From NCBI GenBank assembly GCA_015233115.1, contig JADFYJ010000005.1, positions 22,359-86,358 on the forward strand: DNA of 64,000 bases. The letters are read 5' to 3'. This DNA comes from Candidatus Omnitrophota bacterium (GTDB lineage: Bacteria; Omnitrophota; Gorgyraeia; Zapsychrales; Zapsychraceae). How positions within the stretch are numbered: the stretch's first letter is position 1; each line of letters opens with the position of its first letter. The notes under the pieces are model-generated. The model did not search any database. It saw nothing but the letters and a program-made list of their open reading frames with translations, and had not been told where the DNA came from. Made by a program: the position numbers and the translations under genes. Shown in pieces: positions 1-64,000 of this stretch.

Positions 1-477
1 TCCCAATACTCCGGGAATAAGCCGCACCACCGTATCGACCACAACCATAGCCGGAAGTTCGCCGCCAGTCAGCACATAATCCCCAATCGAAACGCATTCA
101 TCCACGACGAGGTCACGCACCCGTTCATCAATGCCTTCATAATGACCGCATATAATAACTAAATTTTTTTCATTTGACAAGTGTTTTGCTAAACTTTGTT
201 TCAAAACCGTTCCGCTAGGGCACATGAGCAAAACCTTGCATTTCCTGCGGCCTTTAATCTTTTTGACCGCGTCCACCAAAGGCTGAGCCAGCATCACCAT
301 CCCCGGCCCCCCGCCAAACGGCCGGTCATCTACCTTGCGGTGCTTATCATCCGTGTAATCCCGAAGATCATGGACAGTGATCGAGCACAGCTTCTTCTCC
401 TGCGCCCGTTTCATAATAGACTCCTCAAGCACAGGGCGGAACATTTCAGGAAAAATGGTAATAATGTCGATTTTCAT
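1..477 (-). CDS. trmD: tRNA (guanine37-N1)-methyltransferase TrmD; N-terminus at 477, C-terminus truncated by window edge
   Basis: Reverse-strand translation from ATG at 475-477 reads [13 protein letters not shown]...GGGPGMV, the TrmD SPOUT signature. No ORF-track entry because it runs off the window. Confidence 0.8.
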
Positions 478-489
478 AATTTGACTCCA

Positions 490-789
490 TCAATTAAGAC
501 TGCAAGCATGTACTTCCTGAGAAATTTTATTTCCTAATTCTTCTAATTCAATATCCAAGTCATATGCTGATTGCAGATTCATCCAAAATTGCGGCGATGT
601 TTTAAAATAAATTCCTAAGCGTAAAGCCGTATCCGCTGTGACCCGTCTTTTGCCTAACACAATTTCATTAATCCGCCGCGGAGGAACTTTAATATCCCGG
701 GCTATCCGGTTTTGACTGATACATAATGGCTTTAAAAATTCCTCATTCAGCACTTCACCGGGATGTATAGGGCTTAATTTTTTATTCAT
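490..789 (-). CDS. higA: HigA-family antitoxin (XRE-type HTH)
   Basis: 99-aa ORF. HTH region NRIARDIKVPPRRINEIVLGKRRVTADTALRL is typical of HigA/VapI antidote proteins. Lies immediately downstream of the higB-like gene. Confidence 0.7.
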   Translation of the reverse strand: MNKKLSPIHPGEVLNEEFLKPLCISQNRIARDIKVPPRRINEIVLGKRRVTADTALRLGIYFKTSPQFWMNLQSAYDLDIELEELGNKISQEVHACSLN

Positions 790-810
790 AGGATTATTTC
801 TCCTTTATTC

Positions 811-1092
811 TTAATGATAGTCGACTATTTCGACATCAAACGCGTTATTTTCGCGCCATGTAAAACAAATTCTCCATTGATCATTAATGCGAATACTATG
901 CTGTTCTTTCCTCGCCCCTTTTAATTTTTCAAGCCTATTGCTTGGGGGAGCCGTCAAGTCTCTTAAGTCAATCGCGCTGTCAAGCATCCGGAGCTTCCTC
1001 AAAGCAATCTGCTGGATGCTTCCGGGCAATTGTTTAGAAAAAATTCGATTAAATACTTTTTCTGTTTCTTTGCACCTAAACAATTTGATCAT
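811..1092 (-). CDS. higB: HigB-like toxin (RelE/ParE superfamily plasmid-maintenance killer)
   Basis: 93-aa ORF. Toxin-first order (higB then higA) is typical of HigBA operons. C-terminal motif ...FDVEIVDYH. Confidence 0.65.
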   Translation of the reverse strand: MIKLFRCKETEKVFNRIFSKQLPGSIQQIALRKLRMLDSAIDLRDLTAPPSNRLEKLKGARKEQHSIRINDQWRICFTWRENNAFDVEIVDYH

Positions 1093-1162
1093 AATGAAAG
1101 TATATAACGCGTAACGTTATATGTCAAGATTTCTGCTCCGCCCGATTCAAAAGGCAATAAAG

Positions 1163-3322
1163 TTACTGACCTATCTTAGGGAACCATTTCAACTTATCTG
1201 CCTGCTTACCTAACTCCGTTTTCCCGCACGTCCTGATCAACGCCTTATAAAATTTATCCGCAAGCATAAGGTCGCACCTGGCAAGAAAAAGTCCTCCCTG
1301 GCATAATGCCTTGGCTTTAAGTTCATCGTTGTCCGAAAGAAGCTGGGCGCTTTGCCACATTAAATCCGCCGCCTTATAACGATAGTGAAATCTTTTATCC
1401 GGTGAAGGCAGAGAACTCAACGCACGACTTTCCTCATCACCAGTCCCATAGAAAAAACCGCGATGCGCGAATCTATGTTTTATGGACTCATAATTTGGGA
1501 AGGCTCCCCTATCCACAAAACCATCCGGATCCAACTCTGTTCCCATTAATTCCATTCCATAACGTCGCACTATAATTCCCGCATCATAATATGCTTTGGC
1601 CCGATCTTTTTTCGCTATCCTTTGATTCTGCGCATTCAAAAGTAAAACGTGAAGTTTGCCTAATGTCTCTCTCGGATTAATATTTTCATTCACCTGTTCA
1701 TATTCCGAATCACCTGACTTGTTTTTCTTTTCAATATATCCGCGGTCAATTTTTATTTTTGTTGGCATATATTTTCCGGCAGGCTCTAACTCTCCTTGTC
1801 GCACCAACCGCCTGGCCAAAAGATATTCCAACGCTTCCCGCAAAGTAAGTCCGCCGTCATCAATATTTTCGGCGAACTCGCCTTCATATATTTTTTGTTT
1901 GTTAGCTAACACAGAGTTCCCTTTGTTATTGTTCAAGAAATCCTCAAGCTCCTGAACAGTTAATACTTTTTCTGCCACATAAGCGATATCTTCCCAATAT
2001 TTTCCTTTCAGAAGAAAATCAAAAGCCATGGTGTATTCTTTTCTACTTAATTTTAAAACCGCCATATTTGAATTGAGCTCGCGCCCAATGTCTTCTTGAA
2101 AAAACATGTTTTTATCAGGACTTTTTTCAAATGAAGATATGACTTTCGACAATTTTCCAATAGCCTCGTCAACTTTTTCGTCTCGCAATGACAGTTTAAA
2201 ATCAATAAACCGAGCCAAAGGCGTTGAGAGTTTCGAAGATGTCAACCAGCGCTTTGCCAACGCCCTGTCACCTTTAATATAATATAGCCATGCTACTCGG
2301 TCTGCGTAATCAATCGGATCTGTTTTCTTTAATCCCTCGATCGCGGACAAAAGCCTGCTGAAAAAATCTTTATGCTTTTTATCGTCATTCAATTCCATTT
2401 CTTCCCAATATGGCCGGGAAATGGCCCATCCCAAAAGAATATTCCTCGCTGTTTTATCATTTACAATCGTCGCGATAGTGTTATCCGTTGTCTCAGAAAC
2501 ATTACTGCAAACCCAATTCAATGAATCAATATCCATCTGCTCTAAATAATGTTTAAGACTTGAAACATAATCTTTCTGTTCATACTCAGCCAGCGCTTGC
2601 CAGCCTAAACTTTCCTTCGCAAGACCCAATGAATCTATATAACCATTTTCAGCCATTTTTCTGGTTTGTTCAAAAAATGGAATCGCGCGTTTCTGATCAC
2701 GCAAAGATAAATACGCTTTGCCAATCATAAAGGAAGCCCAGGTGCTCTTATATTTACGTTCAGATTCCGGCAATTTAAATATTTTTGACCATTCGTTGAT
2801 GGACGCAAAAAAATCATTGATGTGATACTTTCCAGCACCAGTTAAATATAATCTAAATTCTTCCGGCACCTTTGACGTCAAAATAATACTTAGTTTATTC
2901 TTTAACAAATTGAGTTTAACCCGCTCGTGACTGCGAAATCTTCCCCCGTACCATAACGAATGGTCTTCTACTAAAAATGTCTGAAGATAGGAATTTATTT
3001 CGTCGCGCGATTTTTGATATGACATAACAGCATCATGGAATTCTTTTTCCGTAATTTGGGAAGCTTTTAAAGATTTTCTCAAATCACCCTCATCAACATC
3101 AGAAACACGTTTAGGCTGTGGGGCTTTTATTTCAAACGGCAGTTTATTTCCGCCTGTTCGTTTTAATTCAAACAAAAAATTCCCTTCAGGAATAGCTAAA
3201 AATTTTTCTTTGGAACTTCGGACAAAATAGGCATCATCATATTCCGGCGCACAGGCCAGCGCCAATGACGCGAATGAAAACAAAAAAACTATTATCAAAA
3301 AATAAAGATTAATTCGTTTCAT
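1163..3322 (-). CDS. Large secreted lipoprotein of unknown function (719 aa from internal Met with lipobox LALAC)
   Basis: Track ORF 1163..3463 has a non-signal N-terminal extension. Internal start MKRINLYFLIIVFLFSFASLALAC (ATG 3320-3322) is preceded by GTGAGG and gives a signal peptide plus lipobox. No recognisable catalytic motif. Confidence 0.5.
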   Translation of the reverse strand: MKRINLYFLIIVFLFSFASLALACAPEYDDAYFVRSSKEKFLAIPEGNFLFELKRTGGNKLPFEIKAPQPKRVSDVDEGDLRKSLKASQITEKEFHDAVMSYQKSRDEINSYLQTFLVEDHSLWYGGRFRSHERVKLNLLKNKLSIILTSKVPEEFRLYLTGAGKYHINDFFASINEWSKIFKLPESERKYKSTWASFMIGKAYLSLRDQKRAIPFFEQTRKMAENGYIDSLGLAKESLGWQALAEYEQKDYVSSLKHYLEQMDIDSLNWVCSNVSETTDNTIATIVNDKTARNILLGWAISRPYWEEMELNDDKKHKDFFSRLLSAIEGLKKTDPIDYADRVAWLYYIKGDRALAKRWLTSSKLSTPLARFIDFKLSLRDEKVDEAIGKLSKVISSFEKSPDKNMFFQEDIGRELNSNMAVLKLSRKEYTMAFDFLLKGKYWEDIAYVAEKVLTVQELEDFLNNNKGNSVLANKQKIYEGEFAENIDDGGLTLREALEYLLARRLVRQGELEPAGKYMPTKIKIDRGYIEKKNKSGDSEYEQVNENINPRETLGKLHVLLLNAQNQRIAKKDRAKAYYDAGIIVRRYGMELMGTELDPDGFVDRGAFPNYESIKHRFAHRGFFYGTGDEESRALSSLPSPDKRFHYRYKAADLMWQSAQLLSDNDELKAKALCQGGLFLARCDLMLADKFYKALIRTCGKTELGKQADKLKWFPKIGQ

Positions 3323-4568
3323 CGACTTTGGCCTCACTTTTCCTAATAAATAAATCTTTATTATCAGACACCCTAAACCATGCAGCCATCTTTTTTTGAG
3401 AAACACGCGGCGGCCGGCCCGTAATCCGCATCCCTTTTCCATCAGGAAGTGTCGAATAATCAAAATCGCCTAAAACATCAAAAACAGGGCTTCCCGTATC
3501 CCAAAAAATTTCAAACGACGCATTATTTGAAAAATTTATTTCCCCATCGTTTACAAGATAAACCTCTGTTATTCCATCGTCCTTGCGAACCAATTCAACA
3601 TCCAGATGACCGGCAGGTATTTCCCGTTTAATGACACGCGTAAATGTTTTCAAATCCCAGTTGAACCGATCTGAAGATAAAGGAAGCCGGAACCAACAAA
3701 CACCGCGGAAATTCTGTGACTTGACAGAATCAAGATATTTTAAAAAACCAATTATTTCTTGAGGGTCAGCAAAAACCATTTTCTTTTTTATTCCCTCAGC
3801 AAAATACTGTACGCCGCCTTCTGCTCTAAGTCCTATAAATTCATCAACTTTGCTGTAAGCAACCTCATAACCATATGTGGGGAGAGAAACATAGAAAGGC
3901 TTATTTAAATTAATCGTGCGGTTAAAATATTCAATGGACTTATCTTTTTGAAAAATATACTGCGACGTGTTTTTATTTTTGGGAAGTTCAAAAGAATGCA
4001 GCTGAAGAACATAGATATCAACCCAATTTAAAAGCGATAAGAAGTCTTTGCTTTCCAGCCAGGTCGGCAAAGCCGTGATTGAAACGGATTTCTCTTTGTA
4101 TGCAGATCGAAAAAGTTTTAGAAATCTTGCAAAATCATTCAATTTTGCCGTAGGACAATCATAATCTAATTCAATACCTGTAATATCAACGCCTGACTGC
4201 TTTGCCTGCTCAATAATGCCGTGGATCCCGTCAACAAGACACCTAACAATTGGCTGCTGATCCTGCACTTTTAAATATCGGGATAAATCCGTCCGCATGC
4301 GAATATCTATGACAGTTTTCTTTTTTGACCTTAAATATTCCCATTTAACAGCTACTTTTGAAAAACTAATATGGCCATTCTCAACCGTTAAATCACCTGC
4401 CAAAACCTTGAACTGAGTGCTTTGACTATTCAACTTCCCGATTGCCGCTTCTATTTCAGACCGCCAGCTCCTTTGCCAGATGTAAACCGAATTTTCATCG
4501 GCTCCTGATAAATTACAAACAGAAAGTACAAAAACAATGGTAAATATAATTTTTAAACCTACTTGCAT
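3309..4568 (-). CDS. DUF3142-like secreted protein (putative TIM-barrel glycoside-hydrolase-like fold)
   Basis: 435-aa ORF. Likely start at MQVGLKIIFTIVFVLSVCNLSGA (ATG 4566-4568), a signal peptide. Family resemblance from memory only. Overlaps upstream SLT gene by 10 nt and downstream lipoprotein gene by 14 nt, so the three look like an operon. Confidence 0.45.
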   Translation of the reverse strand: MQVGLKIIFTIVFVLSVCNLSGADENSVYIWQRSWRSEIEAAIGKLNSQSTQFKVLAGDLTVENGHISFSKVAVKWEYLRSKKKTVIDIRMRTDLSRYLKVQDQQPIVRCLVDGIHGIIEQAKQSGVDITGIELDYDCPTAKLNDFARFLKLFRSAYKEKSVSITALPTWLESKDFLSLLNWVDIYVLQLHSFELPKNKNTSQYIFQKDKSIEYFNRTINLNKPFYVSLPTYGYEVAYSKVDEFIGLRAEGGVQYFAEGIKKKMVFADPQEIIGFLKYLDSVKSQNFRGVCWFRLPLSSDRFNWDLKTFTRVIKREIPAGHLDVELVRKDDGITEVYLVNDGEINFSNNASFEIFWDTGSPVFDVLGDFDYSTLPDGKGMRITGRPPRVSQKKMAAWFRVSDNKDLFIRKSEAKVDETN

Positions 4569-5269
4569 ATAAAAATATGGAGATGATCTTTTGTAATCCA
4601 ATGACCTTTGGTGCATTGAATTTTTGGTTTGATGAACTTTTTGTCTTTGGCTTTCTTATCTGCTTGAGATTTCTTCGCGAATTCAGCTTCATATTCAGAA
4701 ACCCGGGGAACATAGCCTTTTATTTTATTAATAGTATCGGCACTGATATCTTTGGATGGCATCAAAAAATCTTTAACAGCATCCCATCTCGTCGGATCTT
4801 TTCCTGCTTTGGACGCCAACTGTTGTGCTTTGCCAATAGTACCCTGCCCTCCCGTATAAGCGGCAAAATCAAATTTTTCACGTTCGACAGGGTCAATTAT
4901 TGGGTATGTAAATAGTTTGGTACCAAGATTGGTTCTTTTAGAAAACGCGTAGTCAATATCTTTCAAATATCGTGCAGCGGCTATTGAAGAGTAATCAATA
5001 TCAAAACGTTGATCATTATCTTTAGAAACGTATAATCCATAATGTTCCGCCAAGGACTTCTGCAGCTGAAATTCACCCGCAGCGGCCGAAATACCCCGAT
5101 TATTCAACTTAGTTCCAAAACTGCTTTCTTTAGCATAAATTGCCTCAAGTGTATTTACATTCAACACATCTTTATCATCAAAATAAGTTGACGCATTTTC
5201 AAGAGCCTTACGGATATGTCCGTCTTCCTTTACAACCCAGATGTCTACATTAGTCATTTTCTTAGGCAT
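4559..5269 (-). CDS. Lytic transglycosylase, SLT domain, no signal peptide, basic C-terminal tail
   Basis: 236-aa ORF. Catalytic region ...AKESSFGTK...AAGEFQLQ matches the SLT E-S motif and GLMQ-like block. N-terminus MPKKMTNVDIWVVKEDG is not hydrophobic. Confidence 0.6.
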   Translation of the reverse strand: MPKKMTNVDIWVVKEDGHIRKALENASTYFDDKDVLNVNTLEAIYAKESSFGTKLNNRGISAAAGEFQLQKSLAEHYGLYVSKDNDQRFDIDYSSIAAARYLKDIDYAFSKRTNLGTKLFTYPIIDPVEREKFDFAAYTGGQGTIGKAQQLASKAGKDPTRWDAVKDFLMPSKDISADTINKIKGYVPRVSEYEAEFAKKSQADKKAKDKKFIKPKIQCTKGHWITKDHLHIFICK

Positions 5270-5443
5270 AAATTCGTCCTTTCCGTGCAGAGAATATTTG
5301 TTGCGGAAAAATATAAAAGATACGAAGGCCAGATAAAATCATTGCACGATCCTGCACTTGGTGTTGATGCCCGGGAATAAATTAATTATAACAAAGTAAA
5401 ATTTATATTAAAATTATCTATCTTTTTTATAAGTAATAATTTT

Positions 5444-5707
5444 TCATTCATAATGAGTCCACATCCGTACAACTTTAACGACCATCTCTTTCTTATATAT
5501 TTGATAAACTATGCGATGCTGGATGTTAATACGTCGGGAATAAAAACCGGTTAAATCTCCGACTAGTTTTTCATACGAAGGCGGATTTTGAAAAGGATTT
5601 TGTTCTAAGATATTGAGAATCATTAAAGCTTTTGGCTTTAATCCGACGTTGAGAAGCCGTTTTGCGTCAGATTGAGCCTGTTTGGTAAAGATTACTTTCC
5701 AAGCCAT
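5444..5707 (-). CDS. yoeB: YoeB/Txe-family toxin (RelE superfamily mRNA interferase)
   Basis: 87-aa ORF, ...YSRRINIQHRIVYQIYKKEMVVKVVRMWTHYE is a characteristic YoeB C-terminus. Directly downstream of a Phd/YefM antitoxin gene. Confidence 0.7.
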   Translation of the reverse strand: MAWKVIFTKQAQSDAKRLLNVGLKPKALMILNILEQNPFQNPPSYEKLVGDLTGFYSRRINIQHRIVYQIYKKEMVVKVVRMWTHYE

Positions 5708-5711
5708 TTGC

Positions 5712-5969
5712 TTACCATTTGAGATGCGTTGAACAATTCTTTAGTGAAGTTTTGCCGCCAGCTATAATGGATTCCCGCATGCCTGGAATCGATACGAGAT
5801 AGAGAGTTTCCTGTATAGACCGCCAATCATCTTCAGAAATAAGAACAGCATTATTTCTTTTGCCGGTAATCTGAATGGGTTCATGTGATTGGGCGGAGTC
5901 ATCAACCAATTGATAGAGTTTGGCTCTCGCTTTAGTCGCAGTAATAGTTGTCATTTTTGTTTCTCCCAA
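5712..5969 (-). CDS. yefM: Phd/YefM-family antitoxin
   Basis: 85-aa ORF. N-terminal TTITATKARAKLYQLVDDSAQSHEPIQITGKRNNAVLISEDDWRSIQETLYL is the YefM fold signature. 4-nt gap to yoeB. Confidence 0.7.
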   Translation of the reverse strand: MGETKMTTITATKARAKLYQLVDDSAQSHEPIQITGKRNNAVLISEDDWRSIQETLYLVSIPGMRESIIAGGKTSLKNCSTHLKW

Positions 5970-6024
5970 GACTAAGCGTACTATATAGCGTACGCATTGT
6001 CAATGAATAATTTTTTTCTAAAAT

Positions 6025-6798
6025 TTACAAAGATTGTTCTATAAATTCCCTAAACAAAACAACTTTCTTCACTTCACCGGGAGCATAAAGGAACGGCTCT
6101 ACGTCTAAAGCTAATTGTTTAAAATTAAAATTTTTACAATGATCATTCAACTTGGTCTTTAATTGTTGGGCATTCTTTATCCCCAGTTTAGCAGTCAAAT
6201 ACGGATAATTTGGCGTGGTCTTCCCAGACAAATAAACTATGTCGAAAAAATCACGACCCATCGGACGCGGTCGATTTAAAGCGGCAAACAACTTTTGGGA
6301 CAAAAGGATATCAACAGGAACAACATTAATTCTCAAAAAAACATCAAATTTGTTAAGAATAATTTTATCCGATGAATACTTGAATTTCTGCGGCTGGGTA
6401 TCGACTTGGATTAGAATTTTTTCTTCCTTGTGGCCGGTTAATCCCAGATCAAAAAGAACATCAGAAAATCTGATATAAGCTCTGCATACATCTCCGAGAT
6501 TAATACGAACCTGGGTCGTGTACCCTGAAAGTTTTAACCGTTTCATGATTTCCTGTGTCATTTTCTCAAAATCCTTAGGCTTGAGAGAAAGATTGTCAAA
6601 GTCTAAATCTTCAGAAAACCGCGTATTCCCGTGAACAATTTGGATAGCCGTCCCTCCCATAAATGAAAGTCCTGCGCCATATGGAGAATCAAAAATAATT
6701 TCCAGAATTTTGTATTGTAGATACTCTCTAAGAATATTCCGTTTAAACGGCTTCAGGTTTGTTGGATAAAATGATTCAATGTTTTTTAAACTAAGCAT
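6025..6798 (-). CDS. AbiEii/AbiGii-family nucleotidyltransferase toxin (type IV TA / abortive infection)
   Basis: 257-aa ORF. GGTAIQIVHGNTRFSEDLDFDN matches the AbiEii GG[ST]A...R.S.D[IL]D motif. Confidence 0.65.
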   Translation of the reverse strand: MLSLKNIESFYPTNLKPFKRNILREYLQYKILEIIFDSPYGAGLSFMGGTAIQIVHGNTRFSEDLDFDNLSLKPKDFEKMTQEIMKRLKLSGYTTQVRINLGDVCRAYIRFSDVLFDLGLTGHKEEKILIQVDTQPQKFKYSSDKIILNKFDVFLRINVVPVDILLSQKLFAALNRPRPMGRDFFDIVYLSGKTTPNYPYLTAKLGIKNAQQLKTKLNDHCKNFNFKQLALDVEPFLYAPGEVKKVVLFREFIEQSL

Positions 6799-7444
6799 GG
6801 TTCATGACCTCCAAAAGTAATTTTATCCGTTCGGACAAGCCGGGCTGTCCGGAAAGCAACGCATATCTGTGAATAAGCCGCTTGTTAATAATCTTGGAGA
6901 ACAACTCCTTGTTAATTCTCATCCCTTCGAAATCTTCCTCGGCTCGAATAGATGGATTCAAATATAAATGATCGATAAACATTTTTTCCGGTGAAGCCAT
7001 TTTAAAATGCTTTCCACGGTGTTCGATCAGATCATAGCCAAAAAACATGTCCGGCTTGATGGTCCTATAACTAAATTGTGCTAATGGTGTTTGAAACTGG
7101 TAGGTTCTTCGTGTGGCAACTGCGGTAACCTCATAAACGCTTTCAGGGATGAGCCCGTAATAAGCGAAAGCCATTTGTAAAGAAACATATGAAGGCGCAT
7201 AAATCTTATTGGATATTTCAAATAGAACGCCTTCATCTACTTGTAAATCAGAAAAAACGTAATAACCTCGGGTCAATTTCTTAATGTAACCCTTATTTTG
7301 CCATTCAATGAGTCGGGGCCTATAAAAATCTTGTTCAACGCGTCGGATGTCGTTCAGCGAGAAAACCGTAAAATCTTTAAGCAAATTATGAAAATCCAGG
7401 TATCTCATAGCATTTCGTGAAAGTACGTTAAATAGTAACTTCAC
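6791..7444 (-). CDS. AbiEi-like antitoxin/transcriptional regulator, partner of AbiEii
   Basis: 217-aa ORF overlapping AbiEii start by 8 nt, the typical AbiEi-AbiEii arrangement. Assignment is by context and size rather than a clear motif. Confidence 0.45.
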   Translation of the reverse strand: MKLLFNVLSRNAMRYLDFHNLLKDFTVFSLNDIRRVEQDFYRPRLIEWQNKGYIKKLTRGYYVFSDLQVDEGVLFEISNKIYAPSYVSLQMAFAYYGLIPESVYEVTAVATRRTYQFQTPLAQFSYRTIKPDMFFGYDLIEHRGKHFKMASPEKMFIDHLYLNPSIRAEEDFEGMRINKELFSKIINKRLIHRYALLSGQPGLSERIKLLLEVMNHA

Positions 7445-7507
7445 GAAATAAGTATATAACGAGAGGAAAAGGAAATCAAGAGCAATATCGTATAACGGAT
7501 TATGCGT

Positions 7508-8632
7508 CTATTTTAATTCTGAACCATATTTTGTCAAAAATTCAGTCATAAAACTCTGATACTGATCTTGTTCTATGGCTTGGCGGATGCGGCGCATTAG
7601 ACTGATGTAGAAATAGAGATTATGGTAAGTCACGAGCTTAAGGCCGGTGATTTCTTTGAGTTTTAATAAATGGCGAATATAACTTTTAGAATATTTTTTA
7701 CAGACTAAACAGTCACAGTCCGGGTCAATTGGGCCGAAATCCGTTTTAAATTCTTCATTACGGACAATGATGCGGCCGCGGCTGGTAAAGGCTGTGCCAT
7801 GGCGCCCAAACCGGGTTGGCAGGCACGTATCGAACATATCTATGCCTTCACCAACAGCTTTGACAATCTGGTCTGGGAGACCGATGCCCATAAAATAATG
7901 CGGCTTATCAGCCGGTAAAAACGGCATGACCCATTCTAAGGCCTCAAACATATCTTTAACCGGCTCCCCTACACTAACTCCGCCGATGGCATACGCGTCA
8001 AAATCAACGTCAATAATTTCTTTGGCTGATCGTTCCCGCAAATCTTTATAAGTCGCTCCTTGAATGATGCCGAATCCAAATTGATTACGGTCGCTCCTGC
8101 GGTTTTCCAAAAAATATTTCCTGGCGCGCTTGGCCCACAATGTTGTCAAATATACGGAACGCTCGGCTTCTTCGCGGCTGCAGGGATAGGGTGCGCAAAC
8201 ATCCAAAGGCATAATCATATCCGCGCCTATGGATTGCTGAATATCCATCACCTTTTCAGGAGTAAAGAAATGATACGCTCCATCAATATGCGACTGAAAT
8301 TCCACGCCGTCTTCTCTGAGTTTTCGGAGTTTGGCCAAACTAAAAACCTGATATCCGCCACTGTCCGTCAAAGTCGGCTTATGCCAGTTCATGAAATTAT
8401 GCATACCGCCGGCAGCCTCAAAAACCTCCAACCCAGGACGTAAAAATAAGTGGTACGCGTTGCACAACACAATCTCTGCGCCCGTGTCATTAACGTCCTC
8501 AAACGTCAAACTCTTGACAGACGCGTTCGTGCCCACAGGCATAAAAAAAGGAGACTGAATCTCCCCATGCGCCGTAGTCACAACTCCGCGTCGAGCTTTA
8601 GTATTCTTATCGATCTTAATTAATTTAAACAT
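7508..8632 (-). CDS. tgt: Queuine tRNA-ribosyltransferase (tRNA-guanine transglycosylase)
   Basis: 374-aa ORF with C-terminal zinc site CDCLVCKKYSKSYIRHL and TIM-barrel blocks typical of Tgt. Confidence 0.9.
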   Translation of the reverse strand: MFKLIKIDKNTKARRGVVTTAHGEIQSPFFMPVGTNASVKSLTFEDVNDTGAEIVLCNAYHLFLRPGLEVFEAAGGMHNFMNWHKPTLTDSGGYQVFSLAKLRKLREDGVEFQSHIDGAYHFFTPEKVMDIQQSIGADMIMPLDVCAPYPCSREEAERSVYLTTLWAKRARKYFLENRRSDRNQFGFGIIQGATYKDLRERSAKEIIDVDFDAYAIGGVSVGEPVKDMFEALEWVMPFLPADKPHYFMGIGLPDQIVKAVGEGIDMFDTCLPTRFGRHGTAFTSRGRIIVRNEEFKTDFGPIDPDCDCLVCKKYSKSYIRHLLKLKEITGLKLVTYHNLYFYISLMRRIRQAIEQDQYQSFMTEFLTKYGSELK

Positions 8633-8643
8633 TTCTGCCTTCT

Positions 8644-9645
8644 TTACAAAATTACCATAGCATCCCCATAACTGAAAAATCTGTACTTCTCTTTGATGGC
8701 TTCCTGGTATGCTTGACGAATCAGGTCGGTTCCGGCTAACGCGCAGACTAGCATTAATAATGTGCTTTTGGGTAAATGGAAATTCGTAATTAAACCGTCC
8801 AGTATTTTAAATTCACACCCGGGATACAAAAATATATCTGTTGAGCCAGTAAGTTTACCACATCTTGCTACAGATTCAAGTACTCGTCCGCTAGTTGTGC
8901 CTACGGCGATAATTTTATGCCCCTCTGCTTTTTTAGCAGTAATCATTTTCCAAACGGCAGGTGTTAAAAAATATTCTTCAATATGCATTTTATGTTGTGT
9001 GATATCTGCGACATCTACGGGTTTAAATGTACCATATCCGACGTGCAAAGTCACCCGTTCTAAGCTGTGCCCCTGCGTTCTAAGCTGTTCTAGAAGTCTA
9101 TTCGTAAAATGTAATCCGGCAGTCGGCGCGGCTAATGATCCATCATGCTTCGCATAAACTGTTTGATAATATTTTCGATCTTCAGCCCGGTCTTCATGGT
9201 GAATGTATGGCGGAAGTGGAATGTGTCCAATTTTCTCCAGCCGTTTAATGATGTGGGGGAAGTTAAAACGAACCAGGCGATTGTCTTTATTGACTACAGT
9301 CGCGATGATCCCATCTTTGAAAAAAAGTTCTTCGCCTTCTTTCAATCGCCGAGTCGGGCGCATTAATACTTCAAAAGTCCAGTCATCAACTTGATGAAGC
9401 AAAAATATTTCCGCTTCACCGCCGGTTTGCCTCTTGGTCAAAAGACGGGCAGGAATAACCTTACTGTCATTCAGCACTAAAACTGACTTAGGCGGGAGAT
9501 ATTTTTCTATGTGGGAAAAATAATCATGCCGAATCGTTCCAGCTTTACGGTCAACGACCATTAAACGAGCCTGATCCCGTCTGTGCAAAGGATGCTGGGC
9601 AATCAATTCTTCCGGCAAATCATAATCAAAGTCACTTAAACGCAT
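8644..9645 (-). CDS. queA: S-adenosylmethionine:tRNA ribosyltransferase-isomerase
   Basis: 333-aa ORF beginning MRLSDFDYDLPEELIAQHPL, the canonical QueA N-terminus. Adjacent to tgt. Confidence 0.9.
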   Translation of the reverse strand: MRLSDFDYDLPEELIAQHPLHRRDQARLMVVDRKAGTIRHDYFSHIEKYLPPKSVLVLNDSKVIPARLLTKRQTGGEAEIFLLHQVDDWTFEVLMRPTRRLKEGEELFFKDGIIATVVNKDNRLVRFNFPHIIKRLEKIGHIPLPPYIHHEDRAEDRKYYQTVYAKHDGSLAAPTAGLHFTNRLLEQLRTQGHSLERVTLHVGYGTFKPVDVADITQHKMHIEEYFLTPAVWKMITAKKAEGHKIIAVGTTSGRVLESVARCGKLTGSTDIFLYPGCEFKILDGLITNFHLPKSTLLMLVCALAGTDLIRQAYQEAIKEKYRFFSYGDAMVIL

Positions 9646-9656
9646 ATGATCCTGGT

Positions 9657-10163
9657 CTAAATGAGTTTTTTCAGTTCCGCAAAAACCGTATCAAAATTCG
9701 GCGAATCCGTCAATTCTTTAACCAATTGCACATAACGGACTTTATTCGTTTTATCAACGATCAAAACAGAACGCGCGGTTAAAGCCAATTCCTTAATCAG
9801 CAAACCATATTTAATAGAAAAATCCGATGATTGATAATCAGACAATACCTCCACGCCGCTGATCCCTTGTGCCGCGCAAAAACGTTTTTGGGCAAACGGC
9901 AAATCTTTGCTAATCCCCAAAATCACCACATCTTTGGATAAACCAGCCGCCCGCTTGTTAAATTCACGAACCTGCAAATCACACACCGGCGTATCAATTG
10001 ACGGAAAAGTCGTAATAACTTTTATTTTCCCCGCGTAATCTTTTAACGAACGCTTCTGCAGATCGCCATTAACCACCGCAAAATCAAGCGCCGCATCTCC
10101 CACTTTAACTAAATTCCCGTCCAAATTTAACGGCCCGCCTTTAAAAGTAATTTGAGTGCCCAT
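9657..10163 (-). CDS. tpx: Thiol peroxidase (atypical 2-Cys peroxiredoxin)
   Basis: 168-aa ORF with FPSIDTPVCDLQVREF peroxidatic Cys context and overall Tpx length. Confidence 0.8.
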   Translation of the reverse strand: MGTQITFKGGPLNLDGNLVKVGDAALDFAVVNGDLQKRSLKDYAGKIKVITTFPSIDTPVCDLQVREFNKRAAGLSKDVVILGISKDLPFAQKRFCAAQGISGVEVLSDYQSSDFSIKYGLLIKELALTARSVLIVDKTNKVRYVQLVKELTDSPNFDTVFAELKKLI

Positions 10164-10211
10164 AATTATCCCCTATCTTGACTGATTTTTTAAAAAATAA
10201 CATATCGTTTT

Positions 10212-10240
10212 GTAGGGGCGATCTCCTGATCGCCCGCTAC
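10212..10240. repeat. 29-nt GC-rich REP-like palindrome, copy A (GTAGGGGCGATCTCCTGATCGCCCGCTAC)
   Basis: 8-bp stem GGGCGATC/GATCGCCC with a 4-nt loop. An inverted copy lies at 10312-10340 and a third at 38414-38446. Stands out as GC-rich in an AT-rich intergenic region. Confidence 0.7.
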
Positions 10241-10311
10241 AAGATATTCGCTTTTTTATTTTTATATAACAAACGAAAAACACCTGAATATTAAATTTAT
10301 AAATCTTTTAT

Positions 10312-10340
10312 AGTGCGGGCGATCAGGAGATCGCCCCTAC
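10312..10340. repeat. 29-nt GC-rich REP-like palindrome, copy B (inverted relative to copy A, 70 nt away)
   Basis: AGTGCGGGCGATCAGGAGATCGCCCCTAC is the exact reverse complement of copy A. Sits just 3' of the mscS stop, so a terminator role is possible. Confidence 0.7.
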
Positions 10341-10351
10341 AACCGAGTCTT

Positions 10352-11167
10352 TCACTTCTCACTTTTATTTTTTATATGTATTTCCCTCTGCGGATAGGGC
10401 AGAGTGATTCCATTTTTTTCTAATTCGATTTTTGCCCGTTCCGTTATATCAAACAAAACCGCCCAATAATTGCTGGGTTTGGCCCAAGGACGGCACACGA
10501 GATTTACACTGCTTTCCGCTAATTCTGATACAGCTACCATTGGCGCCGGATCTTTTAAAACATTAGGGTTGGACAACATAACCTGCATTAAAATATCTTT
10601 AGCTAATTTTATATTATCATTATACGAAATCCCGAATACCATATCAATACGACGATAAGGAACTGCGCTCAAATTCACAATATTATCATTAATAATCTTG
10701 GAATTCGGTACCATGACATGCTGATTATCAGCTGTCGCGATCAAGGTATTAAAAATTTTTATTTCTTTAACTTCACCGGTAACCCCGCCAGCCTGAACCG
10801 CATCCCCGAGACGAAAAGGCTTTAAAATAATAATCATCACACCAGCCGCAAAATTGGATAATGATCCCTGCAATGCTAAACCGATCGCTAAACCTGCGGC
10901 ACCGACGATTGCGACGATCGAAGTGGTCTGCACGCCCAATTGATTCAAAGCCGCGATAATCACAAATGCTAAAATACCAAAATAAACCAATTCTTTTAAA
11001 AATGAAATCAGCGTGGCATCCAGGTTAGAGCGACGCATAACTTTTTCTAAAAACCGCGCAATGACTCTGGCCAAAATTTTACCGATCAAAAATATGACCA
11101 GCGCCCAAACTAAATTGACTCCGTATTTCAAACCAAATTCATTAACCATATCCCAATTAAAACTCAT
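10352..11167 (-). CDS. mscS: Small-conductance mechanosensitive channel (MscS family)
   Basis: 271-aa ORF with three N-terminal TM helices and the conserved MscS beta-domain ...LGDAVQAGGVTGEVKEIKIFNTLIATADNQHVMVPNSKI. Confidence 0.8.
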   Translation of the reverse strand: MSFNWDMVNEFGLKYGVNLVWALVIFLIGKILARVIARFLEKVMRRSNLDATLISFLKELVYFGILAFVIIAALNQLGVQTTSIVAIVGAAGLAIGLALQGSLSNFAAGVMIIILKPFRLGDAVQAGGVTGEVKEIKIFNTLIATADNQHVMVPNSKIINDNIVNLSAVPYRRIDMVFGISYNDNIKLAKDILMQVMLSNPNVLKDPAPMVAVSELAESSVNLVCRPWAKPSNYWAVLFDITERAKIELEKNGITLPYPQREIHIKNKSEK

Positions 11168-11172
11168 ATTAT

Positions 11173-11661
11173 TTATCCTTTGAGGCCTTGTTTATCTATT
11201 CTAAATCCAAATTGCCAGTATTCGCATTTTACCTTTGCGTTCTCGGTAATCTTGATATCTACTTCGTCATCTTCGCGAATCAGCCCGTGCCATATTCCTT
11301 TAAACAATATAACTGGCTTATCCAAAGAAAAACACTCAATTTTTTTAAAATCCTGTTCACGGCTTACAAAAAATAATGCCTTTCCTTTTACCGGTTCAAA
11401 AGTCTCGTCCGAATCCGGATGGCATTCCATTCTGCCGATCGTGCGGTCGCGCAAAACCAAATACGCCACCCGCCAGCCAGTCTTGGCTTCTGAGGTATGC
11501 ACAATCCGCCATAAATTCCGCTTATCACCCTTCTTTTCTCTAAGGGGATAATCAATGATCCGCCCATATTTTCGGAAATTTACTGAATTAATCGATAGAA
11601 TTTTTAACTCATTATTTATCTGTACCATATGCAAATTTCGTGTCCCCCGAATTTCTAACAC
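11173..11661 (-). CDS. Hypothetical protein, possibly cupin-like
   Basis: 162-aa ORF with no confident family assignment. Has a 6-nt gap to mscS, so probably co-transcribed. Confidence 0.35.
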   Translation of the reverse strand: MLEIRGTRNLHMVQINNELKILSINSVNFRKYGRIIDYPLREKKGDKRNLWRIVHTSEAKTGWRVAYLVLRDRTIGRMECHPDSDETFEPVKGKALFFVSREQDFKKIECFSLDKPVILFKGIWHGLIREDDEVDIKITENAKVKCEYWQFGFRIDKQGLKG

Positions 11662-11671
11662 TGTTGATTAC

Positions 11672-12694
11672 TTATTTCGTTACCGCTGAAATATGCTGTG
11701 CCATGTCCTTAACACGAACATACCATAGCTTCCCCTTTTTTAGAGCCTTGAGTTCGCCACGGTTTATCAAGTTGCGAAGGTAATCCTGGGAATAATCATA
11801 AAGCTGAGCCAAATCACGCAAAGGAATAACTGCATCCTTGCTTATACTTTTTGTCTTTCCTGTCTTCATGCGCTTGATACTTTCAACCAAACGCCCAAGA
11901 ACAATTTTTTTAAGCTCGGAGAGCGGTTTATCAGTCACAATAGCATCAAGCTGCTCGAGCGACAACTTCTTCCCTTTTTCAATCCTCCGGCTGATCTCCT
12001 CAAAACAATCATCCCCCTGCTCTAAGGCACTGTAATAAAGGTCACGATCCAACTTTGAAAAACCCTTGATCGCAATATTCAGATGCCCGCTACCTATAAG
12101 AATGTAGTTTAGTAAAATACGACCAGCACGGCCATTACTATCTCTGAAAGGATGAATTGTTTCAAACCAGGTATGCGTTAAAGCTGCCACTGTTATAGGC
12201 GAATACTTGGACAGTTTCAAATGCCTATTAGTCCAGCGAACCATCAAGTCTACAGCTTCACGAATATAAAAGTGATCAACAGGCTTAAACTTCGACTGCG
12301 TGACTTCGGCCGTCATCTTGCGAAAATCCCCGATCTCACCTATATAACTCCCGAGCTCCTTTTCATACCGCATGAGGAGCGTATGGATCTGTTTTACGTC
12401 AGCCATCCTCAGGCAAAACTCACCCTCAAGCCACTGATTGTAGGCATATTCGTAGATCGTGCTCGCCGCTTCAAAATATCCCAGAATAGCGGCCGCCTTT
12501 TCCTTATTGGTCCGGCTATTATGTTCCAGAACATCAATCAACTCCTGTCGGTTGGCAAAAACCCCTTCCATAGCGATAGAGTTACGAATTTCCTCCCGGA
12601 ACAGCGAATACCATTCTGCATTCTGGACCGTTACAAGCCGTCCATCGCCGGACCGAAGCGCAGCAATAGCTTTCTTCAGACTCTTTTCATCCAT
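11672..12694 (-). CDS. Fic/Doc-family protein (AMPylator-type) with C-terminal helix-turn-helix
   Basis: Fic motif HPFRDSNGRAGR (HPFx[DE]GNGR core). C-terminal excisionase-like HTH ...DYLRNLINRGELKALKKGKLWYVRVKDM. Start taken at the second in-frame ATG (12692-12694) because AGGAG lies 9 nt upstream. The track start at 12703 has the SD abutting the ATG. Confidence 0.8.
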   Translation of the reverse strand: MDEKSLKKAIAALRSGDGRLVTVQNAEWYSLFREEIRNSIAMEGVFANRQELIDVLEHNSRTNKEKAAAILGYFEAASTIYEYAYNQWLEGEFCLRMADVKQIHTLLMRYEKELGSYIGEIGDFRKMTAEVTQSKFKPVDHFYIREAVDLMVRWTNRHLKLSKYSPITVAALTHTWFETIHPFRDSNGRAGRILLNYILIGSGHLNIAIKGFSKLDRDLYYSALEQGDDCFEEISRRIEKGKKLSLEQLDAIVTDKPLSELKKIVLGRLVESIKRMKTGKTKSISKDAVIPLRDLAQLYDYSQDYLRNLINRGELKALKKGKLWYVRVKDMAQHISAVTK

Positions 12695-12710
12695 AAACAC
12701 CATCTCCTAT

Positions 12711-12919
12711 TTGCGAACCCCCGCAGCTGGTTCGGAAATAATATACCACATTATCGTCGATATGCAAATAGAAATTTTATAAATATTCCGAACTTTCCGA
12801 ACCAATACATCGCGCCCCACACTTCACTTTCCGAACCACCAATAAAGGTTCGGAAATAAAATAATATTATTCGACAATATATAAAATTTTTCTTATAACT
12901 TTTGCGAATTTTTCGAACC
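12711..12919. promoter_or_regulatory. Array of operator-like repeats: two 29-nt palindromes TTTSCGAACC-N9-GGTTCGGAAA (12711-12739, 12828-12856) plus tandem half-sites (12785-12803, 12901-12919)
   Basis: Read directly: TTTGCGAACCcccgcagctGGTTCGGAAA and TTTCCGAACCaccaataaaGGTTCGGAAA, then aTTCCGAACtTTCCGAACC and TTTGCGAATtTTTCGAACC. All lie between the divergent Fic gene and a plus-strand small ORF. Confidence 0.5.
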
Positions 12920-12933
12920 TAAACAAGGAGGAC

Positions 12934-13008
12934 ATGCAAACCTTAATTGACAAACTAATGAAAAATAAATGGCGTTTTCGTCAAGGCCTTGAATGGTATA
13001 GCTGGTAG
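12934..13008 (+). CDS. 24-aa small ORF MQTLIDKLMKNKWRFRQGLEWYSW with perfect Shine-Dalgarno (AAGGAGG, 6-nt spacer), divergent from Fic
   Basis: Not in the ORF track (too short). Has ATG, a strong RBS and an in-frame TAG, and is followed by a hairpin plus T-run at 13049-13076. Coding status not provable from sequence alone. Confidence 0.35.
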   Translation: MQTLIDKLMKNKWRFRQGLEWYSW

Positions 13009-13048
13009 TGTTGCCGGCTGGGATTTCTTACGGGATCAGAGGAGACGA

Positions 13049-13076
13049 AATAGGGCGCTGTCCCCTATTCTTTTAT
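13049..13076 (+). terminator. Rho-independent terminator for the small plus-strand ORF
   Basis: AATAGGGcgctgtCCCTATT followed by CTTTTAT. Confidence 0.5.
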
Positions 13077-13078
13077 AA

Positions 13079-13116
13079 ATCAATAGTGACAGGCATCGAT
13101 GCCTGTCACTATTGAT
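13079..13116 (-). terminator. Perfect 38-nt palindrome ATCAATAGTGACAGGCATCGATGCCTGTCACTATTGAT, likely terminator of the FadL-like gene (convergent terminator pair)
   Basis: Located 20 nt past the stop of the minus-strand OMP gene. On the minus strand it is followed by TTATAAAAGAATAG (U/A-rich). Confidence 0.5.
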
Positions 13117-13135
13117 TTAACCCTATTGCCTCTGA

Positions 13136-14422
13136 TTAAAAATCCCAAGTCAAAGAACCCATGCCAAACTGGGCAAAGGTCTTATATGTGCCTGCTATGT
13201 TAGCATCGGTATCTGTAATCTTCCTCGGCTGGAAGATTCTCGTAACATATGCTAAATCAAAAGATAAATTGTTGGTCAATTTAATTCCCGTCCCAACTGT
13301 TACACAACTGCTATTAGAATCAGCCAGCCATAAAGGATAATTTGTCTTATTAACCGGACTGGGGAAATACGCATATCCCATTCTCATAGCCCACCGGTCT
13401 GTTACCCAATATTCCGTACCGATTCCGCCGGATATTGTATCTTTAAAATGCAAAGAAGTCGAAGCGCCAATGTTGCTTAAAAGCCCGTTAGAATAATCAT
13501 TGGGGTCAACATAATTTATCGCGCTTTGACGCACAGACGACCAATTCATCCACTCCACATCCGCATTGATTCTCCATTTTTCTGTGGGACGGAAGCTATA
13601 ACCTAACGTCACACTTTGCGGTAATTTCATTTTTGAAGATATTTCCGTTTCATAATTTGTCTTACCGCCAAAAAGAGCCATACCTGCGTAGCCACCTAAA
13701 TTATCCAAGTACAATTTACCGTGCATATCCAATTGAATCGGACTACGGTAAACTAAACCAATTTGATTCTGATCATTAATTTTAAATAAGCCAGAGATGT
13801 GATACCCCATCCCGTCATTATCTTTTCCCTTGGCCTCAATATTGCCATTTCCACCTGCAAGATTATCAAACTTTACAGTTTTATTGATTCTGGACATTTC
13901 AAAATCAAATCCAGCACCCAGAGAAAACCGTTCCGTAACTTTCACCCCTATAGCGGCAATAGCTGTAGAGTCAACCATATCAGTTTTTATTGCTTTATAT
14001 TTCGCAAAACTGTTATCTGCCCATTCTGTTCCCAGACCCCAAGTTGAAACAACCCCAAATCCGAATGCCACACGGTCATTTTTCATTTTATCCGCGAAGA
14101 AGAAATGCGGAATGGTGAACTCTTTTACTTTTCCGGCAGAATCTTCCTGACCAGCAGCAGAGGAATGATAATGTTGGCGCAATTGTAAAGCAGTCGCACC
14201 TAGCTGTATATGACGGCCTTCATTGAGTTGAGTTAAACCTGCGGGATTGTAATAAACTGCGGATGGAGTGTCGGCTTCGCCTGCAAACGCGAAACCCATG
14301 CTTTCGGCTTTTGGATCAACCACTTGCGCATTATACCCGCCTGATCCTGCGGCCATTGCGGGACTTACCATAGATAATATCCCACCCAACAAAAAAAGAA
14401 CAAACAGTATCGCCTTGTTCAC
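13136..14422 (-). CDS. Outer-membrane beta-barrel transporter, FadL/OmpP1 family
   Basis: 428-aa ORF with signal peptide MNKAILFVLFLLGGILSMVSPAMAAG. Ends in a C-terminal aromatic residue (...LTWDF) typical of OM beta-barrels. Glycine/aromatic alternation throughout. Confidence 0.65.
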   Translation of the reverse strand: MNKAILFVLFLLGGILSMVSPAMAAGSGGYNAQVVDPKAESMGFAFAGEADTPSAVYYNPAGLTQLNEGRHIQLGATALQLRQHYHSSAAGQEDSAGKVKEFTIPHFFFADKMKNDRVAFGFGVVSTWGLGTEWADNSFAKYKAIKTDMVDSTAIAAIGVKVTERFSLGAGFDFEMSRINKTVKFDNLAGGNGNIEAKGKDNDGMGYHISGLFKINDQNQIGLVYRSPIQLDMHGKLYLDNLGGYAGMALFGGKTNYETEISSKMKLPQSVTLGYSFRPTEKWRINADVEWMNWSSVRQSAINYVDPNDYSNGLLSNIGASTSLHFKDTISGGIGTEYWVTDRWAMRMGYAYFPSPVNKTNYPLWLADSNSSCVTVGTGIKLTNNLSFDLAYVTRIFQPRKITDTDANIAGTYKTFAQFGMGSLTWDF

Positions 14423-14511
14423 TTTCTCCCCCCCTTGTTATTTTGTTCAAAAGTGAAATACGCTTTTATTATATATGGTAAATTGCATTTACCAAATAAA
14501 ATTCTATTTTT

Positions 14512-15942
14512 TTACATTAAGCTTTTGTAGACACCTAAGGTGTGATCGGCTATAACATCCCAGGAGAAATCTTTTTCTGCAGCATAGCGGCCATTTTTTC
14601 CCATCCACCTGCCATGTTCAAAACCAGCGAATAATGATCCAACGCCCCACGCCACTGAATCAGGGTTAGGATGAATTTTAAATCCGCTCACATCATGCCA
14701 TACAATTTCTGAAGGCCCACCAATATTGGTCGCGATAACTGGTTTGCCAGCACTCCATGCTTCCAATATAACAATACCAAAAGGTTCATTACGGCTAGGC
14801 ACACAAACACAATCGCAGGCTTTGTAAAGATCTCTTAAGCCCCACGCATTTTGCTGTCCTAAGAAACGGCAAGCATGGCCAACTCCTAATTGATGCGCTC
14901 TGCGTTCCACTGATCCACGTAAATTACCATCACCCGCAAAAACGAATTTAGCGTTTGAATAAGAACGTAAAATCATGGGAATAGCTTCAACTAAAATATC
15001 CGGACCTTTTTGCTGGGTCATACGTCCCACAAAGAGCACCATAGGATCCATCGGAGCAATAGAATAGCGCATTTTAACTCCACCCGCATCAACGTGAACA
15101 TCATAAAATGTAGGATTTACTCCATTATATACCACATTGACTTTATGGTCTGGCAAATTATACATCCACTGAACTTCCCCTTTAGTCGCATAGGATACAG
15201 CTATGACTTTGTCCGCACAAAATGTTCCATTACGCTCGTGATCCCGGATTCGAGCTGACGGCCCGGCATAAAAATTATTACCGCAGCGTCCATATTCAGT
15301 TGAATGCATAGTCATAATACCCCGTCTGCCGCGGCCTTGTTTAATCCATACCATGGCATTAGATGCTAGCCAATCATGTGCGTGAACTATATCAAAATGC
15401 GCACCCATGTAATCTTCAGTATGAAAAACAGAGCCCACAAAAGCCCGGCACATATTATTAATATCTTCAATAAAATCACTATGCGGGCCATACGGAACCC
15501 TATGGTAATGAACACCATCGATCAATTGGTATTGCAAATGACCAGGATAAGCCATACGGGTATAAACGTGAACTTCATGGCCTTTGCGTTCTAAAGCGCA
15601 AGCTAATTCAGTCACATGGTTAGCTACCCCTCCAACACTAATCGAATGCAGAGTTTCCCAAGACAATAAAGCCACACGTAGCGGATTAACCTTTGGCTTA
15701 ACTTCAACTATTTCAGGTATTTGAGGAGCTTGCGGCTGTGCTTCTTCAATGCGGCTGATCATTTCTTCAATGATCGTTTCATCCTGCTTTTTGAGCAAAT
15801 CTTCTATGATGGCAGAAGCGCTATCCACAGTTTCATGGTCAGCAATCTCTGGAAGTTGTTTTATTTCAAGAACTTCCTCAGTCATTGTGATTCGTGAAAT
15901 CGCTTTCTTGTTATTTAAAGTAGATTCTTTTGCGGTTTTCAT
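14512..15942 (-). CDS. GT-B fold glycosyltransferase (GT4/GT5-like, glycogen/starch-synthase-like) with ~90-aa acidic N-terminal extension
   Basis: 476-aa ORF. Core begins LRVALLSWETLHSISVGGVANHV, with GT-B C-terminal block ...PSRNEPFGIVILEAWSAGKPVIATNIGGPSEIV. Confidence 0.6.
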   Translation of the reverse strand: MKTAKESTLNNKKAISRITMTEEVLEIKQLPEIADHETVDSASAIIEDLLKKQDETIIEEMISRIEEAQPQAPQIPEIVEVKPKVNPLRVALLSWETLHSISVGGVANHVTELACALERKGHEVHVYTRMAYPGHLQYQLIDGVHYHRVPYGPHSDFIEDINNMCRAFVGSVFHTEDYMGAHFDIVHAHDWLASNAMVWIKQGRGRRGIMTMHSTEYGRCGNNFYAGPSARIRDHERNGTFCADKVIAVSYATKGEVQWMYNLPDHKVNVVYNGVNPTFYDVHVDAGGVKMRYSIAPMDPMVLFVGRMTQQKGPDILVEAIPMILRSYSNAKFVFAGDGNLRGSVERRAHQLGVGHACRFLGQQNAWGLRDLYKACDCVCVPSRNEPFGIVILEAWSAGKPVIATNIGGPSEIVWHDVSGFKIHPNPDSVAWGVGSLFAGFEHGRWMGKNGRYAAEKDFSWDVIADHTLGVYKSLM

Positions 15943-16149
15943 AATAAGACCTTGGCACCCGGGTTCACAAATTTTTTAAATTTATATGTGTTCCAAGTTT
16001 ATATATTTCTGTGTGATATGGAAAATATAACACATGAAATCAATTTTGCAAAGAAATTATTTTTTGTACTGAGATGCCTATTTTATGTTAAGTAGCGTAA
16101 TCGACGGGAGTAAGACTTTAGGGAAATAAATAAGTGTAAAAAATATTTT

Positions 16150-16803
16150 TTATTTACACTTATCCAGCAAATTTTTAATTTCTTGAAGATTATCGCAACA
16201 ACGGGAAATTTTATCAAAATTAATTTCAGAAACATTCTTATGAAGGCTTAAATGAGAAAGATACACAACCGGAAATTGAAGTTTATTGCGAATTTTGTCC
16301 ACAATAGTTTCAATGTTAATGGTGGCGTAACGCAGTTTTTCCAAAAATTCTGAAATAGAATTTAAAGAAATTGAAATCCGCTGCATATCTTCCAGGGTAA
16401 TCACCGCTTCCTTATCCCTTTCCAAATAACTGCCAATGATAAGACTCATGATATTCAAATCATTTCCCAAATAATGCCCCATCAATTCTTTAACAGCCAA
16501 ATGCAAGCCTTTGCTTTCCTGAATGATTTTAACTAATTTAACATCATGGCTGTGCAAATGTTCAGGATAATAAATCTTACGGAAATGTTCAATCATCTTT
16601 GATACATAAATACCCATTTTTTCAAGGTCTGCCCTGCTCACCGATTCTTTGAGGTCTTGATAATATTCCAAGATAAAGCGGGTTGAGGTAAGATATTCAG
16701 ATATGACACTATAAATATACGCCCACATTTCTGTTGAAAGCGACACATGAGCAGCTTCAATTTCCGCGAATAATTCTTTTTCTTTCGGGTGTATATTAGC
16801 CAC
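16150..16803 (-). CDS. Hypothetical protein (possible His/Glu-rich metal-binding, hemerythrin-like?), downstream of a stand-alone receiver
   Basis: 217-aa ORF. His/Glu patches HFRKIYYPEHLHSHD and MGHYLGND. No confident family. Confidence 0.35.
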   Translation of the reverse strand: MANIHPKEKELFAEIEAAHVSLSTEMWAYIYSVISEYLTSTRFILEYYQDLKESVSRADLEKMGIYVSKMIEHFRKIYYPEHLHSHDVKLVKIIQESKGLHLAVKELMGHYLGNDLNIMSLIIGSYLERDKEAVITLEDMQRISISLNSISEFLEKLRYATINIETIVDKIRNKLQFPVVYLSHLSLHKNVSEINFDKISRCCDNLQEIKNLLDKCK

Positions 16804-16830
16804 GATAAACTTTTCGTTCTAGATTTACGA

Positions 16831-17229
16831 TTAATTAGCTGACTTTAAAACTTTTTCAACACACGCGTCCAAAGTTTCCATAAAATTTTTGAGTTCAATG
16901 GGTTTATGACAATATTTCTCAGCGCCCAAGTCTTTGGCTTTCTCGATAATGGCGTCTTCTTCCATGCGGGACACCATTAAACAAACTGCCTGTGGATTCA
17001 TTTTTTTAACTTCTTCCAAAACTTTTAATCCATCAATTTCGTATGAGCTTCCTAAAAAGACATCCAAAATGCAAATTTCACTTTTTTCTTTTTTATAATA
17101 TTCTAACGCTTCGTTAGGATTAGTCGTCGCGAAAACATTATATCCCTTACGCAACAGTATATTTTTGACAAAAAAAACGATTCCTTCTTCATCATCCAGA
17201 ACCATAATGCGTATTTGAGATCGATCCAT
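16831..17229 (-). CDS. Stand-alone response-regulator receiver domain (CheY-like)
   Basis: 132-aa ORF: MVLDDEEG...ICILDVFLG...KPIELKNF. Has the phospho-acceptor Asp context and the receiver K. No output domain. Confidence 0.8.
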   Translation of the reverse strand: MDRSQIRIMVLDDEEGIVFFVKNILLRKGYNVFATTNPNEALEYYKKEKSEICILDVFLGSSYEIDGLKVLEEVKKMNPQAVCLMVSRMEEDAIIEKAKDLGAEKYCHKPIELKNFMETLDACVEKVLKSAN

Positions 17230-17241
17230 ATTTTCTCCTTC

Positions 17242-18198
17242 TCAATGTTCTAATGTTGACAAATGTTTAATGCGTTTGAGCATATTTGGATGCGTGCTGA
17301 GGATTTCCATCATTTTATCTGTAAAACTAACATTGATCTCTCTATTGCGTAATGCTGAGAGTTCAGCCGAATCAATGCTATGGCTCCCGTCCTGATCCAA
17401 TTCTTTTAATTCACGGATCTCTGCTGATGCCCGGGACGGGTCACTAGCAAAAAAAGCTTTCATCCCTTCTGCTTCGCGGATAACATCTTTATCCAGGCGG
17501 GCAGCTCCGTAAACTAATTTATAAAGCGCGGAAGCTAATTTCGCCGGAGGATTGCCTAATTCGACTGACCCTTTATCCGCAAAATACTCACGGATACGGG
17601 ACGCATAAAGGATCAATAAATTCGTAATAAAATAAAATATAAACGCAGCTAAGCCGACAAAAGCCGCATTGCCGCGCTCTCTCCCTCTTCCTCCGTAAAA
17701 TAAAAAACTCCAGGCAATACGGTACAAAATCATAGGAATAACGGACAGTATGGTAATCGTGAGCACGTCCCGGTTTTTCAAATGGGTAATTTCATGACCA
17801 ATCACGGCTTTTAATTCATCTTCCTCCAAAAGATCCACAATCCCTTTTGTCACACAAACCCGGCCGTCACGTTGCCCGCGGCCAAACGCAAAAGCATTGG
17901 GAATCTCAGATTGGGACACACAAACACGCGGTATAGGAATGCCGGCACGCGTAGCCTGATCTTCAACCATTGCGAATAATTCAGGAAAATCTTCCCGCTG
18001 AATATACCTCACGCCCATGGTCCATTCCACCATCTTGGGACCAATCATATATTGAACCAGCATAATCCCCACAGAAATGACCAGATAAAAATAAAAATTC
18101 GTCACGCCCATGGATGTCCCCACCATAACCACAATGGCATAAACAATCGCGAACAAAACGCCCAATAACATCATCATGCGAGTCTGCAAAGAAAACAT
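17242..18198 (-). CDS. htpX: M48-family zinc metalloprotease HtpX
   Basis: 318-aa ORF with N-terminal TM helices and HEITHLKNRD (HExxH) plus downstream E. Confidence 0.85.
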   Translation of the reverse strand: MFSLQTRMMMLLGVLFAIVYAIVVMVGTSMGVTNFYFYLVISVGIMLVQYMIGPKMVEWTMGVRYIQREDFPELFAMVEDQATRAGIPIPRVCVSQSEIPNAFAFGRGQRDGRVCVTKGIVDLLEEDELKAVIGHEITHLKNRDVLTITILSVIPMILYRIAWSFLFYGGRGRERGNAAFVGLAAFIFYFITNLLILYASRIREYFADKGSVELGNPPAKLASALYKLVYGAARLDKDVIREAEGMKAFFASDPSRASAEIRELKELDQDGSHSIDSAELSALRNREINVSFTDKMMEILSTHPNMLKRIKHLSTLEH

Positions 18199-18216
18199 AA
18201 GTTTCTCCTGTAAGAG

Positions 18217-18358
18217 TATGTAGTGCGTAGTATGTCGTATGTAGCAAAAACGAAAATAAAAAATAAATTTTTTTCAAAAAACAATCCGTAAATCAACTTT
18301 GTGTTTTTTTCAGCCAATCGCGTTTTTTCACCACATACTACATACCACATACTACATA
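18217..18358. repeat. Heptamer inverted-repeat element (GTATGTA family): arm GTATGTAGTGCGTAGTATGTCGTATGTAGCAAAAACGAA, AT-rich spacer, core CCAATCGCGTTTTTT, arm CACCACATACTACATACCACATACTACATAC
   Basis: Arms are tandem 7-nt units in inverted orientation. Lies between the htpX start and the RNase-J-like stop (the arm overlaps the stop codon). Confidence 0.75.
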
Positions 18359-19765
18359 CTAAAAAATAAATTCTTGTCCCAACTTTGGTATTAATATATT
18401 TGCAAAACCAAATTTTTCTAACGCGGTTTTGAGTGCTTGCTGACGGTCGATTTCACCGTGAACTAAAAAAATGGTTTGAATTTTTTTAATACTTTGGTTA
18501 GAAATGTAAGCCATTATTTCGGTTTGATCCGCGTGCGCGCTGAACGAATCCATGACTTCAATTTTGGCTTTGACTTGTTTCATTTCTCCAAACATCCACA
18601 CTTCTTTCGCCCCATCCCGTAATTCAGCGCCGATCGTTCCTTTAGCACAGTATCCAACAATTAAAATAGTCGTGTTCGCTTCTTCAATGTGATTAGCCAC
18701 GTGATGTTTAATCCGTCCGGCATTGATCATGCCTGACGCGCTTATAATAATAGCCGGCCCTTGAAGGGCGTTTAATGCTTTTGAATCTTCCAAATCGCGG
18801 ATATATTTTAAACCATTAAAACCAAACGGATCCGGGTCTTTTTTTATATATTCAACCATATCTTTATCAAAACATTCCGGGTGATTCCTGAAAATATCCG
18901 TCGCGCTGACTGCCAAAGGGCTGTCCACATAAACAGGAATATTCGGCATTTTACGTTCATTCGCGAATTGATCTAAAAGATAAATAATTTCTTGTGTCCG
19001 TCCGACACTAAAAGCAGGTATCAATAATTTACCCTTATTAACTACGCACGTTTGTTTAATAATTTCTAACAGCCGATCTGCATCTGAATGAATATTCTCA
19101 TGTTCCTGTCCGCCATAGGTGGATTCAGTAATCAAATAATCCAGCTGATCCATACGTACCGGATCTTTTAAAATCGGACGGTTAGGCCTGCCGATATCTC
19201 CGGTAAATCCGAATACTTTTTCCTGGTCAAGTTCAACCTTGACTTTTAAGGTTATACTCGCGCTGCCAATGATATGACCGCTGTCCTTAAACACTGCTGT
19301 CGCATGGTCATTTAATACTACGGCCTGTTCATAATCCACGCTTTCAAACAATTTCATACAGTCTTCTACATCTTTATCAGAATATAACGCTACCGCGGGT
19401 TCAGTCGCGTTCCGGCGGCGGTGATCTTTATTCGCATATTCAGCGTCGCGCATTTGAATCTTGGCACTGTCTAACAACATGAGCGCAGCCAAATCTTTCG
19501 TCGCGGAGGTGCAGATAATCCGCCCGTGAAAGCCGTTTTTGACCAAAAGCGGAATTCTGCCGCAATGATCAATGTGCGCGTGTGTCAGCAATAAGCAATC
19601 AATTTTAGCCGGATCAAACAACCACGAACGATTAAGCTTTTCCGTGTCTTGTTCTGCGCCTTGATGCATACCGGCGTCCACCAAAATGGAATAGCCATTG
19701 TCTAAAACCAGCATATGACAACTGCCCGTGACTTCTTGATCTGCTCCGCAAAATTTTAGTTTCAT
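18359..19765 (-). CDS. MBL-fold beta-CASP ribonuclease (RNA-metabolising metallo-beta-lactamase, RNase J/CPSF73-like)
   Basis: 468-aa ORF with LTHAHIDHCGRIP (HxHxDH) and beta-CASP/RMMBL blocks downstream. Confidence 0.75.
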   Translation of the reverse strand: MKLKFCGADQEVTGSCHMLVLDNGYSILVDAGMHQGAEQDTEKLNRSWLFDPAKIDCLLLTHAHIDHCGRIPLLVKNGFHGRIICTSATKDLAALMLLDSAKIQMRDAEYANKDHRRRNATEPAVALYSDKDVEDCMKLFESVDYEQAVVLNDHATAVFKDSGHIIGSASITLKVKVELDQEKVFGFTGDIGRPNRPILKDPVRMDQLDYLITESTYGGQEHENIHSDADRLLEIIKQTCVVNKGKLLIPAFSVGRTQEIIYLLDQFANERKMPNIPVYVDSPLAVSATDIFRNHPECFDKDMVEYIKKDPDPFGFNGLKYIRDLEDSKALNALQGPAIIISASGMINAGRIKHHVANHIEEANTTILIVGYCAKGTIGAELRDGAKEVWMFGEMKQVKAKIEVMDSFSAHADQTEIMAYISNQSIKKIQTIFLVHGEIDRQQALKTALEKFGFANILIPKLGQEFIF

Positions 19766-19782
19766 AATAATATCAAAAATTT

Positions 19783-19896
19783 AGTTGATGGTTTTTGGTT
19801 GTTAGTTTTTGGTAAACAGTTCACAAAACAATCGCTTTTTCTCTGTTACTCTGTCACTTTACCACTCTCTACTTTGTACTCTGTGCTCTCTACTTT
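19783..19896. repeat. Heptamer repeat element (TTGATGGTTTTTGG / TACTCTG family) with core ACAATCGCTTTTTC, 5' of the RNase-J-like gene
   Basis: AGTTGATGGTTTTTGGTTGTTAGTTTTTGGT ... CAATCGCTTTTT ... CTCTGTTACTCTGTCACTTTACCACTCTCTACTTTGTACTCTGTGCTCTCTACTTT. The right arm runs into the SpoIID C-terminus. Confidence 0.7.
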
Positions 19897-21036
19897 ATCT
19901 AATTGTTCTAAATCCGCGCCGGGATAATAAAGTTCTAATATTTTTTTATAATCAAAGCCTTCTTTAGCCATTTCATACGCGCCCCATTGCGACATCCCTA
20001 CGCCATGGCCCCAGCCTTTTCCTACCACATCAAAATAAAATCCCTGCATAACAATATCATAATTATTACTGCGGATATCATTAGGCCCAAGAATATCCCG
20101 GAAATCCTTACCCGTCAACAGCACAAATTTCCCGTCACTGTCTATCACTTTGATCTTGCGGATACGGCCGCTATCATTGCGCTCCACCACTTCAATATTG
20201 ACAATCGGACCAGCCGGATACCCTTTGGCATTCAGGCGTTTTTGAACATCAGCTGATTTAAAATTTTTCTTCCAAGTATAATTTTTTCCAAAACGCGAAT
20301 AAGGGTCAGGCACGCCCCTCAACGGAGACAAATCATGATGATTCCACAGCTCCGCGGCATCTTCTGTATGATCGCCGGAATTGGAATGAAAATACGCGGG
20401 AAGAATACTGCCCCGATAGGTTAATACTTCACCTTTGGTTCCATCAACCGCTAAACTGGTGCGGAACCTTTCCGCATTGCGTCCACCGTATACTTGAGAA
20501 TAAATATCCGTTTTAACGTCATAATCCTGTTTGACATTTTCATGCGCCTGATAAACAGCGTAAGAACGGGCGGCCACAGCCTGGGCTTTCATGGCGTCCA
20601 TCGGCCAGCGGTCCGTCACTTCGTGATATAGAACGCCTTTGATATATGTTTCCAAATCCAGATGATTTACCAGATTGAATTTAATTTTATCCTTGATGAT
20701 TATATCGACAGCTCCCCGGTATCGTTTACGTTCTCCATTGTCGAGGTAAATAGTAATGTCTTGACTGGAATCAATGCGGATGCGGTTGCCACGGAAAAAT
20801 CGTTTTCCAATATAAATAAAATTACCACGGGAAAGAACGCGGGATTTATGAAGAGCATCTCCTTCAAATATCGTGGCCTTCGCCTTTTGATCAATAATCC
20901 GATAATGACCACTGGCCGATACCACAATGTTATCCAGATTTTCCATGACCAAAACACGGATGTCCGGCGATTCGATAGCGCGCACGATACACGTGTTACA
21001 AAATAACAATATAAATAAAATTAAAAATTTTTTCAT
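19846..21036 (-). CDS. SpoIID/LytB-domain protein (amidase-enhancer family)
   Basis: Signal peptide from MKKFLILFILLFCNTCIVRA. SpoIID blocks ...YSQVYGG... and ...FHSNSGDHTEDAAELW. The C-terminal KVESTEYKVESGKVTE is encoded by the 7-nt repeat element, so the stop may be later than the functional end. Confidence 0.7.
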   Translation of the reverse strand: MKKFLILFILLFCNTCIVRAIESPDIRVLVMENLDNIVVSASGHYRIIDQKAKATIFEGDALHKSRVLSRGNFIYIGKRFFRGNRIRIDSSQDITIYLDNGERKRYRGAVDIIIKDKIKFNLVNHLDLETYIKGVLYHEVTDRWPMDAMKAQAVAARSYAVYQAHENVKQDYDVKTDIYSQVYGGRNAERFRTSLAVDGTKGEVLTYRGSILPAYFHSNSGDHTEDAAELWNHHDLSPLRGVPDPYSRFGKNYTWKKNFKSADVQKRLNAKGYPAGPIVNIEVVERNDSGRIRKIKVIDSDGKFVLLTGKDFRDILGPNDIRSNNYDIVMQGFYFDVVGKGWGHGVGMSQWGAYEMAKEGFDYKKILELYYPGADLEQLDKVESTEYKVESGKVTE

Positions 21037-21066
21037 AATAAACCCATGGAACACCGCGTCGGAGTC

Positions 21067-21282
21067 CTAAAGGCCACCGGCGCGGTGTTTAATTTTTAAG
21101 ATCAACGTAATTATAACGCTTATTAAAATACACGTTGCTAAAGGAAAATAAAACGTAAAATTTTCTTTTTTGATCAAAATATCGCCGGGCAAACGGCCGA
21201 GGCCTATTTTACTTATCAGAGGCCAAGCTACTCCGATTAGAACAACGATTAGCCCTAAATAAATTAATAATTTTTGCATTTT
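21067..21282 (-). CDS. DUF2905-family small membrane protein
   Basis: Internal start MQKLLIYLGLIVVLIGVAWPLISKIGLGRLPGDILIKKENFTFYFPLATCILISVIITLILK matches the DUF2905 hallmark LGRLPGDI...FYFP. The track ORF (to 21393) has an unlikely N-terminal extension. Confidence 0.55.
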   Translation of the reverse strand, partial: KMQKLLIYLGLIVVLIGVAWPLISKIGLGRLPGDILIKKENFTFYFPLATCILISVIITLILKIKHRAGGL

Positions 21283-21348
21283 CTTAACCGCGTACGCTGT
21301 TTTATTATTTATTAAATAACAGAGTAATTCTATCTTCGCGTTAATTTT

Positions 21349-21474
21349 CAAACCGCGTGCCCAGACACAAGGTTTGCGTTTAAACCGAATCACCGAGCGA
21401 GTTCAGCTCCGCTTCGGAGCTGCTGTTTGAGCGAATGATTTGGTTTAAATGCTAACCGCTCTACCGCGCGCTTT
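21349..21474. repeat. ~126-nt structured repeat element, copy 1 (long imperfect hairpin with conserved internal motifs CCGAGCGAGTT / TTGTTTGAGCGAA and inner stem CAGCTCCG-CTT-CGGAGCTG)
   Basis: About 90% identical to 31585-31713. A diverged third copy at 58357-58430 has compensatory stem changes. Possibly an ncRNA or MITE/REP-like element; strand unknown. Confidence 0.6.
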
Positions 21475-21485
21475 ACAGTTCAACT

Positions 21486-22487
21486 CTACGCTTTTTTAAT
21501 ATGTTTCACCGCTTCTTCTGTAATTTCTCGACCTCGCGAAGTCCGCCGTAAAAATCCAATTTTTAATAAAAACGGCTCAACTACATCGACCAGCGTATCT
21601 GTTTCTTCATTCAATGTAGCAGCTAAAGTTTCAATACCGACCGGTCCGCCTTTGTATTGCTGGTGCAAAATTTTTAATAAACGGCGGTCGAGTTCATCCA
21701 AGCCGTATTCATCAATGCCTAAAGTCCCCATCGCATTGCGGACCAGATTGATTTCAACCTCAGCTTTACCAGTTTTCACTTGCGCGTAATCCCGCATCCG
21801 GCGGAACAAACGGTTCGCGATGCGCGGTGTTCCTCTAGCGCGCCGGGCAATTTCTAAAGCCGCGTCATCAGCCATCAACACATTTAATTTTTTAGCAGAA
21901 CGCAGGACAATCTCTTTTAATTCCTGCGGCTCATAAAATTCCAGATGATAAAAAAGTCCAAACCGGTCCCGTAACGGCGAAGCCAATAACCCGCTACGTG
22001 TTGTTGCCCCAATTAATGTAAAAGGTTTTAAACTAAAATTGATCGTCTTAGCGAATTGTCCTTTATCAACGATAAAATCGACTTTAAACCCTTCCATGGC
22101 TGGGTAAAGAAACTCTTCCACGGTTTTCGAAAGCCGATGGATTTCATCAATAAATAATATATCCCCTTGTTCTAAATTCGTTAAAATCCCGATTAAATCT
22201 CCGGCACGTTCAATAGCTGGTCCGGAGGTAACAGTAATTCTCGCGCTCATCTGATGCGCGACAATATTGGCCAATGAGGTTTTTCCCAACCCCGGGGGAC
22301 CGGAAAACAACATATGCTCAACCGGTTCATTGCGGTGCTTGGCCGCCTCAAGCGCGACTTTTAAATTAGCCACAACATCTTTCTGCCCGACAAATTCATC
22401 GAGAGATGACGGACGCAATGACAAACTATAAACCCGGTCTTCTTCATTTTCCTGATTAAAAACTATGCGTTTACGTTCTTCTTCCAT
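21486..22487 (-). CDS. ruvB: Holliday junction branch-migration helicase RuvB
   Basis: 333-aa ORF: Walker A GPPGLGKTSLA, DEIHRL, and a winged-helix C-terminus. Canonical RuvB. Confidence 0.9.
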   Translation of the reverse strand: MEEERKRIVFNQENEEDRVYSLSLRPSSLDEFVGQKDVVANLKVALEAAKHRNEPVEHMLFSGPPGLGKTSLANIVAHQMSARITVTSGPAIERAGDLIGILTNLEQGDILFIDEIHRLSKTVEEFLYPAMEGFKVDFIVDKGQFAKTINFSLKPFTLIGATTRSGLLASPLRDRFGLFYHLEFYEPQELKEIVLRSAKKLNVLMADDAALEIARRARGTPRIANRLFRRMRDYAQVKTGKAEVEINLVRNAMGTLGIDEYGLDELDRRLLKILHQQYKGGPVGIETLAATLNEETDTLVDVVEPFLLKIGFLRRTSRGREITEEAVKHIKKA

Positions 22488-22701
22488 AATTTTGTTAAGT
22501 GATAAACGGGGTAAAGGTGATAAATGTATAAAGGTTCAAAAAACTCATATTAAAAACCCTCACAATAAAAATGCAATCCTAAACAATTTAAACAAGCCGA
22601 TATGCAAACAATAAATCAAAAATTGCTAAAAAAATTAATTTAAATTATCATCTTATATAATATTCATTTCATAAAACAATTTGCTTTTTCAATCAGAAAT
22701 C

Positions 22702-23487
22702 TTAATCATTAATTTTTCCATCAAACGCATTTTCCTTTACTACCTCTACCGCGTTTACCACCTCTACCACTACACGAATGATTTCAATATTTTCAAACGC
22801 GCGTTTTTGAACAGCTTTAATTTGTTTTAGCCGGATGAGCTCCAGGATCGCCAAAAATGTTACTACAATTTCCATCTTAGACCGGCAATGGCCGAATAGT
22901 TCGTTTAAATACATACGCTCCTGATCCAGCAAAGTTTCTGTAATATATTGAACTTTTGATTCAACCGTGTACTCTTCTTTCATGATTTCATGAACCAAAT
23001 CTTCAGGGATCTTTTTCAAAGCCTCGGACAGCGCGCTGATCAGGTCGAAAAGATTAGTATCATGATAAACTTCTTTAGCTTCTTCCTTCCACTGTCTTTT
23101 TTGTTCATCATCCGGCGGACGTGGGAATAAATCTTTGCGGGCTTTTTCTTTCTGTTCCAGTTCTCCGGCTATTTCTTTAAATCTTTGATATTCAGCTAAT
23201 CTGCGGATGAGCTCTTCTTTAGGATCGTCAGGATTCTTTTCTTCTTCATTGTTTTCCAGCGGCAGGAGCATGCGGGATTTGATATGCATCAAAGTAGCGG
23301 CCATAACCAAAAAATCGCCGATCAGATCCAGGTCAAGAATCTGCATTACTTCTATAAATCTCATATATTGCTCAGTGATCGACGCAATAGGAATATTCTG
23401 GATATCAAGATCATTTTTCCGGATCAGATAAAGCAACAGATCCAATGGGCCTTCAAAAATGTCAAGACGGATTTTATATCCCATCAA
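22702..23487 (-). CDS. scpA: Segregation and condensation protein A
   Basis: 261-aa ORF, N-terminus ...DIFEGPLDLLLYLIRKNDLDIQNIPIASITEQYMRFIE is the ScpA signature. Confidence 0.8.
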   Translation of the reverse strand: MMGYKIRLDIFEGPLDLLLYLIRKNDLDIQNIPIASITEQYMRFIEVMQILDLDLIGDFLVMAATLMHIKSRMLLPLENNEEEKNPDDPKEELIRRLAEYQRFKEIAGELEQKEKARKDLFPRPPDDEQKRQWKEEAKEVYHDTNLFDLISALSEALKKIPEDLVHEIMKEEYTVESKVQYITETLLDQERMYLNELFGHCRSKMEIVVTFLAILELIRLKQIKAVQKRAFENIEIIRVVVEVVNAVEVVKENAFDGKIND

Positions 23488-24461
23488 AAAATAACCTCTT
23501 TGATTTCCGCGATTGTCTGCTTCGCGATTAAAGACGCCTTTTTACGACCTTCCTCCAAAATATCCCAAACCTTTGCGCGGTCTTTGGCATATTTTTCACG
23601 GCGTTCGGTGATCGGCTTCAAATAGTCGACCAGCACTTCCGCCAATATTTTTTTGCAATCCGTGCAGCCCTTTTGAGCGTTCACGCACCACTCTCTCACT
23701 TCTGATGTTTTCTCCGGAGCAAAAATGGAATAATAACTAAACACATTACATTCATCCGGGTGGCCCGGGTCTTTTAAACGTAATCGTTGTGGATCCGTGA
23801 ACATGCCTTTGACTTTGGCGCGTATTTCATCGGGAGTATCCGCTAAATTAATGGCATTCTGATAACTTTTGCTCATTTTCCGGCCGTCTAATCCTAATAA
23901 CCGGGGTGTTTGAGTCAGAATCGCTTCACAATCCGTAAAATATTCTGTTTTAAAAATATGGTTAAAACGGCGACTGATTTCTCTGGTCAATTCCAAATGC
24001 GGCAGTTGATCTTCGCCGATCGGCACCGCATTCGCTTTATACAAAAGAATATCCGCGGCCTGCAAAACCGGATAACCTAAAAATCCGTAAGTCTGCAGAT
24101 CTCTCGTCGTGATCTCACGTAACTGTTCCTTATAGGTCGGATTACGTTCAAGCCATCCTAATGGGGTGATGCAAGAAAAAATCATCTGCAATTCCAGATG
24201 TTCAGGCACATGGGATTGAACGCAAAAAATAGCGCGGTCCGGGTCTAAGCCGCAAGCCAGCCAGTCAATCACCATATCGACAGTATTTTCTTTTAATACT
24301 TTGCTGTTCTCATATTCACCCATGAGCGCGTGCCAATCAGCTACGCCGAACACGCAGTGATATTTATCCTGAAATTCCCGCCAATTACTGAGGGCTCCAA
24401 CTAAATGGCCCAAATGCAATTTGCCGGTCGGCCGCATGGCACTATAAACCCGTTTCATCAT
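23484..24461 (-). CDS. trpS: Tryptophan--tRNA ligase
   Basis: 325-aa ORF with HIGH-type TGKLHLGHLVG and KMSKS motifs. Confidence 0.9.
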   Translation of the reverse strand: MMKRVYSAMRPTGKLHLGHLVGALSNWREFQDKYHCVFGVADWHALMGEYENSKVLKENTVDMVIDWLACGLDPDRAIFCVQSHVPEHLELQMIFSCITPLGWLERNPTYKEQLREITTRDLQTYGFLGYPVLQAADILLYKANAVPIGEDQLPHLELTREISRRFNHIFKTEYFTDCEAILTQTPRLLGLDGRKMSKSYQNAINLADTPDEIRAKVKGMFTDPQRLRLKDPGHPDECNVFSYYSIFAPEKTSEVREWCVNAQKGCTDCKKILAEVLVDYLKPITERREKYAKDRAKVWDILEEGRKKASLIAKQTIAEIKEVIF

Positions 24462-26923
24462 AGTCGCTGAGCCACTTTCTGTTCGTCGTAGATTTCTAAA
24501 ATATCTCCGACTTCATATTTGTCAAAACCATTAATCGTCAAGCCGCATTCCATAGATTCTGTCACTTCCTTCACATCATCCTTGAAACGCTTGAGCGAAC
24601 TGATTGATCCTGAAAACACACATTCTCCATTACGCATGACATCAATCTTCGCTTTGCGCGGCGCTTTGCCTTTTAAAACATAGCATCCGGCGACAATACC
24701 ATGCTTAGATAACTTAAACACTTCTCTGACTTCAATACGAGCCAGAAAATTCTTAACCGTTTTAGCCTCTAACATACCTTCCAAAGCATTATGCATGTCC
24801 TGCACCGCGTCATAAATGATGCGGTATTCACGAACTTCAACGGCTAAATGCTCCATTTCAGCACGCGCCCGGGAATCTATCCCGACATTAAACGCAATAA
24901 TAATCGCGCTCGAAGCCTGGGCCAAAACCACATCAGATGTATTGACCACACCTACACCCGCATGAATAAAATTGATTCGCACTTTATCACTAGGCAATTT
25001 CATCAATGAATCTTTGAGTGCTTCGACTGAACCCTGCACATCGCCTTTCAAGATCACATTCAATTCTTTCATCTCTCCGGCTTTTAAATGAGCGTACAAA
25101 GTTTCCAACGTCACGCGTTGCTGCGCGTTCAAACGTTCTTTTTTAATTTGTTCCTGCCGTTGAGACGCGATCTCTTTGGCTTTACGATCATCCTCGACAA
25201 CATAAAATTTCTCTCCAGCAGACGGAACTTCCGGTAAACCCAAAACTTCAACCGGCGTCGCAGGCCCTGCCGATTTGACCGGACGATTATAATCATCCAC
25301 CATGGCTTTTACTTTTCCATAATATGGTCCAACCACAATATAATCGCCCTCTTTTAACGTCCCGTTCTGGACGATCAAAGTCGCTAACGAACCCCGGCCC
25401 TGGCTTAAATGCGCTTCCACAACAATTCCTGACGCATGGCGATCTGGATTTGCTTTCAGTTCCAGCAATTCCGCTTCCAAGAGCATCATTTCTAATAACT
25501 GATCGATACCTGCTCCGGTTTTTGCAGACACCGGAACCACAATCGTTTTACCGCCCCATTCTTCCGGCATAAAACCAATATCCGACAGTTGTTTCTTAAC
25601 CCGGTCAGGATCTACAGTTGATTTATCCATTTTATTTAAAGCAATCACAATTGGCACATTAGCGGCTTTGGCATGATCAATAGCTTCCAAAGTCTGAGGC
25701 ATAATTCCTTCATCAGCGGCAATTACAATAATAGCAATATCTGTAATATGCGCGCCGCGTGAACGCATGGCTGTAAACGCTTCATGGCCAGGGGTATCTA
25801 AAAATGTTACCATTCCTCGGGGAGTTTTAACAGAATAAGCCCGCATGTGCTGAGTGATCCCGCCATGCTCAGAGTCTGTAACATTACTTTTGCGGATCGA
25901 ATCCAACAAGGATGTTTTACCATGATCAACGTGGCCCATTAAAGTAACAACAGGCGCTCGCAGCTTTAATAACGAGGGATCATCCGTTTCTTCATGAAAT
26001 AAAATTAATTGCTCTTCTTCAGTTTTTATTTCAATCAATTTAAAACCAAATTTTTGGATCACAGTTTCTGCGACATCTTTATCCAAAGACTGATTGATAT
26101 GGCAAAATAACCCCATATCCATGAGGATTTTTAAAATCGCGCTGGATTTTTGCCCAATACGCGTGCTTAAGTCTTTAACTGTGATTGGAACCTTCATTTC
26201 GACCCCAACCAACTCCTTGGCGCCTTCAGCAGACGCCGCTAAAGGAACAACTGGCTTGGCGGCAGAATGTTCTTCATCTGTTAAAAATGCGCGTGCTGCT
26301 GCCGCGTCATCAGCTTCTTTGGAACCAACTGGCCGTTTCTTTTTACGACTCAAAGGCGTTAAAGTAATTAACGGTTCATCACCAATCGAAATAGCCGGTT
26401 TCTTTTTAGCTTGGGCGTCTAGCTTAACTTCTGGTTTAATTTCAGGTTTGGGTTCCTGTTTGATTATAGGAACAATTTCCGGTTTAGCTTCTACTTTAAC
26501 AGCTGTTATACCAGGCGTTACTTTTTCAATAGAAGAGTCTTCACTTATATTTTTAGAAACCCGTTTCGCTGCAGCTTTAGGCTCTTCCACAACAGGCACA
26601 GCTACAACAGAAATTGGTTCTCCATCGGTTTTTTTCACGACGCGTTTACGGGCAGGTTTCTTGACCGGCGCTTCCTCCTCATCTAAATTAGGCTGACCTT
26701 TCATAATCGTTTCCAAAACCTGAGGAGATATTCGCGCCAATTTTTGCCCAGGAAAAGGAATCTTTCTTTTATCCAGAGAATTCAAATGGCCGCGCACAAC
26801 AGACAAAACCACGGCATTGAGCTCTTGATCTGCATCCTTGGCTTTCAACTTAAACGATTTAATGGTCTCTAAAATAAAATCGGTGGTCGTATTATATTCT
26901 TTAGCTAAATCACTAACTTTCAT
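24458..26923 (-). CDS. infB: Translation initiation factor IF-2
   Basis: 821-aa ORF. G-domain [24 protein letters not shown]. Low-complexity N-terminal region. Followed by nusA and rimP, the conserved nusA-infB cluster. Confidence 0.9.
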
Positions 26924-27090
26924 AAAAGTTAAATTCCTTGTAAAGGTTAAAAGTGAAAAGTGAAAAGTGAAAAGTGAACGCTTTTCACATCAATCGCTTT
27001 TTCATCTATCGTCTATCTTCTTTTGACTCTGTACTTTGTACTCTATACTCTCTACTTGTTTTCCAGCCCCTCCTCTGTTGAGCCCCCGCT
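26924..27090. repeat. Heptamer repeat element ((GAAAAGT)x4 / TACTCTG family) with core CATCAATCGCTTTTTC, 5' of infB and overlapping the nusA 3' end
   Basis: AAAAGTGAAAAGTGAAAAGTGAAAAGTGAACGCTTTTCACATCAATCGCTTTTTCATC...CTCTGTACTTTGTACTCTATACTCTCTACTTG. Confidence 0.7.
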
Positions 27091-28125
27091 CATATCTTCA
27101 TTACTCTCTGCCGGCTCTGTCGCTTCTGCCGGTTCAGCAGGCTCAATAGCCTCTGCTGGTGTCGTGATGCCTTTTAATTCATTCCATTGTTTCAATGAAA
27201 ATAAATTTAGCTCCCATCCAACTAATTGACTGGCTAACCGGACATTTTGACCTTGCTTACCTATCGCGATCGAAAGCTGATCATCAGCGACGATAATATT
27301 AGCTTTTTTCTGCTGATAATTCAACTGAATTTGTGAGATCTCCGCTGGAGACAAAGACTGCTGAACATATTCTTTAATATCATCTGAATACCGGACAATA
27401 TCAATGCGCTCCCCTTGGAGCTCATTCACAATGTTTTTAACCCGGGAACCGCGCATACCAACGCATGCGCCCAAACAATCAATCTTCTCATCTTTAGAGT
27501 TAACCGCGATTTTAGTCCGGTCGCCGGCATCACGAGCAATGCCTTTGATCTCAACAATGCCCTCGTAAATTTCCGGCACTTCTAATTCAAATAGCCGTTT
27601 TACAAAATTAGCATGGGCGCGGGACAAAATAACCTGAGGTCCTTTATTATCTCTGCGGACTTCCAGAACATACGCGCGGATCCGATCTCCTTGACGAAAA
27701 TCATCTTTAGGTGACTGCTCTTTCTTAGGTAAATACGCTTCCGCTTTTCCCAAATCAACGATAATATTCCCTTTTTCAAAACGGTACACGGCCCCAGAAA
27801 TTATCTGGCCGATTTTCAATTGATATTCATCAAAAACGACACCTTTTTCAGCTTCGCGGATCTTCTGGATCACGACTTGTTTAGCGGTTTGCGCAGCAAT
27901 ACGGCCAAACTCACTAGAGCGGATTTCTTTCCCATTCGCGTAGGCTTTAATTTCACCGCTCTTAGCATCGAGTTTAACAATCACTTCTTCGCTGTCATCC
28001 ACAGTCCATAATTTCCGCGCCGCAGTCGCCACAGCTGATTCAACTGCCTCAATCAAGACCTGTTTATTAACGCCTTTATCGCGCTCTAACTGTTCTAATA
28101 TAACCAACAAATCATTATTTGCCAT
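27052..28125 (-). CDS. nusA: Transcription termination/antitermination factor NusA (C-terminal acidic EPAEPAEATEPAE tail)
   Basis: 357-aa ORF with S1 and KH domains (...GACVGMRGSRVKNIVNELQGERIDIV...). The last ~30 codons overlap the heptamer-repeat element. Confidence 0.9.
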   Translation of the reverse strand: MANNDLLVILEQLERDKGVNKQVLIEAVESAVATAARKLWTVDDSEEVIVKLDAKSGEIKAYANGKEIRSSEFGRIAAQTAKQVVIQKIREAEKGVVFDEYQLKIGQIISGAVYRFEKGNIIVDLGKAEAYLPKKEQSPKDDFRQGDRIRAYVLEVRRDNKGPQVILSRAHANFVKRLFELEVPEIYEGIVEIKGIARDAGDRTKIAVNSKDEKIDCLGACVGMRGSRVKNIVNELQGERIDIVRYSDDIKEYVQQSLSPAEISQIQLNYQQKKANIIVADDQLSIAIGKQGQNVRLASQLVGWELNLFSLKQWNELKGITTPAEAIEPAEPAEATEPAESNEDMSGGSTEEGLENK

Positions 28126-28190
28126 TGTCCAACCCTTTCCTGTCGTATTCTAATATATTTAAAAATTTTAATGTTTGTTTCTATTTTTCT

Positions 28191-28240
28191 CACCAATCGC
28201 TTTTTCTTCTGACATCTGACCTTCTGACTTCTGACCTTAC
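28191..28240. repeat. Heptamer repeat element (CTGACMT family) with core CACCAATCGCTTTTTC, 5' of nusA
   Basis: CAATCGCTTTTTCTTCTGACATCTGACCTTCTGACTTCTGACCTTACAGG. Confidence 0.65.
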
Positions 28241-28245
28241 AGGTT

Positions 28246-28704
28246 CTATTCTATTATTTCCATACCTTTATTAATCACATCATAAGGCACTTCTTTAGTT
28301 TCACCATTAAAATCAATTTTGACATTTTGCTCTCCCGCCTCGACAATCTTCCCGTCATACTGCACTTTTCCATCAAGAGGCTGGGACAAATATAGCATAA
28401 CATTACGTCCCATTGCCCGTTTAAAATCCCGTTGGACTTTCAGCGGCCAATCCAAACCCGGGGAACAAACGCCAACCGTATAACCCGTAGTAATAATCCC
28501 GCCCTCGTCAATCACCTGAATCAACCGCCGATTTAATCGTCCGCATTCTTCAACTGTTATTCCACCTGCCGGCTTGTCAACAACCAAATCGATCGTAATT
28601 TCATTTCTGTATTCGTTCATTGCGAATAAAAAAATTTCCAGTCCCATTTCATCTAAAACAGGCTTAATAATTTGATCCAGTTTACTTTTTAACTCATCGA
28701 TCAT
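28246..28704 (-). CDS. rimP: Ribosome maturation factor RimP
   Basis: 152-aa ORF located between nusA and proS with the RimP fold pattern. Confidence 0.75.
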   Translation of the reverse strand: MIDELKSKLDQIIKPVLDEMGLEIFLFAMNEYRNEITIDLVVDKPAGGITVEECGRLNRRLIQVIDEGGIITTGYTVGVCSPGLDWPLKVQRDFKRAMGRNVMLYLSQPLDGKVQYDGKIVEAGEQNVKIDFNGETKEVPYDVINKGMEIIE

Positions 28705-29960
28705 TTTTTAAGTTCCATAATTTTCATCAGCACATCATTCACCTCAACCAGCATCACTTCACCGGTTTGACGTAATTTTATTTCTACTTTACCTTCAACT
28801 AAATTACGCTGGCCAATGGTTATACGTAAAGGAATACCAATCAGATCCGCGTCATTAAACTTACGGCCCGCGCTTTCACTCCGGTCATCCATTAAAACAT
28901 CACAGCCTTTAGCCCGAAGTTCAGAATAAAATTTTTCCGACAATTTCATTATCTCATCGTCCGCGGATTTTGCAATTGGCAATATTTCCACGTCAAACGG
29001 CGCGACACTGGCTGGCCATTTGATTCCCTTGTCATCATTGTATTTTTCTATAATCGCGGCAACCACGCGGCTCACCCCAATCCCATAGCATCCCATGATC
29101 ATAGGGTTGCGTTTACCGTCTTCGTCAATGTATTCTGCCGCTAAAGCAGAACTATATTTTGTCCCTAATTGAAAAATATGTCCAAGTTCTAAAGCAGACT
29201 GTTTTGTAAGAATACCTTTTCCGCATTGCGGACAAGTTTTTCCCTGATCTTGATTTTCGGTCACTCCGCTTTGCGCTTTGCAAGACGGACAGGAAACCAC
29301 TGCATCTTCGCCAATAGGCGCACCGATCATAAACTCATGGGACACATCGCCGCCCATAGCTCCTGAATCAGCCGCGATCACTGCCACATCCAATTCCATA
29401 CGGCTAAAAATACGCTTATACGCGTCAAACATAATCTGATAACTTTTACGCAAGCCATCCACATCCCGGTCAAAACTATACGCGTCTTTCATAATAAATT
29501 CACTCGCGCGGACAATGCCAAAACGAGTACGCAATTCATCACGAAATTTAGTCTGAATCTGATACAAAGTCACTGGCAGCTGACGATAAGACTGCACGAA
29601 TTGACGAACCAAATCAGTTATAATCTCCTCATGCGTTGGCCCTAAACACATATCATGCCCGCGGTTATTTTTAAATTTGATCATAATCCCGTCTAAAACT
29701 TGGTCTCGTCCAGTTTTTTTCCACAATTCAATGGGATGCAGACACGGCATCAACAATTCATGCGCGCCGGCATTATTCATCTCCTCCCGAATAATATTTT
29801 CCACCCGGTTCAATACTTTTAACCCTAAAGGCAGATAAGAATAAACCCCGGAAGTCAGCATTTGCACCAGTCCCGCTCTTAATAAAAGTTGATGACTCAC
29901 CGCTTCAGTTCCCACCGGAACTTCTTTTAACGTTGGTATAAAATATTTAGACCATTTCAT
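28701..29960 (-). CDS. proS: Proline--tRNA ligase (short form, no editing insertion; Cys-rich zinc ribbon CPSCKAQ...CPQCGKG)
   Basis: 419-aa ORF with class II aaRS motifs. The N-terminus MKWSKYFIPTLKEVP is typical of ProS. Confidence 0.8.
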   Translation of the reverse strand: MKWSKYFIPTLKEVPVGTEAVSHQLLLRAGLVQMLTSGVYSYLPLGLKVLNRVENIIREEMNNAGAHELLMPCLHPIELWKKTGRDQVLDGIMIKFKNNRGHDMCLGPTHEEIITDLVRQFVQSYRQLPVTLYQIQTKFRDELRTRFGIVRASEFIMKDAYSFDRDVDGLRKSYQIMFDAYKRIFSRMELDVAVIAADSGAMGGDVSHEFMIGAPIGEDAVVSCPSCKAQSGVTENQDQGKTCPQCGKGILTKQSALELGHIFQLGTKYSSALAAEYIDEDGKRNPMIMGCYGIGVSRVVAAIIEKYNDDKGIKWPASVAPFDVEILPIAKSADDEIMKLSEKFYSELRAKGCDVLMDDRSESAGRKFNDADLIGIPLRITIGQRNLVEGKVEIKLRQTGEVMLVEVNDVLMKIMELKK

Positions 29961-29978
29961 TTAAGACTCCAATTTTTT

Positions 29979-30264
29979 TAGTATGTAGTATGTGGTATAT
30001 GGTATGTAGTAAAAACGAATTTGTTTTAATAAAAGCGAAACCAATAAACAATAAAAAACGCTTTAACAACAATCGCTTTTATTTTTCACCAAACCACATA
30101 ACACTTACTACATTTAATTATCAAATAATTTTTTTTAATACACGCTTTTCCAGCAATCGCTTTTCGCTACATGCTACATGCTATACAAATAAATTTTTAA
30201 GCTTTCCCATCAATCGCTTCTCGCTACATACTACATACTACATGCTACATGCCACATGCTATAC
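29979..30264. repeat. Compound heptamer inverted-repeat element (GTATGTA family) with three core copies (30062-30076, 30151-30166, 30201-30216), 5' of proS
   Basis: Left arm TAGTATGTAGTATGTGGTATATGGTATGTAGTAAAAACGAAT. Right arms CTACATGCTACATGCTATAC and CTACATACTACATACTACATGCTACATGCCACATGCTATAC. Confidence 0.75.
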
Positions 30265-31524
30265 AAATAAATTATTAGGTACCGCCACATTCCGTTTGGC
30301 AAATTTATAAAAGAATGACGGCTGGTTTTTATTCATTTCCCAATATCCACTGATTTTTCCGTCAGACGCATGATCAGTTTGTTTAAAACGGAAAATGTCG
30401 TATAAATTTACTTCTTTAGTTTTTTCATCAAAAACCACATCTGTCATTGCGGTCATTCGGCGTTTACCGTCACTAAATAATTCCAAATGAACCACAATAT
30501 CAATAGCGCGGGCGACTTGCTTGCGGATTTCATCCGTGCTCAAACGAATCCCGGTCATGAGCATCATGGTCACCAAACGGTTAAAACAATCTTCCGGGCT
30601 TTCCGCGTGTACGATAGATAAAGAACCACTGTGGCCGCTCGAAATCGACTCTATCATGTCCAATACTTCAGCACCTCTTAATTCCCCGACAATAATGCGA
30701 TCCGGGCGCATGCGCAGGCAATTGATAAACAATTCCCGCATGGTTATTTGGCCGCGGCCTTCAATATTGGCATCTTTGGTGCATAACGTGACCACATGCT
30801 CTTGCTTAAGCCTTAATTCCGGCGTATCTTCAATCGTAATGATCCGCTCATCTTCCGGAATATAACTTGAAAAAACATTCAGCGCCGTTGTCTTACCTGA
30901 ACCAGTTGACCCACAAAATATGACATTTAATTTTGCCTTCATGGCTAAAATCAAAAGATCCGCGATATTCCGATCTAATTCACCCAGCTCAATCAAATTC
31001 TCGACCGTGGTAATATCTTCCTTGAACTTCCGTATCGTCATAACCGGCCCAATCTGCGATAACGGCGGAATGATCGCGTTGACTCTGGATCCATCCGGCA
31101 ATGAAAAATCAACATAAGCCGATGATTCATCCAAGCGCTTATTCGCTCCGGTCGAAGCCAGTAATTTCTGGATCGTATGGAGCAAATGCTGATTATGATC
31201 AAATTTAATATTCGCTTTTTCAATTTTCCCGTGACGCTGAATATAAATCAAATCCGGACCATTCACCATGATTTCCGTAATCAAAGGATCTTCCATAAGC
31301 GGCCGCAGCGGCCCCAAACTGGCCAATCCCGTAATCAATGACCGGATAACATCTCCCTGCTGTTCTAAAGGAATCTCAAATTTTACAACTTTAGAAAAAT
31401 CAATAAATGATTTTTGTAAAAAAGCCCGCATCGCGTCTTCACTCATCTTATCTTTGCGGTCGAGAAAATCAGTTTGATTAATCAAATACTGATTAAACCC
31501 AGCTTTTATATCGTCAGTCTTCAT
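30259..31524 (-). CDS. CpaF/VirB11-family type II/IV secretion ATPase (orphan, no tad/pilus neighbours)
   Basis: 421-aa ORF with Walker A GSTGSGKTT, Asp box and His box (...HAESPED...). Has the ~100-aa N-terminal domain typical of CpaF. Confidence 0.75.
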   Translation of the reverse strand: MKTDDIKAGFNQYLINQTDFLDRKDKMSEDAMRAFLQKSFIDFSKVVKFEIPLEQQGDVIRSLITGLASLGPLRPLMEDPLITEIMVNGPDLIYIQRHGKIEKANIKFDHNQHLLHTIQKLLASTGANKRLDESSAYVDFSLPDGSRVNAIIPPLSQIGPVMTIRKFKEDITTVENLIELGELDRNIADLLILAMKAKLNVIFCGSTGSGKTTALNVFSSYIPEDERIITIEDTPELRLKQEHVVTLCTKDANIEGRGQITMRELFINCLRMRPDRIIVGELRGAEVLDMIESISSGHSGSLSIVHAESPEDCFNRLVTMMLMTGIRLSTDEIRKQVARAIDIVVHLELFSDGKRRMTAMTDVVFDEKTKEVNLYDIFRFKQTDHASDGKISGYWEMNKNQPSFFYKFAKRNVAVPNNLFV

Positions 31525-31537
31525 AATTTATTCCTAA

Positions 31538-31790
31538 TAGTAACAAAGTAACCGAGTAACCGAGTAACAAAGTAAAAACTAATCAAACCGCGTGCCCATA
31601 CACAAGGTTTACGTTTAAACTGAATCCCAGAGCGAGTTCAGCTCCGCTTCGGAGCTGCTGTTTGAGCGAAGGATTCGGTTTAAATGCAAACCGCCCAACC
31701 CGCGCGCTTTATATATTCATAGAAATTTTTTAATCATTAAGTAACAGAGTAACCGAGTAACAGGGTAACAGGGTAACAGAGTAACAGAAT
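31538..31790. repeat. 8-nt tandem arrays (GTAACMRR) in direct orientation at 31538-31578 and 31741-31790, flanking structured-element copy 2
   Basis: GTAACAAAGTAACCGAGTAACCGAGTAACAAAGTAAAAAC and GTAACAGAGTAACCGAGTAACAGGGTAACAGGGTAACAGAGTAACAG. Confidence 0.7.
31585..31713. repeat. ~129-nt structured repeat element, copy 2 (same as 21349-21474), bracketed by direct 8-nt GTAACMGR tandem arrays
   Basis: AAACCGCGTGCCCATACACAAGGTTTACGTTTAAACTGAATCCCAGAGCGAGTTCAGCTCCGCTTCGGAGCTGCTGTTTGAGCGAAGGATTCGGTTTAAATGCAAACCGCCCAACCCGCGCGCTTTA. Confidence 0.6.
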
Positions 31791-31799
31791 GATACTAAT

Positions 31800-32906
31800 T
31801 TATCTTATAAACAACGACTTAATTTTTGCTATCAAACCAATATTTTCAAAATCATTATAAAATACGAATAATGCGAAACAGATAATCAACACAAAACCGG
31901 CATTCCCCACGATTTCATCCATTTTTTCCGGCAAGGGCTTTCCTCTCACCTTTTCGATAGCCATTAAAAGCAAATGGCCGCCATCTAACGGAATAATCGG
32001 GAGTAAATTAAAAATCGCCAAACTCGCGCTGATCACGCCGACAATAAAAACCAGATGATTAAATCCCATAGCTGCCGCTTCTTTAATAATCTTAAAAATC
32101 ATAACCGGACCAGCCACATTCTTGGCCGACATTGACCCTGTAATCATAAAATAAATTGACTTGTAAGTCATCTCTGTGATCTCAACAATTTTGGTGAAAC
32201 CAAGAACCAAAGATTGCCCCAAGCCATATTTCAAAGAAACCAATTCATCCGCAGGCACAATGCCGATCAAACGTGTTTTTTGTTTTTGCCCAAAAACATT
32301 TTTTTGTTCTTCAAAACGCGGCACTAAAGTAAGATCTAGCGGTTTCCCGTTACGAGTGATCTCTAAATCTAATTTGTCAAAGGCCGGATTCGTAATACTT
32401 TTCTTAACCTCAGTCCAATTCGTAACCGGCTGTTTATTAATTTTCACAATTCTATCGCCGACCAAAAGACCTGCTTGTTGCGCGGGAAAATCCTTCATAA
32501 CCTGTCCGACTTTAGTCGAAAAATCCGGATACCCAATCAAAAAAACCACCACAAAACACAAATACGCTAAAAGGAAATTCACAATCGGTCCGTTAATCGC
32601 GATCAATGCCCGGCATTCCGGCGGTTTGGAATGAAACTCATCCGGCGCGCCTTTACAATCTTCCCGGCTTTCACCCGCCATTTTAACGTACCCGCCTAAA
32701 GGAAATAAACTTACGCAATACTCTACCCCGCCGATAACTTTTTTAAAAAGTTTAGGGCCAAAGCCAATAGAAAAACTTTCCACGCGCACCCCTAACTTAA
32801 TAGCTGTCATAAAATGACCCCATTCATGCACGATAATCAGAATGCTGAGCACAATTAAAAAAACGACAATACTATATAAATTCGTCATCAATATCGCTAA
32901 ACTCAT
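31800..32906 (-). CDS. rseP: RIP site-2 metalloprotease RseP (M50, PDZ domain)
   Basis: HEWGHF (HExxH) in the first TM helix and the LDG motif near the C-terminus. Start taken at MSLAIL... just after the dxr stop. Confidence 0.8.
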   Translation of the reverse strand: MSLAILMTNLYSIVVFLIVLSILIIVHEWGHFMTAIKLGVRVESFSIGFGPKLFKKVIGGVEYCVSLFPLGGYVKMAGESREDCKGAPDEFHSKPPECRALIAINGPIVNFLLAYLCFVVVFLIGYPDFSTKVGQVMKDFPAQQAGLLVGDRIVKINKQPVTNWTEVKKSITNPAFDKLDLEITRNGKPLDLTLVPRFEEQKNVFGQKQKTRLIGIVPADELVSLKYGLGQSLVLGFTKIVEITEMTYKSIYFMITGSMSAKNVAGPVMIFKIIKEAAAMGFNHLVFIVGVISASLAIFNLLPIIPLDGGHLLLMAIEKVRGKPLPEKMDEIVGNAGFVLIICFALFVFYNDFENIGLIAKIKSLFIR

Positions 32907-34054
32907 AATTTTTCCAATACCTTTCTGGTAGCTTCTCTCCCCCACTGGTCAGCGGATAAAATATCCCGCAATTTTGGTGCCTTAATACTTTTGTGTTTGC
33001 TCACAACTGTTTCAACCGTCGTATAAATTTGATCAAACCTAATTTTTCCATGCAAAAACGCCTCTACAGCTTCTTCATCCGCGCTGTTTAACACGGCCGG
33101 CAACGTTCCGCCTTTTTTAGCGACATGGCAGCATAAACTTAAAGCCGGAAATTTTTGCACATCAGGTTCACAAAAACTCAACTGCTGCAATGAACAAAAA
33201 TCCAGCCGCTTTAAATGCGTCGGCCAACGATCCGGATAAGTCAACGCGTACTGAATCGGCAGACGCATATCCGTAATTCCCATTTGCGCGATCACTGAGC
33301 CATCACAATATTCAACCATGGAATGAATAATCGCTTCCGGGTGAATCACCACTTTAATCTGATCAGCCGTCAAGTCAAACAAACGCATCGCTTCAATTAC
33401 TTCAAAGCCTTTATTCATGAGCATGGCTGAATCAACCGTGATCTTCCGCCCCATTTTCCATCGCGGATGCGCCAAAATATCTTTAACCGTCATAGTCGAA
33501 AATTTCGACTTAGGTGTTTTTAATAACGCCCCGCCAGAAGCTGTCAAATGAACCATCTTTAATTCAGAACGCTTCTGCCCATTCAAACATTGGAATATCG
33601 CGCTCTGTTCACTATCAATCGGGACAATCTTCGCCCCAAATTTTTTAGCCTCAGCCATAATCAAATCGCCGGCAATCACCAAAGCTTCTTTATTAGCCGG
33701 AGCAATCTGTTTGCCTGCCCGAACAGCCGCTAAAAAAGGCATAAGCGCCGCACTGCCCCTCATCGCCACCACCACCACATCCACCTTCGGCAAACTGACC
33801 AGCCATTCCAAATCTTCAAACACACTCAAAATCTGTTTATCAACCAAAATTCTTTTTTGCTTAAAATGAGTAATACCTTCTTCAGACAATACCACATAAT
33901 CCGGCTTAAAAAGCCTAACCTGCTCTTCAATCAAATGAATATTGTTATATGCTGTTAAGCCCACGACACGGAATTGATCCGGATACCGGCTGATCACCTT
34001 TAACGCATTAACGCCAATTGAACCTGTAGAACCAAGAATAACTATATTTTTCAT
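32903..34054 (-). CDS. dxr: 1-deoxy-D-xylulose 5-phosphate reductoisomerase
   Basis: 383-aa ORF with N-terminal NADPH site MKNIVILGSTGSIGVNAL and conserved Dxr blocks. Confidence 0.9.
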   Translation of the reverse strand: MKNIVILGSTGSIGVNALKVISRYPDQFRVVGLTAYNNIHLIEEQVRLFKPDYVVLSEEGITHFKQKRILVDKQILSVFEDLEWLVSLPKVDVVVVAMRGSAALMPFLAAVRAGKQIAPANKEALVIAGDLIMAEAKKFGAKIVPIDSEQSAIFQCLNGQKRSELKMVHLTASGGALLKTPKSKFSTMTVKDILAHPRWKMGRKITVDSAMLMNKGFEVIEAMRLFDLTADQIKVVIHPEAIIHSMVEYCDGSVIAQMGITDMRLPIQYALTYPDRWPTHLKRLDFCSLQQLSFCEPDVQKFPALSLCCHVAKKGGTLPAVLNSADEEAVEAFLHGKIRFDQIYTTVETVVSKHKSIKAPKLRDILSADQWGREATRKVLEKL

Positions 34055-34065
34055 GTTATATTAAA

Positions 34066-34165
34066 AATTTCGGTTGATGGTTTTTGGTTGTTGGTTTTTG
34101 GTCAACAACATTTTTAAGCAATCGCTTTTTCGTCCATCATCCCGCGGCCTTCATCCCTCGTATAT
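34066..34165. repeat. Repeat element homologous to 19783-19845 (TTGATGGTTTTTGGTTGTTGGTTTTTGGT plus core AGCAATCGCTTTTTC), 5' of dxr
   Basis: About 80 nt of the dxr 5' leader is near-identical to the RNase-J-like 5' leader. Confidence 0.7.
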
Positions 34166-34987
34166 CTATTGCAATATCGCGCTGATAAAAAAGTAGAAAA
34201 CCGGGACGGCGAATAATAGGCTATCGATCATGTCTAAAACTCCGCCTAAACCGGGCATTAATTTTCCGGAATCTTTTACATTGCAATCACGCTTGATTTG
34301 CGACTCGGACATGTCACCCAGCTGGCCTATGATCCCTAACGCCGCTCCCATTAAAACAACTTGCCACAACGTTAATCCCAATTCAGGCGGCATTAGTTTA
34401 AAAGCCAACAAGGCAATAAACGCGCTCATTAATAAACCGCCTAAACCGCCTTCTATGGTTTTTTTGGGACTGACGGTGGGTAACAGCGGATGTTTACCTA
34501 AAACTTTACCAATCAACAAAGCACCGACATCGCCGAATTTTGTGACCAATAAAACAAACGCCAACAATCGCAAACCGGCCCAATCACTCACGTCTGCCAT
34601 TAAAAAACGGACTTTGATCGTAAAACTAAACAGCCAGGACACATAGAGTATGCCGAATAATGTGGTCGAAATGCCAATTAACGCGTTGTTGTTATCCTTG
34701 CGCCTAAACTGTAAAATAAAAACTGTACCTAACACCAGAACTATGAACAATAGCTCCCAGCCCTTGGTCGGCTGAAAACGAAAAAACGTGGTCAAAGGGA
34801 TTAAAACACCAATCAGGATACCCGTGTAATCATAAATCGGGATACCCTTCTTTTTCGCCAAATAAAAAAATTCATACAACCCGCCCACCGTAAAAATCAA
34901 GATAAGCAATAAGAAAAACCATTTGTTAAAGAGCCCCGCGATAATGAGCGGAATAATGATAAATGATGAAAAAATTCTCTTTAACAT
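34166..34987 (-). CDS. cdsA: Phosphatidate cytidylyltransferase
   Basis: 273-aa polytopic membrane protein with the C-terminal CdsA signature ...[36 protein letters not shown]. Confidence 0.8.
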   Translation of the reverse strand: [273 protein letters not shown]

Positions 34988-34990
34988 GTT

Positions 34991-35728
34991 TTATCCTTGT
35001 TGATGGGAAACAACTTTTCCAAAACGCCGGTCCCGCTTTTGATAATCAAGAATCGCTTTTTTAAATTCATTTTTTGTGAAATCCGGCCACAAAACTTCAG
35101 TAAACAAAAACTCAGCGTATGACAATTGCCATAATAAAAAATTACTGATCCGTTGTTCTCCTGACGTGCGGATTAATAAATCCGGGTCGGGTAAATCTTT
35201 GGTATATAAATAACGTCCTACTGTTTCTTCTGATATAGTTTTTTGTGATAATTTCCCAATGACCACATCTTTGGCAATATTCTTAATCGCGTCAACAATT
35301 TCACCTCGGCTGCCGTAATTAAAAGCCAGATTTACGGTCAAGCCAGTATTCTTATCCAGCTTATGTATCACCGCTTCCAGCTCATTCCAAACTTTATCCG
35401 GAACGCCTTCTCGCCGACCGCACAACCGCACCCGGATGTTATCCCGCTGCAATTTCGACATTTGATTATTCAAGACCAGACACATGGTCTTCATAATCCC
35501 CTCAACTTCAGATTGCGGCCGATTCCAATTTTCCGTGGAAAAAGCGAATAACGTCAAAACCTTGATCCCCATCTCCCTCGCGACATCCATTACTTCACCA
35601 ACACGCTTAACGCCTTCCAAATGTCCTTGCGGACGGGTCAGCCCGCGCTTCTTTGCCCAGCGTCCGTTCCCATCCATAATGATCGCCACATGCTGAGGTA
35701 TTCGTTTAGGATCTAAATCAACCATCAT
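34991..35728 (-). CDS. uppS: Ditrans,polycis-undecaprenyl-diphosphate synthase
   Basis: 245-aa ORF: HVAIIMDGNGRWA, and FSTENWNRP. Confidence 0.9.
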   Translation of the reverse strand: MMVDLDPKRIPQHVAIIMDGNGRWAKKRGLTRPQGHLEGVKRVGEVMDVAREMGIKVLTLFAFSTENWNRPQSEVEGIMKTMCLVLNNQMSKLQRDNIRVRLCGRREGVPDKVWNELEAVIHKLDKNTGLTVNLAFNYGSRGEIVDAIKNIAKDVVIGKLSQKTISEETVGRYLYTKDLPDPDLLIRTSGEQRISNFLLWQLSYAEFLFTEVLWPDFTKNEFKKAILDYQKRDRRFGKVVSHQQG

Positions 35729-36456
35729 TATTTTCTCTCGTCTATCAACGTTCCATTCTCGTCATACTTCTTGACCGGATGTTCCAGTTTACCTTTTTTA
35801 AAAAGCATTTCTGTTCTCAACTGACCAGTTTCGAAATATATCTTAAGCAACCCGTCACGCTTGCCATCACTATAAAAGCCTTCCATTCGCAATTTTCCAT
35901 TTTCATGATAGGTTTTTAAAAAACCATCTATTTGGCCGTCTTTATATGTTCCAGTCTCACGCAAATTACCATTTTCATGATATTTTTTATATGCGCCCTT
36001 CCGCTTTCCAGAGGCGTAAATAACTTCACTCCGCAGCTTTCCATCGTAATAATATTTCCTGACTAAGTCTTCTTTCTGACTATTGATAAGAACCCCGTCC
36101 TCCATTAATTTTCCATTTTCATAATATACCTTAAATGGACCTTCCGCTTTACTATCAATGTATAATTCTGTTTCTTTAAGGGCTCCGCTTTCGTAATAGA
36201 GTTTAGCTTCCCCTTGTGCTTTACCGTTTATAAAATTGACTTCACTCTCCACCTTCCCGTTTTCGTAGTATTTTCTAAACAGGCCATCTTTAACTCCACC
36301 CTTGAAAAACCCTTGCTGAAACAACTTCCCGCTTTTGTAATAAGTTTTATGCGGTCCATCTGGTATAGTTTCTGAAGAAAAAAGTAGCCGCGTTGAAAAT
36401 AACAAAAATATGGTGCCGATCAGGATGATATTAAAATTTTGTCTTTGAAAAATCAT
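35728..36456 (-). CDS. Secreted MORN-repeat-variant protein (YwqK-like), paralog 1
   Basis: 242 aa with signal peptide, then ~8 repeats of YYENGKL/YHENGNL-type MORN-variant units. Confidence 0.6.
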   Translation of the reverse strand: MIFQRQNFNIILIGTIFLLFSTRLLFSSETIPDGPHKTYYKSGKLFQQGFFKGGVKDGLFRKYYENGKVESEVNFINGKAQGEAKLYYESGALKETELYIDSKAEGPFKVYYENGKLMEDGVLINSQKEDLVRKYYYDGKLRSEVIYASGKRKGAYKKYHENGNLRETGTYKDGQIDGFLKTYHENGKLRMEGFYSDGKRDGLLKIYFETGQLRTEMLFKKGKLEHPVKKYDENGTLIDERK

Positions 36457-36521
36457 TTTTTAAAAACCTCTACAAATAAAAGGGGAAAATATCATTTCTG
36501 AATCATTAATCCCACTGAATA

Positions 36522-37268
36522 CTATTTCGGGTTTAGTGTCTTTTCACTTTCATCATGCATTGTCTCTAAACCTTCTTGAATACCATTCTTAAAAAAGACT
36601 TCTTTTTTTAACTGTCCACTTTCGTAATATGTTTTAAACGACCCCTCCAACTTACCATCCTTAGTCGTTCCTTCCTGATACAATTTTCCACTTTGGTAAT
36701 ACGTTCTGAACAATCCGTCTTGCACATCATTCTTGTAATTTGTTTGCAATTCTATTATCCCATTTTGTCTATACGTCGTCAAAAGACCCTCTAGCTTACT
36801 ATCATTATAATGGGCTTCCTGCTTTAACTCTCCCCCTAAATAAAAGTCTTTACGAAAACCTTCCCCTTTAATTTTCAAAATTCCGTCAGTCATCAACTGT
36901 CCACCCGGATAATATGCTTTAAAGGGACCATCTTGCTGGTCATCCTTCAGCGCCATTTCTTCTTGCAAATTCCCGTTTTCATAATATTTCTTCATTGGTC
37001 CGTCATGTAAACCAAGTTTAAATGTCCATTCTTCTTTCAACTTCCCATTTTCGTAGTACTCTTTGTACGGCCCTTCCAACTTTCCATTTTTAAAAATTCC
37101 GTCCAGTTGCAATTTTCCATCAGCATAATATGTTTTATAAGGTCCATCTAAAGGTTTGCCTTCATCCGCCTTTTGTTCCGACTGAGCACAAGATAAAGGG
37201 GTTATTACAAACAATAAAAAAAACGCAATAATTAAATTAATTTTAAAATTTTGTTTTCGATCAATCAT
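36522..37268 (-). CDS. Secreted MORN-repeat-variant protein (YwqK-like), paralog 2 (tandem duplicate)
   Basis: 248 aa with the same architecture. Flanking non-coding sequence is also duplicated (cctctacaaataaaagggg). Confidence 0.6.
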   Translation of the reverse strand: MIDRKQNFKINLIIAFFLLFVITPLSCAQSEQKADEGKPLDGPYKTYYADGKLQLDGIFKNGKLEGPYKEYYENGKLKEEWTFKLGLHDGPMKKYYENGNLQEEMALKDDQQDGPFKAYYPGGQLMTDGILKIKGEGFRKDFYLGGELKQEAHYNDSKLEGLLTTYRQNGIIELQTNYKNDVQDGLFRTYYQSGKLYQEGTTKDGKLEGSFKTYYESGQLKKEVFFKNGIQEGLETMHDESEKTLNPK

Positions 37269-37320
37269 ATTATTATACCTTCGCCTCTATCTTCTGCCGT
37301 TTTCTTATCGTTCCTCTACA

Positions 37321-37348
37321 AATAAAAAGGGGGATATATCATCCCCCA
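37321..37348 (-). terminator. Rho-independent terminator (GGGGGAT-ATATC-ATCCCCC hairpin followed by U-run on the minus strand)
   Basis: Plus strand reads AAAAAGGGGGATATATCATCCCCC, so on the minus strand the hairpin is followed by UUUUUAUUU. About 55 nt past the stop of the 37403..37795 gene. Confidence 0.6.
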
Positions 37349-37402
37349 TATCGAATCCACGCAATCTTATTAAAATTAAAAAATGAAAGACACCAAAATA
37401 AA

Positions 37403-37795
37403 CTACTTGGCTGACAGTGGCTGTTCCGGCACACCTATGTTACTCACCTTTTGCTTTTTCTCAATGTCAGCTATTCGGCCTTGTAAACTATCCTTCTGCT
37501 TTGAAACTTCATCAACCTGTTTTTTAAGGTCTGAATTCATCGCCTTGGTATCGTCCAACATTTTTTCCAGATTATTAGATTTTTTTCGAATACGTTCTAA
37601 ATCTGTCGTCATGGATGAAACACTACTCTTTACCTGCTGCAAAGATTCTTCCGCAAGCATGCGCTGATAACGTTCATCATTTAATTGTTTTTCAGCTAAC
37701 TTTTTTTGGTGATAAAATTGAAAAACAACGACAATACTCAAAATGACTATCCCACCGACTAAAGCACTCAACCTGCGTATTTTGCTATTCTCCAT
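37403..37795 (-). CDS. Coiled-coil membrane-anchored hypothetical protein
   Basis: 130 aa with an N-terminal TM helix then heptad-rich sequence. Overlaps the start of the OmpA-like gene by 11 nt. Confidence 0.35.
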   Translation of the reverse strand: MENSKIRRLSALVGGIVILSIVVVFQFYHQKKLAEKQLNDERYQRMLAEESLQQVKSSVSSMTTDLERIRKKSNNLEKMLDDTKAMNSDLKKQVDEVSKQKDSLQGRIADIEKKQKVSNIGVPEQPLSAK

Positions 37796-38396
37796 TTGCT
37801 TTTACCTTTTTAACATCTTTTGGCAAAATAACTATTTCTACCCGTCGATTTTTTTGGCGGCCGGCTTTATCATCATTGGACATGACCGGATGAAATTCAC
37901 CATAAGCAATCGCGGAAACGCGCGTTGGTTCTAAGCTTCCGTTATCAATCAAATAATGCAATACCCCTAAAGCGCGATGCGCTGATAATTCCCAGTTAGA
38001 TTTCCAACCTGAATGTTTAATCGGTTCATTATCAGTATGCCCTTCAATGCCGATTCTATAATCTTTAGCTGTCGAATTTAAAACATCCGCAACCTTAAGT
38101 AATTTATCCTTTGCGGTTTCTTTCAAATCCGCTTTTCCTGAATCAAACAAAACTTCGGCCACAAAGGTAATCGTCAACCCTTTATCCAACATTTCCACTT
38201 TAACGTCTTTATCGCCGATCTCTTTATTTAACTTATCTTCCAATTCTTTTTTAGCGCGATCCATATCAGATAATTGGGTTTGGAGTTTTGAGATCTTTTC
38301 AACGTCTACTCTGCGCCCTTTTTGAAATATAAAGGTGCAACCGCTCAGCAGACTGGCTGTGGTAATAACTAGAACGAATGGTAATAATTTTTTCAT
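37785..38396 (-). CDS. OmpA/MotB-domain peptidoglycan-binding lipoprotein (Pal-like)
   Basis: Lipobox LLSGC, then OmpA-like C-terminal domain ...GHTDNEPI...NWELSAHRALGV...RRVEIVI. Confidence 0.7.
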   Translation of the reverse strand: MKKLLPFVLVITTASLLSGCTFIFQKGRRVDVEKISKLQTQLSDMDRAKKELEDKLNKEIGDKDVKVEMLDKGLTITFVAEVLFDSGKADLKETAKDKLLKVADVLNSTAKDYRIGIEGHTDNEPIKHSGWKSNWELSAHRALGVLHYLIDNGSLEPTRVSAIAYGEFHPVMSNDDKAGRQKNRRVEIVILPKDVKKVKANGE

Positions 38397-38413
38397 AAAG
38401 CCCTCTCTGTTTT

Positions 38414-38446
38414 GTTAGCGGGCGATCAGGTGATCGCCCCTACGAC
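38414..38446. repeat. GC-rich REP-like palindrome, copy C (GTTAGCGGGCGATCAGGTGATCGCCCCTACGAC)
   Basis: Same unit as 10212-10240 and 10312-10340 with a single loop substitution (AGGT vs AGGA). Confidence 0.65.
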
Positions 38447-38552
38447 AAAATGTATATTTTATCGAATATTTTGTATTCCCAAAAGTAACATAAGCCGTTT
38501 TTAAAGTCAAGTTATTTCTACCTAAAACTATTAAAAACAATAAGATACAGCA

Positions 38553-39836
<1,284 letters not shown>

Positions 39837-39842
39837 TTAAAA

Positions 39843-39968
39843 GTATGTAGTATGTCGTATGTGGTATGTGGTTAAAAATATAAGCAAAACAAAAAAAACA
39901 ATAATTTTTATACGCTTTTTTTCATCAATCGCTTTTTGCTACATACCACATACCACATACTACATACC
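39843..39968. repeat. Heptamer inverted-repeat element (GTATGTA family) with core CATCAATCGCTTTTTGC, 5' of purA
   Basis: Arms AGTATGTAGTATGTCGTATGTGGTATGTGG and CTACATACCACATACCACATACTACATACC are reverse complements. Confidence 0.75.
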
Positions 39969-39971
39969 AAA

Positions 39972-41561
39972 TTAGATTTTTAAATATTTCACAAACAGAA
40001 TTTCTTTGGTGTTCTTTAGCTTATAGATGGTTGCGTCGGAAACTTCGCTATCGACATTGACAATACTCATAGCCAAACCACCGCGAGTCTCACGGCCAAA
40101 AGTAATTCCAGCAATGTTCACGCCTTCTTCAGCGAGCACAGTCCCGACTACACCGACCACGCCGGGACGATCATTGTTATTGATCACAATCATATCACCG
40201 TCCGGAACAGCTTCAACATAAACATTGTTCATCTTCACAATACGCGGCTGTTGATTGGCAGACAAAGTCCCGCAGATCGTAAAAGTTTCTTTATCCGTCG
40301 TAATCACCAGACTCATAAAATTAACAAACTCTTCTTCTTTTTTAGATATCACTTCTTTAACATCAATGGCACGTTCTTTGGCCATGTCTAACGCGTTAAC
40401 AAAATTAACCGTATCACCTAAGATCGGCGTTAAAAGACCATTAACTAATGACAAAGTCAAAGGCGCCACCTTATGGTTAGTCATAATCCCATTGTAAGTC
40501 ACTTCAATCCCTTTGATCGCCCCATTGACTAATAGTCCGGCAAATTTTCCCGTGCGGAACGCGAGGTTAATATAAGGATTTAATACTTTTTGACTCTCTG
40601 CGTCAACAGTTGGAAAATTAGCCGCGTTCATGATTCCCCGTCCTAACAACGCGTTCTTCATGGTCTCGGCTATTTCAATCGCTACGTTAATCTGGGCTTC
40701 ATTGGTTGATGCACCCAAATGCGGCGTGGTGATGCAATTATCGAACTTGAATAACGCGGAATTAAAATCCGGCGGTTCCTGATCAAAAACATCGAGAGCA
40801 CATCCCGCGATCCGCTTCTGTTCTAACGCGCGGACTAAAGCCTCTTCATTCACAATCCCGCCACGCGCGCAATTAATAACAAACGCGCTTTTTTTCATCA
40901 GCCCTAATTCCCGGTCGCCGATCAAATCAGTCGTTTCCGGACTTTTGGGAATATGAATCGTCACATAATCAGCCCGTTTCAAAATATCGTCGAGCGTAGC
41001 CCTTTCCAATCCCCGCTGTTCAAAAACTTCCGCGGGTAAAAACGGATCAAATCCAATGACTTGCATGCCAAACGTTTTCGCAAATTTTGCTACCGTTGAA
41101 CCAATGCGGCCCAGCCCAATGATTCCAATGGTCTTGCCGTAAAGTTCAACCCCTTTAAATTTATTTCTTTCCCACTGCAACTTTTTCATAGACGCGCAAG
41201 CTTGAGGGATACTGCGGGAAATCGCCATGATCAAACCCCAGGTCTGCTCTGCTGTCGACGTCGTATTTCCTGCCGGAGTGTTCAATGCCACCACCCCTTT
41301 TTTAGTCGCTGCAGGTAAGTCCACGTTATCGAGCCCAACGCCGGCACGGCCGATGAATTTCAAACGATCCGCTGCCTCAATAATATCCGCCTTAAGCTTG
41401 GTCGCGCTGCGCACAATGATCGCGTCATAATTTTTAATGACCGCCTTCAATTCATCCGGCTTCATCTCATTTTTGACGTCGACATCAAATTCCGGCACAG
41501 CTTTGAGGATCTCGATTCCTTCTTTGGACAGGTTGTCAGTGATTAAAATTTTCTTGTTCAT
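39972..41561 (-). CDS. serA: D-3-phosphoglycerate dehydrogenase (with C-terminal ASB/ACT regulatory domains)
   Basis: 529-aa ORF with NAD site GIIGLGRIGSTVA, catalytic R/H/E blocks and an ACT domain. Confidence 0.9.
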   Translation of the reverse strand: MNKKILITDNLSKEGIEILKAVPEFDVDVKNEMKPDELKAVIKNYDAIIVRSATKLKADIIEAADRLKFIGRAGVGLDNVDLPAATKKGVVALNTPAGNTTSTAEQTWGLIMAISRSIPQACASMKKLQWERNKFKGVELYGKTIGIIGLGRIGSTVAKFAKTFGMQVIGFDPFLPAEVFEQRGLERATLDDILKRADYVTIHIPKSPETTDLIGDRELGLMKKSAFVINCARGGIVNEEALVRALEQKRIAGCALDVFDQEPPDFNSALFKFDNCITTPHLGASTNEAQINVAIEIAETMKNALLGRGIMNAANFPTVDAESQKVLNPYINLAFRTGKFAGLLVNGAIKGIEVTYNGIMTNHKVAPLTLSLVNGLLTPILGDTVNFVNALDMAKERAIDVKEVISKKEEEFVNFMSLVITTDKETFTICGTLSANQQPRIVKMNNVYVEAVPDGDMIVINNNDRPGVVGVVGTVLAEEGVNIAGITFGRETRGGLAMSIVNVDSEVSDATIYKLKNTKEILFVKYLKI

Positions 41562-41656
41562 TACAACACCTTTCTGCTTTCGGTCTGATTCCTGAAAGAA
41601 CCAGTACCAAGACTGATCTCCTGAAAGAGATCATGTCAGTTTGTGACTTGCTTAAA

Positions 41657-41863
41657 AGTATGTGGTACGTAGTATGTCGTATGTAGTAAAAACAATAAAC
41701 GAGCAATAAAAAAATTAACAAAACCGATAAATTAATAAAATGTCATCTTCTCAATTTTACTGGGAAAATTTTAAAATCTAATTATGTTTATAATCTTTGT
41801 TATTTATTTTATTATTCATCAATCGTTTTTCTCTACATACAACATACCACATACTACATACGC
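41657..41863. repeat. Heptamer inverted-repeat element (GTATGTA family) with core CATCAATCGTTTTTC and ~120-nt AT-rich loop, 5' of serA
   Basis: GTATGTGGTACGTAGTATGTCGTATGTAGTAAAAACAAT ... CATCAATCGTTTTTCTCTACATACAACATACCACATACTACATAC. Confidence 0.75.
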
Positions 41864-41877
41864 CTTATGATTAGCAC

Positions 41878-43023
41878 TTATTCATTATAGATTTTCTGTG
41901 CCGCCGTTAATCCTGCGCCTAATTCAAATTTATGGCCGAATTGTTTCAAGACTTTTTCAAAACATCCGATTCCAACCAGCATATCAAATTCATCAACCGC
42001 GCCCATATGGGAAATACGGATGATTTTATTTTCCACATCCCCCTGGCCGGCTGCGACAGAAACGCCATAAACATCGCGCATGGCTTTGACCACTTTTTTC
42101 GCCTCAATACCGTCAGGAAGTAAAATCGGGGTTAATGCCGTTGAAATACAATAGTCTTCAGCGAATAATTTCAAATTCATGGCTTTCGCGGCCGCACGCA
42201 CGCCTTTAGCCAAACGGCTAAAACGGGCAATCATATTGTCCAAACCCTCGGCACGCATTTTCCGTAAACTATCAACCATCGCTACAATGATATTGATCGC
42301 CGGAGTAAAAGGCGTATCTGTCTTGCCATACGCTTTTTCATATTTCCGCAAATCAAAGTAATAGCGCGGAGAAGTGCAAGCGTTAATAACTTTCATGGCT
42401 TTTTCACTGACCGCCACCATGCCCAAACCAGGAGGAAGCATAAAACCTTTATGCGCCCCGGCAACGCAAACATCTACATTCCAGTCATCCATTTTAAAAT
42501 CTACAACGCCTAAACCACTGATGGCATCGACGACTAAAAGTGTATTCGTTCCTTTAACCGCTTCACCCAAAGCTTTGATATCTGCCGTCACACCGGTTGA
42601 AGTTTCATTTAGCGTCGCGAACACAACTTTAATGGAAGGGTCCTCATCCAGCATCTTCTTGATCAGTTTCGCGTCAACCGCCGTGCCCCATTTAACAGGT
42701 ACGACTTTGGATTCAGCGCCGTAAACCTTACATAATTCTGTCCAGCGTTCGCCGAATTTCCCGCCTTCAATGGTAATAACCTTATCCCCTTTATTAACCA
42801 CATTCGCGACCGCAGCTTCCATGGTGCCGGTTCCTGAACTGGCTAAAAGGTACACATGATTTTTTGTCTGAAAAATATACTGCAGACCTTCGCCCACTTC
42901 TTTTAAATACTGTTGAAACTGGGGCGTACGGTGATGAATAATCGGTTTGCCTAATGCCGCGCATAAATCCGGCGGAATATGTGTTGGCCCGGGAGTCAAT
43001 AACAAATTTCTATCCATGTCCAA
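41878..43023 (-). CDS. Class-V PLP-dependent aminotransferase (serine-pyruvate / phosphoserine aminotransferase family)
   Basis: 381-aa ORF with lysine-aldimine region ...DVCVAGAHKGFMLPPGLGM. Its position next to serA suggests a serine-pathway role. Confidence 0.7.
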   Translation of the reverse strand: MDMDRNLLLTPGPTHIPPDLCAALGKPIIHHRTPQFQQYLKEVGEGLQYIFQTKNHVYLLASSGTGTMEAAVANVVNKGDKVITIEGGKFGERWTELCKVYGAESKVVPVKWGTAVDAKLIKKMLDEDPSIKVVFATLNETSTGVTADIKALGEAVKGTNTLLVVDAISGLGVVDFKMDDWNVDVCVAGAHKGFMLPPGLGMVAVSEKAMKVINACTSPRYYFDLRKYEKAYGKTDTPFTPAINIIVAMVDSLRKMRAEGLDNMIARFSRLAKGVRAAAKAMNLKLFAEDYCISTALTPILLPDGIEAKKVVKAMRDVYGVSVAAGQGDVENKIIRISHMGAVDEFDMLVGIGCFEKVLKQFGHKFELGAGLTAAQKIYNE

Positions 43024-43030
43024 AACCTTT

Positions 43031-43636
43031 CTATTTATTTTTCAGTGTCACCACTACTTCATCGACCAAACCATAGTCTTTTGATTCCTGCGCGGACATA
43101 AAAAAATCGCGGTCAGAATCGGCTTCGATCTTTGACAGTTGTTGACCTGTATGTTTGACTAAAATATTGTTCAACTCTTCCTTCATGCGGAGGATCTCTT
43201 TGGCCTGAATCGAAATATCGCTGGCTGAGCCCTGCGCGCCGCCCCAGGGCTGGTGAATCATGATCCGGGAATTCGGCAAAGCAAACCGTTTACCTTTGGT
43301 ACCCGCGCACAACAGGATCGAACCCATGCTGGCGGCCTGGCCAAGGCAATACGTATTAATATCAGGTTTAACAAACTGCATAGTGTCGTAAATCGCCAGC
43401 CCCGCCGTCACAGAACCGCCAGGAGAATTGACATAAACATGAATGTCCTTTGCCGCGTCTTCACTCTGCAAAAATAATAATTGGGCAATAATTAGATTCG
43501 CCACATTGTCATCAATAGCGGTACCAATAAAAATAATCCGATCTTTTAACAACCGGGAATAGATGTCATAAGCGCGTTCACCATGACTGGATTTCTCAAT
43601 AACCATTGGAACTAAAACCTGGTTTTTTATATCCAT
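43031..43636 (-). CDS. clpP: ATP-dependent Clp protease proteolytic subunit
   Basis: 201-aa ORF: GQAASMGS (Ser), IMIHQP (His), and Asp downstream. Confidence 0.9.
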
Positions 43637-43637
43637 G

Positions 43638-44540
43638 TTATTTAGCCTCCTCCCATTTAGCTTCTTTTAATAAAAATTCCACGACTTTCGCCGGAAGATT
43701 TTCCCCCTGCTTCACTTCAATTTTTTCTTCTTCCGCGATTTTTTCCAAGGTTAAATAAACCCGGATATCCTTCTCAACCGCTGATTTTAAATCATTGAGG
43801 ACATCTTCCTCTTTCTTCTTTATATCCGTATCAGACATCCCTTGTTTCTTAAGCCGTTCTTTGACTTCCGCGGCTCTGCGTTCTACTTGTTTCTTCACTA
43901 ATCCTTGAGGAACAACTAATTTAGCTTTCTTCATGACCGCTTCAATCACCTGATTCTCAAGATCAGTGCGGCTTTGACGTTCTTTATCCAATTCCAATTG
44001 ACGGCGCAAGGATTTTTTAAGTTCTTCCAAATTAGGAAAACCTAAACCATTCGCGAAACTATCGTCAAATACGACTTCTTCTTTTTCTTTGCCTTGCCCC
44101 TGTTTAAAATATTCCAGGGTTTTCTGAATATCTTCATCGCTCACCTGCGCGCTTTTGCGCGTGACTTTCACGCCCTTATAATCTTTGACTGTCACCTCAG
44201 GACGGATGTCTAATGAGGCTTTAAACGATATTTTCCCGTCGTTAAAAGCGACATCTTCAATGTCCGGCATATCAATCGGGATGAGCTTTTCATTTTCAAT
44301 GGCTTCCTGATATACTTCCGGAATCAGTTTTTTTAAAACTTCTTCTTTAGCGAGATTGCCATATTGCGATTCCAAAATATTGCGCGGCGCTTTTCCCTGA
44401 CGAAAACCCTTGATCTTCGCGGCTTTAGCCAGGTCGTCATAAATTTCCTGCATTTTTTTCGCGACCCGTTCTTTGGAAATTTCGAAATTCAATTCACGTC
44501 TAGTTGGGTCTACTTTTTTAACTTCAACTTTCATTAACAA
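43638..44540 (-). CDS. tig: Trigger factor, short form lacking the FKBP/PPIase domain (N-terminal ribosome-binding plus C-terminal chaperone arm only)
   Basis: 300 aa with the TF signature [13 protein letters not shown] in the N-domain. No FKBP-like block. Immediately upstream of clpP as in the tig-clpP arrangement. Confidence 0.7.
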
Positions 44541-44558
44541 AATCCTTCCATTTTTTAG

Positions 44559-45287
44559 TTACATTCTAAATTTTTCACCTAAATAAATTTTTCTTGCTTC
44601 CGGATCATTAATCAATTCTTCGGCTGTACCGGATATCAAAACTTTTCCCTCTGCGATCAAATACGCCCGGTCCGTGATGGCTAAAGTTTCTCTTACATTA
44701 TGATCTGTTAACAAAATCCCCAACCCTTTATTCTTTAACTCTTTAATAATCTCTTGCGCCTCTGCGACGACAATAGGGTCGATTCCGGAAAACGGCTCAT
44801 CCAGCAATAAAAATGATGGATTCGTCACCAAGGCGCGGGTAATTTCCAAACGCCGCCGCTCACCACCGGAGAGCGTGAAAGCTTTACTCTTGGCTAGATG
44901 CGCGATATTCAATTCTTCCAGCAAAGACTGCAGTCTGCGTTTGCGTTCTTTAGGACCAATATCCAAAGTTTCCAAAATCGCCATGATATTTTCTTCCACA
45001 GTCAATTTACGGAAAATAGAAGATTCTTGGGCCAAATAACCCATTCCCAGACGGCAACGATCATGAATTGATTTCCGGGTAATATCTTCATTATCAAAAA
45101 ATATCTGGCCATCATTCGGTTTAATAATACCCACAGCCATGTAAAAAGTTGTGGTCTTTCCTGCCCCATTAGGCCCTAAAAGCCCCACAATTTCCGACCG
45201 GCCCACTGTGATGCTGAGGCCATCAACAACTTTCCGGCTTCCGTATTCCTTGCACAGTCCCCTAGTTTCCAAAAGGTGTAAGGCCAT
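44559..45287 (-). CDS. lptB: LPS export ABC transporter ATP-binding protein LptB
   Basis: GPNGAGKTTTF Walker A and LSGGERRRLEITRAL signature. Start taken at the second Met (MALHLLETRGL...). Confidence 0.8.
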   Translation of the reverse strand: MALHLLETRGLCKEYGSRKVVDGLSITVGRSEIVGLLGPNGAGKTTTFYMAVGIIKPNDGQIFFDNEDITRKSIHDRCRLGMGYLAQESSIFRKLTVEENIMAILETLDIGPKERKRRLQSLLEELNIAHLAKSKAFTLSGGERRRLEITRALVTNPSFLLLDEPFSGIDPIVVAEAQEIIKELKNKGLGILLTDHNVRETLAITDRAYLIAEGKVLISGTAEELINDPEARKIYLGEKFRM

Positions 45288-46131
45288 TAGTCCCCTCAGT
45301 CTCAAATATCAGTTTTGGTTTTCCAGACAACGTGATTTTTTGTGTACCAGCGTCGTAAACCGCTTTTTCCGCAAAGGTTTGATTCTCTCCTTGAGTGATC
45401 ACCACGTTACCTTCACAAACTAATTGCTTAATTTTTTTTTCTTCCTTATTGAAATAAACTTTCATAATATCCGAACGCAAAGTCTGCGTATCCCGGACAG
45501 CTTTGACATTATCATGAAAAACAGCAATCATATCCGCCTGATCTAATTCCATTGGCCCATCACTGGTGATCGTGACAATTTGTTTATTTTTTTCATTTGG
45601 CGCCGTAGCCACCCGAGCTGTCACATCTTTTTTAATTTCCGCTGTTTTTTCTTTAGTATGCGCTTCCATGCCAGTGCCGGTTACAGTCATCTGATTCCCG
45701 GTAAAAGCCACATCATCCTTGGTCTGAACCACATCTTTATTGCGGTCCCATTCCAAAGAATTGGTCATCATCTGCTGTCCATCCTGAGCTGTAATCACCA
45801 CATCTTTTTCCAAACGCATTTTGTTTTGCGTTTGATCTATATATCCGGTTTCTGCCGTGACATTAACTTTATTTTCGCCAAAGGTGTTGGCATCAACATT
45901 CTGAACTTTAATCTCATTGCCGACAATATCCGCTTTATCGCCTTTCACATCCCATTGCTTCTCTCCGGTATTAGAATATCCTTGCAAATTAAATCCCTGA
46001 AGCTGCTGTTGCGGTTGCGGCTGTCCAGATTTTTTAGTCGGAATAATCTCCGGTGCCTGTTCCTGCGCCCATCCGATATAAGAAATAAAAACTAAAATTA
46101 ACGCGCATAATACAGATCGGAAAATTTTCAT
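45262..46131 (-). CDS. LptA/LptC-family (OstA-like) periplasmic LPS-transport protein
   Basis: Signal/anchor MKIFRSVLCALILVFISYIGWA, then beta-jellyroll-like repeats. Located between kdsC and lptB as in kdsC-lptC-lptA-lptB clusters. Confidence 0.55.
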   Translation of the reverse strand: MKIFRSVLCALILVFISYIGWAQEQAPEIIPTKKSGQPQPQQQLQGFNLQGYSNTGEKQWDVKGDKADIVGNEIKVQNVDANTFGENKVNVTAETGYIDQTQNKMRLEKDVVITAQDGQQMMTNSLEWDRNKDVVQTKDDVAFTGNQMTVTGTGMEAHTKEKTAEIKKDVTARVATAPNEKNKQIVTITSDGPMELDQADMIAVFHDNVKAVRDTQTLRSDIMKVYFNKEEKKIKQLVCEGNVVITQGENQTFAEKAVYDAGTQKITLSGKPKLIFETEGTNGLTPFGN

Positions 46132-46667
46132 ACAAAAGTCTCCAGCACGGTTTTCCACCGGCTCTGTGTTTTCAATATTAACTCCACAACTTCGCGAACT
46201 GCGCCATTTCCGCCCGATTTTTTAGTGACATAATGCGCATATTGTTTAGCATCCGAGGAAGCATTGGCCACAGCCACCGCGAACCCGGCTTGTTTTAAAA
46301 CCGGAATATCCGGCAAATCGTCGCCGACAAAACACACTTCGTCTGGAGAAACATTGAAATTTTTCAAAAGATCCCCAAACGCGGCCGACTTAGGATACGC
46401 ATCTTGATACACTTTGTCAATTTTTAAATCAAGAGCCCGCGCTGCCACACAACCGGATGAACGCGCGGTAATAATCGCCGTTTTAAGGCCGGCTTTACGC
46501 AAAACCGCAATACCCAAGCCGTCCTGAACATTAAACATTTTAATCTCCTGGCCCTTCTCATCCAAATTAATAGAGCCGTTCGTCATAACCCCATCAACAT
46601 CAAAGGCAATGACCTTGATCTTCATGATGCGTTGTTTTAAATTTTTTGTCATATGAATTAATTTCAT
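46128..46667 (-). CDS. kdsC: 3-deoxy-D-manno-octulosonate 8-phosphate phosphatase (HAD family)
   Basis: FDVDGVMTNG (DxDG HAD motif I) and GDDLPD motif IV. Start codon is uncertain (three in-frame Met). Confidence 0.75.
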   Translation of the reverse strand: MKLIHMTKNLKQRIMKIKVIAFDVDGVMTNGSINLDEKGQEIKMFNVQDGLGIAVLRKAGLKTAIITARSSGCVAARALDLKIDKVYQDAYPKSAAFGDLLKNFNVSPDEVCFVGDDLPDIPVLKQAGFAVAVANASSDAKQYAHYVTKKSGGNGAVREVVELILKTQSRWKTVLETFV

Positions 46668-46850
46668 TAAAGAAAATAGACGATAGATAATAGAAGATAG
46701 AAAAACATCGATTAATTTTTAAATAGACAAGACAGCAAACACAGTGCCGCAAAACACAATAAATCTTCGAATATTTTCATCTCTATCGTTGTTATTCTTT
46801 CTTTTTCTATTTTCTATTCTCTATTCTCTCCCATCTATCTTCTAATTTGT
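46668..46850. repeat. Heptamer inverted-repeat element (AGATAGA / TCTATYC family), 5' of kdsC
   Basis: AGAAAATAGACGATAGATAATAGAAGATAGAAAAA ... TTTCTATTTTCTATTCTCTATTCTCTCCCATCTATCTTCT. Confidence 0.65.
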
Positions 46851-47807
46851 TTAAACTAAACCTGCCCTTAAAAGATCCTGCACATCCAACAAACCGACTA
46901 ATTTTCCTTTTTTATCTATAACCGGCAATTCGTCAATTTTACGGCCTTCCAGCACCAGCAATGATTCAGCAGCTAATTGTTCGGCCTTAATCACGGTCGG
47001 ATTTTTTGTCATCACATTCTTAACCGGTTTGCTTAGCAAATTCACGTCCAATTCTAAATGACGGCGTAAATCTCCGTCCGTGAATATTCCGACAAATTTC
47101 CCTTTTGCATTAACCACACACGCGGATCCGCACCGGGCCTGAGTAATGGCGTATAAAACATCCTTGACTGCCATGGTTTCTTTGACTTTGGCATAATGCT
47201 CACCCGACCGCATAATATCGCTGACCCGCAATAATAATTTCCGGCCTAAAGAACCGCCGGGATGAAAAAACGCAAAATCTTCCCGTTTAAATTGCCGGCG
47301 CGAAATTAAACATGATGCTAACGCGTCGCCCATCACTAACGTCGCGGTGGTAGATGCCATCGGCGCTAAACCTAAAGGACAACCTTCTTTTTCAACAGAC
47401 ACATCCAACACGATATCGCTGTGCTTAGCTAAAGACGATTTAACATTCCCAGTGATAGCAATGGTTTTAGCCTTGATCCGTTTCAAAAGTGGCAATAAAC
47501 GCACGGTCTCTTCTGTTTCACCGCTAGAGGAGATCAGAAGAATCACATCGTCTTTTGTCACTTGCCCTAAATCACCATGCGCGGCTTCCGCGCTATGCAT
47601 AAAAATACTCGGCGTTCCAGTTGAGGAAAACGTTGCAGAAATCTTACGGCCCACAATTCCAGTCTTCCCCATACCCGAGACGATCACCCGGCCTTTGCAT
47701 TTTAAAATCACTTCAATGGCGAGCAAGAAATTATCATTTAATTTCTTGGCTAAATTTTGAATCGCCTTGGCTTCAGTATGTATTAAATCTTTGGCAGTCT
47801 TCAGCAA
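46851..47807 (-). CDS. kdsD: Arabinose-5-phosphate isomerase (SIS plus tandem CBS), KdsD/KpsF
   Basis: 318-aa ORF with SIS domain VSGMGKTGIVGRKISATFSSTGTPS and C-terminal CBS pair. Confidence 0.8.
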   Translation of the reverse strand: MLKTAKDLIHTEAKAIQNLAKKLNDNFLLAIEVILKCKGRVIVSGMGKTGIVGRKISATFSSTGTPSIFMHSAEAAHGDLGQVTKDDVILLISSSGETEETVRLLPLLKRIKAKTIAITGNVKSSLAKHSDIVLDVSVEKEGCPLGLAPMASTTATLVMGDALASCLISRRQFKREDFAFFHPGGSLGRKLLLRVSDIMRSGEHYAKVKETMAVKDVLYAITQARCGSACVVNAKGKFVGIFTDGDLRRHLELDVNLLSKPVKNVMTKNPTVIKAEQLAAESLLVLEGRKIDELPVIDKKGKLVGLLDVQDLLRAGLV

Positions 47808-47821
47808 AATTTGCTCTTTTC

Positions 47822-48649
47822 TTAAACTTTATTTTTAATAACACTATCTAATTTTTTCAATTGTGTTAAAAATTTTTCAACCTGACTTAACGCAATCATA
47901 TTCGGCCCGTCTGAAAGGGCTTTTTCCGGATTCGGATGGACTTCTAAAAATATCCCCGCGCATCCTGCCGCAACAGCACAACGCGCCAAAAGCGGAATAA
48001 ATTCCCGGCACCCGCCTGAAGCATGACCTAACCCTCCCGGCTGTTGCACACTATGCGTCGCGTCAAATACGACCGGATATCCTGTCTCTGCCATAATTGC
48101 CAAAGACCGGAAATCACTCACTAAATTTCCATAACCAAACGATACACCTCGTTCAGTCAAAATAATTTTTTTATTTCCTGTGCTTTCCACTTTACGGATT
48201 AATTGCCCCATATTGTGCGGATCTAAAAATTGCCCTTTTTTAATATTAACAGCTTTCCCGGTACGCCCGGCTTCAACGACCAGATCTGTCTGCCGGCACA
48301 AAAACGCCGGGATCTGGAGGATATCCGCGACTTTAGCCGACTCAGCGACCTCTTCAACAGAATGCACATCCGTTAAAATCGGTAAGCCTAAAGTCTCTTT
48401 AACCTCTTTAAGAATGGCTAACCCTTTTTGCAAACCAGGCCCACGGAACGAATCAATCGACGTACGGTTCGCTTTATCATAACTCGCCTTAAAAATAAAC
48501 GGCACTTTCAAACGGGTCGTGATTGCCTTTAACTGCTTAGCCACCTTCAAAACCAAACCCCTGCTCTCGATCACACAAGGCCCCGCAATCAACACGATCG
48601 GTAAGCGGTTTGAAAATTTAACATTTTTAACTGATATTATTTTTTGCAT
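47822..48649 (-). CDS. kdsA: 3-deoxy-8-phosphooctulonate synthase
   Basis: 275-aa ORF with DAHP-synthase-like TIM-barrel blocks (...FKASYDKANRTS..., ...CRQTDL...). Confidence 0.9.
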   Translation of the reverse strand: MQKIISVKNVKFSNRLPIVLIAGPCVIESRGLVLKVAKQLKAITTRLKVPFIFKASYDKANRTSIDSFRGPGLQKGLAILKEVKETLGLPILTDVHSVEEVAESAKVADILQIPAFLCRQTDLVVEAGRTGKAVNIKKGQFLDPHNMGQLIRKVESTGNKKIILTERGVSFGYGNLVSDFRSLAIMAETGYPVVFDATHSVQQPGGLGHASGGCREFIPLLARCAVAAGCAGIFLEVHPNPEKALSDGPNMIALSQVEKFLTQLKKLDSVIKNKV

Positions 48650-48691
48650 TTTATTATCTCTATCAATTTAATCCCGTGATCGCGCGCGATT

Positions 48692-49420
48692 TTACGGGAC
48701 GACCTTCAGCACTCTGACCAAATCTTCTCGGGTATCCACCCCGATCGTCTCAATATCCGTCACGACCGTCTTAATTTTGTAGCCAGCCTCTAAAACTCTC
48801 AGCTGTTCCAGTTTTTCCGTCTGCTCAAGATAAGATGACGGCAAACGATTAAAACTTAACAAAAAATCTTTTCGATAAGCGTAAATGCCCAGATGTTTAT
48901 AATTTTTCAATTTATTAAATGGCGCGCCGTCACGGTTAAACGGAATAGTCGCTCTCGAAAAATATAAAGCATAACCCTGATGATCAATCACCACTTTAAC
49001 TACATTAGGATTATTAAATTCCGTCGTATCACTTAGCAACTTGATGGCTGTTGCCATAGGTGTCGCTTTGTCATGCTCCAGCACTTTAACCAGATCATCA
49101 ATCACCTGATGCTGAATTAACGGCTCATCGCCCTGAATATTAATCACAATATCACAAACCACATCTTTAACCGCTTCCGCGATCCGGTCTGTTCCGGACG
49201 CATGGTCTTTAGCCGTCATCACTGCCTTAGCCCCAAACTTTTTCGCCGCTGACATGATGCGTTCATCATCAGTCGCAATCAAAACGTCTGCCAAATATTT
49301 GCTCTGCTTGGTTCTTTCCCAAACATGCTGAATCATAGGCTTGCCCGCGATTTCAGCCAAAACCTTACCTTCAAACCGAGTCGATCCCCAACGAGCAGGA
49401 ATTACGCCAATTGCCGTCAT
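48692..49420 (-). CDS. kdsB: 3-deoxy-manno-octulosonate cytidylyltransferase (CMP-KDO synthetase)
   Basis: 242-aa ORF beginning MTAIGVIPARWGSTRFEGKVL, with IQGDEPL. Confidence 0.85.
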   Translation of the reverse strand: MTAIGVIPARWGSTRFEGKVLAEIAGKPMIQHVWERTKQSKYLADVLIATDDERIMSAAKKFGAKAVMTAKDHASGTDRIAEAVKDVVCDIVINIQGDEPLIQHQVIDDLVKVLEHDKATPMATAIKLLSDTTEFNNPNVVKVVIDHQGYALYFSRATIPFNRDGAPFNKLKNYKHLGIYAYRKDFLLSFNRLPSSYLEQTEKLEQLRVLEAGYKIKTVVTDIETIGVDTREDLVRVLKVVP

Positions 49421-49440
49421 GTCTTATCCTCATATTTAAT

Positions 49441-49780
49441 AGTAACCAAGTAACCGAGTAACCGAGTAACAAAGTAACAGCATAAAAACTATTGGTTTTA
49501 AAAAACACAAAACCAGGAAAAATATATTTTAATAGTAAACATGTAAATAAAGTAACAAAGCAAAAACATAAAAACGCTTGGTTCTAAAGAACATAAAACC
49601 TAAAAAACATATAATAAACATTTATTTTATAAAATTATTCTTTTGAGAAACACAAACAATTTTTATTTTATTCCGGTTATCCAAGCTTTTATGCTTTAAT
49701 TTCTGATTCTTCTTTTATCCATTCGCTTTTGCTCTGTTACTCGGTTACTCGGTTACTTGGTTACTTTTTAATAGCGTCTA
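49441..49780. repeat. 8-nt repeat inverted-repeat element (GTAACCRA family) with core ATTCGCTTTTGCT and ~240-nt AT-rich loop, between the rfaE-like gene and kdsB
   Basis: AGTAACCAAGTAACCGAGTAACCGAGTAACAAAGTAACAG ... GCTCTGTTACTCGGTTACTCGGTTACTTGGTTACTTTTTA (reverse complement). Confidence 0.7.
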
Positions 49781-50774
49781 AAAGTTCTTCCACTGACACG
49801 GCATAGACGCCTAACTTTCCCACCACCACACCCGCCGCAGCATTAGCCATTTTAGCTGACTGGCGCTTGTCTGCGCCTGCAGTTAATGCTAAAGTAAACA
49901 CCGAAATCACCGCGTCGCCCGCGCCAGTCACATCAAAAACTTCCTGCGCTTGAGTAGGAATAGAAAACGATTTTTTATTTTTTTCAAATAACCGCATACC
50001 CTTCTCACCCAAAGTGATGAGTAAAGACTCAAGATCCAAATAACGCATCAATTCCTGCCCAGCCAAATCGATTTCTTCATCCGTACCTAACCGGTCCACA
50101 GTAATATCCAAAGTCGGCGCAGTAGAGGTAATTTTAATATTCCTGATCGCGTTCTCTGCCTCTTTTAAATTCGGCGTAATGGATGTCACCTTACGATAAT
50201 AGCTAAAATGCCCCACTTTCGGATCTACCGTAATGATCTTTTTCTTGCGCAAAGCTAAATGGCACACAAATTCCACTAGCTCAGACGTAATAACCCCTTT
50301 TCCATAATCCGATAAAATAATCCCATCACATTCCGCAATATGTTTTTCAATAAACTGTAAAATCTTTTCCTGAACCTGCCGGTTCTCACCGCGGACTTGT
50401 TCCTGGTCGATGCGGACAATCTGCTGATGCTGAGCCATAACCCTGGTTTTCGTGATGGTCGGGGCTTTATTATCCAAAAATATCCCGTTGGTATTAATAT
50501 CTTTACGCTTCAACTCCCGCTTTAACAACTGGCCTTCAAAATCATTCCCAATTCTACCAACCTGCATCACATTCGCCCCTAATTTCCGCAAATTATGCGC
50601 TACATTAGCCGCTCCCCCTGGCGTATAAAAGAATTTTTCCTGTAAAAGCACTGGCACAGGCGCTTCTGGAGAAATCCTGGACACTGTTCCTTTGATATAA
50701 CGGTCCAAAATCACATCCCCAATCACCATAATAGTTTTGGATTTGAACCGTTTTACGATATCCGCGTAAGTCAT
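49761..50774 (-). CDS. PfkB-family sugar kinase, RfaE/HldE domain I-like (D-glycero-D-manno-heptose 7-phosphate kinase)
   Basis: 337-aa ORF with a ribokinase-like fold and DVTGAGDA near the C-terminus. Sits in the LPS core cluster. Confidence 0.7.
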   Translation of the reverse strand: MTYADIVKRFKSKTIMVIGDVILDRYIKGTVSRISPEAPVPVLLQEKFFYTPGGAANVAHNLRKLGANVMQVGRIGNDFEGQLLKRELKRKDINTNGIFLDNKAPTITKTRVMAQHQQIVRIDQEQVRGENRQVQEKILQFIEKHIAECDGIILSDYGKGVITSELVEFVCHLALRKKKIITVDPKVGHFSYYRKVTSITPNLKEAENAIRNIKITSTAPTLDITVDRLGTDEEIDLAGQELMRYLDLESLLITLGEKGMRLFEKNKKSFSIPTQAQEVFDVTGAGDAVISVFTLALTAGADKRQSAKMANAAAGVVVGKLGVYAVSVEELLDAIKK

Positions 50775-50849
50775 ACCCTGCCTTTATTATATAAATTGAA
50801 TCAAAACGAAGCCAAATTGTAACATACTTTGATAAGAGCGTCAACGGCC

Positions 50850-50878
50850 TTGACAACAGAAAAAACATGTGGCATATT
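50850..50878 (+). promoter_or_regulatory. Candidate sigma70 promoter for the first FG-GAP gene (TTGACA-17 nt-CATATT)
   Basis: TTGACAacagaaaaaacatgtggCATATT lies 50 nt upstream of the ATG at 50929. RBS AAGGAA is 9 nt upstream of the start. Confidence 0.3.
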
Positions 50879-50928
50879 TGATAAAATTTACCTAACAATA
50901 TAAACAAACCCTTAATTAAGGAACTCAA

Positions 50929-52980
50929 ATGAAAAAAATTTGCTTATTATTAATGCTACTGGTGTCATTCGCCCCTCATTCCGGTTCTGCGGCTAGCGAT
51001 GGTCCTTTCTGGTCCTGGGTTTCAGCTCCCACATTGATGGATATTAATAACGACGGAACAACAGAGTTGGTATATAATCGGGGCGGACAATTATATGCTT
51101 ACAATAATAAAGGAATCCTCCCAGGTTATCCTAAAATTTCGAAACTAAATCCCTATTCAACCCCAACTATCGTTGATTTAAACAGTGACGGGAAAAAAGA
51201 AATTATCGGCGTATGCGACAAAAATAAAATTTGCATTTATGATACAGACGGAGCAGTATTTCATGGTTGGCCACAAAAGGTCTCAGGCCATGTGGTCAGT
51301 TCACCAGCCGTAGCAGATATAGACAAAGATGGTCTCTATGAAATTGTCGTTGGTACAGATTATAGCGGGTCAAAATCCACCAAAGTTTATATTTTCCGCC
51401 AAGATGGCAGCTTAATGACTGGCTGGCCGAAAGATGTTATGGCGGGGGTAGCAGCAAACCCGGTTATTGCTGATATTAACGGGGATGGCTCATTAGACAT
51501 TGTGGTCGCAACGCTGGATGGAACAATCCATGTATGGGACAAAGATGGCCACAATCTTCCGGGATGGCCTAAATTCATTTCAGGAAAAGCAACGGACTTT
51601 GGCAGTATTTATGGATCTTCACCTGCTGTTGCTGACTTAAATAATGATGGCACAAAAGAAATTGTAGTTTGTGATAGTACCGGTCACATTTTTGTTTTAA
51701 AAGCTGATGGTTCCATACTGAAAGGCTGGCCTCAAACCGCGGGCCATTCAATCCAATTTTCTTCACCCTCAATCGGTGATGTGAATGGAGATGGAAAATT
51801 AGAAATCGCAGTAGGCAGTTTTGATGGAAAAGTATATCTATGGAAAGCAGACGGTACAATCATGCCTGGTTGGCCTCAAGCAACACAAGGCCCGGTTTAT
51901 GCTTCCCCAGTTTTAATTGATATTGATCAGGATGGCAAATTAGAAGTTGCCGCTGGTTCAACCGATAATAAAGTTTATATTTGGCAAGCCAATGGAAACC
52001 TCCTTGCTGGATGGCCGCAAACAATATCAGAAAAAAGCTTGAATTCTCTGGCATTCGGTGATTTTGATAATAATGGCAAACTTGATCTTTTAGCTGTGAC
52101 AGATAACAAAGTGAATACTTGGAAATTTGCCAATACAACCACTTTACCTTGGTCGATTCCTCGGTATGATCAGCAAAGAACAGGTTTTTATTCGTACAAA
52201 AAAAATGACGCAGAAATCATTGTTTATAAACAGCCTGTCGCAGTAGCGATAGGTACTTCCGTAACGTTAAAAGTTAAAGTCACGAACAACGGCCTCGACG
52301 TATGGAAAAACGGATATGATGTTTTAACAAAAACCCTTAATAAAAACGCTTATGATTGCCGCGCCCATCTTTATGATGCCAAAGGCAAATTATTAGTATG
52401 GGATTTATTCATGTCGGGAAATGATTTTCCCAAAGATGTCAAACCCGGAGAAACCGCCTGGTTAACGTTTACAGTTCCAACCACCGGAAAAAATGCCAGC
52501 ATTACTCAAACAGGTTCCTATATGCTTGGCGTCGATGTTGTTCATGAAAACGTAGCCTGGTTTAATCAGGAAGTTAAAACCAACATTTTTAAAGTGCAAA
52601 AAAATAATGACGCAGCTATTGTTATTCTCCAACAGCCGAATTCAGTAAAAATAGGCAATGCCGTAACATTAACAGTCAAAGTAACCAATAATGGTTTTGA
52701 TGTCTGGAAGCACAATGATGATAAAAACGGTTCCTATGCCTGCCGCGCCCACCTTTATGATTCTAAAGGCAATTTGAAAGTATGGGATTTATTCTTACGT
52801 GGAAAAGATTTAGGAAAAGATGTAAAACCCGGCGAAACTGTTACTCTCTCTTTTTCTGTACCAGTCGAAAAAAGCTCAAATATTCCAGCCGGCACATACT
52901 CCTTAGGAGTAGATATGGTCCATGAAAAAGTAGCATGGTTTAATCAAATAGTAAAAACAAATACTTTTATAGTTAAATAA
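50929..52980 (+). CDS. Secreted FG-GAP/beta-propeller repeat protein with two C-terminal Ig-like (CARDB-like) modules, paralog 1
   Basis: Signal peptide MKKICLLLMLLVSFAPHSGSAAS. About eight ~50-aa repeats, each with GWPq and a Ca-binding-like D-x-N/D-x-DG-x-x-E loop (ADINGDGSLDIVVAT etc.). The ~130-aa C-terminal module (...VTNNGxDVWK...YDCRAHLYD...DVKPGET...) is duplicated. Confidence 0.7.
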   Translation: MKKICLLLMLLVSFAPHSGSAASDGPFWSWVSAPTLMDINNDGTTELVYNRGGQLYAYNNKGILPGYPKISKLNPYSTPTIVDLNSDGKKEIIGVCDKNKICIYDTDGAVFHGWPQKVSGHVVSSPAVADIDKDGLYEIVVGTDYSGSKSTKVYIFRQDGSLMTGWPKDVMAGVAANPVIADINGDGSLDIVVATLDGTIHVWDKDGHNLPGWPKFISGKATDFGSIYGSSPAVADLNNDGTKEIVVCDSTGHIFVLKADGSILKGWPQTAGHSIQFSSPSIGDVNGDGKLEIAVGSFDGKVYLWKADGTIMPGWPQATQGPVYASPVLIDIDQDGKLEVAAGSTDNKVYIWQANGNLLAGWPQTISEKSLNSLAFGDFDNNGKLDLLAVTDNKVNTWKFANTTTLPWSIPRYDQQRTGFYSYKKNDAEIIVYKQPVAVAIGTSVTLKVKVTNNGLDVWKNGYDVLTKTLNKNAYDCRAHLYDAKGKLLVWDLFMSGNDFPKDVKPGETAWLTFTVPTTGKNASITQTGSYMLGVDVVHENVAWFNQEVKTNIFKVQKNNDAAIVILQQPNSVKIGNAVTLTVKVTNNGFDVWKHNDDKNGSYACRAHLYDSKGNLKVWDLFLRGKDLGKDVKPGETVTLSFSVPVEKSSNIPAGTYSLGVDMVHEKVAWFNQIVKTNTFIVK

Positions 52981-52998
52981 ACGTTTCTTTCCCATCCC

Positions 52999-53034
52999 GC
53001 CTCCGGTAGACAAAAGTCTCCCGGAGGCTTTTAT
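52999..53034 (+). terminator. Rho-independent terminator after FG-GAP paralog 1
   Basis: GCCTCCGGtagacaaaagtctCCCGGAGGC followed by TTTTAT. Confidence 0.65.
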
Positions 53035-53200
53035 AGCCAATTAAAGTAACCGCTTTCGCTAAAACGGTCCTACCCCCTTTTTTTTTATTAAAAGCCATGG
53101 CAAACTTAAAGTATGGAAAGCGTGTCTTATAAAACCAGTATTGTTAAAAAAATACATGAGTTTTATTAATATGAATCAAATACAACACAGGAGAGCAAAT

Positions 53201-55930
53201 ATGTTAAGAACCAACCCCCAAAAATTTTCTGTATTATTCTTAGCATTGATTCTCTCAATACTCATTTTGTCCTACGACTCTCAAGCAGCTTCAAAATCTA
53301 CGGTAACATCCCAACCTAAGGGGGCGGTAGGAGTACCCCAAAGCGACCCGGATTTTACTATGGTAGTCCTTCCTGATACTCAATATGAGGTAGACTGGGA
53401 AGCCAAAAAAACATCAACAATTTGGACCACCATGACAGATTGGATAAAAGCGGATCCTTTAAAGCTGAATATTAAAGTAGTCATTGGCGTTGGTGATATT
53501 ACTGATCAGCATGATAAATCAGAAATAGATTTTATAACAGCCCAACAAGGCTTCAATAAAATTCTCAGTGCTTCTATCCCTTATGTCCCCACAATTGGTA
53601 ATCATGATTATGATGACGCCTATAACCGCGTAGCTACAACCTATGATAAATATTTCGGTCCTGCTCAGCTTAGCAAAAGTGAAAAACAGTGGTATGGCGG
53701 TTGTTACAACGGAAGTGATCAAAACTTTTACATGAAATTTGACATTGGAACGCATAAATATCTCGTTCTAGCTCTAGAATTTTTCCCCAGCGCTAAAGCC
53801 TTGTCTTGGGCACAAGGCATTTTGGACGCCAACGCAAACGCTGATAGAGAAGTTATCGTGACAACACACGCCTATCTTAACCAAAATGGCGAGCGGCAAG
53901 GTAATGAGGGTCTGGGAGCTCTAAATTATTATAAAGGAAAGATTGAACAAACTGATTTTAATAACGGACCTGAAATGTGGGATGCCTTTATTAAAAAAAA
54001 TAAAAACATCATCATGACTTTAAATGGACACTTTACGGACACAATAACCACAGCAAAAAGAACTGATGCCGGCACTTATGGTAATCTCATACACCAAATA
54101 TTTGTGGATTATCAATATCGAAATTTGGGTGATGGGTATATGATGCTTTTAAAATTCCAACCTTCCTCCAATAATATACAGGTATCATTTTATTCGCCGT
54201 ATTTAGGAATCTACGATCCAAAAAATAAGACTTACGACTTGCCCTATAACATGCCTAATGGATCAACACCAAACCAATTTAAAACTTCTCCGGTTTCCGA
54301 TTCTGTTTTAATGGATATTAATAATGACGGACAAAAAGAATTGACATTTATTAAAAATGGGCAAATGAATGCTTATGACAGTAAAGGGTCTTCTCTCTCT
54401 GGCTTTCCTTGGAATACCCGCTTTAATACCACCTCTCCTGCTATCGTTGATTTAAACGGTGACGGAAATAAAGAAATTATTGGAGGCTGTGATAAAGGTC
54501 TTTGTGTATACGATACAAACGGCATGATGGTTTCCGGATGGCCGAAAATAATATCTGGGACAAATATCAGCGCGCCAGCTGTGGCAGATTTGGACAAAGA
54601 TGGACGAAAAGAAATTGTCATAGAAGCCGCCGCTTATACCGGAGCGCCCTCCACTAACCTTTATGTTTTCCATTCTGATGGTACTTTAATGGAAGGCTGG
54701 CCGAAAAGTGTTGATGGCGGCGTGGCGACAAATCCAATAATCGCTGACTTGTACGGAAACGGATCATTAGATATCATTGCCGCAACCCTTAATGGGCCAA
54801 TTTACGTATGGGATATCAATGGAAACGCTTTGGAGGGATGGGCTAGACGACTTCCAAAAATAAAACTCGATTATAATGCTATTTTTAAAACCTCACCAGC
54901 TGTGGCAGATTTAAATAATGATGGTAAAAAAGAAATTGTGCTCTGCGATAATAATGGTATGGTCTATGTTTTTAAACCAAATGGTGAAATTCTATCCTCT
55001 AACTGGCCCAAGCAAATCTCTGCGGGAACTGAATTAACTGCTCCCTCCATCGGAGATATCAATAATGACGGAAAACTTGAAATCGCGTTAGGGAGTTCAA
55101 ATGGAAAAGTATATTTATTAAATAACGACGGCTCAAATGTAACTGGCTGGCCGCAAACGACCCAAGGCCCCATTTATGCGGCGCCAGTGCTCGCCGATGT
55201 TGACAATGACGGCAAATTAGAAATAGCAGTCGGTTCAACTGATAAAAAAATATATATTTGGAAGAATAATGGATCACCGCTATCGGGATGGCCCAAAATT
55301 ACCAATAATTCATTCCTGACTCCTCTAGTTTTAGGCGATTTTGATAACGATGGTATTCTTAACCTCATAGCTGTCACAGACGCTCAGGTGTATAGTTGGA
55401 AATTAACCTGTACCAAAAATTTACCTTGGTCCATTCCCCGGTATGATTTTCAAAGGACAGGTTTTTATTCGTACAAAAACAATGACGCGGAAATCATTAT
55501 TTACCAGCAACCGAATTCCGTTAAACTGGGCAATTCCGTTACCGTAAAAGTTAAAGTCACAAATAATGGTCTGGATACCTGGAAAAGCGGTTATGACGTC
55601 TCAACCGGCAATTTCAACAATAAAGCATATGATTGCCGGGCACATCTTTATAATGCTAATAGCAAATTATTAACCTGGGACTTGTTCATGACTGGCAATG
55701 ATTTTACAAAACCCAATGATGGAAAATACATCAAAGATACCAAAAAATACCCGTTCATACCCGCAGATGTGAAACCAGGCGAAACAAATTGGATGATTTT
55801 TACTATTCCCACAGGGAAAAACACCAGCATCACAAAACCAGGAACCTATAAACTTGGAGTAGATTTAGTCCAAGAAACAGTGGCATGGTTTGGACAGGAA
55901 ATAAAATCATTAACTTTTAAAGTTGAATAA
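53201..55930 (+). CDS. Secreted fusion protein: N-terminal calcineurin-like metallophosphoesterase, FG-GAP beta-propeller, and C-terminal Ig-like module, paralog 2
   Basis: Start at ATG 53201 (RBS CAGGAGAG; signal peptide FSVLFLALILSILILSYDSQAAS). Phosphoesterase motifs GDITDQHD, GNHDYDD, TTHAYLN. Then the same FG-GAP repeats and C-terminal module as paralog 1. Confidence 0.7.
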   Translation: MLRTNPQKFSVLFLALILSILILSYDSQAASKSTVTSQPKGAVGVPQSDPDFTMVVLPDTQYEVDWEAKKTSTIWTTMTDWIKADPLKLNIKVVIGVGDITDQHDKSEIDFITAQQGFNKILSASIPYVPTIGNHDYDDAYNRVATTYDKYFGPAQLSKSEKQWYGGCYNGSDQNFYMKFDIGTHKYLVLALEFFPSAKALSWAQGILDANANADREVIVTTHAYLNQNGERQGNEGLGALNYYKGKIEQTDFNNGPEMWDAFIKKNKNIIMTLNGHFTDTITTAKRTDAGTYGNLIHQIFVDYQYRNLGDGYMMLLKFQPSSNNIQVSFYSPYLGIYDPKNKTYDLPYNMPNGSTPNQFKTSPVSDSVLMDINNDGQKELTFIKNGQMNAYDSKGSSLSGFPWNTRFNTTSPAIVDLNGDGNKEIIGGCDKGLCVYDTNGMMVSGWPKIISGTNISAPAVADLDKDGRKEIVIEAAAYTGAPSTNLYVFHSDGTLMEGWPKSVDGGVATNPIIADLYGNGSLDIIAATLNGPIYVWDINGNALEGWARRLPKIKLDYNAIFKTSPAVADLNNDGKKEIVLCDNNGMVYVFKPNGEILSSNWPKQISAGTELTAPSIGDINNDGKLEIALGSSNGKVYLLNNDGSNVTGWPQTTQGPIYAAPVLADVDNDGKLEIAVGSTDKKIYIWKNNGSPLSGWPKITNNSFLTPLVLGDFDNDGILNLIAVTDAQVYSWKLTCTKNLPWSIPRYDFQRTGFYSYKNNDAEIIIYQQPNSVKLGNSVTVKVKVTNNGLDTWKSGYDVSTGNFNNKAYDCRAHLYNANSKLLTWDLFMTGNDFTKPNDGKYIKDTKKYPFIPADVKPGETNWMIFTIPTGKNTSITKPGTYKLGVDLVQETVAWFGQEIKSLTFKVE

Positions 55931-55945
55931 TAAATTCTTATTAAC

Positions 55946-55982
55946 CCGCCTCTGACGGAAAATATCCGTCGGAGGCTTTTTA
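55946..55982 (+). terminator. Rho-independent terminator after FG-GAP paralog 2 (homologous to the one after paralog 1)
   Basis: CGCCTCTGACGGaaaatatCCGTCGGAGGC followed by TTTTT. The flanking aaagtaaacgctttcc block is also shared with the first intergenic region. Confidence 0.65.
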
Positions 55983-56100
55983 AGATAGTTTAAAGTAAAC
56001 GCTTTCCCCAAAACGCTTTTACACTCTTTTTATTTTTCAAATTACCATATATACTTTAGACATGAATATAAATGTTGGCAAACACCAAAGGAGCTGGAAA

Positions 56101-57876
56101 ATGAAAAAAATTTATTTACTGTTAGTTTTACTGTTAGTAGCGTTTAAGCCTGCTTTTGGATCTGTCATTAATAACATCGGCTTAGACCCAACCCAAAAAA
56201 CTTCAGATCCAGTTTCAGCCGATTTGTTTAACAATGGACAAAAAGAAGTCATCTACACTCAAAATGGCCAAGTCTACGCTTACGATAAAAACGGAATTAT
56301 CCCAGGCTTTCCCTGGAAACATACATACTTTAATGCTGCTTCTTCTTTAGCTATCGTAGATTTATACGGCGATGGTAATAAATATGTTATTGGAGGTTGT
56401 TACAATAAAACAGCCGGCAACGAAGTTTGTGTATACGATTCACATGGTGTTGCTCCTCATGGATGGCCCCAGAAAGTCTCAAGTTATATTGGTGGTGCGC
56501 CAGCTATTGCGGATTTAGATAATAATCATCAAAAAGAAATTATAGTCGCCACAAATATGCAGGTTTATATTTTCAATTCTGATGGGAAGTTGCGGTCTAA
56601 CTGGCCTAAAACGGTGGAATTTACTGGTAGGCCTGGTGTGATTGGCATGAATGGAGTGAGTACCAGCCCTGTTATCGCGGATATGGATGGAGATGGTGCA
56701 TTAGATATCATAGTAGCAACTACCAGCGGATTAATTAATGTTTGGAATAAAGATGGAAACTTAATTCACAAATATTATGGAACTTATATGTTAGGGACCG
56801 CACCTGCGGTTGCCGATTTAAATCAAGACGGTAAAAATGAAATAGTTTTCGGTGATCAAACCTTGAATAATTCCTACAACTATGTAGGTAACATCTATGT
56901 TTATAAAAAAGATGGCAAGCTAGTCTGGAAAAAACCAATTGAAGGCGGATTAGCACATTCTTCTCCGGTCATAGGCGATTTGGATAAGGATGGCAAATTA
57001 GAAATTGTGGCGACAGGAAGTGAAGGAAAAGTATATGTGTTCAAAGCTGATGGTTCTCTCATGCCAGGTTGGCCGAAATCTATTCCTGGCCAAATTGCCA
57101 CGTCCCCGGTTTTATTAGATATTTTTCAGGATAAAAAATTAGAGATAGTTGTCACGGCAAAAGATGGAAACGTATATTTTTGGAATTATGAGGGAACTTT
57201 AGTTCCATTTCAAAGTGGTAAAAATCCAATGCCCAATCCGATGCGCATATTACCACAAGGTAATGTATTAAACTCTCCGGTTTTTGGTGATTTTTATGGC
57301 GATGGGTATTTGGATATCGTAGCTGTTGCAGGCAACTCTATTGCTAATTGGGAATTACCGCCCTATAAAACAACTTTACCTTGGTCAACCCCTGGGTATG
57401 ATTTTCAACGAACAGGATATTATTCTTACAAAAGTAATGACGCGGAAATTGTTATTTACAACCAACAACCCAAAAATGGTTCAGTCACTTTAAACGATTC
57501 TGTAACTTTAAATGTTAAAGTCACGAATAATGGCTATGACACATGGAAAAGCGGTTATGATGTCGTAACGAAAAAGTTTAATGACAACGCCTATGATTGC
57601 CGCCCCCATCTTTATGCTTCAAAAGGCAACCTATTAAAATGGGACTTATACGTGGCAACAGGTCTCGATAAAAACAAAAAATATTACGGGAATGACTTCG
57701 GAAAAGATGTAAAACCTGGTGAAAGTGTTTTAATGACATTAATCATTCCTACCACCGGACAAAATGCCGCATTATTTAAAAAAGGCTCCTCATATCGCCT
57801 CGGCGTTGACGTGGTCCATGAAACTGTCGCATGGTTTGGACAAGAAGTGAAATCAGCGGCTTTTACAATTAAATAA
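56101..57876 (+). CDS. Secreted FG-GAP/beta-propeller repeat protein with one C-terminal Ig-like module, paralog 3
   Basis: Start at ATG 56101 (RBS AAAGGAGC; signal peptide MKKIYLLLVLLLVAFKPAFGS). Same repeats, including GWPQ and ADLDNNHQKEIIVAT-type loops. Confidence 0.7.
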   Translation: MKKIYLLLVLLLVAFKPAFGSVINNIGLDPTQKTSDPVSADLFNNGQKEVIYTQNGQVYAYDKNGIIPGFPWKHTYFNAASSLAIVDLYGDGNKYVIGGCYNKTAGNEVCVYDSHGVAPHGWPQKVSSYIGGAPAIADLDNNHQKEIIVATNMQVYIFNSDGKLRSNWPKTVEFTGRPGVIGMNGVSTSPVIADMDGDGALDIIVATTSGLINVWNKDGNLIHKYYGTYMLGTAPAVADLNQDGKNEIVFGDQTLNNSYNYVGNIYVYKKDGKLVWKKPIEGGLAHSSPVIGDLDKDGKLEIVATGSEGKVYVFKADGSLMPGWPKSIPGQIATSPVLLDIFQDKKLEIVVTAKDGNVYFWNYEGTLVPFQSGKNPMPNPMRILPQGNVLNSPVFGDFYGDGYLDIVAVAGNSIANWELPPYKTTLPWSTPGYDFQRTGYYSYKSNDAEIVIYNQQPKNGSVTLNDSVTLNVKVTNNGYDTWKSGYDVVTKKFNDNAYDCRPHLYASKGNLLKWDLYVATGLDKNKKYYGNDFGKDVKPGESVLMTLIIPTTGQNAALFKKGSSYRLGVDVVHETVAWFGQEVKSAAFTIK

Positions 57877-57890
57877 AAATGATATTATCA

Positions 57891-57929
57891 AAAAACGGCT
57901 TTGGCGATATTGACCAAAGCCGTTTTTTA
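57891..57929. terminator. Bidirectional terminator hairpin between convergent FG-GAP paralog 3 and arfB
   Basis: AAAAAACGGCTTTGGcgatattgaCCAAAGCCGTTTTTT, with A-run and T-run on either side. Confidence 0.65.
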
Positions 57930-57937
57930 TTTCTCCT

Positions 57938-58303
57938 TTATTCCCAATCTCGAGAATTTATTCTTAGCTTCTTTTTTTCTGATCTAATATGTTTAGCTTC
58001 AAGCATTTTTTCCTTGGCGGATTGGGAAAGTTTACGGTTTTTGCGGCGCTCTTTTTCTTTAGCGGTGATAATGACACTCCGCTCTTTCTGCTCCCTCTGC
58101 TCAAGCTTACTTAATAACATCGCCCGCGCCGTAATACGGTTTAAAGCCTGATTTCGTTCTTTCTGGCATTTAACCTGAATACCGGTCGGAATATGATAAA
58201 GCACCACACAAGTAGCGACTTTATTAACATTCTGCCCGCCAGCCCCTGACGAACGGACAAACGTCTCCTTAATATCTTTCTCTAAAATTTTAATATGCGG
58301 CAT
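57938..58303 (-). CDS. arfB: Alternative ribosome-rescue factor ArfB (peptidyl-tRNA hydrolase, GGQ domain)
   Basis: 121-aa ORF with GGQ motif in ...[18 protein letters not shown]... and a basic C-terminal tail. Confidence 0.8.
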
Positions 58304-58356
58304 ACGCTTTTTTATTATATTTAGATCATGCCATGACTAAAAAAAGGGCAGTGTTA

Positions 58357-58430
58357 AAATCATGTCCCAGAGCGAGTTTCCTTGGCGCTTCGCCAAGGTT
58401 GTTTGAGCGAAGGACAGGATTTTAATAGTG
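58357..58430. repeat. Diverged third copy of the structured element (core only): CCCAGAGCGAGTT-[CCTTGGCG CTT CGCCAAGG]-TTGTTTGAGCGAAGGA, with a new outer stem AAAATCATGTCC/GGACAGGATTTT, nested in a further 10-bp inverted repeat (58327-58338 / 58432-58443)
   Basis: Flanking motifs are identical to copies 1 and 2. The 8-bp stem is completely replaced yet still pairs, and the CTT loop is retained. Confidence 0.55.
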
Positions 58431-58461
58431 ACCGATCAAGCCGTCATGGCATTCCACCATG

Positions 58462-58773
58462 TTATACAAATGAACAACAATAATCTGTGCCTTTAATAAT
58501 TTTCACTTTAAATTTGGAAGACCCCGTTACTTCAAAGGATTCGCCGCCTTTAATTTTTTTCCAAACCGTCTGCCCCGGCAATAACACCTCAAGTTCACCC
58601 GACATAATCTCCATAATCTCCGGCGCATTCGTACCGAATTCATATTCACCCGGAAGCATAAACCCCAAAGTTTTAGTAGACCCATCAGCAAATTTAATCG
58701 TCCGACTCACCACTTTAGCCTCAAAATACACATTAGCTTTTTTAACAACTGTTACATTAGTGAATTCACTCAT
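58462..58773 (-). CDS. ppnP: Pyrimidine/purine nucleoside phosphorylase PpnP (DUF1255 cupin)
   Basis: 103-aa ORF, ...VYFEAKVVSRT...LGFMLPGEYEFGT..., matching the YaiE/PpnP family. Confidence 0.7.
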   Translation of the reverse strand: MSEFTNVTVVKKANVYFEAKVVSRTIKFADGSTKTLGFMLPGEYEFGTNAPEIMEIMSGELEVLLPGQTVWKKIKGGESFEVTGSSKFKVKIIKGTDYCCSFV

Positions 58774-58795
58774 GTTCCCATCTCCTATTAGATTA

Positions 58796-59821
58796 CTAAA
58801 TAATTAATTTTTTAATGATTGGAAAAACTTCTTCCGGAGTTATTTTTTTAAGATACACGCTTTCGCCATCTCCGGCCTTAAGAAACGACACAGACATATC
58901 CTTAGGCGGGGCAATAAAAAGCGACTTTTCACCTAACGGATACCACCGCTCCGGATTAATACCCGGCTGATTACGGACAAAAATCGCGACGACTGGAGCA
59001 TTAAGGGCTGCGGCAATATGGATCGGGCCTGAATCATTAGAAATCAAAATATCTGACTGTTTAATCAAGCTCACTAATTGACTAACGCTGGTCTGAGAAG
59101 TAAGATCAACAACATCAGAACATTGCTTAATAATTATTTCAGCTTTATGCTGTGCCTCAAAATTTCCGACTAGCACACAAACCGCATTCCACTCTTGTTT
59201 AACCATATTGATCAACTGAACAAAATATTCAGCCGGCCATACTTTCCCCGGATCACTTGCCCCTACATGAAATAAAACCTTCTTTTTCCCCTCTTTAAAC
59301 TTATCCTTCCAAAACTTTTCTGCCCACTGTTGTGCCGCAGGATCAATCGAAATATGCAGTTCCAAATCACCCTGTTCTACACCTAAAACTTTCAGCAAAT
59401 CTAAACAATATTGACTCTCATGAACTTCTCCCAAATAACGATGATCTTCTACCGGTATCGTTAACAAAGATCCAGCATGTTTATCTTTATATCCACACCG
59501 CGCAGGTATTCCCGCAAAATATACCAGCCAATTCGTCCAACGTTTTGTGTGATAAATAACCGCCAGATCAAATTTACGTTTTCGGATTTCAAAAACTAAT
59601 TTCCAAAATCCCCAAAAACCATTATGCCGTCCTTCCCGATCGACCATCAAAATTTCATTCACATAAGGATTCTGAAACACCAGAGGATATGTGACAGAAC
59701 TAACTAACAAAGATATCTTTGCTTCTGGATAAGCAAGCCGCAAAGCTTTAAATGCCGGAGTCGTCAAAATCACATCGCCGATACGATCAGTGCGGACGAC
59801 TAAAATGTTCTTAAAATTCAT
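58796..59821 (-). CDS. GT9-family glycosyltransferase (LPS heptosyltransferase-like), first of four
   Basis: 341-aa ORF with N-terminal ILVVRTDRIGDVILTTPAFKAL and C-terminal GNDSGPIHIAAAL, the GT9 WaaC/WaaF hallmarks. Confidence 0.8.
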   Translation of the reverse strand: MNFKNILVVRTDRIGDVILTTPAFKALRLAYPEAKISLLVSSVTYPLVFQNPYVNEILMVDREGRHNGFWGFWKLVFEIRKRKFDLAVIYHTKRWTNWLVYFAGIPARCGYKDKHAGSLLTIPVEDHRYLGEVHESQYCLDLLKVLGVEQGDLELHISIDPAAQQWAEKFWKDKFKEGKKKVLFHVGASDPGKVWPAEYFVQLINMVKQEWNAVCVLVGNFEAQHKAEIIIKQCSDVVDLTSQTSVSQLVSLIKQSDILISNDSGPIHIAAALNAPVVAIFVRNQPGINPERWYPLGEKSLFIAPPKDMSVSFLKAGDGESVYLKKITPEEVFPIIKKLII

Positions 59822-59840
59822 AAGGTCTATTCCTAAAAAA

Positions 59841-59987
59841 GTATGTAGTATGTGGTATGTCGTATGTAGTAAAAGCGAATGATAAAAGTAAAAATGCCAG
59901 TTAATAAAAACTCAAAAAATTATAAAACAAATATATATAACCCATCGCTTCTCAGAAAAAATTTTTACTCCCACCTACTACATACTA
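59841..59987. repeat. Heptamer inverted-repeat element (GTATGTA family) with degenerate core CCCATCGCTTCTC, between two GT9 genes
   Basis: GTATGTAGTATGTGGTATGTCGTATGTAGTAAAAGCGAATG ... CCACCTACTACATACTAAAT. Confidence 0.65.
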
Positions 59988-60973
59988 AATTTAACTTCTC
60001 TTCCTTTAATCTCAAATGACTTAATCACTTCAGCCAAGTGCAAATTTTTCATGCAACCGTGTTCAATTTTATTATTTTTTTTCTGGCAGGCCAGGCACAC
60101 AGCTTTTGACTTTAAAAACAATCCATTGGCTCCCCAGGGACCATATAAAGATGGATCAGTCGGGCCAAATAACGCCAGAACCGGAACATCAAAATAGCTG
60201 GCAATATGTAAAGGGCCGGTATCATTGCCAATGACCATGACCGCCTGTTTTATAACATAAGCCAGTTGCAGCAAGGTCAGTTGACCGCACAAATTAATGG
60301 CTGAATATTTCATGTCATGAATAATTTGTTCCGTCAAATCCATATCAGAGACCCCTCCGGCAAATATAATTTTGACACGATACTTCTCTGCCAAATGATC
60401 AGCTAATCGAGTATAATCATCCGCACTCCAGCGTTTACGATGGTCAGCTGCTCCGGAAACAATGACCACATAACGGTCTGCGCCTCCTCGCGCCCTAAAC
60501 AAATTCTGAACATAAGCAACATCTTTTTCGCCAATATCTAAACCTTTTTTTTCCCGGGGAAACTCTTCAAATTCATAAGCTGTGCAAAGCTGGTTTAGAT
60601 GCTTATCCTTCATGTGCAGATTTTTCTGGACATTTGAAAGATTGATACTCGTTGGAGAAGCAATCAAAAATGGGATAATAGTATGCCGCAAATCAATAAC
60701 CAAATCAAATTTGGCTTTTCGTAATTTTCCAATTAATTTTAATTTTCTAAAGACTGGCGCGTGTTTGTCGTAAACATATAGCTTGGACACTGAGCGGTTT
60801 TCACTAAACAACTCTTTCGCGCGGGGGCCAACTAAAATCGATATATCAGCGTCAGGAAAATCCGCAGACAAGACATCAAATACCGGCAAAGTCAAAATGA
60901 CATCACCAATATTTGACAACGTGATCAATAGAATATTATGAATTTTGGATCTGTCTAACGGCACAACACACAT
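59978..60973 (-). CDS. GT9-family glycosyltransferase (heptosyltransferase-like), second
   Basis: 331-aa ORF with ILLITLSNIGDVILTLPVF and GNDTGPLHIASYF. The 38-nt overlap with the upstream gene suggests an alternative start. Confidence 0.75.
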   Translation of the reverse strand: MCVVPLDRSKIHNILLITLSNIGDVILTLPVFDVLSADFPDADISILVGPRAKELFSENRSVSKLYVYDKHAPVFRKLKLIGKLRKAKFDLVIDLRHTIIPFLIASPTSINLSNVQKNLHMKDKHLNQLCTAYEFEEFPREKKGLDIGEKDVAYVQNLFRARGGADRYVVIVSGAADHRKRWSADDYTRLADHLAEKYRVKIIFAGGVSDMDLTEQIIHDMKYSAINLCGQLTLLQLAYVIKQAVMVIGNDTGPLHIASYFDVPVLALFGPTDPSLYGPWGANGLFLKSKAVCLACQKKNNKIEHGCMKNLHLAEVIKSFEIKGREVKFSM

Positions 60974-61973
60974 CCTCTACGCTAAGCGCTTTAACACACA
61001 CATTATCCGGACAATCTAAATAATAACATGGTTCACGGTTGCACCCAACGTCCTTTTGCAAAATGACCGCCTGCCCTGTTCCTCTGGGACCAGTGATTTC
61101 CGGGCGGGTTGGACCAAATATACCGACAACTTTGGTTCCCACGCTATTGGCCACATGCAAAGGCCCTGAATCAGATGATATGACAATTTGCGCCATGGAC
61201 AAAAGGTGGATTAATTGCTGAAGATCTGTTTGCCCTGCCAGGATGGCAGGTTTTATTTCCAAAGACGCGACAATACGATTGATGCGCGGCAAATCATTTT
61301 TTCCGCCAGGAATGACCACCTGCATCTTAAAATCATTCATCAACCGTCGAATCAAAAGAGTAAAATTTTGTTCACTCCATACTTTCAAATCCCAATTCCC
61401 ACAAACATGCAAAACAATAAAAGATTTATGTTCATCGACACCAGAGTCATTCAACAAGAGGCAAACACGTTCCCGGCCCTGCTCCGGAACTGTTAAAATA
61501 TTACGGTCATTTTTAACTTCAACTCCAAAAGAACGTATAACCTCCATATAAAAATCAGACCGGTGGATCTTTCCCGACTGGGATTTGATGGGATGTGTCA
61601 AAAATTTTCCGCGACCTTTGCGCTCATACCCAACCCGTACTGGTATGCCTGCCCACTTCATCAAAAAAGCGCGGGTCTTGGATCCATGCAGGAGAAACAC
61701 CGCGTCAAATTTGTAAGAAGATATTTTATGGCTGAAAAAAATCCACTGCCATGGCCGCCACTTCATAGCGTCTTCATCAAGTGGTATAACCTCATCGACA
61801 AATGGCACAAATTTCAATACTTCACAAACCCGCGGCACAGCCATACACGCGATTCTCACCTCAGGATATTTTTCTTTCAACGCCCGAAACACCGGCGTCG
61901 AAAAAATCACATCCCCCAGCCAATTCACATTAACGACTAAAATATTTTTAAAAGTCATTTTATTTTTTACCAA
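60936..61973 (-). CDS. GT9-family glycosyltransferase (heptosyltransferase-like), third
   Basis: 345-aa ORF with ILVVNVNWLGDVIFSTPVF and SSDSGPLHVANSV. Confidence 0.75.
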   Translation of the reverse strand: MVKNKMTFKNILVVNVNWLGDVIFSTPVFRALKEKYPEVRIACMAVPRVCEVLKFVPFVDEVIPLDEDAMKWRPWQWIFFSHKISSYKFDAVFLLHGSKTRAFLMKWAGIPVRVGYERKGRGKFLTHPIKSQSGKIHRSDFYMEVIRSFGVEVKNDRNILTVPEQGRERVCLLLNDSGVDEHKSFIVLHVCGNWDLKVWSEQNFTLLIRRLMNDFKMQVVIPGGKNDLPRINRIVASLEIKPAILAGQTDLQQLIHLLSMAQIVISSDSGPLHVANSVGTKVVGIFGPTRPEITGPRGTGQAVILQKDVGCNREPCYYLDCPDNVCVKALSVEDVCCAVRQIQNS

Positions 61974-63129
61974 TTACTTCGTAATATACCCGTTCTGTTT
62001 CCTCAATCATTTTCTCCAGAAACTTTGCTTTTATGACAAAATCACGCCCGGATAAACCAACGGATTTTCCCCGGTCTTCTCGGCTGATCACATTGATCAA
62101 AACCTTGGCCAAGTCCCGGCTGTTTCCCGGTTCAGCTAAAAATCCAGTTTTTTGATCTTCAATAAGACTAACAATCCCGCCTACCCGTGACGCCACGACT
62201 GGCACGGCAGCAGCCTGTGCCTCTAAAATAGAAAGTCCCAGACCTTCCATCCTTGACGGAACAACTAAAATATCAAGCGCGGCCAATAAATCGAGCGTGC
62301 GGCTAGCTACGGAATAAAAACTGATATGATCGTCCAATTGATATTGCTTAACCATAGCTCTTAATTTTGGCTCCATTTTTCCTTCTCCGGCGATCAGGAG
62401 ATGAACTTTGGGTCCCGGAACGACAACTTCCCGCATGGCCTCAATTAAAATGTCTTGGCCTTTGACATCTGAGAGCCGCGCGATCATTCCTAAAACAACA
62501 ACATCCTCAGGCACATTTAATTGTTTGCGTTGAAATACGCGATCCTGATCATTGATTACGATAAATTCACTCAGATCTATTCCGCTTGGAACTAATGCGA
62601 TATTGGTTTGCGATACTGAAAAATCACGCCGTAAATGATCATAAACAGCAGGACTGATCGCAATAACTTTTTGTCCCCAGCATGGAAATAACCTACGGAA
62701 AAAACGCGGCTTAAAAAAACCATGACAAGTTGTCACTAAAGGCAATTCAGGAGACGATAACATTTGCCCTACAAATTGTGTGACCCGGGTATGCGCGTGA
62801 ATAACTTGAATATGATATTTCAGTATAATTTTTTTTAATTTAGGTAATAAAAAATATAATTTGGGATTTAATACAGATTTAGTCTTAAGGTCGACCTTCA
62901 CTAACTTTATTCCAGCCTCAGAAAATATTTTCTCCATATTCCCTCCGCTGGAACAAACGTAAACAGTATGCCCTCGACTCACCAAACCCTTACCCAATGT
63001 TAACAGATAACTAGTAATACCGCCGGTATTTAAATGTGTTGTTAAAAAAAGAATGTTCAAAGTTAAACTCCCTCTACCAATGAAAATATGACCTGCGCCA
63101 TTTCTTCCGGTAAAATTTTTTCCAAACAA
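61960..63129 (-). CDS. GT4-family (GT-B) glycosyltransferase
   Basis: 389-aa ORF with ILFLTTHLNTGGI (GT4 N-domain) and C-terminal ...VVPSRMEGLGLSILEAQAAAVPVVASRVGGI. The true start is probably internal (the track Met overlaps the upstream gene). Confidence 0.7.
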   Translation of the reverse strand: MFGKNFTGRNGAGHIFIGRGSLTLNILFLTTHLNTGGITSYLLTLGKGLVSRGHTVYVCSSGGNMEKIFSEAGIKLVKVDLKTKSVLNPKLYFLLPKLKKIILKYHIQVIHAHTRVTQFVGQMLSSPELPLVTTCHGFFKPRFFRRLFPCWGQKVIAISPAVYDHLRRDFSVSQTNIALVPSGIDLSEFIVINDQDRVFQRKQLNVPEDVVVLGMIARLSDVKGQDILIEAMREVVVPGPKVHLLIAGEGKMEPKLRAMVKQYQLDDHISFYSVASRTLDLLAALDILVVPSRMEGLGLSILEAQAAAVPVVASRVGGIVSLIEDQKTGFLAEPGNSRDLAKVLINVISREDRGKSVGLSGRDFVIKAKFLEKMIEETERVYYEVIGKK

Positions 63130-64000
63130 TCATGTGTCTTAATTAAACATGCTGAGCTGTAGCAGGGGGAACACTTAACGTGTTTATTCAATACCACTAA
63201 TTTACGGCATGGCGGTAAATGCCGCTTGTCATCCGTTGGCCCAAAATACGTCACGACTGGTATATTCATTGCTGCCGCCACATGAAGCGGCGCGGAATCC
63301 GGAGTGACATAAACCTTGCATCGGCTGATGAGCGCTGCCAATTGCATCATATCCGTTTTTCCGGAAAAATTCGCAGGTTTAGCTAAAGAAAGCCGCCCTA
63401 CTTCCCGTCCTAATTCAATGTCTTTATCCATCCCGGTTAAAACAACCCTAATTCCTTTTGCGGATAACAAATCGCAGAGCACAGCCATATACTTAACTGG
63501 CCAATTTTTTGTTTTCCACTTTTCCGAAGCAGAAAGATTAATTCCCACAATCGTTTTGCAATTGCCTAGCCATTCCGCTTCCAGCAATTCCTGGACATAT
63601 TCGAAATTATATTTAGACGGCCACAACTCAAGATATAAATCATCCTGATAGGGGATATCCAGCATTTTTAAAATCTGGAACTGATGTTCAACCGGAGGAA
63701 TATCATCCCGGTATGCTTTTAACCCATGCGTCAATAATTTACCGTTTTTTTGATTCAAAAAGCCGTAGCTTTCTTTGGGATCAGCTAAATACGCCAGCCA
63801 ATGACTGCGGTGATTATTTTGAAAATCTAAAACAATATCAAGCCGCATTTTTCGCAAACGCCGGGCAAATTGCGCGAAAGCCCACCATTTTTTATGTTTA
63901 AGCCGTTTATCATACACAATAATGTCATCAATATACGGACAAGATTGCAAAACTTCCAAACAGTCTTTTTCGACCACACATTTAATTTTAGCTTTTGGAA
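63063..64000 (-). CDS. GT9-family glycosyltransferase, fourth; N-terminus beyond the window edge
   Basis: C-terminal TPDSAPLHVAAAM GT9 block. The reading frame stays open from 63977 to 64000 (...PKAKIKCVVEKDC), so the gene continues past the window. Confidence 0.7.
   Translation of the reverse strand, partial: PKAKIKCVVEKDCLEVLQSCPYIDDIIVYDKRLKHKKWWAFAQFARRLRKMRLDIVLDFQNNHRSHWLAYLADPKESYGFLNQKNGKLLTHGLKAYRDDIPPVEHQFQILKMLDIPYQDDLYLELWPSKYNFEYVQELLEAEWLGNCKTIVGINLSASEKWKTKNWPVKYMAVLCDLLSAKGIRVVLTGMDKDIELGREVGRLSLAKPANFSGKTDMMQLAALISRCKVYVTPDSAPLHVAAAMNIPVVTYFGPTDDKRHLPPCRKLVVLNKHVKCSPCYSSACLIKTHDCLEKILPEEMAQVIFSLVEGV

Follow-up and report, generated by a model that had tools for sequence, protein, structure and literature searches.

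The question raised by this locus is whether the nine genes between tgt and trmD, three toxin–antitoxin (TA) or abortive-infection (Abi) modules around a three-gene operon with a lytic transglycosylase, form one functional island or a collection of separate acquisitions. They lie in a 64,000-nucleotide stretch of a metagenome-assembled Candidatus Omnitrophota contig (hereafter the window). A first reading made from the letters alone (the sequence-only reading) had suggested that the central operon could be a lysis cassette of phage origin that the TA modules stabilise, or else part of a defence system, linked to the envelope and so far undescribed, and neither proposal was borne out here. The best explanation, to which we assign a probability of about 0.65, is the mosaic accretion of independent pieces, namely three cassettes and a chimeric envelope operon with an exported hydrolase–scaffold pair.

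Insertion at the tgt/trmD junction

Nine genes, all on the minus strand, were located in region 478–7507, and their boundaries agreed with those drawn in the sequence-only reading except for the start of DUF3142; a second small correction concerns the fold and signal of the 719-aa protein. The region and its flanks are as follows:
1–477, minus strand: 5′ part of trmD, 159 codons, running off the window; downstream flank of the insertion
478–7507, minus strand: the insertion, 7,030 bp, with nine co-directional genes
7508–8632, minus strand: tgt (PF01702, E = 9e-151); upstream flank
8644–9645, minus strand: queA; upstream flank

The gene order spoIID-queA-tgt-trmD-rplS was common to two other Omnitrophota genomes, L014 and L015, which were fully collinear with each other at about 75% DNA identity. 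In both genomes, the start of trmD lies 4 nt beyond the final aligned codon of tgt and overlaps the stop of that gene, and none of the nine island genes lies between the two. The translation of the window trmD was 71% and 67% identical to TrmD of L014 and L015, respectively, Tgt was 65% identical to both, and QueA was 54% and 56% identical; the window backbone from 19.9 to 29.4 kb was also collinear with both genomes. Because tgt and trmD abut or overlap in L014 and L015, region 478–7507 is a true lineage-specific insertion, which sits precisely where tgt meets trmD in the conserved queA-tgt-trmD-rplS operon. The earlier proposal that an island interrupts the trmD…tgt-queA neighbourhood was thus confirmed by the synteny comparison. 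The insertion provides a clean example of DNA entering a junction between overlapping operon genes, in a phylum that has been little studied.

The GC content of the insertion (0.380) was the minimum of all 7-kb segments of the window (mean 0.407, sd 0.012), a modest effect, and GC3 was 0.31–0.43 within the insertion compared with 0.48–0.55 in tgt and trmD. As the sequence-only reading had noted for integrases, no Pfam match to an integrase or transposase was found among the nine island products. A scan of the whole window found no tRNA, no Rfam families were present in the window, and no flanking direct repeats were present at the insertion boundaries. A perfect 15-nt inverted repeat (469–483 and 7382–7396) was considered as a boundary signal and rejected, since approximately 31% of length-matched Markov simulations contained one. 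The promoter and terminator scan returned counts no higher than those in shuffled sequences. Good −35/−10 matches precede abiEi (7537–7510) and higB (1127–1099), which are no evidence by themselves.

Under a different history, the nine genes would be ancestral at this site and the lineage leading to L014 and L015 would have lost them, or the assembly would be chimeric. The former gains from the comparison set, which is two genomes, both distant (Tgt 65% identical), and the latter from the source being a metagenome-assembled contig. However, the tgt stop overlaps the trmD start equally tightly in L014 and L015, which is typical of an old operon junction, and the DUF3142–TPR pair and the SLT gene described below are located elsewhere in all other genomes examined. 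The island also has the lowest GC content in the window, its TA genes are similar to genes on plasmids from other phyla, and a chimeric assembly would not exit an operon and then return to it with gene ends intact and orientation unchanged. We therefore consider ancestral presence or misassembly very unlikely.

Three ordinary TA and AbiE cassettes

Profile searches confirmed the three modules that the sequence-only reading had named:
490–789, minus strand: higA antitoxin, helix-turn-helix (HTH), 99 aa (TIGR02607, E = 1.6e-30; PF01381)
811–1092, minus strand: higB, RelE-like toxin, 93 aa (PF05015, E = 3e-17, profile positions 9–91 of 91; phrog_3066, E = 3e-31)
5444–5707, minus strand: yoeB toxin, 87 aa (TIGR02116, E = 1.9e-25, profile positions 1–80 of 80; PF06769)
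5712–5969, minus strand: yefM/Phd antitoxin, 85 aa (PF02604, E = 1.2e-18; TIGR01552)
6025–6798, minus strand: abiEii nucleotidyltransferase toxin, 257 aa (PADLOC PDLC02313, E = 1e-90, profile positions 1–253 of 254; PF08843, E = 1.6e-16)
6791–7444, minus strand: abiEi antitoxin/regulator, 217 aa (PADLOC PDLC02241, E = 2.7e-60; weak match to NF047376)

The profile matches of these products cover essentially the whole profile. Residues 13–214 of AbiEi match positions 1–198 of 199 of PDLC02241, and its start may be Met13 at position 7408. The gene arrangements were also regular: higB lies ahead of higA, the reversed order typical of HigBA; yefM is followed by yoeB after a 4-nt gap; and abiEi and abiEii overlap by 8 nt. 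The GGT...DLD nucleotidyltransferase motif is visible in AbiEii, and the C-terminal H-Y motif is present in YoeB. Judged by these sequence features, HigBA, YefM-YoeB, and AbiEi/AbiEii look like intact, ordinary cassettes.

At the DNA level, higBA was 66–70% similar to higBA carried on plasmids from cyanobacteria and Moraxella, and the range for higBA and yoeB against TA genes on plasmids from unrelated phyla was 66–73%. A plasmid origin of the island as a whole was not indicated, as only the TA genes matched plasmid sequences. Such TA/Abi cassettes move horizontally and settle in permissive intergenic sites. Their build-up at one such site is a familiar observation, and the island itself is ordinary in this respect.

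A chimeric operon headed by a signal-less SLT protein

The central operon consists of three genes:
4559–5269, minus strand: SLT-domain lytic transglycosylase, 236 aa, signal-less, with a Lys-rich C-terminal tail
3309–4568, minus strand: DUF3142 protein, 419 aa (PF11340, E = 1.1e-34), with a signal peptide, a GH18-like (beta/alpha)8 barrel, and a C-terminal beta-sandwich
1163–3322, minus strand: exported TPR/alpha-solenoid protein, 719 aa, the conserved partner of DUF3142

The tight overlap described in the sequence-only reading was reproduced, with 10 nt shared by the SLT and DUF3142 genes and 14 nt by the DUF3142 and TPR genes. The SLT assignment (PF01464, E = 2e-8, 34 bits against a cut-off of 21.3, with nearly the whole profile matched), the missing signal, and the basic tail also held up. 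The start codon of the SLT ORF is the earliest one available downstream of a stop, and no N-terminal hydrophobic segment or export signal was found in the window protein or in 14 homologues. The catalytic-type Glu (E48 in ESSFG) was invariant in 15 SLT sequences, and the AAGEFQ and AAYxGG motifs were also present. No PDB sequence relatives of the SLT protein were found at E ≤ 0.1. A C-terminal Cys/His motif was considered as a zinc knuckle and rejected as a family feature, since its cysteines are missing from three homologues.

The SLT family consists of proteins of about 235 aa that share 50–75% identity and occur in many Omnitrophota genomes. Elsewhere, SLT homologues precede a different secreted protein of 168–208 aa, with the same 10-nt ATATGC overlap. 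Because the family usually has this other downstream partner, the three-gene operon is a local chimera rather than a conserved system, joining an SLT protein of a conserved Omnitrophota family to a DUF3142–TPR pair. Here, the pair occupies the position at which the small secreted protein usually follows SLT. We flag these signal-less SLT proteins, whose secreted partner is otherwise fixed, as a family of interest in its own right.

The idea that a degraded prophage left the central operon behind as a lysis cassette, with SLT as the endolysin and with accessory muralytic proteins, draws on the fact that SLT lacks a signal peptide, as do canonical endolysins, on its cationic C-terminal tail, and on a weak PHROG match to a lytic tail protein (E = 2.5e-5). 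However, other phage genes, a holin, and an integrase were all absent from the island, DUF3142 and TPR had no PHROG matches, and blastn against 50,697 phage records returned zero matches. A scan of IMG/VR found no SLT relative and a single weak relative of TPR, whereas metagenomes contained at least 535. With essentially no viral relatives, and with an SLT family that is conserved at 50–75% identity in Omnitrophota, adjoins housekeeping genes, and keeps a fixed non-phage partner, the phage-derived cassette deserves next to no credence.

DUF3142 and TPR genes form a co-inherited module

A DUF3142 gene lay directly upstream of the TPR gene, on the same strand, in 52 of the 58 distinct loci with enough upstream sequence. 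The identities of DUF3142 and TPR proteins to the window copies were correlated (r = 0.93, n = 62), and the pair was kept down to 26–30% identity. The 14-nt overlap of the window genes was the same in three other loci (L001, L004, and L009). These results establish DUF3142 and TPR as a co-inherited module. All-vs-all ORF clustering across 93 loci revealed no third conserved partner, only subclade-specific neighbours, and the neighbourhoods of the pair were varied, most of them made up of housekeeping genes such as the LpxI, Nuo, Band7, His, and fatty-acid genes. In Omnitrophota and many other uncultured lineages, DUF3142 nearly always comes with a large exported TPR protein, and phylum-level statements on distant homologues are limited to Omnitrophota and Hydrogenedentes.

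These neighbourhoods bear on the proposal of a coherent defence island, in which SLT, DUF3142, and TPR would act as an undescribed envelope-linked defence or abortive-lysis effector beside the TA/Abi modules. AbiE is a recognised defence system, the only one that PADLOC picks out in the island, and the central operon has on either side a type II TA module, a kind that PADLOC does not score as defence. Moreover, the locus of the closest TPR relative (L008) carries SNF2, Dnd-associated, SIR2, and DUF87 genes downstream, another pair locus (L004) has a PDDEXK and an IS200-like gene nearby, and one SLT homologue (in L106) adjoins RhuM/Fic, Bro-N, and AAA_14 genes. However, SLT, DUF3142, and TPR had zero PADLOC matches. 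The pair recurs at at least 82 loci without the island's companions, as homologues of SLT, HigBA, YefM-YoeB, and AbiE were found near it at 0 of 82 distinct loci. When 150 ORFs flanking the pair were searched with PADLOC, the top families listed matched at most three, and those were generic kinases from three related loci. The very wide distribution and co-inheritance of the pair are the pattern of a physiological module, which argues against defence. We consider the coherent defence island highly improbable. The more specific idea that SLT, DUF3142, and TPR were co-opted within the TA/Abi island, as a signal-less set of muralytic enzymes that infection would release or activate, with abortive lysis as the outcome, is likewise highly improbable. 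Nothing links the DUF3142–TPR core pair to phage or defence, and it resembles neither a phage lysis cassette nor a defence system.

DUF3142 protein is modelled as a GH18-like barrel

The sequence-only reading had described a DUF3142-like secreted protein. Its identity was upheld by PF11340 (120.7 bits against a cut-off of 30, profile positions 24–201 of 202) and by the signal peptide, whereas its start was revised: the ORF spans 3309–4616, the NCBI model P0054 is 419 aa from 4568, and the start is most likely M17 at 4568, not 4616. Structure searches suggested earlier for this protein and the 719-aa protein were performed. The AF2 model of the DUF3142 protein had a pLDDT of 91.5, and its top Foldseek matches were GH18 structures, including SleL (2e-11) and GH18 chitinases. 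The structure of TfeC (8y6t) also matched (Foldseek 9e-11; TM-score 0.72 normalised by target length), and a profile comparison of the two proteins gave 2.6e-8. The motifs DYDCPT, SITALPTW, VLQxH, LPTYGY, and WFRLP were invariant in the family. The GH18 catalytic motif DxxDxDxE was not conserved; the equivalent strand of the window protein reads G-I-E-L-D-Y-D-C-P-T, and in 43 of 43 aligned DUF3142 sequences an invariant D-x-D is followed by Cys-Pro, without the Glu. TfeC has D-F-D-A-G at the same position. Because the catalytic Glu is absent (LDYDCPT), the chemistry of DUF3142 may differ from that of GH18 enzymes.

719-aa protein is an exported TPR solenoid

The sequence-only reading had called the third product a 719-aa lipoprotein of unknown fold. 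The length stood: the ORF reaches 3463, and the homologue alignment and the NCBI model P0001 favour the 719-aa start. The fold was identified as a TPR alpha-solenoid, with an AF2 model (pLDDT 86.5) that was all-alpha apart from one beta-hairpin. The lipoprotein assignment is uncertain. The N-terminus carries a signal followed by a conserved Cys, and the residues before this Cys obey the AXA rule rather than a canonical lipobox; the signal suits signal peptidase I no less well than it suits a lipobox.

The protein has about 50 full-length homologues, and its family comprises at least 1,600 clusters at 50% identity (1,625 cluster representatives at E ≤ 1e-30). Its matches were generic TPR only, and the family has no dedicated Pfam model. 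Five family members carry a C-terminal LysM domain, and two carry BNR. Nearly all relatives share a segment of about 35 aa that is missing from the window protein, which could thus be impaired.

A putative exported glycan hydrolase and its scaffold

Under mosaic accretion, the DUF3142 and TPR proteins would both be exported by Sec. DUF3142 would be the catalytic subunit, its GH18-like barrel cleaving beta-1,4 linkages in a GlcNAc-containing glycan, either the glycan strands of peptidoglycan or a chitin-like material. The TPR solenoid, to judge from gene linkage, may bind the enzyme and target or regulate it on the glycan, and the LysM or BNR modules of its relatives would supply targeting. The pair may also cooperate functionally with SLT, and its co-translation behind SLT points to peptidoglycan turnover or remodelling in this organism.

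The same pair could instead serve nutrition or attack through the secreted digestion of external chitin or of prey or host walls. TfeC, the sole characterised DUF3142 (PF11340) protein, is a type VI secretion system (T6SS) antifungal chitinase of Yersinia pseudotuberculosis reported to degrade chitin (PMC13625719, PMC13162877). In addition, chitinases are numerous among the top structural matches of DUF3142, some TPR relatives have BNR/sialidase-like domains, and soil, peat, and sediment metagenomes commonly contain the pair. However, no consistent linkage of transporter or sugar-catabolism genes to the pair was found, the pair in the window is translationally coupled to a lytic transglycosylase, a peptidoglycan-specific enzyme, and SleL, the best structural match, acts on peptidoglycan. 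LysM binds both peptidoglycan and chitin and does not discriminate between self-remodelling and nutrition or attack. A nutritional or offensive role is therefore unlikely, though it keeps some weight. That the DUF3142–TPR pair is an undescribed, very widespread two-component exported peptidoglycan/chitin hydrolase–adaptor system stands at about even odds. Either way, the linkage of the pair offers a testable hypothesis for both families, that of a catalytic subunit with a glycan-targeting scaffold.

Comparison with known systems

The island copies of AbiE, YefM-YoeB, and HigBA share the full-length profiles, gene order, and overlaps typical of each system, with no notable difference apart from the unusual host phylum. 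The SLT protein shares the ES catalytic and AYxGG motifs with family-1 lytic transglycosylases (PF01464; Slt70, MltE, and the secretion-system enzymes). It differs from these enzymes in that no member of its family has a signal peptide or lipobox, in an N-terminal extension that is conserved, and in a Lys-rich tail that ends in GHWIT.

TfeC (PDB 8y6t/9vtv) belongs to the same Pfam family as the window DUF3142 protein, and the aligned regions IQxDYDCPT/LQIDFDAGT and SITALPTW/GVTGLLDW (window/TfeC) are shared. However, TfeC is a 262-aa T6SS-delivered effector that has neither a signal peptide context nor a TPR partner, whereas the window protein has 419 aa, a Sec signal, and an extra C-terminal beta-sandwich, is 17–18% identical to TfeC, and belongs to a family almost always paired with a TPR protein of about 750 aa. 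The spore-cortex N-acetylglucosaminidase SleL (4s3j/4s3k), a GH18 enzyme, and bacterial chitinases have the same (beta/alpha)8 barrel (Foldseek 2e-11 to 1e-7), but identity is 10–13%, TM-scores are about 0.5, and the window protein lacks DxxDxDxE.

The TPR modules of AlgK, PelB, PgaA, and BcsC dock periplasmic glycan hydrolases. The similarity of the window TPR protein to these proteins, and to NlpI and LpoA, is generic TPR only; unlike the genes of AlgK, PelB, PgaA, and BcsC, the window gene has no linked synthase or outer-membrane porin, and NlpI is much smaller than the window protein. In NlpI–MepS and LpoA–PBP1A, a TPR protein is the partner of an envelope glycan enzyme, and by analogy the window TPR protein, which is likewise encoded with its presumed partner enzyme, may play a comparable part.

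Probable insertion of a gene mosaic between tgt and trmD

The island at window 478-7507 is probably (about 65%) a mosaic insertion in which unrelated cassettes accompany an envelope operon that is not a defence operon. The nine ORFs of the sequence-only reading were all found on the minus strand at the positions listed below, and the flanks were likewise as it had described them, with tgt and queA upstream and trmD at the other side.

Features of the island and its flanks, in window positions
Upstream flank: queA, with tgt
Upstream flank: tgt (PF01702, 9e-151)
6791-7444, minus strand: AbiEi (PADLOC, 3e-60, essentially full length)
6025-6798, minus strand: AbiEii (PADLOC, 1e-90, essentially full length)
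5712-5969, minus strand: YefM (PF02604, 1e-18)
5444-5707, minus strand: YoeB (TIGR02116, 2e-25)
4559-5269, minus strand: SLT, a lytic transglycosylase (PF01464, 34 bits versus a cut-off of 21.3)
Probable start at 4568, minus strand: DUF3142 protein (PF11340, 1e-34)
1163-3322, minus strand: TPR protein, 719 aa
811-1092, minus strand: HigB (PF05015, 3e-17)
490-789, minus strand: HigA (TIGR02607, 2e-30)
Start at 477: trmD, continuing beyond the window edge

The start of the DUF3142 gene was revised. Met17 (position 4568) agrees with the NCBI model and with where the relatives begin, and is the most likely start, giving a predicted protein of 419 aa. With this start, the gene shares 10 nt with the end of SLT, and at its other end 14 nt are shared with the start of the TPR gene. 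For the large protein, the 719-aa start was preferred over a 766-aa ORF in an alignment with 24 homologues.

The Tgt protein was used as a query against GTDB species genomes, and two further Omnitrophota MAGs (L014 and L015; Tgt identity 65% each) were recovered. In both, queA, tgt, and trmD are contiguous, with 4 nt from the last aligned tgt codon to the trmD start; in L014, the stop of tgt and the start of trmD overlap, and the next genes are rplS and rnhB. The DNA identity of the two MAGs is only ~75%, yet they are collinear across 21 kb. Collinearity of the window with both MAGs extends from ~29.4 kb to spoIID at 19.9 kb and resumes across queA-tgt and trmD; therefore, two window blocks are missing from these relatives, one of 7,030 bp (478-7507) between tgt and trmD and one of 10.2 kb (9646-19845) between spoIID and queA. 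This comparison bore out the proposed island, as both relatives lack its genes between tgt and trmD.

The GC content of the island (0.380) is the minimum among 7-kb stretches of the window (0.407 ± 0.012 overall), and GC3 is 0.31-0.43 in island genes versus 0.48-0.55 in tgt and trmD. It is improbable that the tgt-island-trmD order is ancestral or a mis-assembly, given that tgt and trmD meet in an overlapping junction in both relatives, which are themselves divergent, and given the base composition of the island and the clean re-entry into the operon. Insertion is the preferred reading. As had been noted, no integrase is present among the nine island products; no tRNA was found within the window and no direct repeats at the island boundaries. 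A perfect 15-nt inverted repeat links 469-483, over the trmD start codon, with 7382-7396, inside abiEi; it was rejected as a boundary signal and taken as chance because ~31% of simulated sequences contain one. Sigma-70-like promoters (11/12 positions) lie on the minus strand at 7510-7537 before abiEi and at 1099-1127 before higB, and promoter-like counts overall showed no excess over shuffles.

The 9646-19845 block holds tpx, mscS, a 162-aa ORF, a Fic-HTH protein (11672-12703), a FadL-like outer-membrane protein, a GT4 glycosyltransferase, a 217-aa ORF, an M48 peptidase, and a beta-CASP RNase; in L014 and L015, spoIID (19846-21054 in the window) is directly adjacent to queA or overlaps it. Elsewhere in the window, three tandem FG-GAP/VCBS beta-propeller genes (683, 929, and 604 aa) occupy 50929-57876 on the plus strand, opposite to nearly all remaining window genes.

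Judged by profile coverage, all three TA/Abi modules of the sequence-only reading are intact, and each is an ordinary member of its family. In PLSDB, only higBA and yoeB within the island showed detectable DNA similarity; their identity to TA genes on plasmids of cyanobacteria, Moraxella, Acinetobacter, and Carnobacterium is 66-73%, a likeness consistent with horizontally mobile cassettes. AbiE was the sole island system scored as defence by PADLOC.

A chimeric central operon

The 236-aa SLT is a member of a family of ~235-aa proteins with 50-75% identity across Omnitrophota, and no family member has a signal peptide. The family shares an N-terminal extension, the motifs ESSFG, AAGEFQ, and AAYxGG, and a Lys-rich C-terminal tail ending in GHWIT. 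In other genomes, the gene after SLT encodes not DUF3142 but a 168-208-aa secreted protein or lipoprotein bearing an FG-GAP-like motif, and its ATG sits within the last Ile-Cys codons of SLT (ATATGCnnnTAG/TAA). The DUF3142 gene of the window starts at the same ATATGCnnnTAG/TAA junction as this usual partner.

Junctions between SLT and the downstream gene
4559-4568: window, minus strand
966-975: comparison genome locus L104
7699-7708: comparison genome locus L106

The N-terminus of DUF3142 is native to its own relatives, and no SLT is present at the closest relatives of the DUF3142-TPR pair (L008, L109, and L006). The central operon is a chimera of two conserved pairs, and the simplest account has the usual SLT partner displaced by the DUF3142-TPR pair via recombination at or near the junction. 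The sequence-only reading had offered a phage-derived lysis cassette instead. Phage searches were negative and the context of the SLT family is chromosomal and conserved, which makes a phage lysis remnant barely credible.

The DUF3142-TPR pair across genomes

A word-indexed search recovered ~50 full-length TPR relatives with 26-63% identity, and a metagenome scan at least 535; among 1.84 billion representatives searched with a profile, 1,625 cluster representatives matched (E<=1e-30), and the family has no dedicated Pfam model. At the relatives' loci, the DUF3142 gene lies directly upstream of the TPR gene on the same strand, the 14-nt overlap is often repeated, and adjacency persists even at 26-30% TPR identity. 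Of 58 distinct TPR loci whose upstream sequence spans 1.3 kb or more, 52 have DUF3142 adjacent upstream, and percent identity to the window copy is correlated between DUF3142 and the TPR protein (r=0.93, n=62).

Homologues of the window SLT, HigBA, YefM-YoeB, and AbiE were found at none of 82 distinct pair loci, and clustering of all flanking ORFs revealed no third conserved partner. The neighbourhoods of the pair vary between genomes and are mostly housekeeping, the exceptions being L004, with a PDDEXK and an IS200-like gene, and L008, the closest relative of the pair, with defence-like genes downstream (5997-15738). When 150 flanking ORFs were scanned with PADLOC, none of the top families listed matched more than three of them; those three were generic Hanks kinases, all belonging to a single subclade. 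The central operon had been proposed as part of an envelope-linked defence system; the lack of association between the pair and TA, Abi, or defence genes across the 82 loci speaks against this proposal, and a unified defence island that includes a muralytic effector is very improbable. A mosaic with a non-defence operon remains our preferred reading.

The L008 stretch encodes an SNF2/DEAD helicase, AAA_23, a Dnd-associated protein, radical SAM, HATPase_c_3, SIR2_2, and DUF87. A single Omnitrophota subclade (L001/L002, 3279-8714; also L023 and L031) has a conserved gene run ahead of the pair, encoding an 835-aa HSP70/MreB-like protein, a Hanks Ser/Thr kinase, and FHA, RDD, and HD-domain proteins.

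Predicted structures and proposed function

The 719-aa protein had been called a lipoprotein of unknown fold. AF2 predicts an all-alpha solenoid that includes one beta-hairpin (pLDDT 86.5), and Foldseek and PDB profile searches returned nothing beyond generic or designed TPR proteins, so that the fold can be assigned as a TPR-type solenoid. A nearly invariant Cys comes after the signal peptide. Because positions -3/-1 obey the AXA rule and E, Q, Y, or W frequently occupies -2, cleavage by signal peptidase I is at least as likely as lipidation. The window protein lacks a ~35-aa in-frame segment (~residue 610) kept in nearly all relatives, as well as a ~35-aa clade-specific insertion of its closest homologues, and AF2 confidence is low at residues 601-607. 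LysM (PF01476) binds GlcNAc-containing glycans; C-terminal LysM domains were found in the TPR relatives P0046, P0383 (three copies, 5e-34), P0339, P0332, and P0352, and C-terminal BNR/Asp-box domains in P0384 and P0388.

The AF2 model of DUF3142 (pLDDT 91.5, pTM 0.87) comprises an N-terminal signal helix, a (beta/alpha)8 barrel, and a C-terminal beta-sandwich. Foldseek matches in the PDB included SleL, a spore-cortex peptidoglycan N-acetylglucosaminidase (2e-11), GH18 chitinases, and the TfeC chitinase of Yersinia pseudotuberculosis (8y6t/9vtv; 9e-11). The 8y6t protein is annotated by sequence as a DUF3142 protein and is the sole PDB match to the family profile; viral structure matches were GH18 chitinases of eukaryotic viruses, none of them close. 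Because the canonical GH18 motif DxxDxDxE is missing from DUF3142, in which the invariant motif is DYDCPT, the predicted fold is GH18-like and the protein is kept out of GH18. Within the searchable literature, just one paper mentions DUF3142 by name.

On the basis of linkage, fold, and domain fusions, we somewhat favour a hydrolase-plus-adaptor model for the pair. Both proteins would be exported; DUF3142 would be a catalytic glycosidase acting on a GlcNAc-containing beta-1,4 glycan, and the TPR protein a scaffold that may bind the enzyme and position or regulate it on the substrate. Peptidoglycan is favoured as the substrate because the pair is translationally coupled to a lytic transglycosylase here. 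According to two reviews, TfeC is delivered by T6SS as an effector and degrades fungal chitin (PMC13162877, PMC13625719); a nutritional or offensive role for the pair, acting on external chitin or prey walls, is considered unlikely. For families that are still uncharacterised, modest but concrete leads come from the conserved DUF3142-TPR pairing, from the LysM fusions, and from an SLT family that has no signal peptide yet keeps a fixed secreted partner. The island itself is a fresh example of an already familiar type.

Follow-up and report, generated by a model that had tools for sequence, protein, structure and literature searches.

Among the described systems that resemble the locus analysed here, CccR of Yersinia pseudotuberculosis joins a Fic toxin with a transcription factor and provides an experimental precedent for autorepression (PMC9755527). 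CccR represses its own promoter via inverted repeats located near the -35 and -10 elements, and its dimerisation is required (PMC9755527). A second relevant system is SoFic/EcSofic, which with AS1 constitutes a single-gene phage defence (PMC12249575). As regards the arrangement of binding sites, the protomers of BldC have been observed head-to-tail on 9-bp direct repeats (PMC5859096).

In the 64-kb window considered here (the whole stretch of DNA that was analysed), a Fic gene encoding a C-terminal domain of the HTH_17 family is preceded by an array of short repeats. The comparative evidence makes it probable that this is a stand-alone, horizontally acquired single-gene Fic-HTH_17 cassette, which negatively regulates itself through its own operator array. 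The coordinates of the features are collected in Table 1.

Table 1. Position of the features of the Fic-HTH_17 locus within the window.
Feature	Position	Strand	Remark or basis
Inserted cassette, approximate extent (~1.5 kb)	11629..13135		synteny with Omnitrophota contig L126
Cupin-like gene, cassette border	probable start 11628	minus	
Fic-HTH_17 gene, 340 aa	11672..12694	minus	Pfam Fic + HTH_17; alignment of 27 homologues
Shine-Dalgarno AGGAG of the Fic gene	12704..12708	minus	read from sequence; aligned spacing 8
Proximal palindromic operator (predicted), TTTGCGAACC-N9-GGTTCGGAAA	12710..12738		between -10 box and Shine-Dalgarno
Sigma-70-type promoter of the Fic gene	12740..12768	minus	promoter scan
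Proximal tandem half-site pair, ATTCCGAAC TTTCCGAAC C	12785..12803		9-nt period, pointing toward the Fic gene
Distal palindromic operator (predicted), TTTCCGAACC-N9-GGTTCGGAAA	12828..12856		
Distal tandem half-site pair, TTTGCGAAT TTTTCGAAC C	12901..12919		9-nt period
24-codon ORF, MQTLIDKLMKNKWRFRQGLEWYSW	12934..13008	plus	in junction DNA of the insert
Compound hairpin element	13034..13136		outer stem TCAGAGG/CCTCTGA; z = -7.6 on the minus strand
FadL/TodX-like outer-membrane protein gene, cassette border	13136-14422	minus	

The protein is a class II Fic enzyme with a C-terminal HTH_17 winged helix of the MerR/Xis/BldC-like type. In the profile search it matched Pfam Fic (PF02661) over residues 97-199 with 57.2 bits (cutoff 24) and Pfam HTH_17 (PF12728) with 32.1 bits (cutoff 27), which bears out the sequence-only reading of a Fic gene ending in an excisionase-like HTH. 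At least 390 homologues belonging to several phyla are found at E <= 1e-10, and the relatives in the PDB are FICD, BT_2513 and SoFic. An AGGAG 9 nt upstream speaks for 12694 as the start codon. The winged HTH occupies about residues 287-337 and is folded as beta-alpha-alpha-beta-beta in the AlphaFold model of the protein, which is of moderate confidence (pLDDT 73). By Foldseek the domain is matched to BldC (6ama) and P2 Cox (4lhf) with a probability of 0.99, the TM score for BldC being 0.69 on the target, and CbFic2 (8cil) appears among the matches at rank 10.

N-terminal to the Fic core, the same chain carries the motif SIAMEG at residues 39-44 (S39-IAM-E43-G44), which satisfies the (S/T)xxxE(G/N) inhibitory motif of class II Fic proteins. 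SxxxEG is found in 119 of the 120 homologues checked, in the form SIAIEG in 118 of them. The earlier claim that this Fic is devoid of an inhibitory helix was therefore wrong and, because the helix is part of its own chain, the enzyme needs no partner. The catalytic motif HPFRDSNGRAGR, which had been called canonical, is not fully so: Ser replaces the first Gly of HxFx(D/E)GNGRxxR, whereas 118/120 homologues have DGNGR. The catalytic His and Arg residues are kept. Because of this Ser at a conserved Gly, the enzyme of the source genome may be impaired.

The array upstream of the gene consists of eight half-sites of 9 bp each with the consensus GTTCGGAAA, organised in two palindromes, whose arms are separated by N9, and two tandem pairs with a 9-nt period. 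Both palindromes proposed in the sequence-only reading are present, the distal one exactly as given and the proximal one displaced by one base (12710-12738 instead of 12711-12739); the two tandem pairs were correctly placed. The exact sequence TTYSCGAAC occurs six times in the window, for which about 3.7 occurrences are expected, and five of the six fall inside one span of 150 nt at this locus. The repeats upstream of the Fic gene are real and well past chance level. The region as a whole consists of a directly duplicated unit of ~118 nt, whose two copies lie upstream of the Fic-HTH_17 gene. This duplication is a new observation with respect to the earlier description of the locus.

The promoter of the gene is composed of a -35 element TTTGCA (12768-12763), a 17-nt spacer, and a TG-extended -10 element TATATT (12745-12740), and the pattern TTGCAT-N17-TATACT is kept in all five clade members. 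The proximal palindrome begins 1 nt past the -10 box, directly downstream of it, and finishes 1 nt ahead of the ribosome-binding site. This arrangement is conserved in orthologues; the position of the palindrome and its 20-nt start-to-start geometry are common to L001, L002, L081, L085, and L086. Since a conserved sigma-70 promoter lies on one side of the proximal palindrome and the ribosome site on the other, autorepression is the best reading of the array. The distal unit is also found in all five clade members with a constant length of 92 nt. Its sites and its length are kept, but its -35/-10 region is degenerate (identity of 53-71%, the proximal unit having 73-86%). A role of the distal unit as a second promoter was considered and rejected, given the degenerate and poorly conserved -35/-10 region.

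The sites with their geometry and conservation, their nearly exclusive link to the gene, and the insertion are observed; binding by the cognate HTH, repression, cooperativity, and bridging of sites by the Fic dimer are what we infer. Each HTH would most likely read one 9-bp half-site; a dimer would place its two HTHs on inverted half-sites whose starts are 20 bp apart, and further HTHs would bind head-to-tail on the tandem half-sites with their 9-bp period. Occupation of the proximal palindrome would block transcription of the cassette's own gene, and the resulting negative autoregulation would keep the amount of a potentially toxic enzyme low. The entire distal unit, together with the proximal tandem pair, would provide auxiliary operators that raise occupancy through cooperative binding, but the distal sites could also activate instead of repressing.

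The same site grammar is present upstream of orthologues in Omnitrophota, Planctomycetota, Pseudomonadota/Desulfobacterota, and Ignavibacteriota and also in Bacteroidota, Marinimicrobia, and Calditrichota; half-site, palindrome spacing, and tandem period are shared by loci from different phyla with unrelated surroundings. In 38 orthologous loci, GTTCG[GCA]AAA was counted 94 times in 12.3 kb of upstream sequence against 10 times in 224 kb of flanks, and the variant GTTCG[GA]TA[AG] 48 times upstream against 6 in the flanks. Upstream of the gene, half-sites are enriched about 170-fold. The geometry is equally constant across these loci: 40 of 49 inverted pairs have a start-to-start distance of 20 nt, 42 of 44 direct pairs have the 9-nt period, and 43 of the 44 show the same orientation relative to the gene. 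A palindrome is present in 30 of the 38 loci and a tandem pair in 31. In the same loci the half-site varies jointly with residues of the HTH. Loci with GTTCGGAAA have an HTH of the form PLR..LKA..GKLWY, those with GTTCGATAA/GGTAA have PLS..LKG..GKTWY in 9 cases out of 10 (vs 0 out of 28 for the others), and those with GTACGGAAA have YLRQLIHLG. This co-variation is suggestive; it may reflect as few as two evolutionary events and does not amount to statistical proof.

The association of the palindrome with this gene is nearly exclusive. In a metagenome search, 30 of 38 exact palindromes were located upstream of a Fic-HTH_17 gene, 29 of them at 39-141 nt from it, the gene being cut off by the contig end in the remaining case. 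In a few cases the exact palindrome has no Fic gene beside it, namely, at L092, where it precedes an AbrB-like/RelE-like pair, and at L111; for this reason some targets of Fic-HTH_17 beyond its own gene are possible. An all-against-all BLAST of ORFs of at least 30 aa within 1.5 kb of the 38 orthologues yielded no conserved neighbour, and the only clusters were made of near-identical loci and of ORFs that merely translate the conserved operator DNA. Since no other gene is conserved beside it and the genomic contexts differ, the HTH of the gene itself is the only constant candidate binder. The recurring grammar, the co-variation, and the near-exclusive palindrome lend indirect, comparative support to the earlier suggestion that the HTH recognises the arrayed sites and that the gene regulates itself.

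Eight sites per promoter exceed the needs of simple repression, and DNA binding could serve mainly as an allosteric or sensing switch, in which the array holds an inactive (or deAMPylating) oligomer whose release and re-binding alter Fic activity. CbFic2 switches between AMPylase and deAMPylase upon DNA-induced dimerisation via its C-terminal HTH (PMC10628234). Such a switch would be compatible with autorepression, and a SoFic-like role in abortive-infection defence is possible: some orthologues are near mobile or defence-type genes (integrase, Schlafen-like helicase, nucleotidyltransferase, a second Fic, DUF1016), whereas the copy in the window sits among housekeeping genes and the exact palindrome was found in none of the viral contigs searched. 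The PADLOC SoFic model matches residues 6-226 with 6e-29, through only positions 29-242 of its 361; however, the SoFic equivalog of NCBIfam (NF046030) scores 38.3 bits against a cutoff of 550. Moreover, the palindrome is placed with respect to the -10 box and the Shine-Dalgarno sequence just like a repressor operator, and this position is conserved. A mainly allosteric function of the array is hence unlikely.

In the syntenic Omnitrophota contig 10 nt separate the outer-membrane protein gene from the cupin gene, and the genes on either side follow the same order as here; at the present locus the ~1.5-kb cassette is inserted between the two. A direct match of 12/15 between the two ends of the insert, pairing the palindrome arm with the DNA past the Fic stop codon, was considered as a terminal repeat and discarded as lying, by estimate, within chance expectation. 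The operator repeats are not at the ends of the insert, as ~215 nt of unrelated DNA separates the distal tandem pair from the host outer-membrane protein gene. This argues against regarding them as architectural or recombination sites, with the Xis-like HTH_17 in the role of a recombination directionality factor that mobilises the cassette through arm-type sites. That idea draws on the insertion itself, on the excisionase-type fold of HTH_17, and on the likeness of the model to P2 Cox; direct repeats with a fixed period are also typical of Xis binding. A recombinase, however, is neither present at the window locus nor conserved across the 38 loci, and the sites stay in constant register with promoter and start codon, the tandem pair forming codons 2-7 in 77/120 homologues. 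A recombination function of the repeats is extremely improbable.

Where the cassette meets the convergent outer-membrane protein gene, the compound hairpin element encloses a hairpin (13049-13069) and a perfect 44-nt palindrome (13076-13119) and is likely a bidirectional terminator. An Rfam scan of 11000-15000 (E <= 1) returned only a spurious miRNA match on the 44-nt palindrome, and no RNA family in that scan explained the region of the small ORF. This 24-codon ORF had been proposed as the divergent partner of the Fic gene, provided with an optimally spaced AAGGAGG and a terminator of its own. Terminator-like hairpins are indeed found after it (12999-13020 and 13049-13069). The AAGGAGG (12925-12931), on the other hand, is only 2 nt from the ATG and thus not optimally spaced. 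Spacings of 4-9 nt are seen in the likely real genes among the nine ORFs of the window with a Shine-Dalgarno of at least 5 nt; as several of the nine have wrong starts or are spurious, this comparison is a weak indication. In addition, 5 of the 7 AGGAGG copies in the window are not ahead of a long ORF.

The ORF was searched for in related loci. The 24-aa peptide was run by tblastn, and 12920-13135 by blastn, against the window and 80 related loci, and no match rose above chance level. The ORF is absent from all related loci, an outcome that the sequence-only reading had itself named as refuting its proposal. In the closest loci (L001, L081, L085, and L086, with 84-88% Fic identity) the ORF and its Shine-Dalgarno sequence are missing, while the distal unit is kept. 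The closest homologue of the outer-membrane protein is 46% identical, and the databases searched contain no near relative of the source genome. A reading of the Trp-rich ORF as a Trp leader or attenuator was rejected, as no plus-strand gene follows it and what comes next, past the bidirectional terminator, is the convergent outer-membrane protein gene. From these comparisons the ORF is probably a chance, non-functional sequence, incidental to the junction between cassette and host gene.

The same evidence bears on the proposal that the array controls a divergent promoter pair and that the Trp-rich peptide is the regulated partner of Fic, as inhibitor, antitoxin, or target. A plus-strand promoter can be drawn by eye (TCGACA at 12871-12876, a 17-nt spacer, and TATAAC at 12894-12899), which would put the distal tandem pair at the transcription start; its -10 does not end in the near-invariant T, the candidate was not picked up by the promoter scan, and it too is absent from the four closest loci, in which unrelated genes running in the same direction lie upstream. 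For E. coli SoFic a small antitoxin-like protein of 47 aa, AS1, has been reported (PMC12249575), but it is encoded downstream and not upstream in divergent orientation, and at this locus the host cupin gene follows directly, 10-45 nt past the Fic stop codon. With no conserved neighbour ORF in the 38 loci and the inhibitory helix already in the chain, the divergent partner is very improbable.

Beyond negative autoregulation proper, a broader and rather improbable picture is that of a one-gene equivalent of toxin, antitoxin, and regulator, mobile across phyla together with its composite operator. The operator DNA would hold an inactive oligomer, displacement would free AMPylation, and at the window locus the lineage-specific distal flank may also drive a small divergent transcript. 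Phage infection and DNA damage are examples of triggers that could cause such displacement.

A precise operator grammar has been derived from the sequence alone for a Fic family that is widespread but unstudied: half-sites of 9 bp are combined into inverted pairs at a distance of 20 bp and into tandem pairs of 9-bp period. Matched variants of protein and site are in hand for direct testing. The Fic-HTH_17 gene can spread as a cassette without a partner gene, and a tempting small-peptide hypothesis is removed as unsupported. The toxin-plus-repressor logic of CccR would also occur with a DNA-binding domain of the BldC/Xis type.

Compared with the type II toxin-antitoxin systems Phd/Doc and FicA/FicT, Fic-HTH_17 shares a Fido-fold toxin, an inhibitory element, and, as far as can be predicted, autorepression at its own promoter. 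There, a separate antitoxin protein both inhibits the toxin and binds DNA, whereas in Fic-HTH_17 the Fic chain itself carries the inhibitory helix and the HTH, and an adjacent antitoxin gene is conserved on neither side across the 38 loci. SoFic/EcSofic (PMC12249575; PADLOC PDLC03963) has a similar class II core with an N-terminal inhibitory helix and a C-terminal domain of DNA-binding type, and in both cases a toxic or potentially toxic enzyme is restrained. However, the C-terminus is HTH_17 here and not of the SoFic type, and the small AS1-like gene downstream of EcSofic has no counterpart among conserved downstream ORFs of at least 30 aa in the 38 loci. CbFic2 of Coxiella burnetii (PMC10628234; PDB 8cil) likewise belongs to the class II Fic enzymes, has TSAIEG as its inhibitory helix motif, and ends in an HTH. 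In contrast, the latter is a DeoR-type wHTH that binds DNA without a defined operator array, the target of the enzyme is host histone H3, and DNA binding regulates catalysis and not transcription (PMC10628234).

Like CccR, Fic-HTH_17 has inverted repeats that overlap the promoter of its gene, and the wide spacing of the half-sites would suit a dimer with distant HTHs. Negative autoregulation is demonstrated for CccR (PMC9755527) and predicted for Fic-HTH_17. CccR has one inverted repeat of 10 bp, spaced by 26 bp, as its operator, while Fic-HTH_17 has arms 9 bp apart, tandem pairs with a 9-bp period, and a duplicated unit. Its HTH_17 domain (BldC/Xis-like) differs from the HTH family described for CccR, and CccR is an effector secreted by the T6SS, whereas Fic-HTH_17 shows no sign of secretion. 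BldC of Streptomyces, a small MerR-like wHTH (PMC5859096; PDB 6ama), has the same fold as the C-terminal domain, and its 9-bp direct repeats match the 9-nt tandem period seen here (PMC5859096). BldC is a free regulator of 68 residues with AT-rich sites and a large regulon (PMC5859096); the domain of Fic-HTH_17 is instead tethered to an enzyme, would be placed also on inverted pairs, and apparently serves its own gene only.

Fic and HTH domains are both matched in the minus-strand gene downstream of the proposed operators (Pfam Fic, 57 bits; HTH_17, 32 bits), as had been proposed without database searches. Its start is placed at 12694 rather than 12703, because the Shine-Dalgarno (SD) sequence AGGAG then lies 9 nt upstream. 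By sequence comparison, the Fic-HTH_17 family is large and tightly conserved, with at least 390 matches at E ≤ 1e-10 and ~60% identity between phyla; the window sequence itself carries the annotation of an Omnitrophota MAG. A genome scan yielded 34 full-length orthologues from Omnitrophota, Planctomycetota-labelled MAGs, delta- and other Proteobacteria, Ignavibacteria/Melioribacteraceae, Bacteroidetes, Marinimicrobia, and Calditrichia, and 3 more close homologues were taken with their contigs. The initial impression that this Fic lacks an inhibitory helix, given as a reason to expect a peptide partner, was wrong: S39-IAM-E43-G44 fits the inhibitory motif (S/T)xxxE(G/N), and of 120 homologues checked, 119 have this motif. 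The enzymatic competence of the window copy is uncertain because, alone among these 120 proteins, it carries DSNGR instead of DGNGR (Ser codon ~12160-12162) and SIAMEG instead of SIAIEG in the inhibitory helix (Met codon ~12566-12568). This copy may be attenuated or decaying, or the MAG may contain a sequencing error.

Eight copies of a 9-bp half-site, with the consensus GTTCGGAAA read towards the gene, occupy the 230 nt upstream of Fic. The whole array consists of a ~118-nt unit duplicated in direct orientation (repeat families D1 and D2). Both palindromes and both tandem pairs described in the sequence-only reading are present, the proximal palindrome being displaced by one base from the interval first assigned to it (12711-12739). 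This palindrome starts 1 nt past the -10 box and ends 1 nt short of the SD. Exact TTYSCGAAC has five of its six matches in the 64-kb window within 150 nt here, with 3.7 expected window-wide.

Coordinates of the cassette features in the window and of metagenomic palindromes lacking a Fic-HTH orthologue (L numbers denote compared loci or contigs)
Feature	Position	Strand	Description
Fic-HTH_17 gene	11672-12694	minus	340 aa
SD of Fic gene	12704-12708	minus	AGGAG, read from sequence
Proximal palindrome	12710-12738		10-nt arms, 9-nt spacer
Predicted sigma-70-type promoter of Fic gene	12768-12740	minus	TTTGCA, 17 nt, TG-extended TATATT
Proximal tandem pair	12785-12803		9-nt period
Distal palindrome	12828-12856		10-nt arms, 9-nt spacer
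Distal tandem pair	12901-12919		9-nt period
Small ORF	12934-13008	plus	24 codons
Compound hairpin element	13034-13136		abuts outer-membrane protein stop codon; z = -7.6
Palindrome, L094	11877		inside longer GC-rich repeat common to L094, L110, and L114
Palindrome, L110	12217		same repeat
Palindrome, L114	249		same repeat
Palindrome, L115			plain terminator hairpin
Palindrome, L117			site within an ORF
Palindrome, L096			at contig end
Orphan palindrome, L092	5323-5351		upstream of AbrB-like and RelE/ParE-like pair; no Fic-HTH gene nearby
Orphan palindrome, L111	763-791		between nucleotidyltransferase-like and ABC-permease genes; no Fic-HTH gene nearby

The same half-site stands upstream of nearly all orthologues compared. 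Across 38 loci, the 12.3 kb upstream of the genes contain 94 copies of GTTCG[GCA]AAA, against 10 in 224 kb of flanks, a ~170-fold enrichment; for the variant GTTCG[GA]TA[AG] the counts are 48 and 6. The geometry of the half-sites is fixed across these loci: the start-to-start distance is 20 nt in 40 of 49 inverted pairs, and among 44 direct pairs, 42 keep a 9-nt period and 43 are oriented towards the gene. The palindrome is found in 30 loci and the tandem pair in 31. The array is real, conserved, and specific, and its sites are predicted operators. The half-site variant also tracks the HTH sequence: GTTCGGAAA loci encode PLR..LKA..GKLWY, GTACGGAAA loci encode YLRQLIHLG, and GTTCGATAA/GGTAA loci encode PLS..LKG..GKTWY in 9/10 cases, against 0/28 elsewhere. 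This covariation is supportive, not conclusive, because it probably reflects just two evolutionary events.

Most family members are arranged as palindrome, -35 TTGCTT, 17 nt, TGnTATATT, palindrome, SD, ATG, and a tandem pair forming codons 2-7. From the start codon on, this reads ATG GTT CGG AAA GTT CGG AAA and encodes MVRKVRK (loci L003-L009, L012, and L017; proteins P0022, P0024, and others), and the N-terminus MVRK[VI]R is carried by 77 of 120 homologues. Residues 1-7 of such proteins appear to be set by a putative DNA-binding site. The window clade (the window and loci L001, L081, L085, and L086) has two units instead, each consisting of tandem pair, promoter region, and palindrome, which measure exactly 92 nt (distal) and 94 nt (proximal) in 5/5 genomes. 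Identity among the proximal units, their promoter included, is 73-86%, against just 53-71% among the distal units, in which the promoter region is degenerate and the sites are intact. Such constancy of sites and length points to selection on the sites and spacing of the distal unit, as would be expected of auxiliary operators.

In a metagenome scan, the exact palindrome TTTCCGAACC-N9-GGTTCGGAAA was found at 38 loci, with an orthologue 39-141 nt downstream in 29; at L122, a further such locus, the contig end truncates the gene. Eight palindromes lack a Fic-HTH orthologue. The GC-rich repeat around the 29-nt palindrome in three of them is apparently a separate element, with no tie to Fic genes and a coincidental match to the pattern, and the two orphan palindromes may be relics of lost cassettes or additional targets. 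No match to the exact palindrome was found in viral contigs.

The C-terminal domain of the predicted structure (moderate confidence, pLDDT 73) matches BldC (6ama) and P2 Cox (4lhf). BldC protomers bind head-to-tail on 9-bp direct repeats (PMC5859096). We infer binding, repression, and cooperativity as follows: one HTH_17 domain would occupy each 9-bp half-site, dimers formed through Fic would span inverted half-sites separated by two helical turns, and tandem sites would be occupied head-to-tail. The occupied palindrome between -10 and SD would repress transcription of the gene itself, and the remaining sites would add cooperativity. Experimental precedent for this proposal comes from CccR, a Fic protein whose C-terminus is an HTH; it represses its own promoter via inverted repeats near -35/-10 and requires dimerisation (PMC9755527). 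Autoregulation, suggested initially by the domain architecture, is well supported by inference, from a conserved and specific array with a palindrome between -10 and SD, and by this precedent. A live alternative, compatible with autorepression, is that DNA binding may switch Fic catalysis in Fic-HTH_17, as binding via the C-terminal HTH can do in CbFic2 (PMC10628234).

The sequence-only reading also proposed the small ORF as a divergent peptide partner with an ideally spaced SD. The reading frame exists, but several observations speak against its being a gene. Its AAGGAGG (12925-12931) is only 2 nt from the ATG, while likely genuine SDs in the window have a spacing of 4-9 nt (small sample), and a long ORF follows only about 2 of the window's 7 copies of AGGAGG. 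Absence from orthologous Fic loci had been named beforehand as a refuting result, and this is the outcome: neither the peptide nor the DNA at 12920-13135 has a counterpart in the related loci. At the loci nearest in Fic sequence (84-88% identity), the DNA past the distal tandem pair is unrelated, with no SD or ATG, and the upstream genes are co-directional and varying (an RlmL-like methyltransferase, DUF2254, a 45-aa ORF after another Fic). An all-against-all comparison of ORFs of at least 30 aa within 1.5 kb of 38 orthologues revealed no conserved neighbour on either side. By eye, a weak promoter-like site can be made out on the plus strand (TCGACA 12871-12876, 17 nt, TATAAC 12894-12899); its -10 lacks the final T, it is unreported by the promoter scan, and it is not conserved. 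A divergent small-peptide partner is not supported. The lack of any downstream gene on the plus strand excludes a Trp-leader reading.

Contig L126 (GCA_015233195.1), from the nearest relative available for the host genome, has the gene order of the window: response regulator, 217-aa protein, glycosyltransferase, FadL/TodX-like outer-membrane protein, cupin-like protein, MscS, Tpx, and QueA. The outer-membrane protein-cupin gap is 10 nt in L126 (7303-7312) versus ~1.5 kb in the window (~11629-13135), which marks the Fic gene, from gene order, as a horizontally acquired cassette. The insert holds the Fic gene, the operator array, the small-ORF stretch, and the compound hairpin element, and the small ORF lies in junction DNA of the cassette. 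No recombinase is found near the insertion in the window; elsewhere, cassette neighbours include integrase, Schlafen-like helicase, nucleotidyltransferase, second Fic, and DUF1016 genes. In L085 (Omnitrophota), an HTH-less Fic gene of 350 aa (2318-3370) lies ~600 nt upstream of the orthologue (4001-5029), beside PcfJ-like and DUF1016 genes and so in surroundings of a mobile or defence type.

The compound hairpin, present as a single copy in the window, has an outer 7-8-bp stem (TCAGAGG/CCTCTGA) around two inner parts, a hairpin of 7 bp at 13049-13069 and a perfect palindrome of 44 nt at 13076-13119. The element probably acts as a bidirectional terminator and is possibly a small inserted element. 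Separately, the tpx-mscS intergenic region contains a 28-nt perfect inverted repeat (10210-10237 and 10315-10342, arms 77 nt apart), which looks like a REP- or MITE-type element. Each arm holds the hairpin GGGCGATC-N4-GATCGCCC, with a third copy at 38420-38439 and none expected by chance.

Among known systems, the Fic core resembles that of SoFic (residues 6-226 fit the PADLOC SoFic model at 6e-29), but the C-terminal domain differs, and the protein is not a SoFic orthologue because it scores 38 bits against the 550-bit cutoff of the NCBIfam equivalog. A small AS1-type gene is reported downstream of EcSofic (PMC12249575), whereas such a gene is missing downstream in the 38 Fic-HTH_17 orthologues compared. 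Functionally, the cassette is like a type II toxin-antitoxin module whose toxin has taken over both tasks of the antitoxin, inhibition and operator binding, by fusion. Fusions of a Fic enzyme with a repressor are a known kind, of which the window cassette is a variant.

Follow-up and report, generated by a model that had tools for sequence, protein, structure and literature searches.

The locus described here raises the question of what the short tandem arrays are that fill one gene junction after another, and how they came to lie there. The DNA analysed (the window) is a 64-kb stretch from an uncultured Candidatus Omnitrophica MAG. An earlier note on this DNA had described a family of intergenic elements with inverted heptamer arrays and a constant core, and had proposed three roles: a hairpin module acting as promoter or in the 5' UTR, a MITE-like element whose arms consist of repeats, or a contingency switch. 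Our analysis partly confirmed the observation and partly supported its interpretation.

Abundance and position of the arrays

Using TRF and sequence inspection, tandem arrays of 7-9 nt units were found at 12 or 13 gene junctions in the 18-60 kb part of the window. These include all 12 intergenic regions named in the earlier note, each with 7-8 nt arrays at the positions it had given. The density of tandem arrays was 3.3 per 10 kb in the window, compared to 0.53 per 10 kb in a control of 833 kb unrelated bacterial DNA, and inverted array pairs occurred 6-7 times in the 64 kb versus once in the entire control. The heptamer-array repeats are real and their abundance is far beyond chance. They are neither CRISPR arrays nor classical REPs, as had been proposed. 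The flanking genes are neighbouring housekeeping genes, including infB, nusA, proS, dxr, purA and serA.

Among the co-directional junctions, 13 of the 26 that exceed 60 nt have an element, against none of the 28 that are shorter or overlapping. Nor did any occur where a junction has a canonical terminator or promoter (37269, 38397). The elements are thus restricted to non-overlapping junctions of co-directional genes. The described position 5' of a gene start is correct, but the elements lie equally always 3' of the preceding gene and fill whole intra-operon junctions. Arrays also extend into the 3' codons of the upstream SpoIID, ScpA, T2SSE, NusA and beta-CASP genes, as the earlier note had described for NusA, SpoIID and the RNase-J-like (beta-CASP) gene.

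Architecture of the elements

On the gene strand, which is the minus strand for all members, a full element begins with the upstream gene's stop codon and continues with arm A (about 4 G-rich tandem units of 7-9 nt), the oriented core GAAAAAGCGATTGnTG, an AT-rich centre of variable length, a weak inverted core, and arm B, an inverted C-rich array after which the next gene's Shine-Dalgarno sequence and start follow. The single architecture that had been claimed holds at about seven loci. The cleanest palindrome is E8 at the serA/purA junction (39843..39969), which consists of a B array at 39843-39872, an exact core at 39926-39937 and an A array at 39941-39969; its 35-nt arms are 89% complementary with a loop of 55 nt, and the sense fold has an energy of -52.2 kcal/mol (z -11.0). 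E1, a GTATGTA-family member between the beta-CASP RNase and M48 peptidase genes (18215..18361), has its B array at 18215-18244, a weak inverted core at 18241-18255, the core at 18315-18326 (CAATCGCGTTTT on the plus strand) and an A array at 18330-18361 that extends over the upstream stop codon. Its 36-nt arms are 81% complementary and the sense RNA fold reaches -49.8 kcal/mol (z -8.2). In E11, at the PfkB kinase/kdsB junction (49433..49773), the GTAACCGA-type arms at 49433-49481 and 49725-49773 are 49 nt long and 90% complementary with a loop of 243 nt (fold z -11.8), and a core variant is present at 49720-49731. Inverted arrays also occur in E9, between the class-V aminotransferase gene and serA (41657..41861, z -6.7; its B array is at 41657-41688 and its A array at 41835-41861, and the core variant at 41820-41831 reads AAACGATTG on the gene strand), and in E10, between the SIS/CBS kdsD-like gene and kdsC (46671..46843), where GATAGAA-type arrays at 46671-46715 and 46792-46843 (z -4.6) do not enclose a canonical core. 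In E12, located between two GT9 genes (59840..59987), a B array at 59840-59871 and an inverted core at 59866-59880 are followed by a degraded core at 59942-59950 (AAGCGATGG, gene strand) and a decayed A array extending to about 59987 (z -1.7). The remaining member of this group, E5 at the T2SSE ATPase/proS junction (29979..30261), is compound. Behind its B array (29979-30011) and inverted core (30006-30020) lie three cores at 30070-30081, 30154-30165 and 30211-30222 (also located as 30078, 30162 and 30219), which confirms the three noted earlier upstream of proS. On the gene strand, a GTATGTA-type A array comes before each of these cores (approximately 30082-30113, 30166-30183 and 30223-30261).

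The described architecture does not apply to E2, E3, E4 and E7, which are non-palindromic chimeras with non-complementary or single arrays. E2 at the SpoIID/beta-CASP junction (19780..19894) combines a CCAAAAAC-type B array (19780-19813) and an exact core (19829-19840) with an ACAGAGT-type A array (19841-19894) that codes for the last ~16 residues of SpoIID. In E3, at the nusA/infB junction (26949..27056), a (CACTTTT)x4 B array at 26949-26978 and an exact core at 26991-27002 are joined to a composite A array of GATAGA and ACAGAGT types (27005-27056) over the nusA stop codon; NusA terminates at this element and does not have the HhH domain that is present in relatives. E4 at the rimP/nusA junction (28194..28238) is a half element with an exact core (28194-28205) and a GTCAGAAG-type A array (28206-28238) and no B array, whereas E7 at the cdsA/dxr junction (34068..34160) has a CCAAAAAC-type B array (34068-34102), an exact core (34119-34130) and a GGGATGA-type A array (34131-34160). 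E6, between rseP and the T2SSE gene (31539..31788), also deviates, having two direct GTAACNGA-type arrays (31539-31587 and 31740-31788; direct similarity 0.88) and no core. Between these arrays, at about 31600-31684, lies a copy of another structured repeat that is unrelated to this family. A degenerate element at the scpA/ruvB junction (E13, 22499..22770) is a probable thirteenth member, with 9-nt units that are 78% inverse-similar: a B array at 22499-22535, a core-like GAAAAAGCAAATTG at about 22680-22695, and an A array at 22734-22770 that runs in frame within the scpA 3' end, giving VVEVV repeats.

The proposal that each element forms a stem is valid in part. Stems of 28-49 bp are predicted for the palindromic members, and six of these have fold z-scores of -4.6 to -11.8. 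The four chimeras fold like shuffled sequences (z +1.0, -0.3, +0.9 and -1.9 for E2, E3, E4 and E7, respectively). Among the arm mismatches, no strand-specific excess of G-U was observed (12 vs 12), which gives no positive indication that the sense RNA stem is under selection.

The core motif

The 9-mer AAGCGATTG occurs in eight exact copies in the window, all eight intergenic and on the gene strand. With near-matches included by a core HMM, the window contains 12 copies at 10 junctions, again without exception intergenic and on the minus (gene) strand. The right-hand form of the core and its orientation were confirmed by the heptamer GCGATTG: of its 16 minus-strand occurrences 10 are intergenic, although intergenic DNA makes up only 10.5% of the window, and of its two plus-strand occurrences none is. 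The left, inverted core GTAGYAAAAACGAAT, on the other hand, was present at three loci only (18241, 30006, 59866), and its GTAG is part of the GTATGTA array. Many copies of the gene-strand core have a second AAAGCG behind it.

The core is the best-conserved portion of the element, and the same 12-mer adjoins unrelated arrays at different loci. In all four short elements (E2, E3, E4 and E7) it is located 72-77 nt from the ATG. Every core is oriented like its downstream gene, but since all occupied junctions are on one strand, a preference tied to the direction of transcription cannot be told apart from one tied to replication. Strict pattern scans gave no other genome carrying the core among the matches listed. 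The core is probably a recognition site rather than a promoter, and would be recognised either by the enzyme that mobilises the element or by a nucleoid protein of the IHF type (the opposite strand contains CAAnnnnTT).

Shared descent and comparison with relatives

The arms had been considered locus-specific, with units differing between loci. Instead, about eight unit families recur: GTATGTA at five loci, and GTAACNGA, CCAAAAAC, ACAGAGT and GATAGA at two each. In the five GTATGTA elements both arms and the core can be aligned, the loops cannot, and every B arm consists of 4 units. E6 and E11 have in common, on their B sides, a block of 40 nt that is almost identical and keeps the unit variants in the same order, and the arms of E11 are mirror images unit by unit, including the unit variants. 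E2 and E7 are 86% identical from core to ATG while their A arrays are unrelated. Because arms are inherited as blocks in which the order of unit variants is kept, the copies, as judged from these alignments, derive from common ancestors. Half-elements (arm A plus core) undergo tandem duplication, as at 29961-30258, and recombine into chimeras. The nearly constant unit number (each GTATGTA-family arm has about 4) indicates that expansion by slippage is ongoing only modestly.

For comparison, eight loci around the same gene cluster in relatives were used. Seven of these (L001, L003, L004, L130, L131, L132 and L133) keep the order uppS-cdsA-dxr-rseP-T2SSE-proS-rimP-nusA-infB-trpS-scpA-ruvB. Orthologous junctions in the eight loci are mostly 1-80 nt long and none contains the core. 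The junctions equivalent to E3-E7 are short and coreless in the seven order-keeping relatives, and the cdsA/dxr junction measures 1-2 nt in relatives. Other operon junctions of L001, L130, L131 and L133 contain inverted 7-14 nt arrays whose units are unrelated, and the queA/tgt junction has three different unit types in three relatives. The same operon has no such elements in L003, L004 and L132.

The elements resemble paired hepta- and octanucleotide arrays of two other bacteria. G. metallireducens has 24, 21 and 8 opposite-strand pairs of 3-5 tandem octa- or heptanucleotide sites at variable distance, some of which belong to two classes, and binding of IHF/HU was proposed for them (PMC2700814). 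Xanthomonas has 70-75 convergent pairs of GGGAATC arrays, which favour 4 units and lie between aligned ORFs, next to stop codons or overlapping them (PMC4692102).

Origin and possible function

We favour, with slightly better than even confidence, the explanation that the elements are small, non-coding dispersed repeats of one foldback- or BIME-like family, specific to this lineage, that colonised non-overlapping intra-operon junctions; their arms are best read as microsatellite-like. Of the three roles originally suggested, the MITE-like one has the best support, through the unit-variant order common to different loci, the absence of core-bearing elements at the relatives' orthologous junctions, and the tandem half-elements.

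A rather unlikely alternative would be an inter-cistron RNA module under host selection, with spread between loci being secondary and the stem kept for RNase III processing, 3'-end protection or translational coupling; the tandem units would make the stem robust to indels. RNase III requires roughly 20 bp, and the predicted stems exceed this length. The strong folds of the six palindromic members, the conserved arms and core around unconserved loops, the like architecture with unrelated sequences in four other Omnitrophota, Geobacter and Xanthomonas, and the three unit types filling the queA/tgt junction are consistent with such a module. However, the four stemless chimeras, out of 12-13 members, have the best-conserved cores, G-U is not in excess over A-C mismatches on the sense strand, and three relatives run the same operon without elements. 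It is improbable that the elements are arrays of binding sites for a nucleoid-associated or global regulatory protein, by analogy with E. coli BIME-1 (RIP/RIB), in which an IHF site lies between two inverted REPs. The E. coli IHF consensus is WATCAANNNNTTR. The plus-strand form of the oriented and most conserved core, CAATCGCTTT (11 copies, 11/11 on the plus strand), fits its CAAnnnnTT part, and there is the Geobacter precedent (PMC2700814). Nevertheless, the core departs from the full consensus at W and R, and the strict pattern has only 3 + 4 matches in the window; the units are too diverse for one protein to bind all arms, and the window has no IHF or HU gene.

Internal promoter cassettes giving each downstream gene its own transcript are very improbable. 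The A5 tract and TTGnTG of the core would act as UP-like element and -35 box, and arm B as a G-poor unstructured leader. The position of the A-tract with respect to a TTG (about -44 to -40), the 72-77 nt between core and ATG in the four chimeras, the matching orientation of core and gene, and three downstream genes that start right behind a C/A/U-rich array without a Shine-Dalgarno sequence agree with this. Against it, no consistent -10-like hexamer occurs 16-18 nt past the core TTG, a sigma-70 scan showed no overall enrichment (55 and 63 sites versus 49 and 50 in shuffles) with only 3 sites touching elements, real promoters in the window are canonical (e.g., TTGACT-17-TACTTT at 38397-38552, which is conserved in relatives), and in relatives these genes form tight operons; the promoter or 5' UTR role was therefore not supported. 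Growth of the arrays in place as long SSRs by replication slippage, with inversion by local template switching and no mobile element, is highly improbable, also in its variant as phase-variable contingency switches. Heptamers are the commonest class of long SSRs in prokaryotes (Mrazek et al. 2007, summarised in PMC4679880) and paralogous arrays differ by whole units (4 in E6 vs 5 in E11; 5, 2 and ~3 in E5), but heterogeneous arrays recur at different loci with their variant order and non-repeat flanks unchanged, an identical 12-mer core lies beside unrelated arrays, and the unit number is almost always 4. The contingency-switch role also found no support, as the genes are housekeeping genes and the arrays lie outside recognisable promoter spacers and 5' coding regions.

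The distribution of the elements suggests that the foldback-like family is mobile; transposition in trans or recombination may have dispersed it, with one strand or orientation being preferred. No target-site duplication could be defined at the elements, and no transposase, RAYT or IHF genes were found in the 64-kb window. The existence of about eight arm families in one genome is hard to reconcile with one sequence-specific transposase that binds the arms. Selection for a host function could also explain the conserved arms and core versus unalignable loops, the single core orientation and the 72-77 nt spacing. Slippage and concerted evolution would alter the arms, so that arm families drift while the core stays constant. 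Between essential co-transcribed genes, only inserts that form hairpins or are otherwise harmless would persist: a 28-49 bp stem in the operon mRNA would loop out the insert, place the ribosome-binding site of the following gene close to the stop codon, and shield the untranslated RNA from Rho, and it would be a natural candidate for an RNase III substrate or 3'-end protector. Such elements represent a little-understood type, previously noted in Geobacter, Xanthomonas and cyanobacteria.

Structure and abundance of the array elements

The window has a G+C content of 40.6% and a steady G/C skew, and nearly all of its genes are carried by the minus strand. Tandem Repeats Finder recovered arrays of 7-8 nt units at every position listed in the earlier note. 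A gapless inverted-repeat search of the window returned inverted arms of 24-49 nt that are 78-90% complementary and 55-243 nt apart, at 18215, 29972, 39843, 41658, 46678 and 49433. The family comprises 12-13 copies (elements E1 to E13) spanning 45-341 nt, and the arms are complementary in seven members. Read on the gene strand, the stop codon of the upstream gene is followed by a G-rich array (arm A) and the core GAAAAAGCGATTGnTG, often with a second AAAGCG 15-17 nt further on. Then come an AT-rich stretch, sometimes a weak inverted core TTCGTTTTTAC, and a C-rich array (arm B), after which 5-30 nt with a Shine-Dalgarno sequence lead to the ATG. On this strand all A arrays are G-rich and abut or overlap the stop codon, and all B arrays are C-rich and lie upstream of the start.

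The single architecture that had been proposed for all loci applies to about seven palindromic ones, the remainder being chimeric, half, direct or coreless. E2 (19780-19894, between the SpoIID and beta-CASP genes), E3 (26949-27056, nusA|infB), E4 (28194-28238, rimP|nusA) and E7 (34068-34160, cdsA|dxr) have either two sides with unrelated arrays or a single array, and they fold no better than shuffles. The best-conserved cores are those of these four non-palindromic elements, at 72-77 nt from the downstream ATG. E6 (31539-31788, rseP|T2SSE) consists of two direct arrays and has no core, and E10 lacks the canonical core. E13 (22499-22770), a probable decayed member, is built of 9-nt units with its A arm in frame within the 3' end of scpA. 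A left-hand core, GTAGYAAAAACGAAT, had been described at all loci; it is present at only three, and its GTAG is part of the GTATGTA array. Nor are the arms specific to their loci, since about eight unit families recur across loci in various combinations. The reported run of elements into the 3' codons of upstream genes was borne out: the tail of SpoIID (DKVESTEYKVESGKVTE) is array-encoded, and so is the VVEVV stretch of ScpA at the 3' end of its gene.

Array density and pairing both exceed chance. Arrays with a period of 6-9 nt and at least three copies number 21-22 in the window, or 3.3 per 10 kb as against 0.53 per 10 kb in the control, an opportunistic sample of 833 kb of unrelated bacterial DNA. 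Reverse-complement array pairs occur 6-7 times in the window and once in the 833-kb control. The core is equally non-random in its placement. The 9-mer AAGCGATTG has eight exact copies in the window, all intergenic and all on the gene strand. The minus strand has 16 copies of GCGATTG, 10 of them intergenic where the intergenic share of the window is 10.5%; the plus strand has two, neither of them intergenic. A core profile search of the window gave 12 copies at 10 junctions, every one on the minus strand, and the inverted core partners scored near noise.

Occupied and empty gene junctions

All copies lie between co-directional genes. An element is present in 13 of the 26 co-directional junctions longer than 60 nt and in none of the 28 shorter or overlapping ones; window junctions bearing a canonical terminator or promoter are element-free. 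A NusA-anchored search of GTDB genomes returned no close relative. The nearest NusA proteins besides the window's own are 77-81% identical. Eight relatives' loci share the gene order serA-purA-ompA-x-uppS-cdsA-dxr-rseP-T2SSE-proS-rimP-nusA-infB-trpS-scpA-ruvB-DUF2905-spoIID. In these eight loci the junctions equivalent to E3-E7 (E5 being the element at T2SSE|proS) are 1-80 nt long, and both arrays and core are absent. Because the orthologous junctions are short and empty, E3-E7 are gains in the lineage of the window, and the comparison demonstrates gain at non-overlapping intra-operon junctions. The ancestral junctions were tiny, so that an insert has to fill all the space between the stop codon and the ribosome-binding site; this accounts for the position just ahead of a start as well as for the overlap with upstream 3' codons.

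The NusA encoded at 27052-28125 stops exactly at the start of E3 and is without the HhH domain of its relatives. It has 357 aa, as against 398-429 aa in most Omnitrophota relatives with their C-terminal HhH domain; one relative's NusA (P0070) is short too, at 352 aa. The array-free left part of the window breaks the spoIID-queA-tgt synteny of the relatives and contains defence/addiction-type genes (1-1162, 5270-6024, 6025-7444 and 11672-12703). The genes of this part include those for an AbiEii-type nucleotidyltransferase toxin and a Fic/DOC protein with an HTH domain, and among its small ORFs a HigB/HigA-like pair and another toxin-antitoxin pair were recognized by eye.

At other junctions of the same cluster, four relatives have inverted arrays of 7-14 nt units that are wholly different from those of the window. 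They were found at trpS|scpA, scpA|ruvB and queA|tgt in locus L131 (35% G+C), at queA|tgt, tgt|trmD and after trmD in L133 (41% G+C), at infB|trpS in L130, and at queA|tgt in L001, where 4 + 4 units abut without a loop. L131 has an inner core of its own, so the AAGCGATTG core is specific to the family in the window. The queA|tgt junction of L130 (12317-12414) is occupied by GGGGCGCCC-type palindromes and not by arrays; this junction therefore attracts differing palindromic elements across Omnitrophota. An inverted heptamer pair, GAGTCGA / CTCTCGA, at 5248-5323 of a control locus (L066, from a Pyrinomonadaceae MAG) indicates that the architecture is present in Acidobacteriota too.

Larger collections were scanned with strict patterns. 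The core pattern gave at least 112 single matches in GTDB genomes of unrelated taxa; none among the matches listed lies beside a tandem array, and they are therefore chance matches. The array-plus-core pattern gave 12 matches in JGI metagenomes, none of them a family member. Four metagenome contigs that match this pattern by chance (L119, L120, L124 and L126, 36-38% G+C) carry long CTGCAACAC-type 8-9-mer arrays between two related 27-nt boxes, ATGTAGGAACAAGCGATTGGTGTTGAC and CTGTAGGGGCAAGCGGCTGGTGTTGAC, a repeat that differs from the array family of the window.

Descent of the copies

In the five GTATGTA elements both arms and the core can be aligned, but the loops cannot, and the B arms of this group have four units each with similarly patterned variant bases. 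E6 and E11 have in common, on their B sides, a near-identical 40-nt block in which variant units follow in the same order. Between core and start codon E2 and E7 show 86% identity, and their A arrays are unrelated. The arms of E11 mirror one another unit for unit, and at 29961-30258 three tandem halves, each an arm A with a core, are followed by one half made of an inverted core and an arm B. Together these observations speak against the arrays having grown up separately at each site. They favour copying, after which copies recombined into chimeras and now and then gained or lost entire units. Comparison of the copies thus shows a dispersed family with a single core orientation, in which arms have been inherited as blocks and recombined as modules.

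Comparison with known repeat systems

In CRISPR arrays, repeats of some 23-55 nt alternate with unique spacers about as long, and cas genes are usually close by. The units in the window are 7-9 nt long and contiguous, without spacers, as had been argued before, and no cas-like domain was found in the 50 window proteins scanned. At contingency loci a tract whose unit number varies among cells or strains lies in the 5' coding region or promoter spacer of a surface or virulence gene. The tracts of the window are at housekeeping-gene junctions or in 3' tails, which is not the location expected of the suggested contingency switch. The promoter module that had also been suggested did not survive inspection: the fixed-distance -10 after the TTG of the core is absent and promoter-like sites were not enriched in a scan. 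A sigma-70 promoter, whose -35 and -10 hexamers would lie 16-18 nt apart at a constant position in the element, was dropped because a consistent -10 is missing, and only three weak sites touch any element. The elements also differ from intrinsic terminators, with AT-rich stems and loops of 55-243 nt as against a short GC-rich stem, a 3-8 nt loop and a U-tract. A terminator scan flagged one small hairpin on the gene strand, inside E3 (26988-26967), and one match on the opposite strand, inside E7 (34087-34109). Elements E8, E9 and E12 end in 4-6 T, so weak termination may occur there.

Rfam 15 gave no match at the gathering threshold over the whole window. Integron attC sites were rejected, the genes being conserved operon members and not cassettes. 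Z-DNA and G-quadruplexes were set aside as well: alternating purine/pyrimidine sequence is confined to the GTATGTA unit, and runs of G are absent. The IHF consensus fits the core in part only.

Among mosaic repeats, BIME-1 (RIP/RIB) has a conserved oriented IHF linker between inverted arms. The array elements resemble REP/BIME sequences, and BIME-1 especially, in being extragenic, paired and inverted, mosaic and modular, with an oriented linker between the arms. A REP unit is an imperfect palindrome of 20-40 bp with an unpaired GTAG or CGTC tag; REP/BIME sequences are extragenic, have paired inverted units that build larger folded structures, and lie mostly between co-directional or convergent genes, downstream of coding regions, with proposed roles in mRNA stabilisation, attenuation and nucleoid organisation (PMC3733652). 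The placement of the array elements agrees, all being between co-directional genes and about seven having inverted arms around a core. The defining feature fails because each arm is an array and not a tagged palindrome, in keeping with the earlier view that these are not classical REPs. Within the elements GTAG occurs only in the GTATGTA unit, one of about eight arm families, and no RAYT transposase was found in the window. Elsewhere in the window there are REP-like palindromes with a GTAG tag, (TT)GTAGGGGCGATCnCCTGATCGCCCGC. Between the MscS and redoxin genes, the copies at 10210-10237 and 10315-10342 are perfect 28-nt inverted repeats of each other around a 77-nt loop, and a third copy lies upstream of purA (about 38505-38535). 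Besides the array elements, the genome thus contains separate REPs of classical appearance.

Bacterial MITEs such as Correia, RUP and BOX are small, AT-rich, non-coding, multi-copy and intergenic and have terminal inverted repeats; Correia elements are co-transcribed with their neighbours and their hairpins are RNase III-sensitive. The array elements likewise have inverted termini, small size, no coding capacity and multiple copies. A typical MITE shows the opposite pattern to the elements of the window, whose termini vary around an unchanging inner core. Inspection by eye of the flanks of E1, E5, E7, E8, E9 and E12, which are A/T runs and where arrays overlap stops, revealed no consistent target-site duplication, and a cognate transposase is absent from the window. 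Foldback transposons of eukaryotes have inverted termini composed of tandem sub-repeats and a centre that is variable or absent; in form, they are the closest architectural analogue.

The closest bacterial precedents are paired inverted arrays, whose properties, including a G-rich array beside the stop codon, recur in the window. Geobacter metallireducens has 24, 21 and 8 opposite-strand pairs of sites with 3-5 tandem octa- or heptanucleotides, in the coexisting unit classes GTTGCTYN, TCTCCGTS[Y] and MTYCTGA (Aklujkar et al. 2009, PMC2700814). Two-class sites occur, proB and proA flank one of the pairs, the distance within pairs varies, the paired sites are absent from the sister species G. 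sulfurreducens, and the authors guessed, without a test, that they are IHF/HU sites (PMC2700814). The window shares with G. metallireducens the opposite-strand pairs of 3-5 units (7-9 nt), the several unit classes with two-class chimeras, the location between genes of one pathway and the absence from relatives. No shared oriented core was reported for G. metallireducens, where the sites have IS elements inserted at a set distance from them; no IS element was seen in the window, whose units are AT-rich and much denser (about 13 elements in 42 kb).

For Xanthomonas and Nostoc, GGGAATC and GGGGAYT repeats were described, respectively, with a preference for four units and 89-93% of arrays intergenic, chiefly between co-directional ORFs (Rehm et al. 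2015, PMC4692102). In Xanthomonas the G-rich strand adjoins the stop codon or extends over it, the C-rich strand comes immediately before the next ORF, and 70-75 convergent inverted pairs are capable of forming stem-loops (PMC4692102). The four-unit preference and the stop-side and start-side geometry are identical to those of the window. The Xanthomonas and Nostoc repeats differ in having one G-quadruplex-prone unit type per genome, whereas the arrays of the window cannot form G4, and a conserved core was not described for them.

With units of 5-11 nt, above chance and mostly intergenic, the arrays also qualify as long SSRs of the STRR type. Among the long SSRs of prokaryotes, heptamers are the most frequent class (Mrazek et al. 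2007, as summarised in PMC4679880). In Beggiatoaceae, TAACTGA arrays come within a few nucleotides of start codons, often without a canonical ribosome-binding site (MacGregor 2015, PMC4679880); E2, E7 and E10 are comparable. Cyanobacterial STRR and TAACTGA arrays are intergenic tandem heptamers too. Unlike those of the window they are direct (one inverted set among 170 in BOGUAY), with one dominant unit and no core. The nearest precedents, in Geobacter and Xanthomonas, have been described rather than explained. As far as the searched literature shows, this is the first such repeat family noted in Omnitrophota.

Other repeats in the window

A second, unrelated repeat family has three minus-strand copies (about 21378-21462, 31600-31684 and 58334-58420), the 31.6-kb copy being situated between the two direct arrays of E6. 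Its conserved centre is TTCGCTCAAACA-[stem, GAAG loop, stem]-AACTCGCTCTGGGA, within outer inverted arms. In the 58-kb copy the arm and inner-stem sequences differ yet pair, with both-side changes in 8 of 22 predicted pairs. This family, which has no Rfam match, may represent either a structured small RNA or another MITE-like element.

The two junctions of three plus-strand FG-GAP repeat genes (52981-53140 and 55931-56061) have a strong GC-rich terminator each, after which comes a motif common to both, TTAAAGTAAMCGCTTTC..AAAACG. At 56000 this motif reads CGCTTTCCCCAAAACGCTTT, similar to the doubled CGCTTT in the core of the array elements; the DNA strand is the same one, but here it is sense to the FG-GAP genes. 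If it is related to the core, core orientation would follow the chromosome and not the gene.

Origin and significance

The array family is real, dense and well-delimited. On balance we lean towards reading it, as a whole, as a dispersed repeat family of the mobile type. Such a family would spread by a trans-acting enzyme, or by recombination with a strand preference, with the core as the recognition site. Arm turnover would proceed through slippage and concerted evolution, by which unrelated arms can come to flank an identical core. Only operon-sparing inserts would survive. The long stem would loop out the insert and so hold the stop codon near the next ribosome-binding site; it could also hide untranslated RNA from Rho, and be cut by RNase III or serve as a 3' barrier. 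Against this reading stand the failure to find a transposase or a target-site duplication and the many arm families, and within the window transcription and replication orientation are confounded. Genes for transposase, IHF and RNase III were not found within the window.

The preferred reading overlaps with one in which the elements are kept as a host-selected intercistronic RNA module, which we think unlikely. Mismatches in the arms comprise 12 G-T and 12 A-C, and this equality implies that the uniformly lower folding energies of the sense strand come from the loops and not from the arms; the mismatch types give no positive sign of selection on a sense RNA stem. Less probable still, in our judgement, is that inverted arrays of about four 7-9 nt units represent a sequence-independent junction architecture kept by selection, with the core AAAAAGCGATTG as a dedicated protein recognition site. 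The architecture, which extends over Omnitrophota as well as Geobacter and Xanthomonas, would place long dsRNA stems between cistrons. It would be a bacterial counterpart of the intercistronic RNase III sites of phage T7, uncoupling or tuning operon genes, and a protein at AAAAAGCGATTG would install or read the element.

For annotation, the elements matter in that they lengthen or replace C-termini (SpoIID, ScpA and possibly NusA) and generate spurious ORFs. Paired inverted heptamer or octamer arrays have been mentioned in passing for Geobacter and Xanthomonas. The Omnitrophota case is unusually dense and clean, with about 13 copies in 42 kb, several arm families on one oriented core, and half-elements, compound copies and chimeras all visible. 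Because copies lie inside an essential operon of conserved gene order, a junction with an element can be set directly against its empty orthologues.
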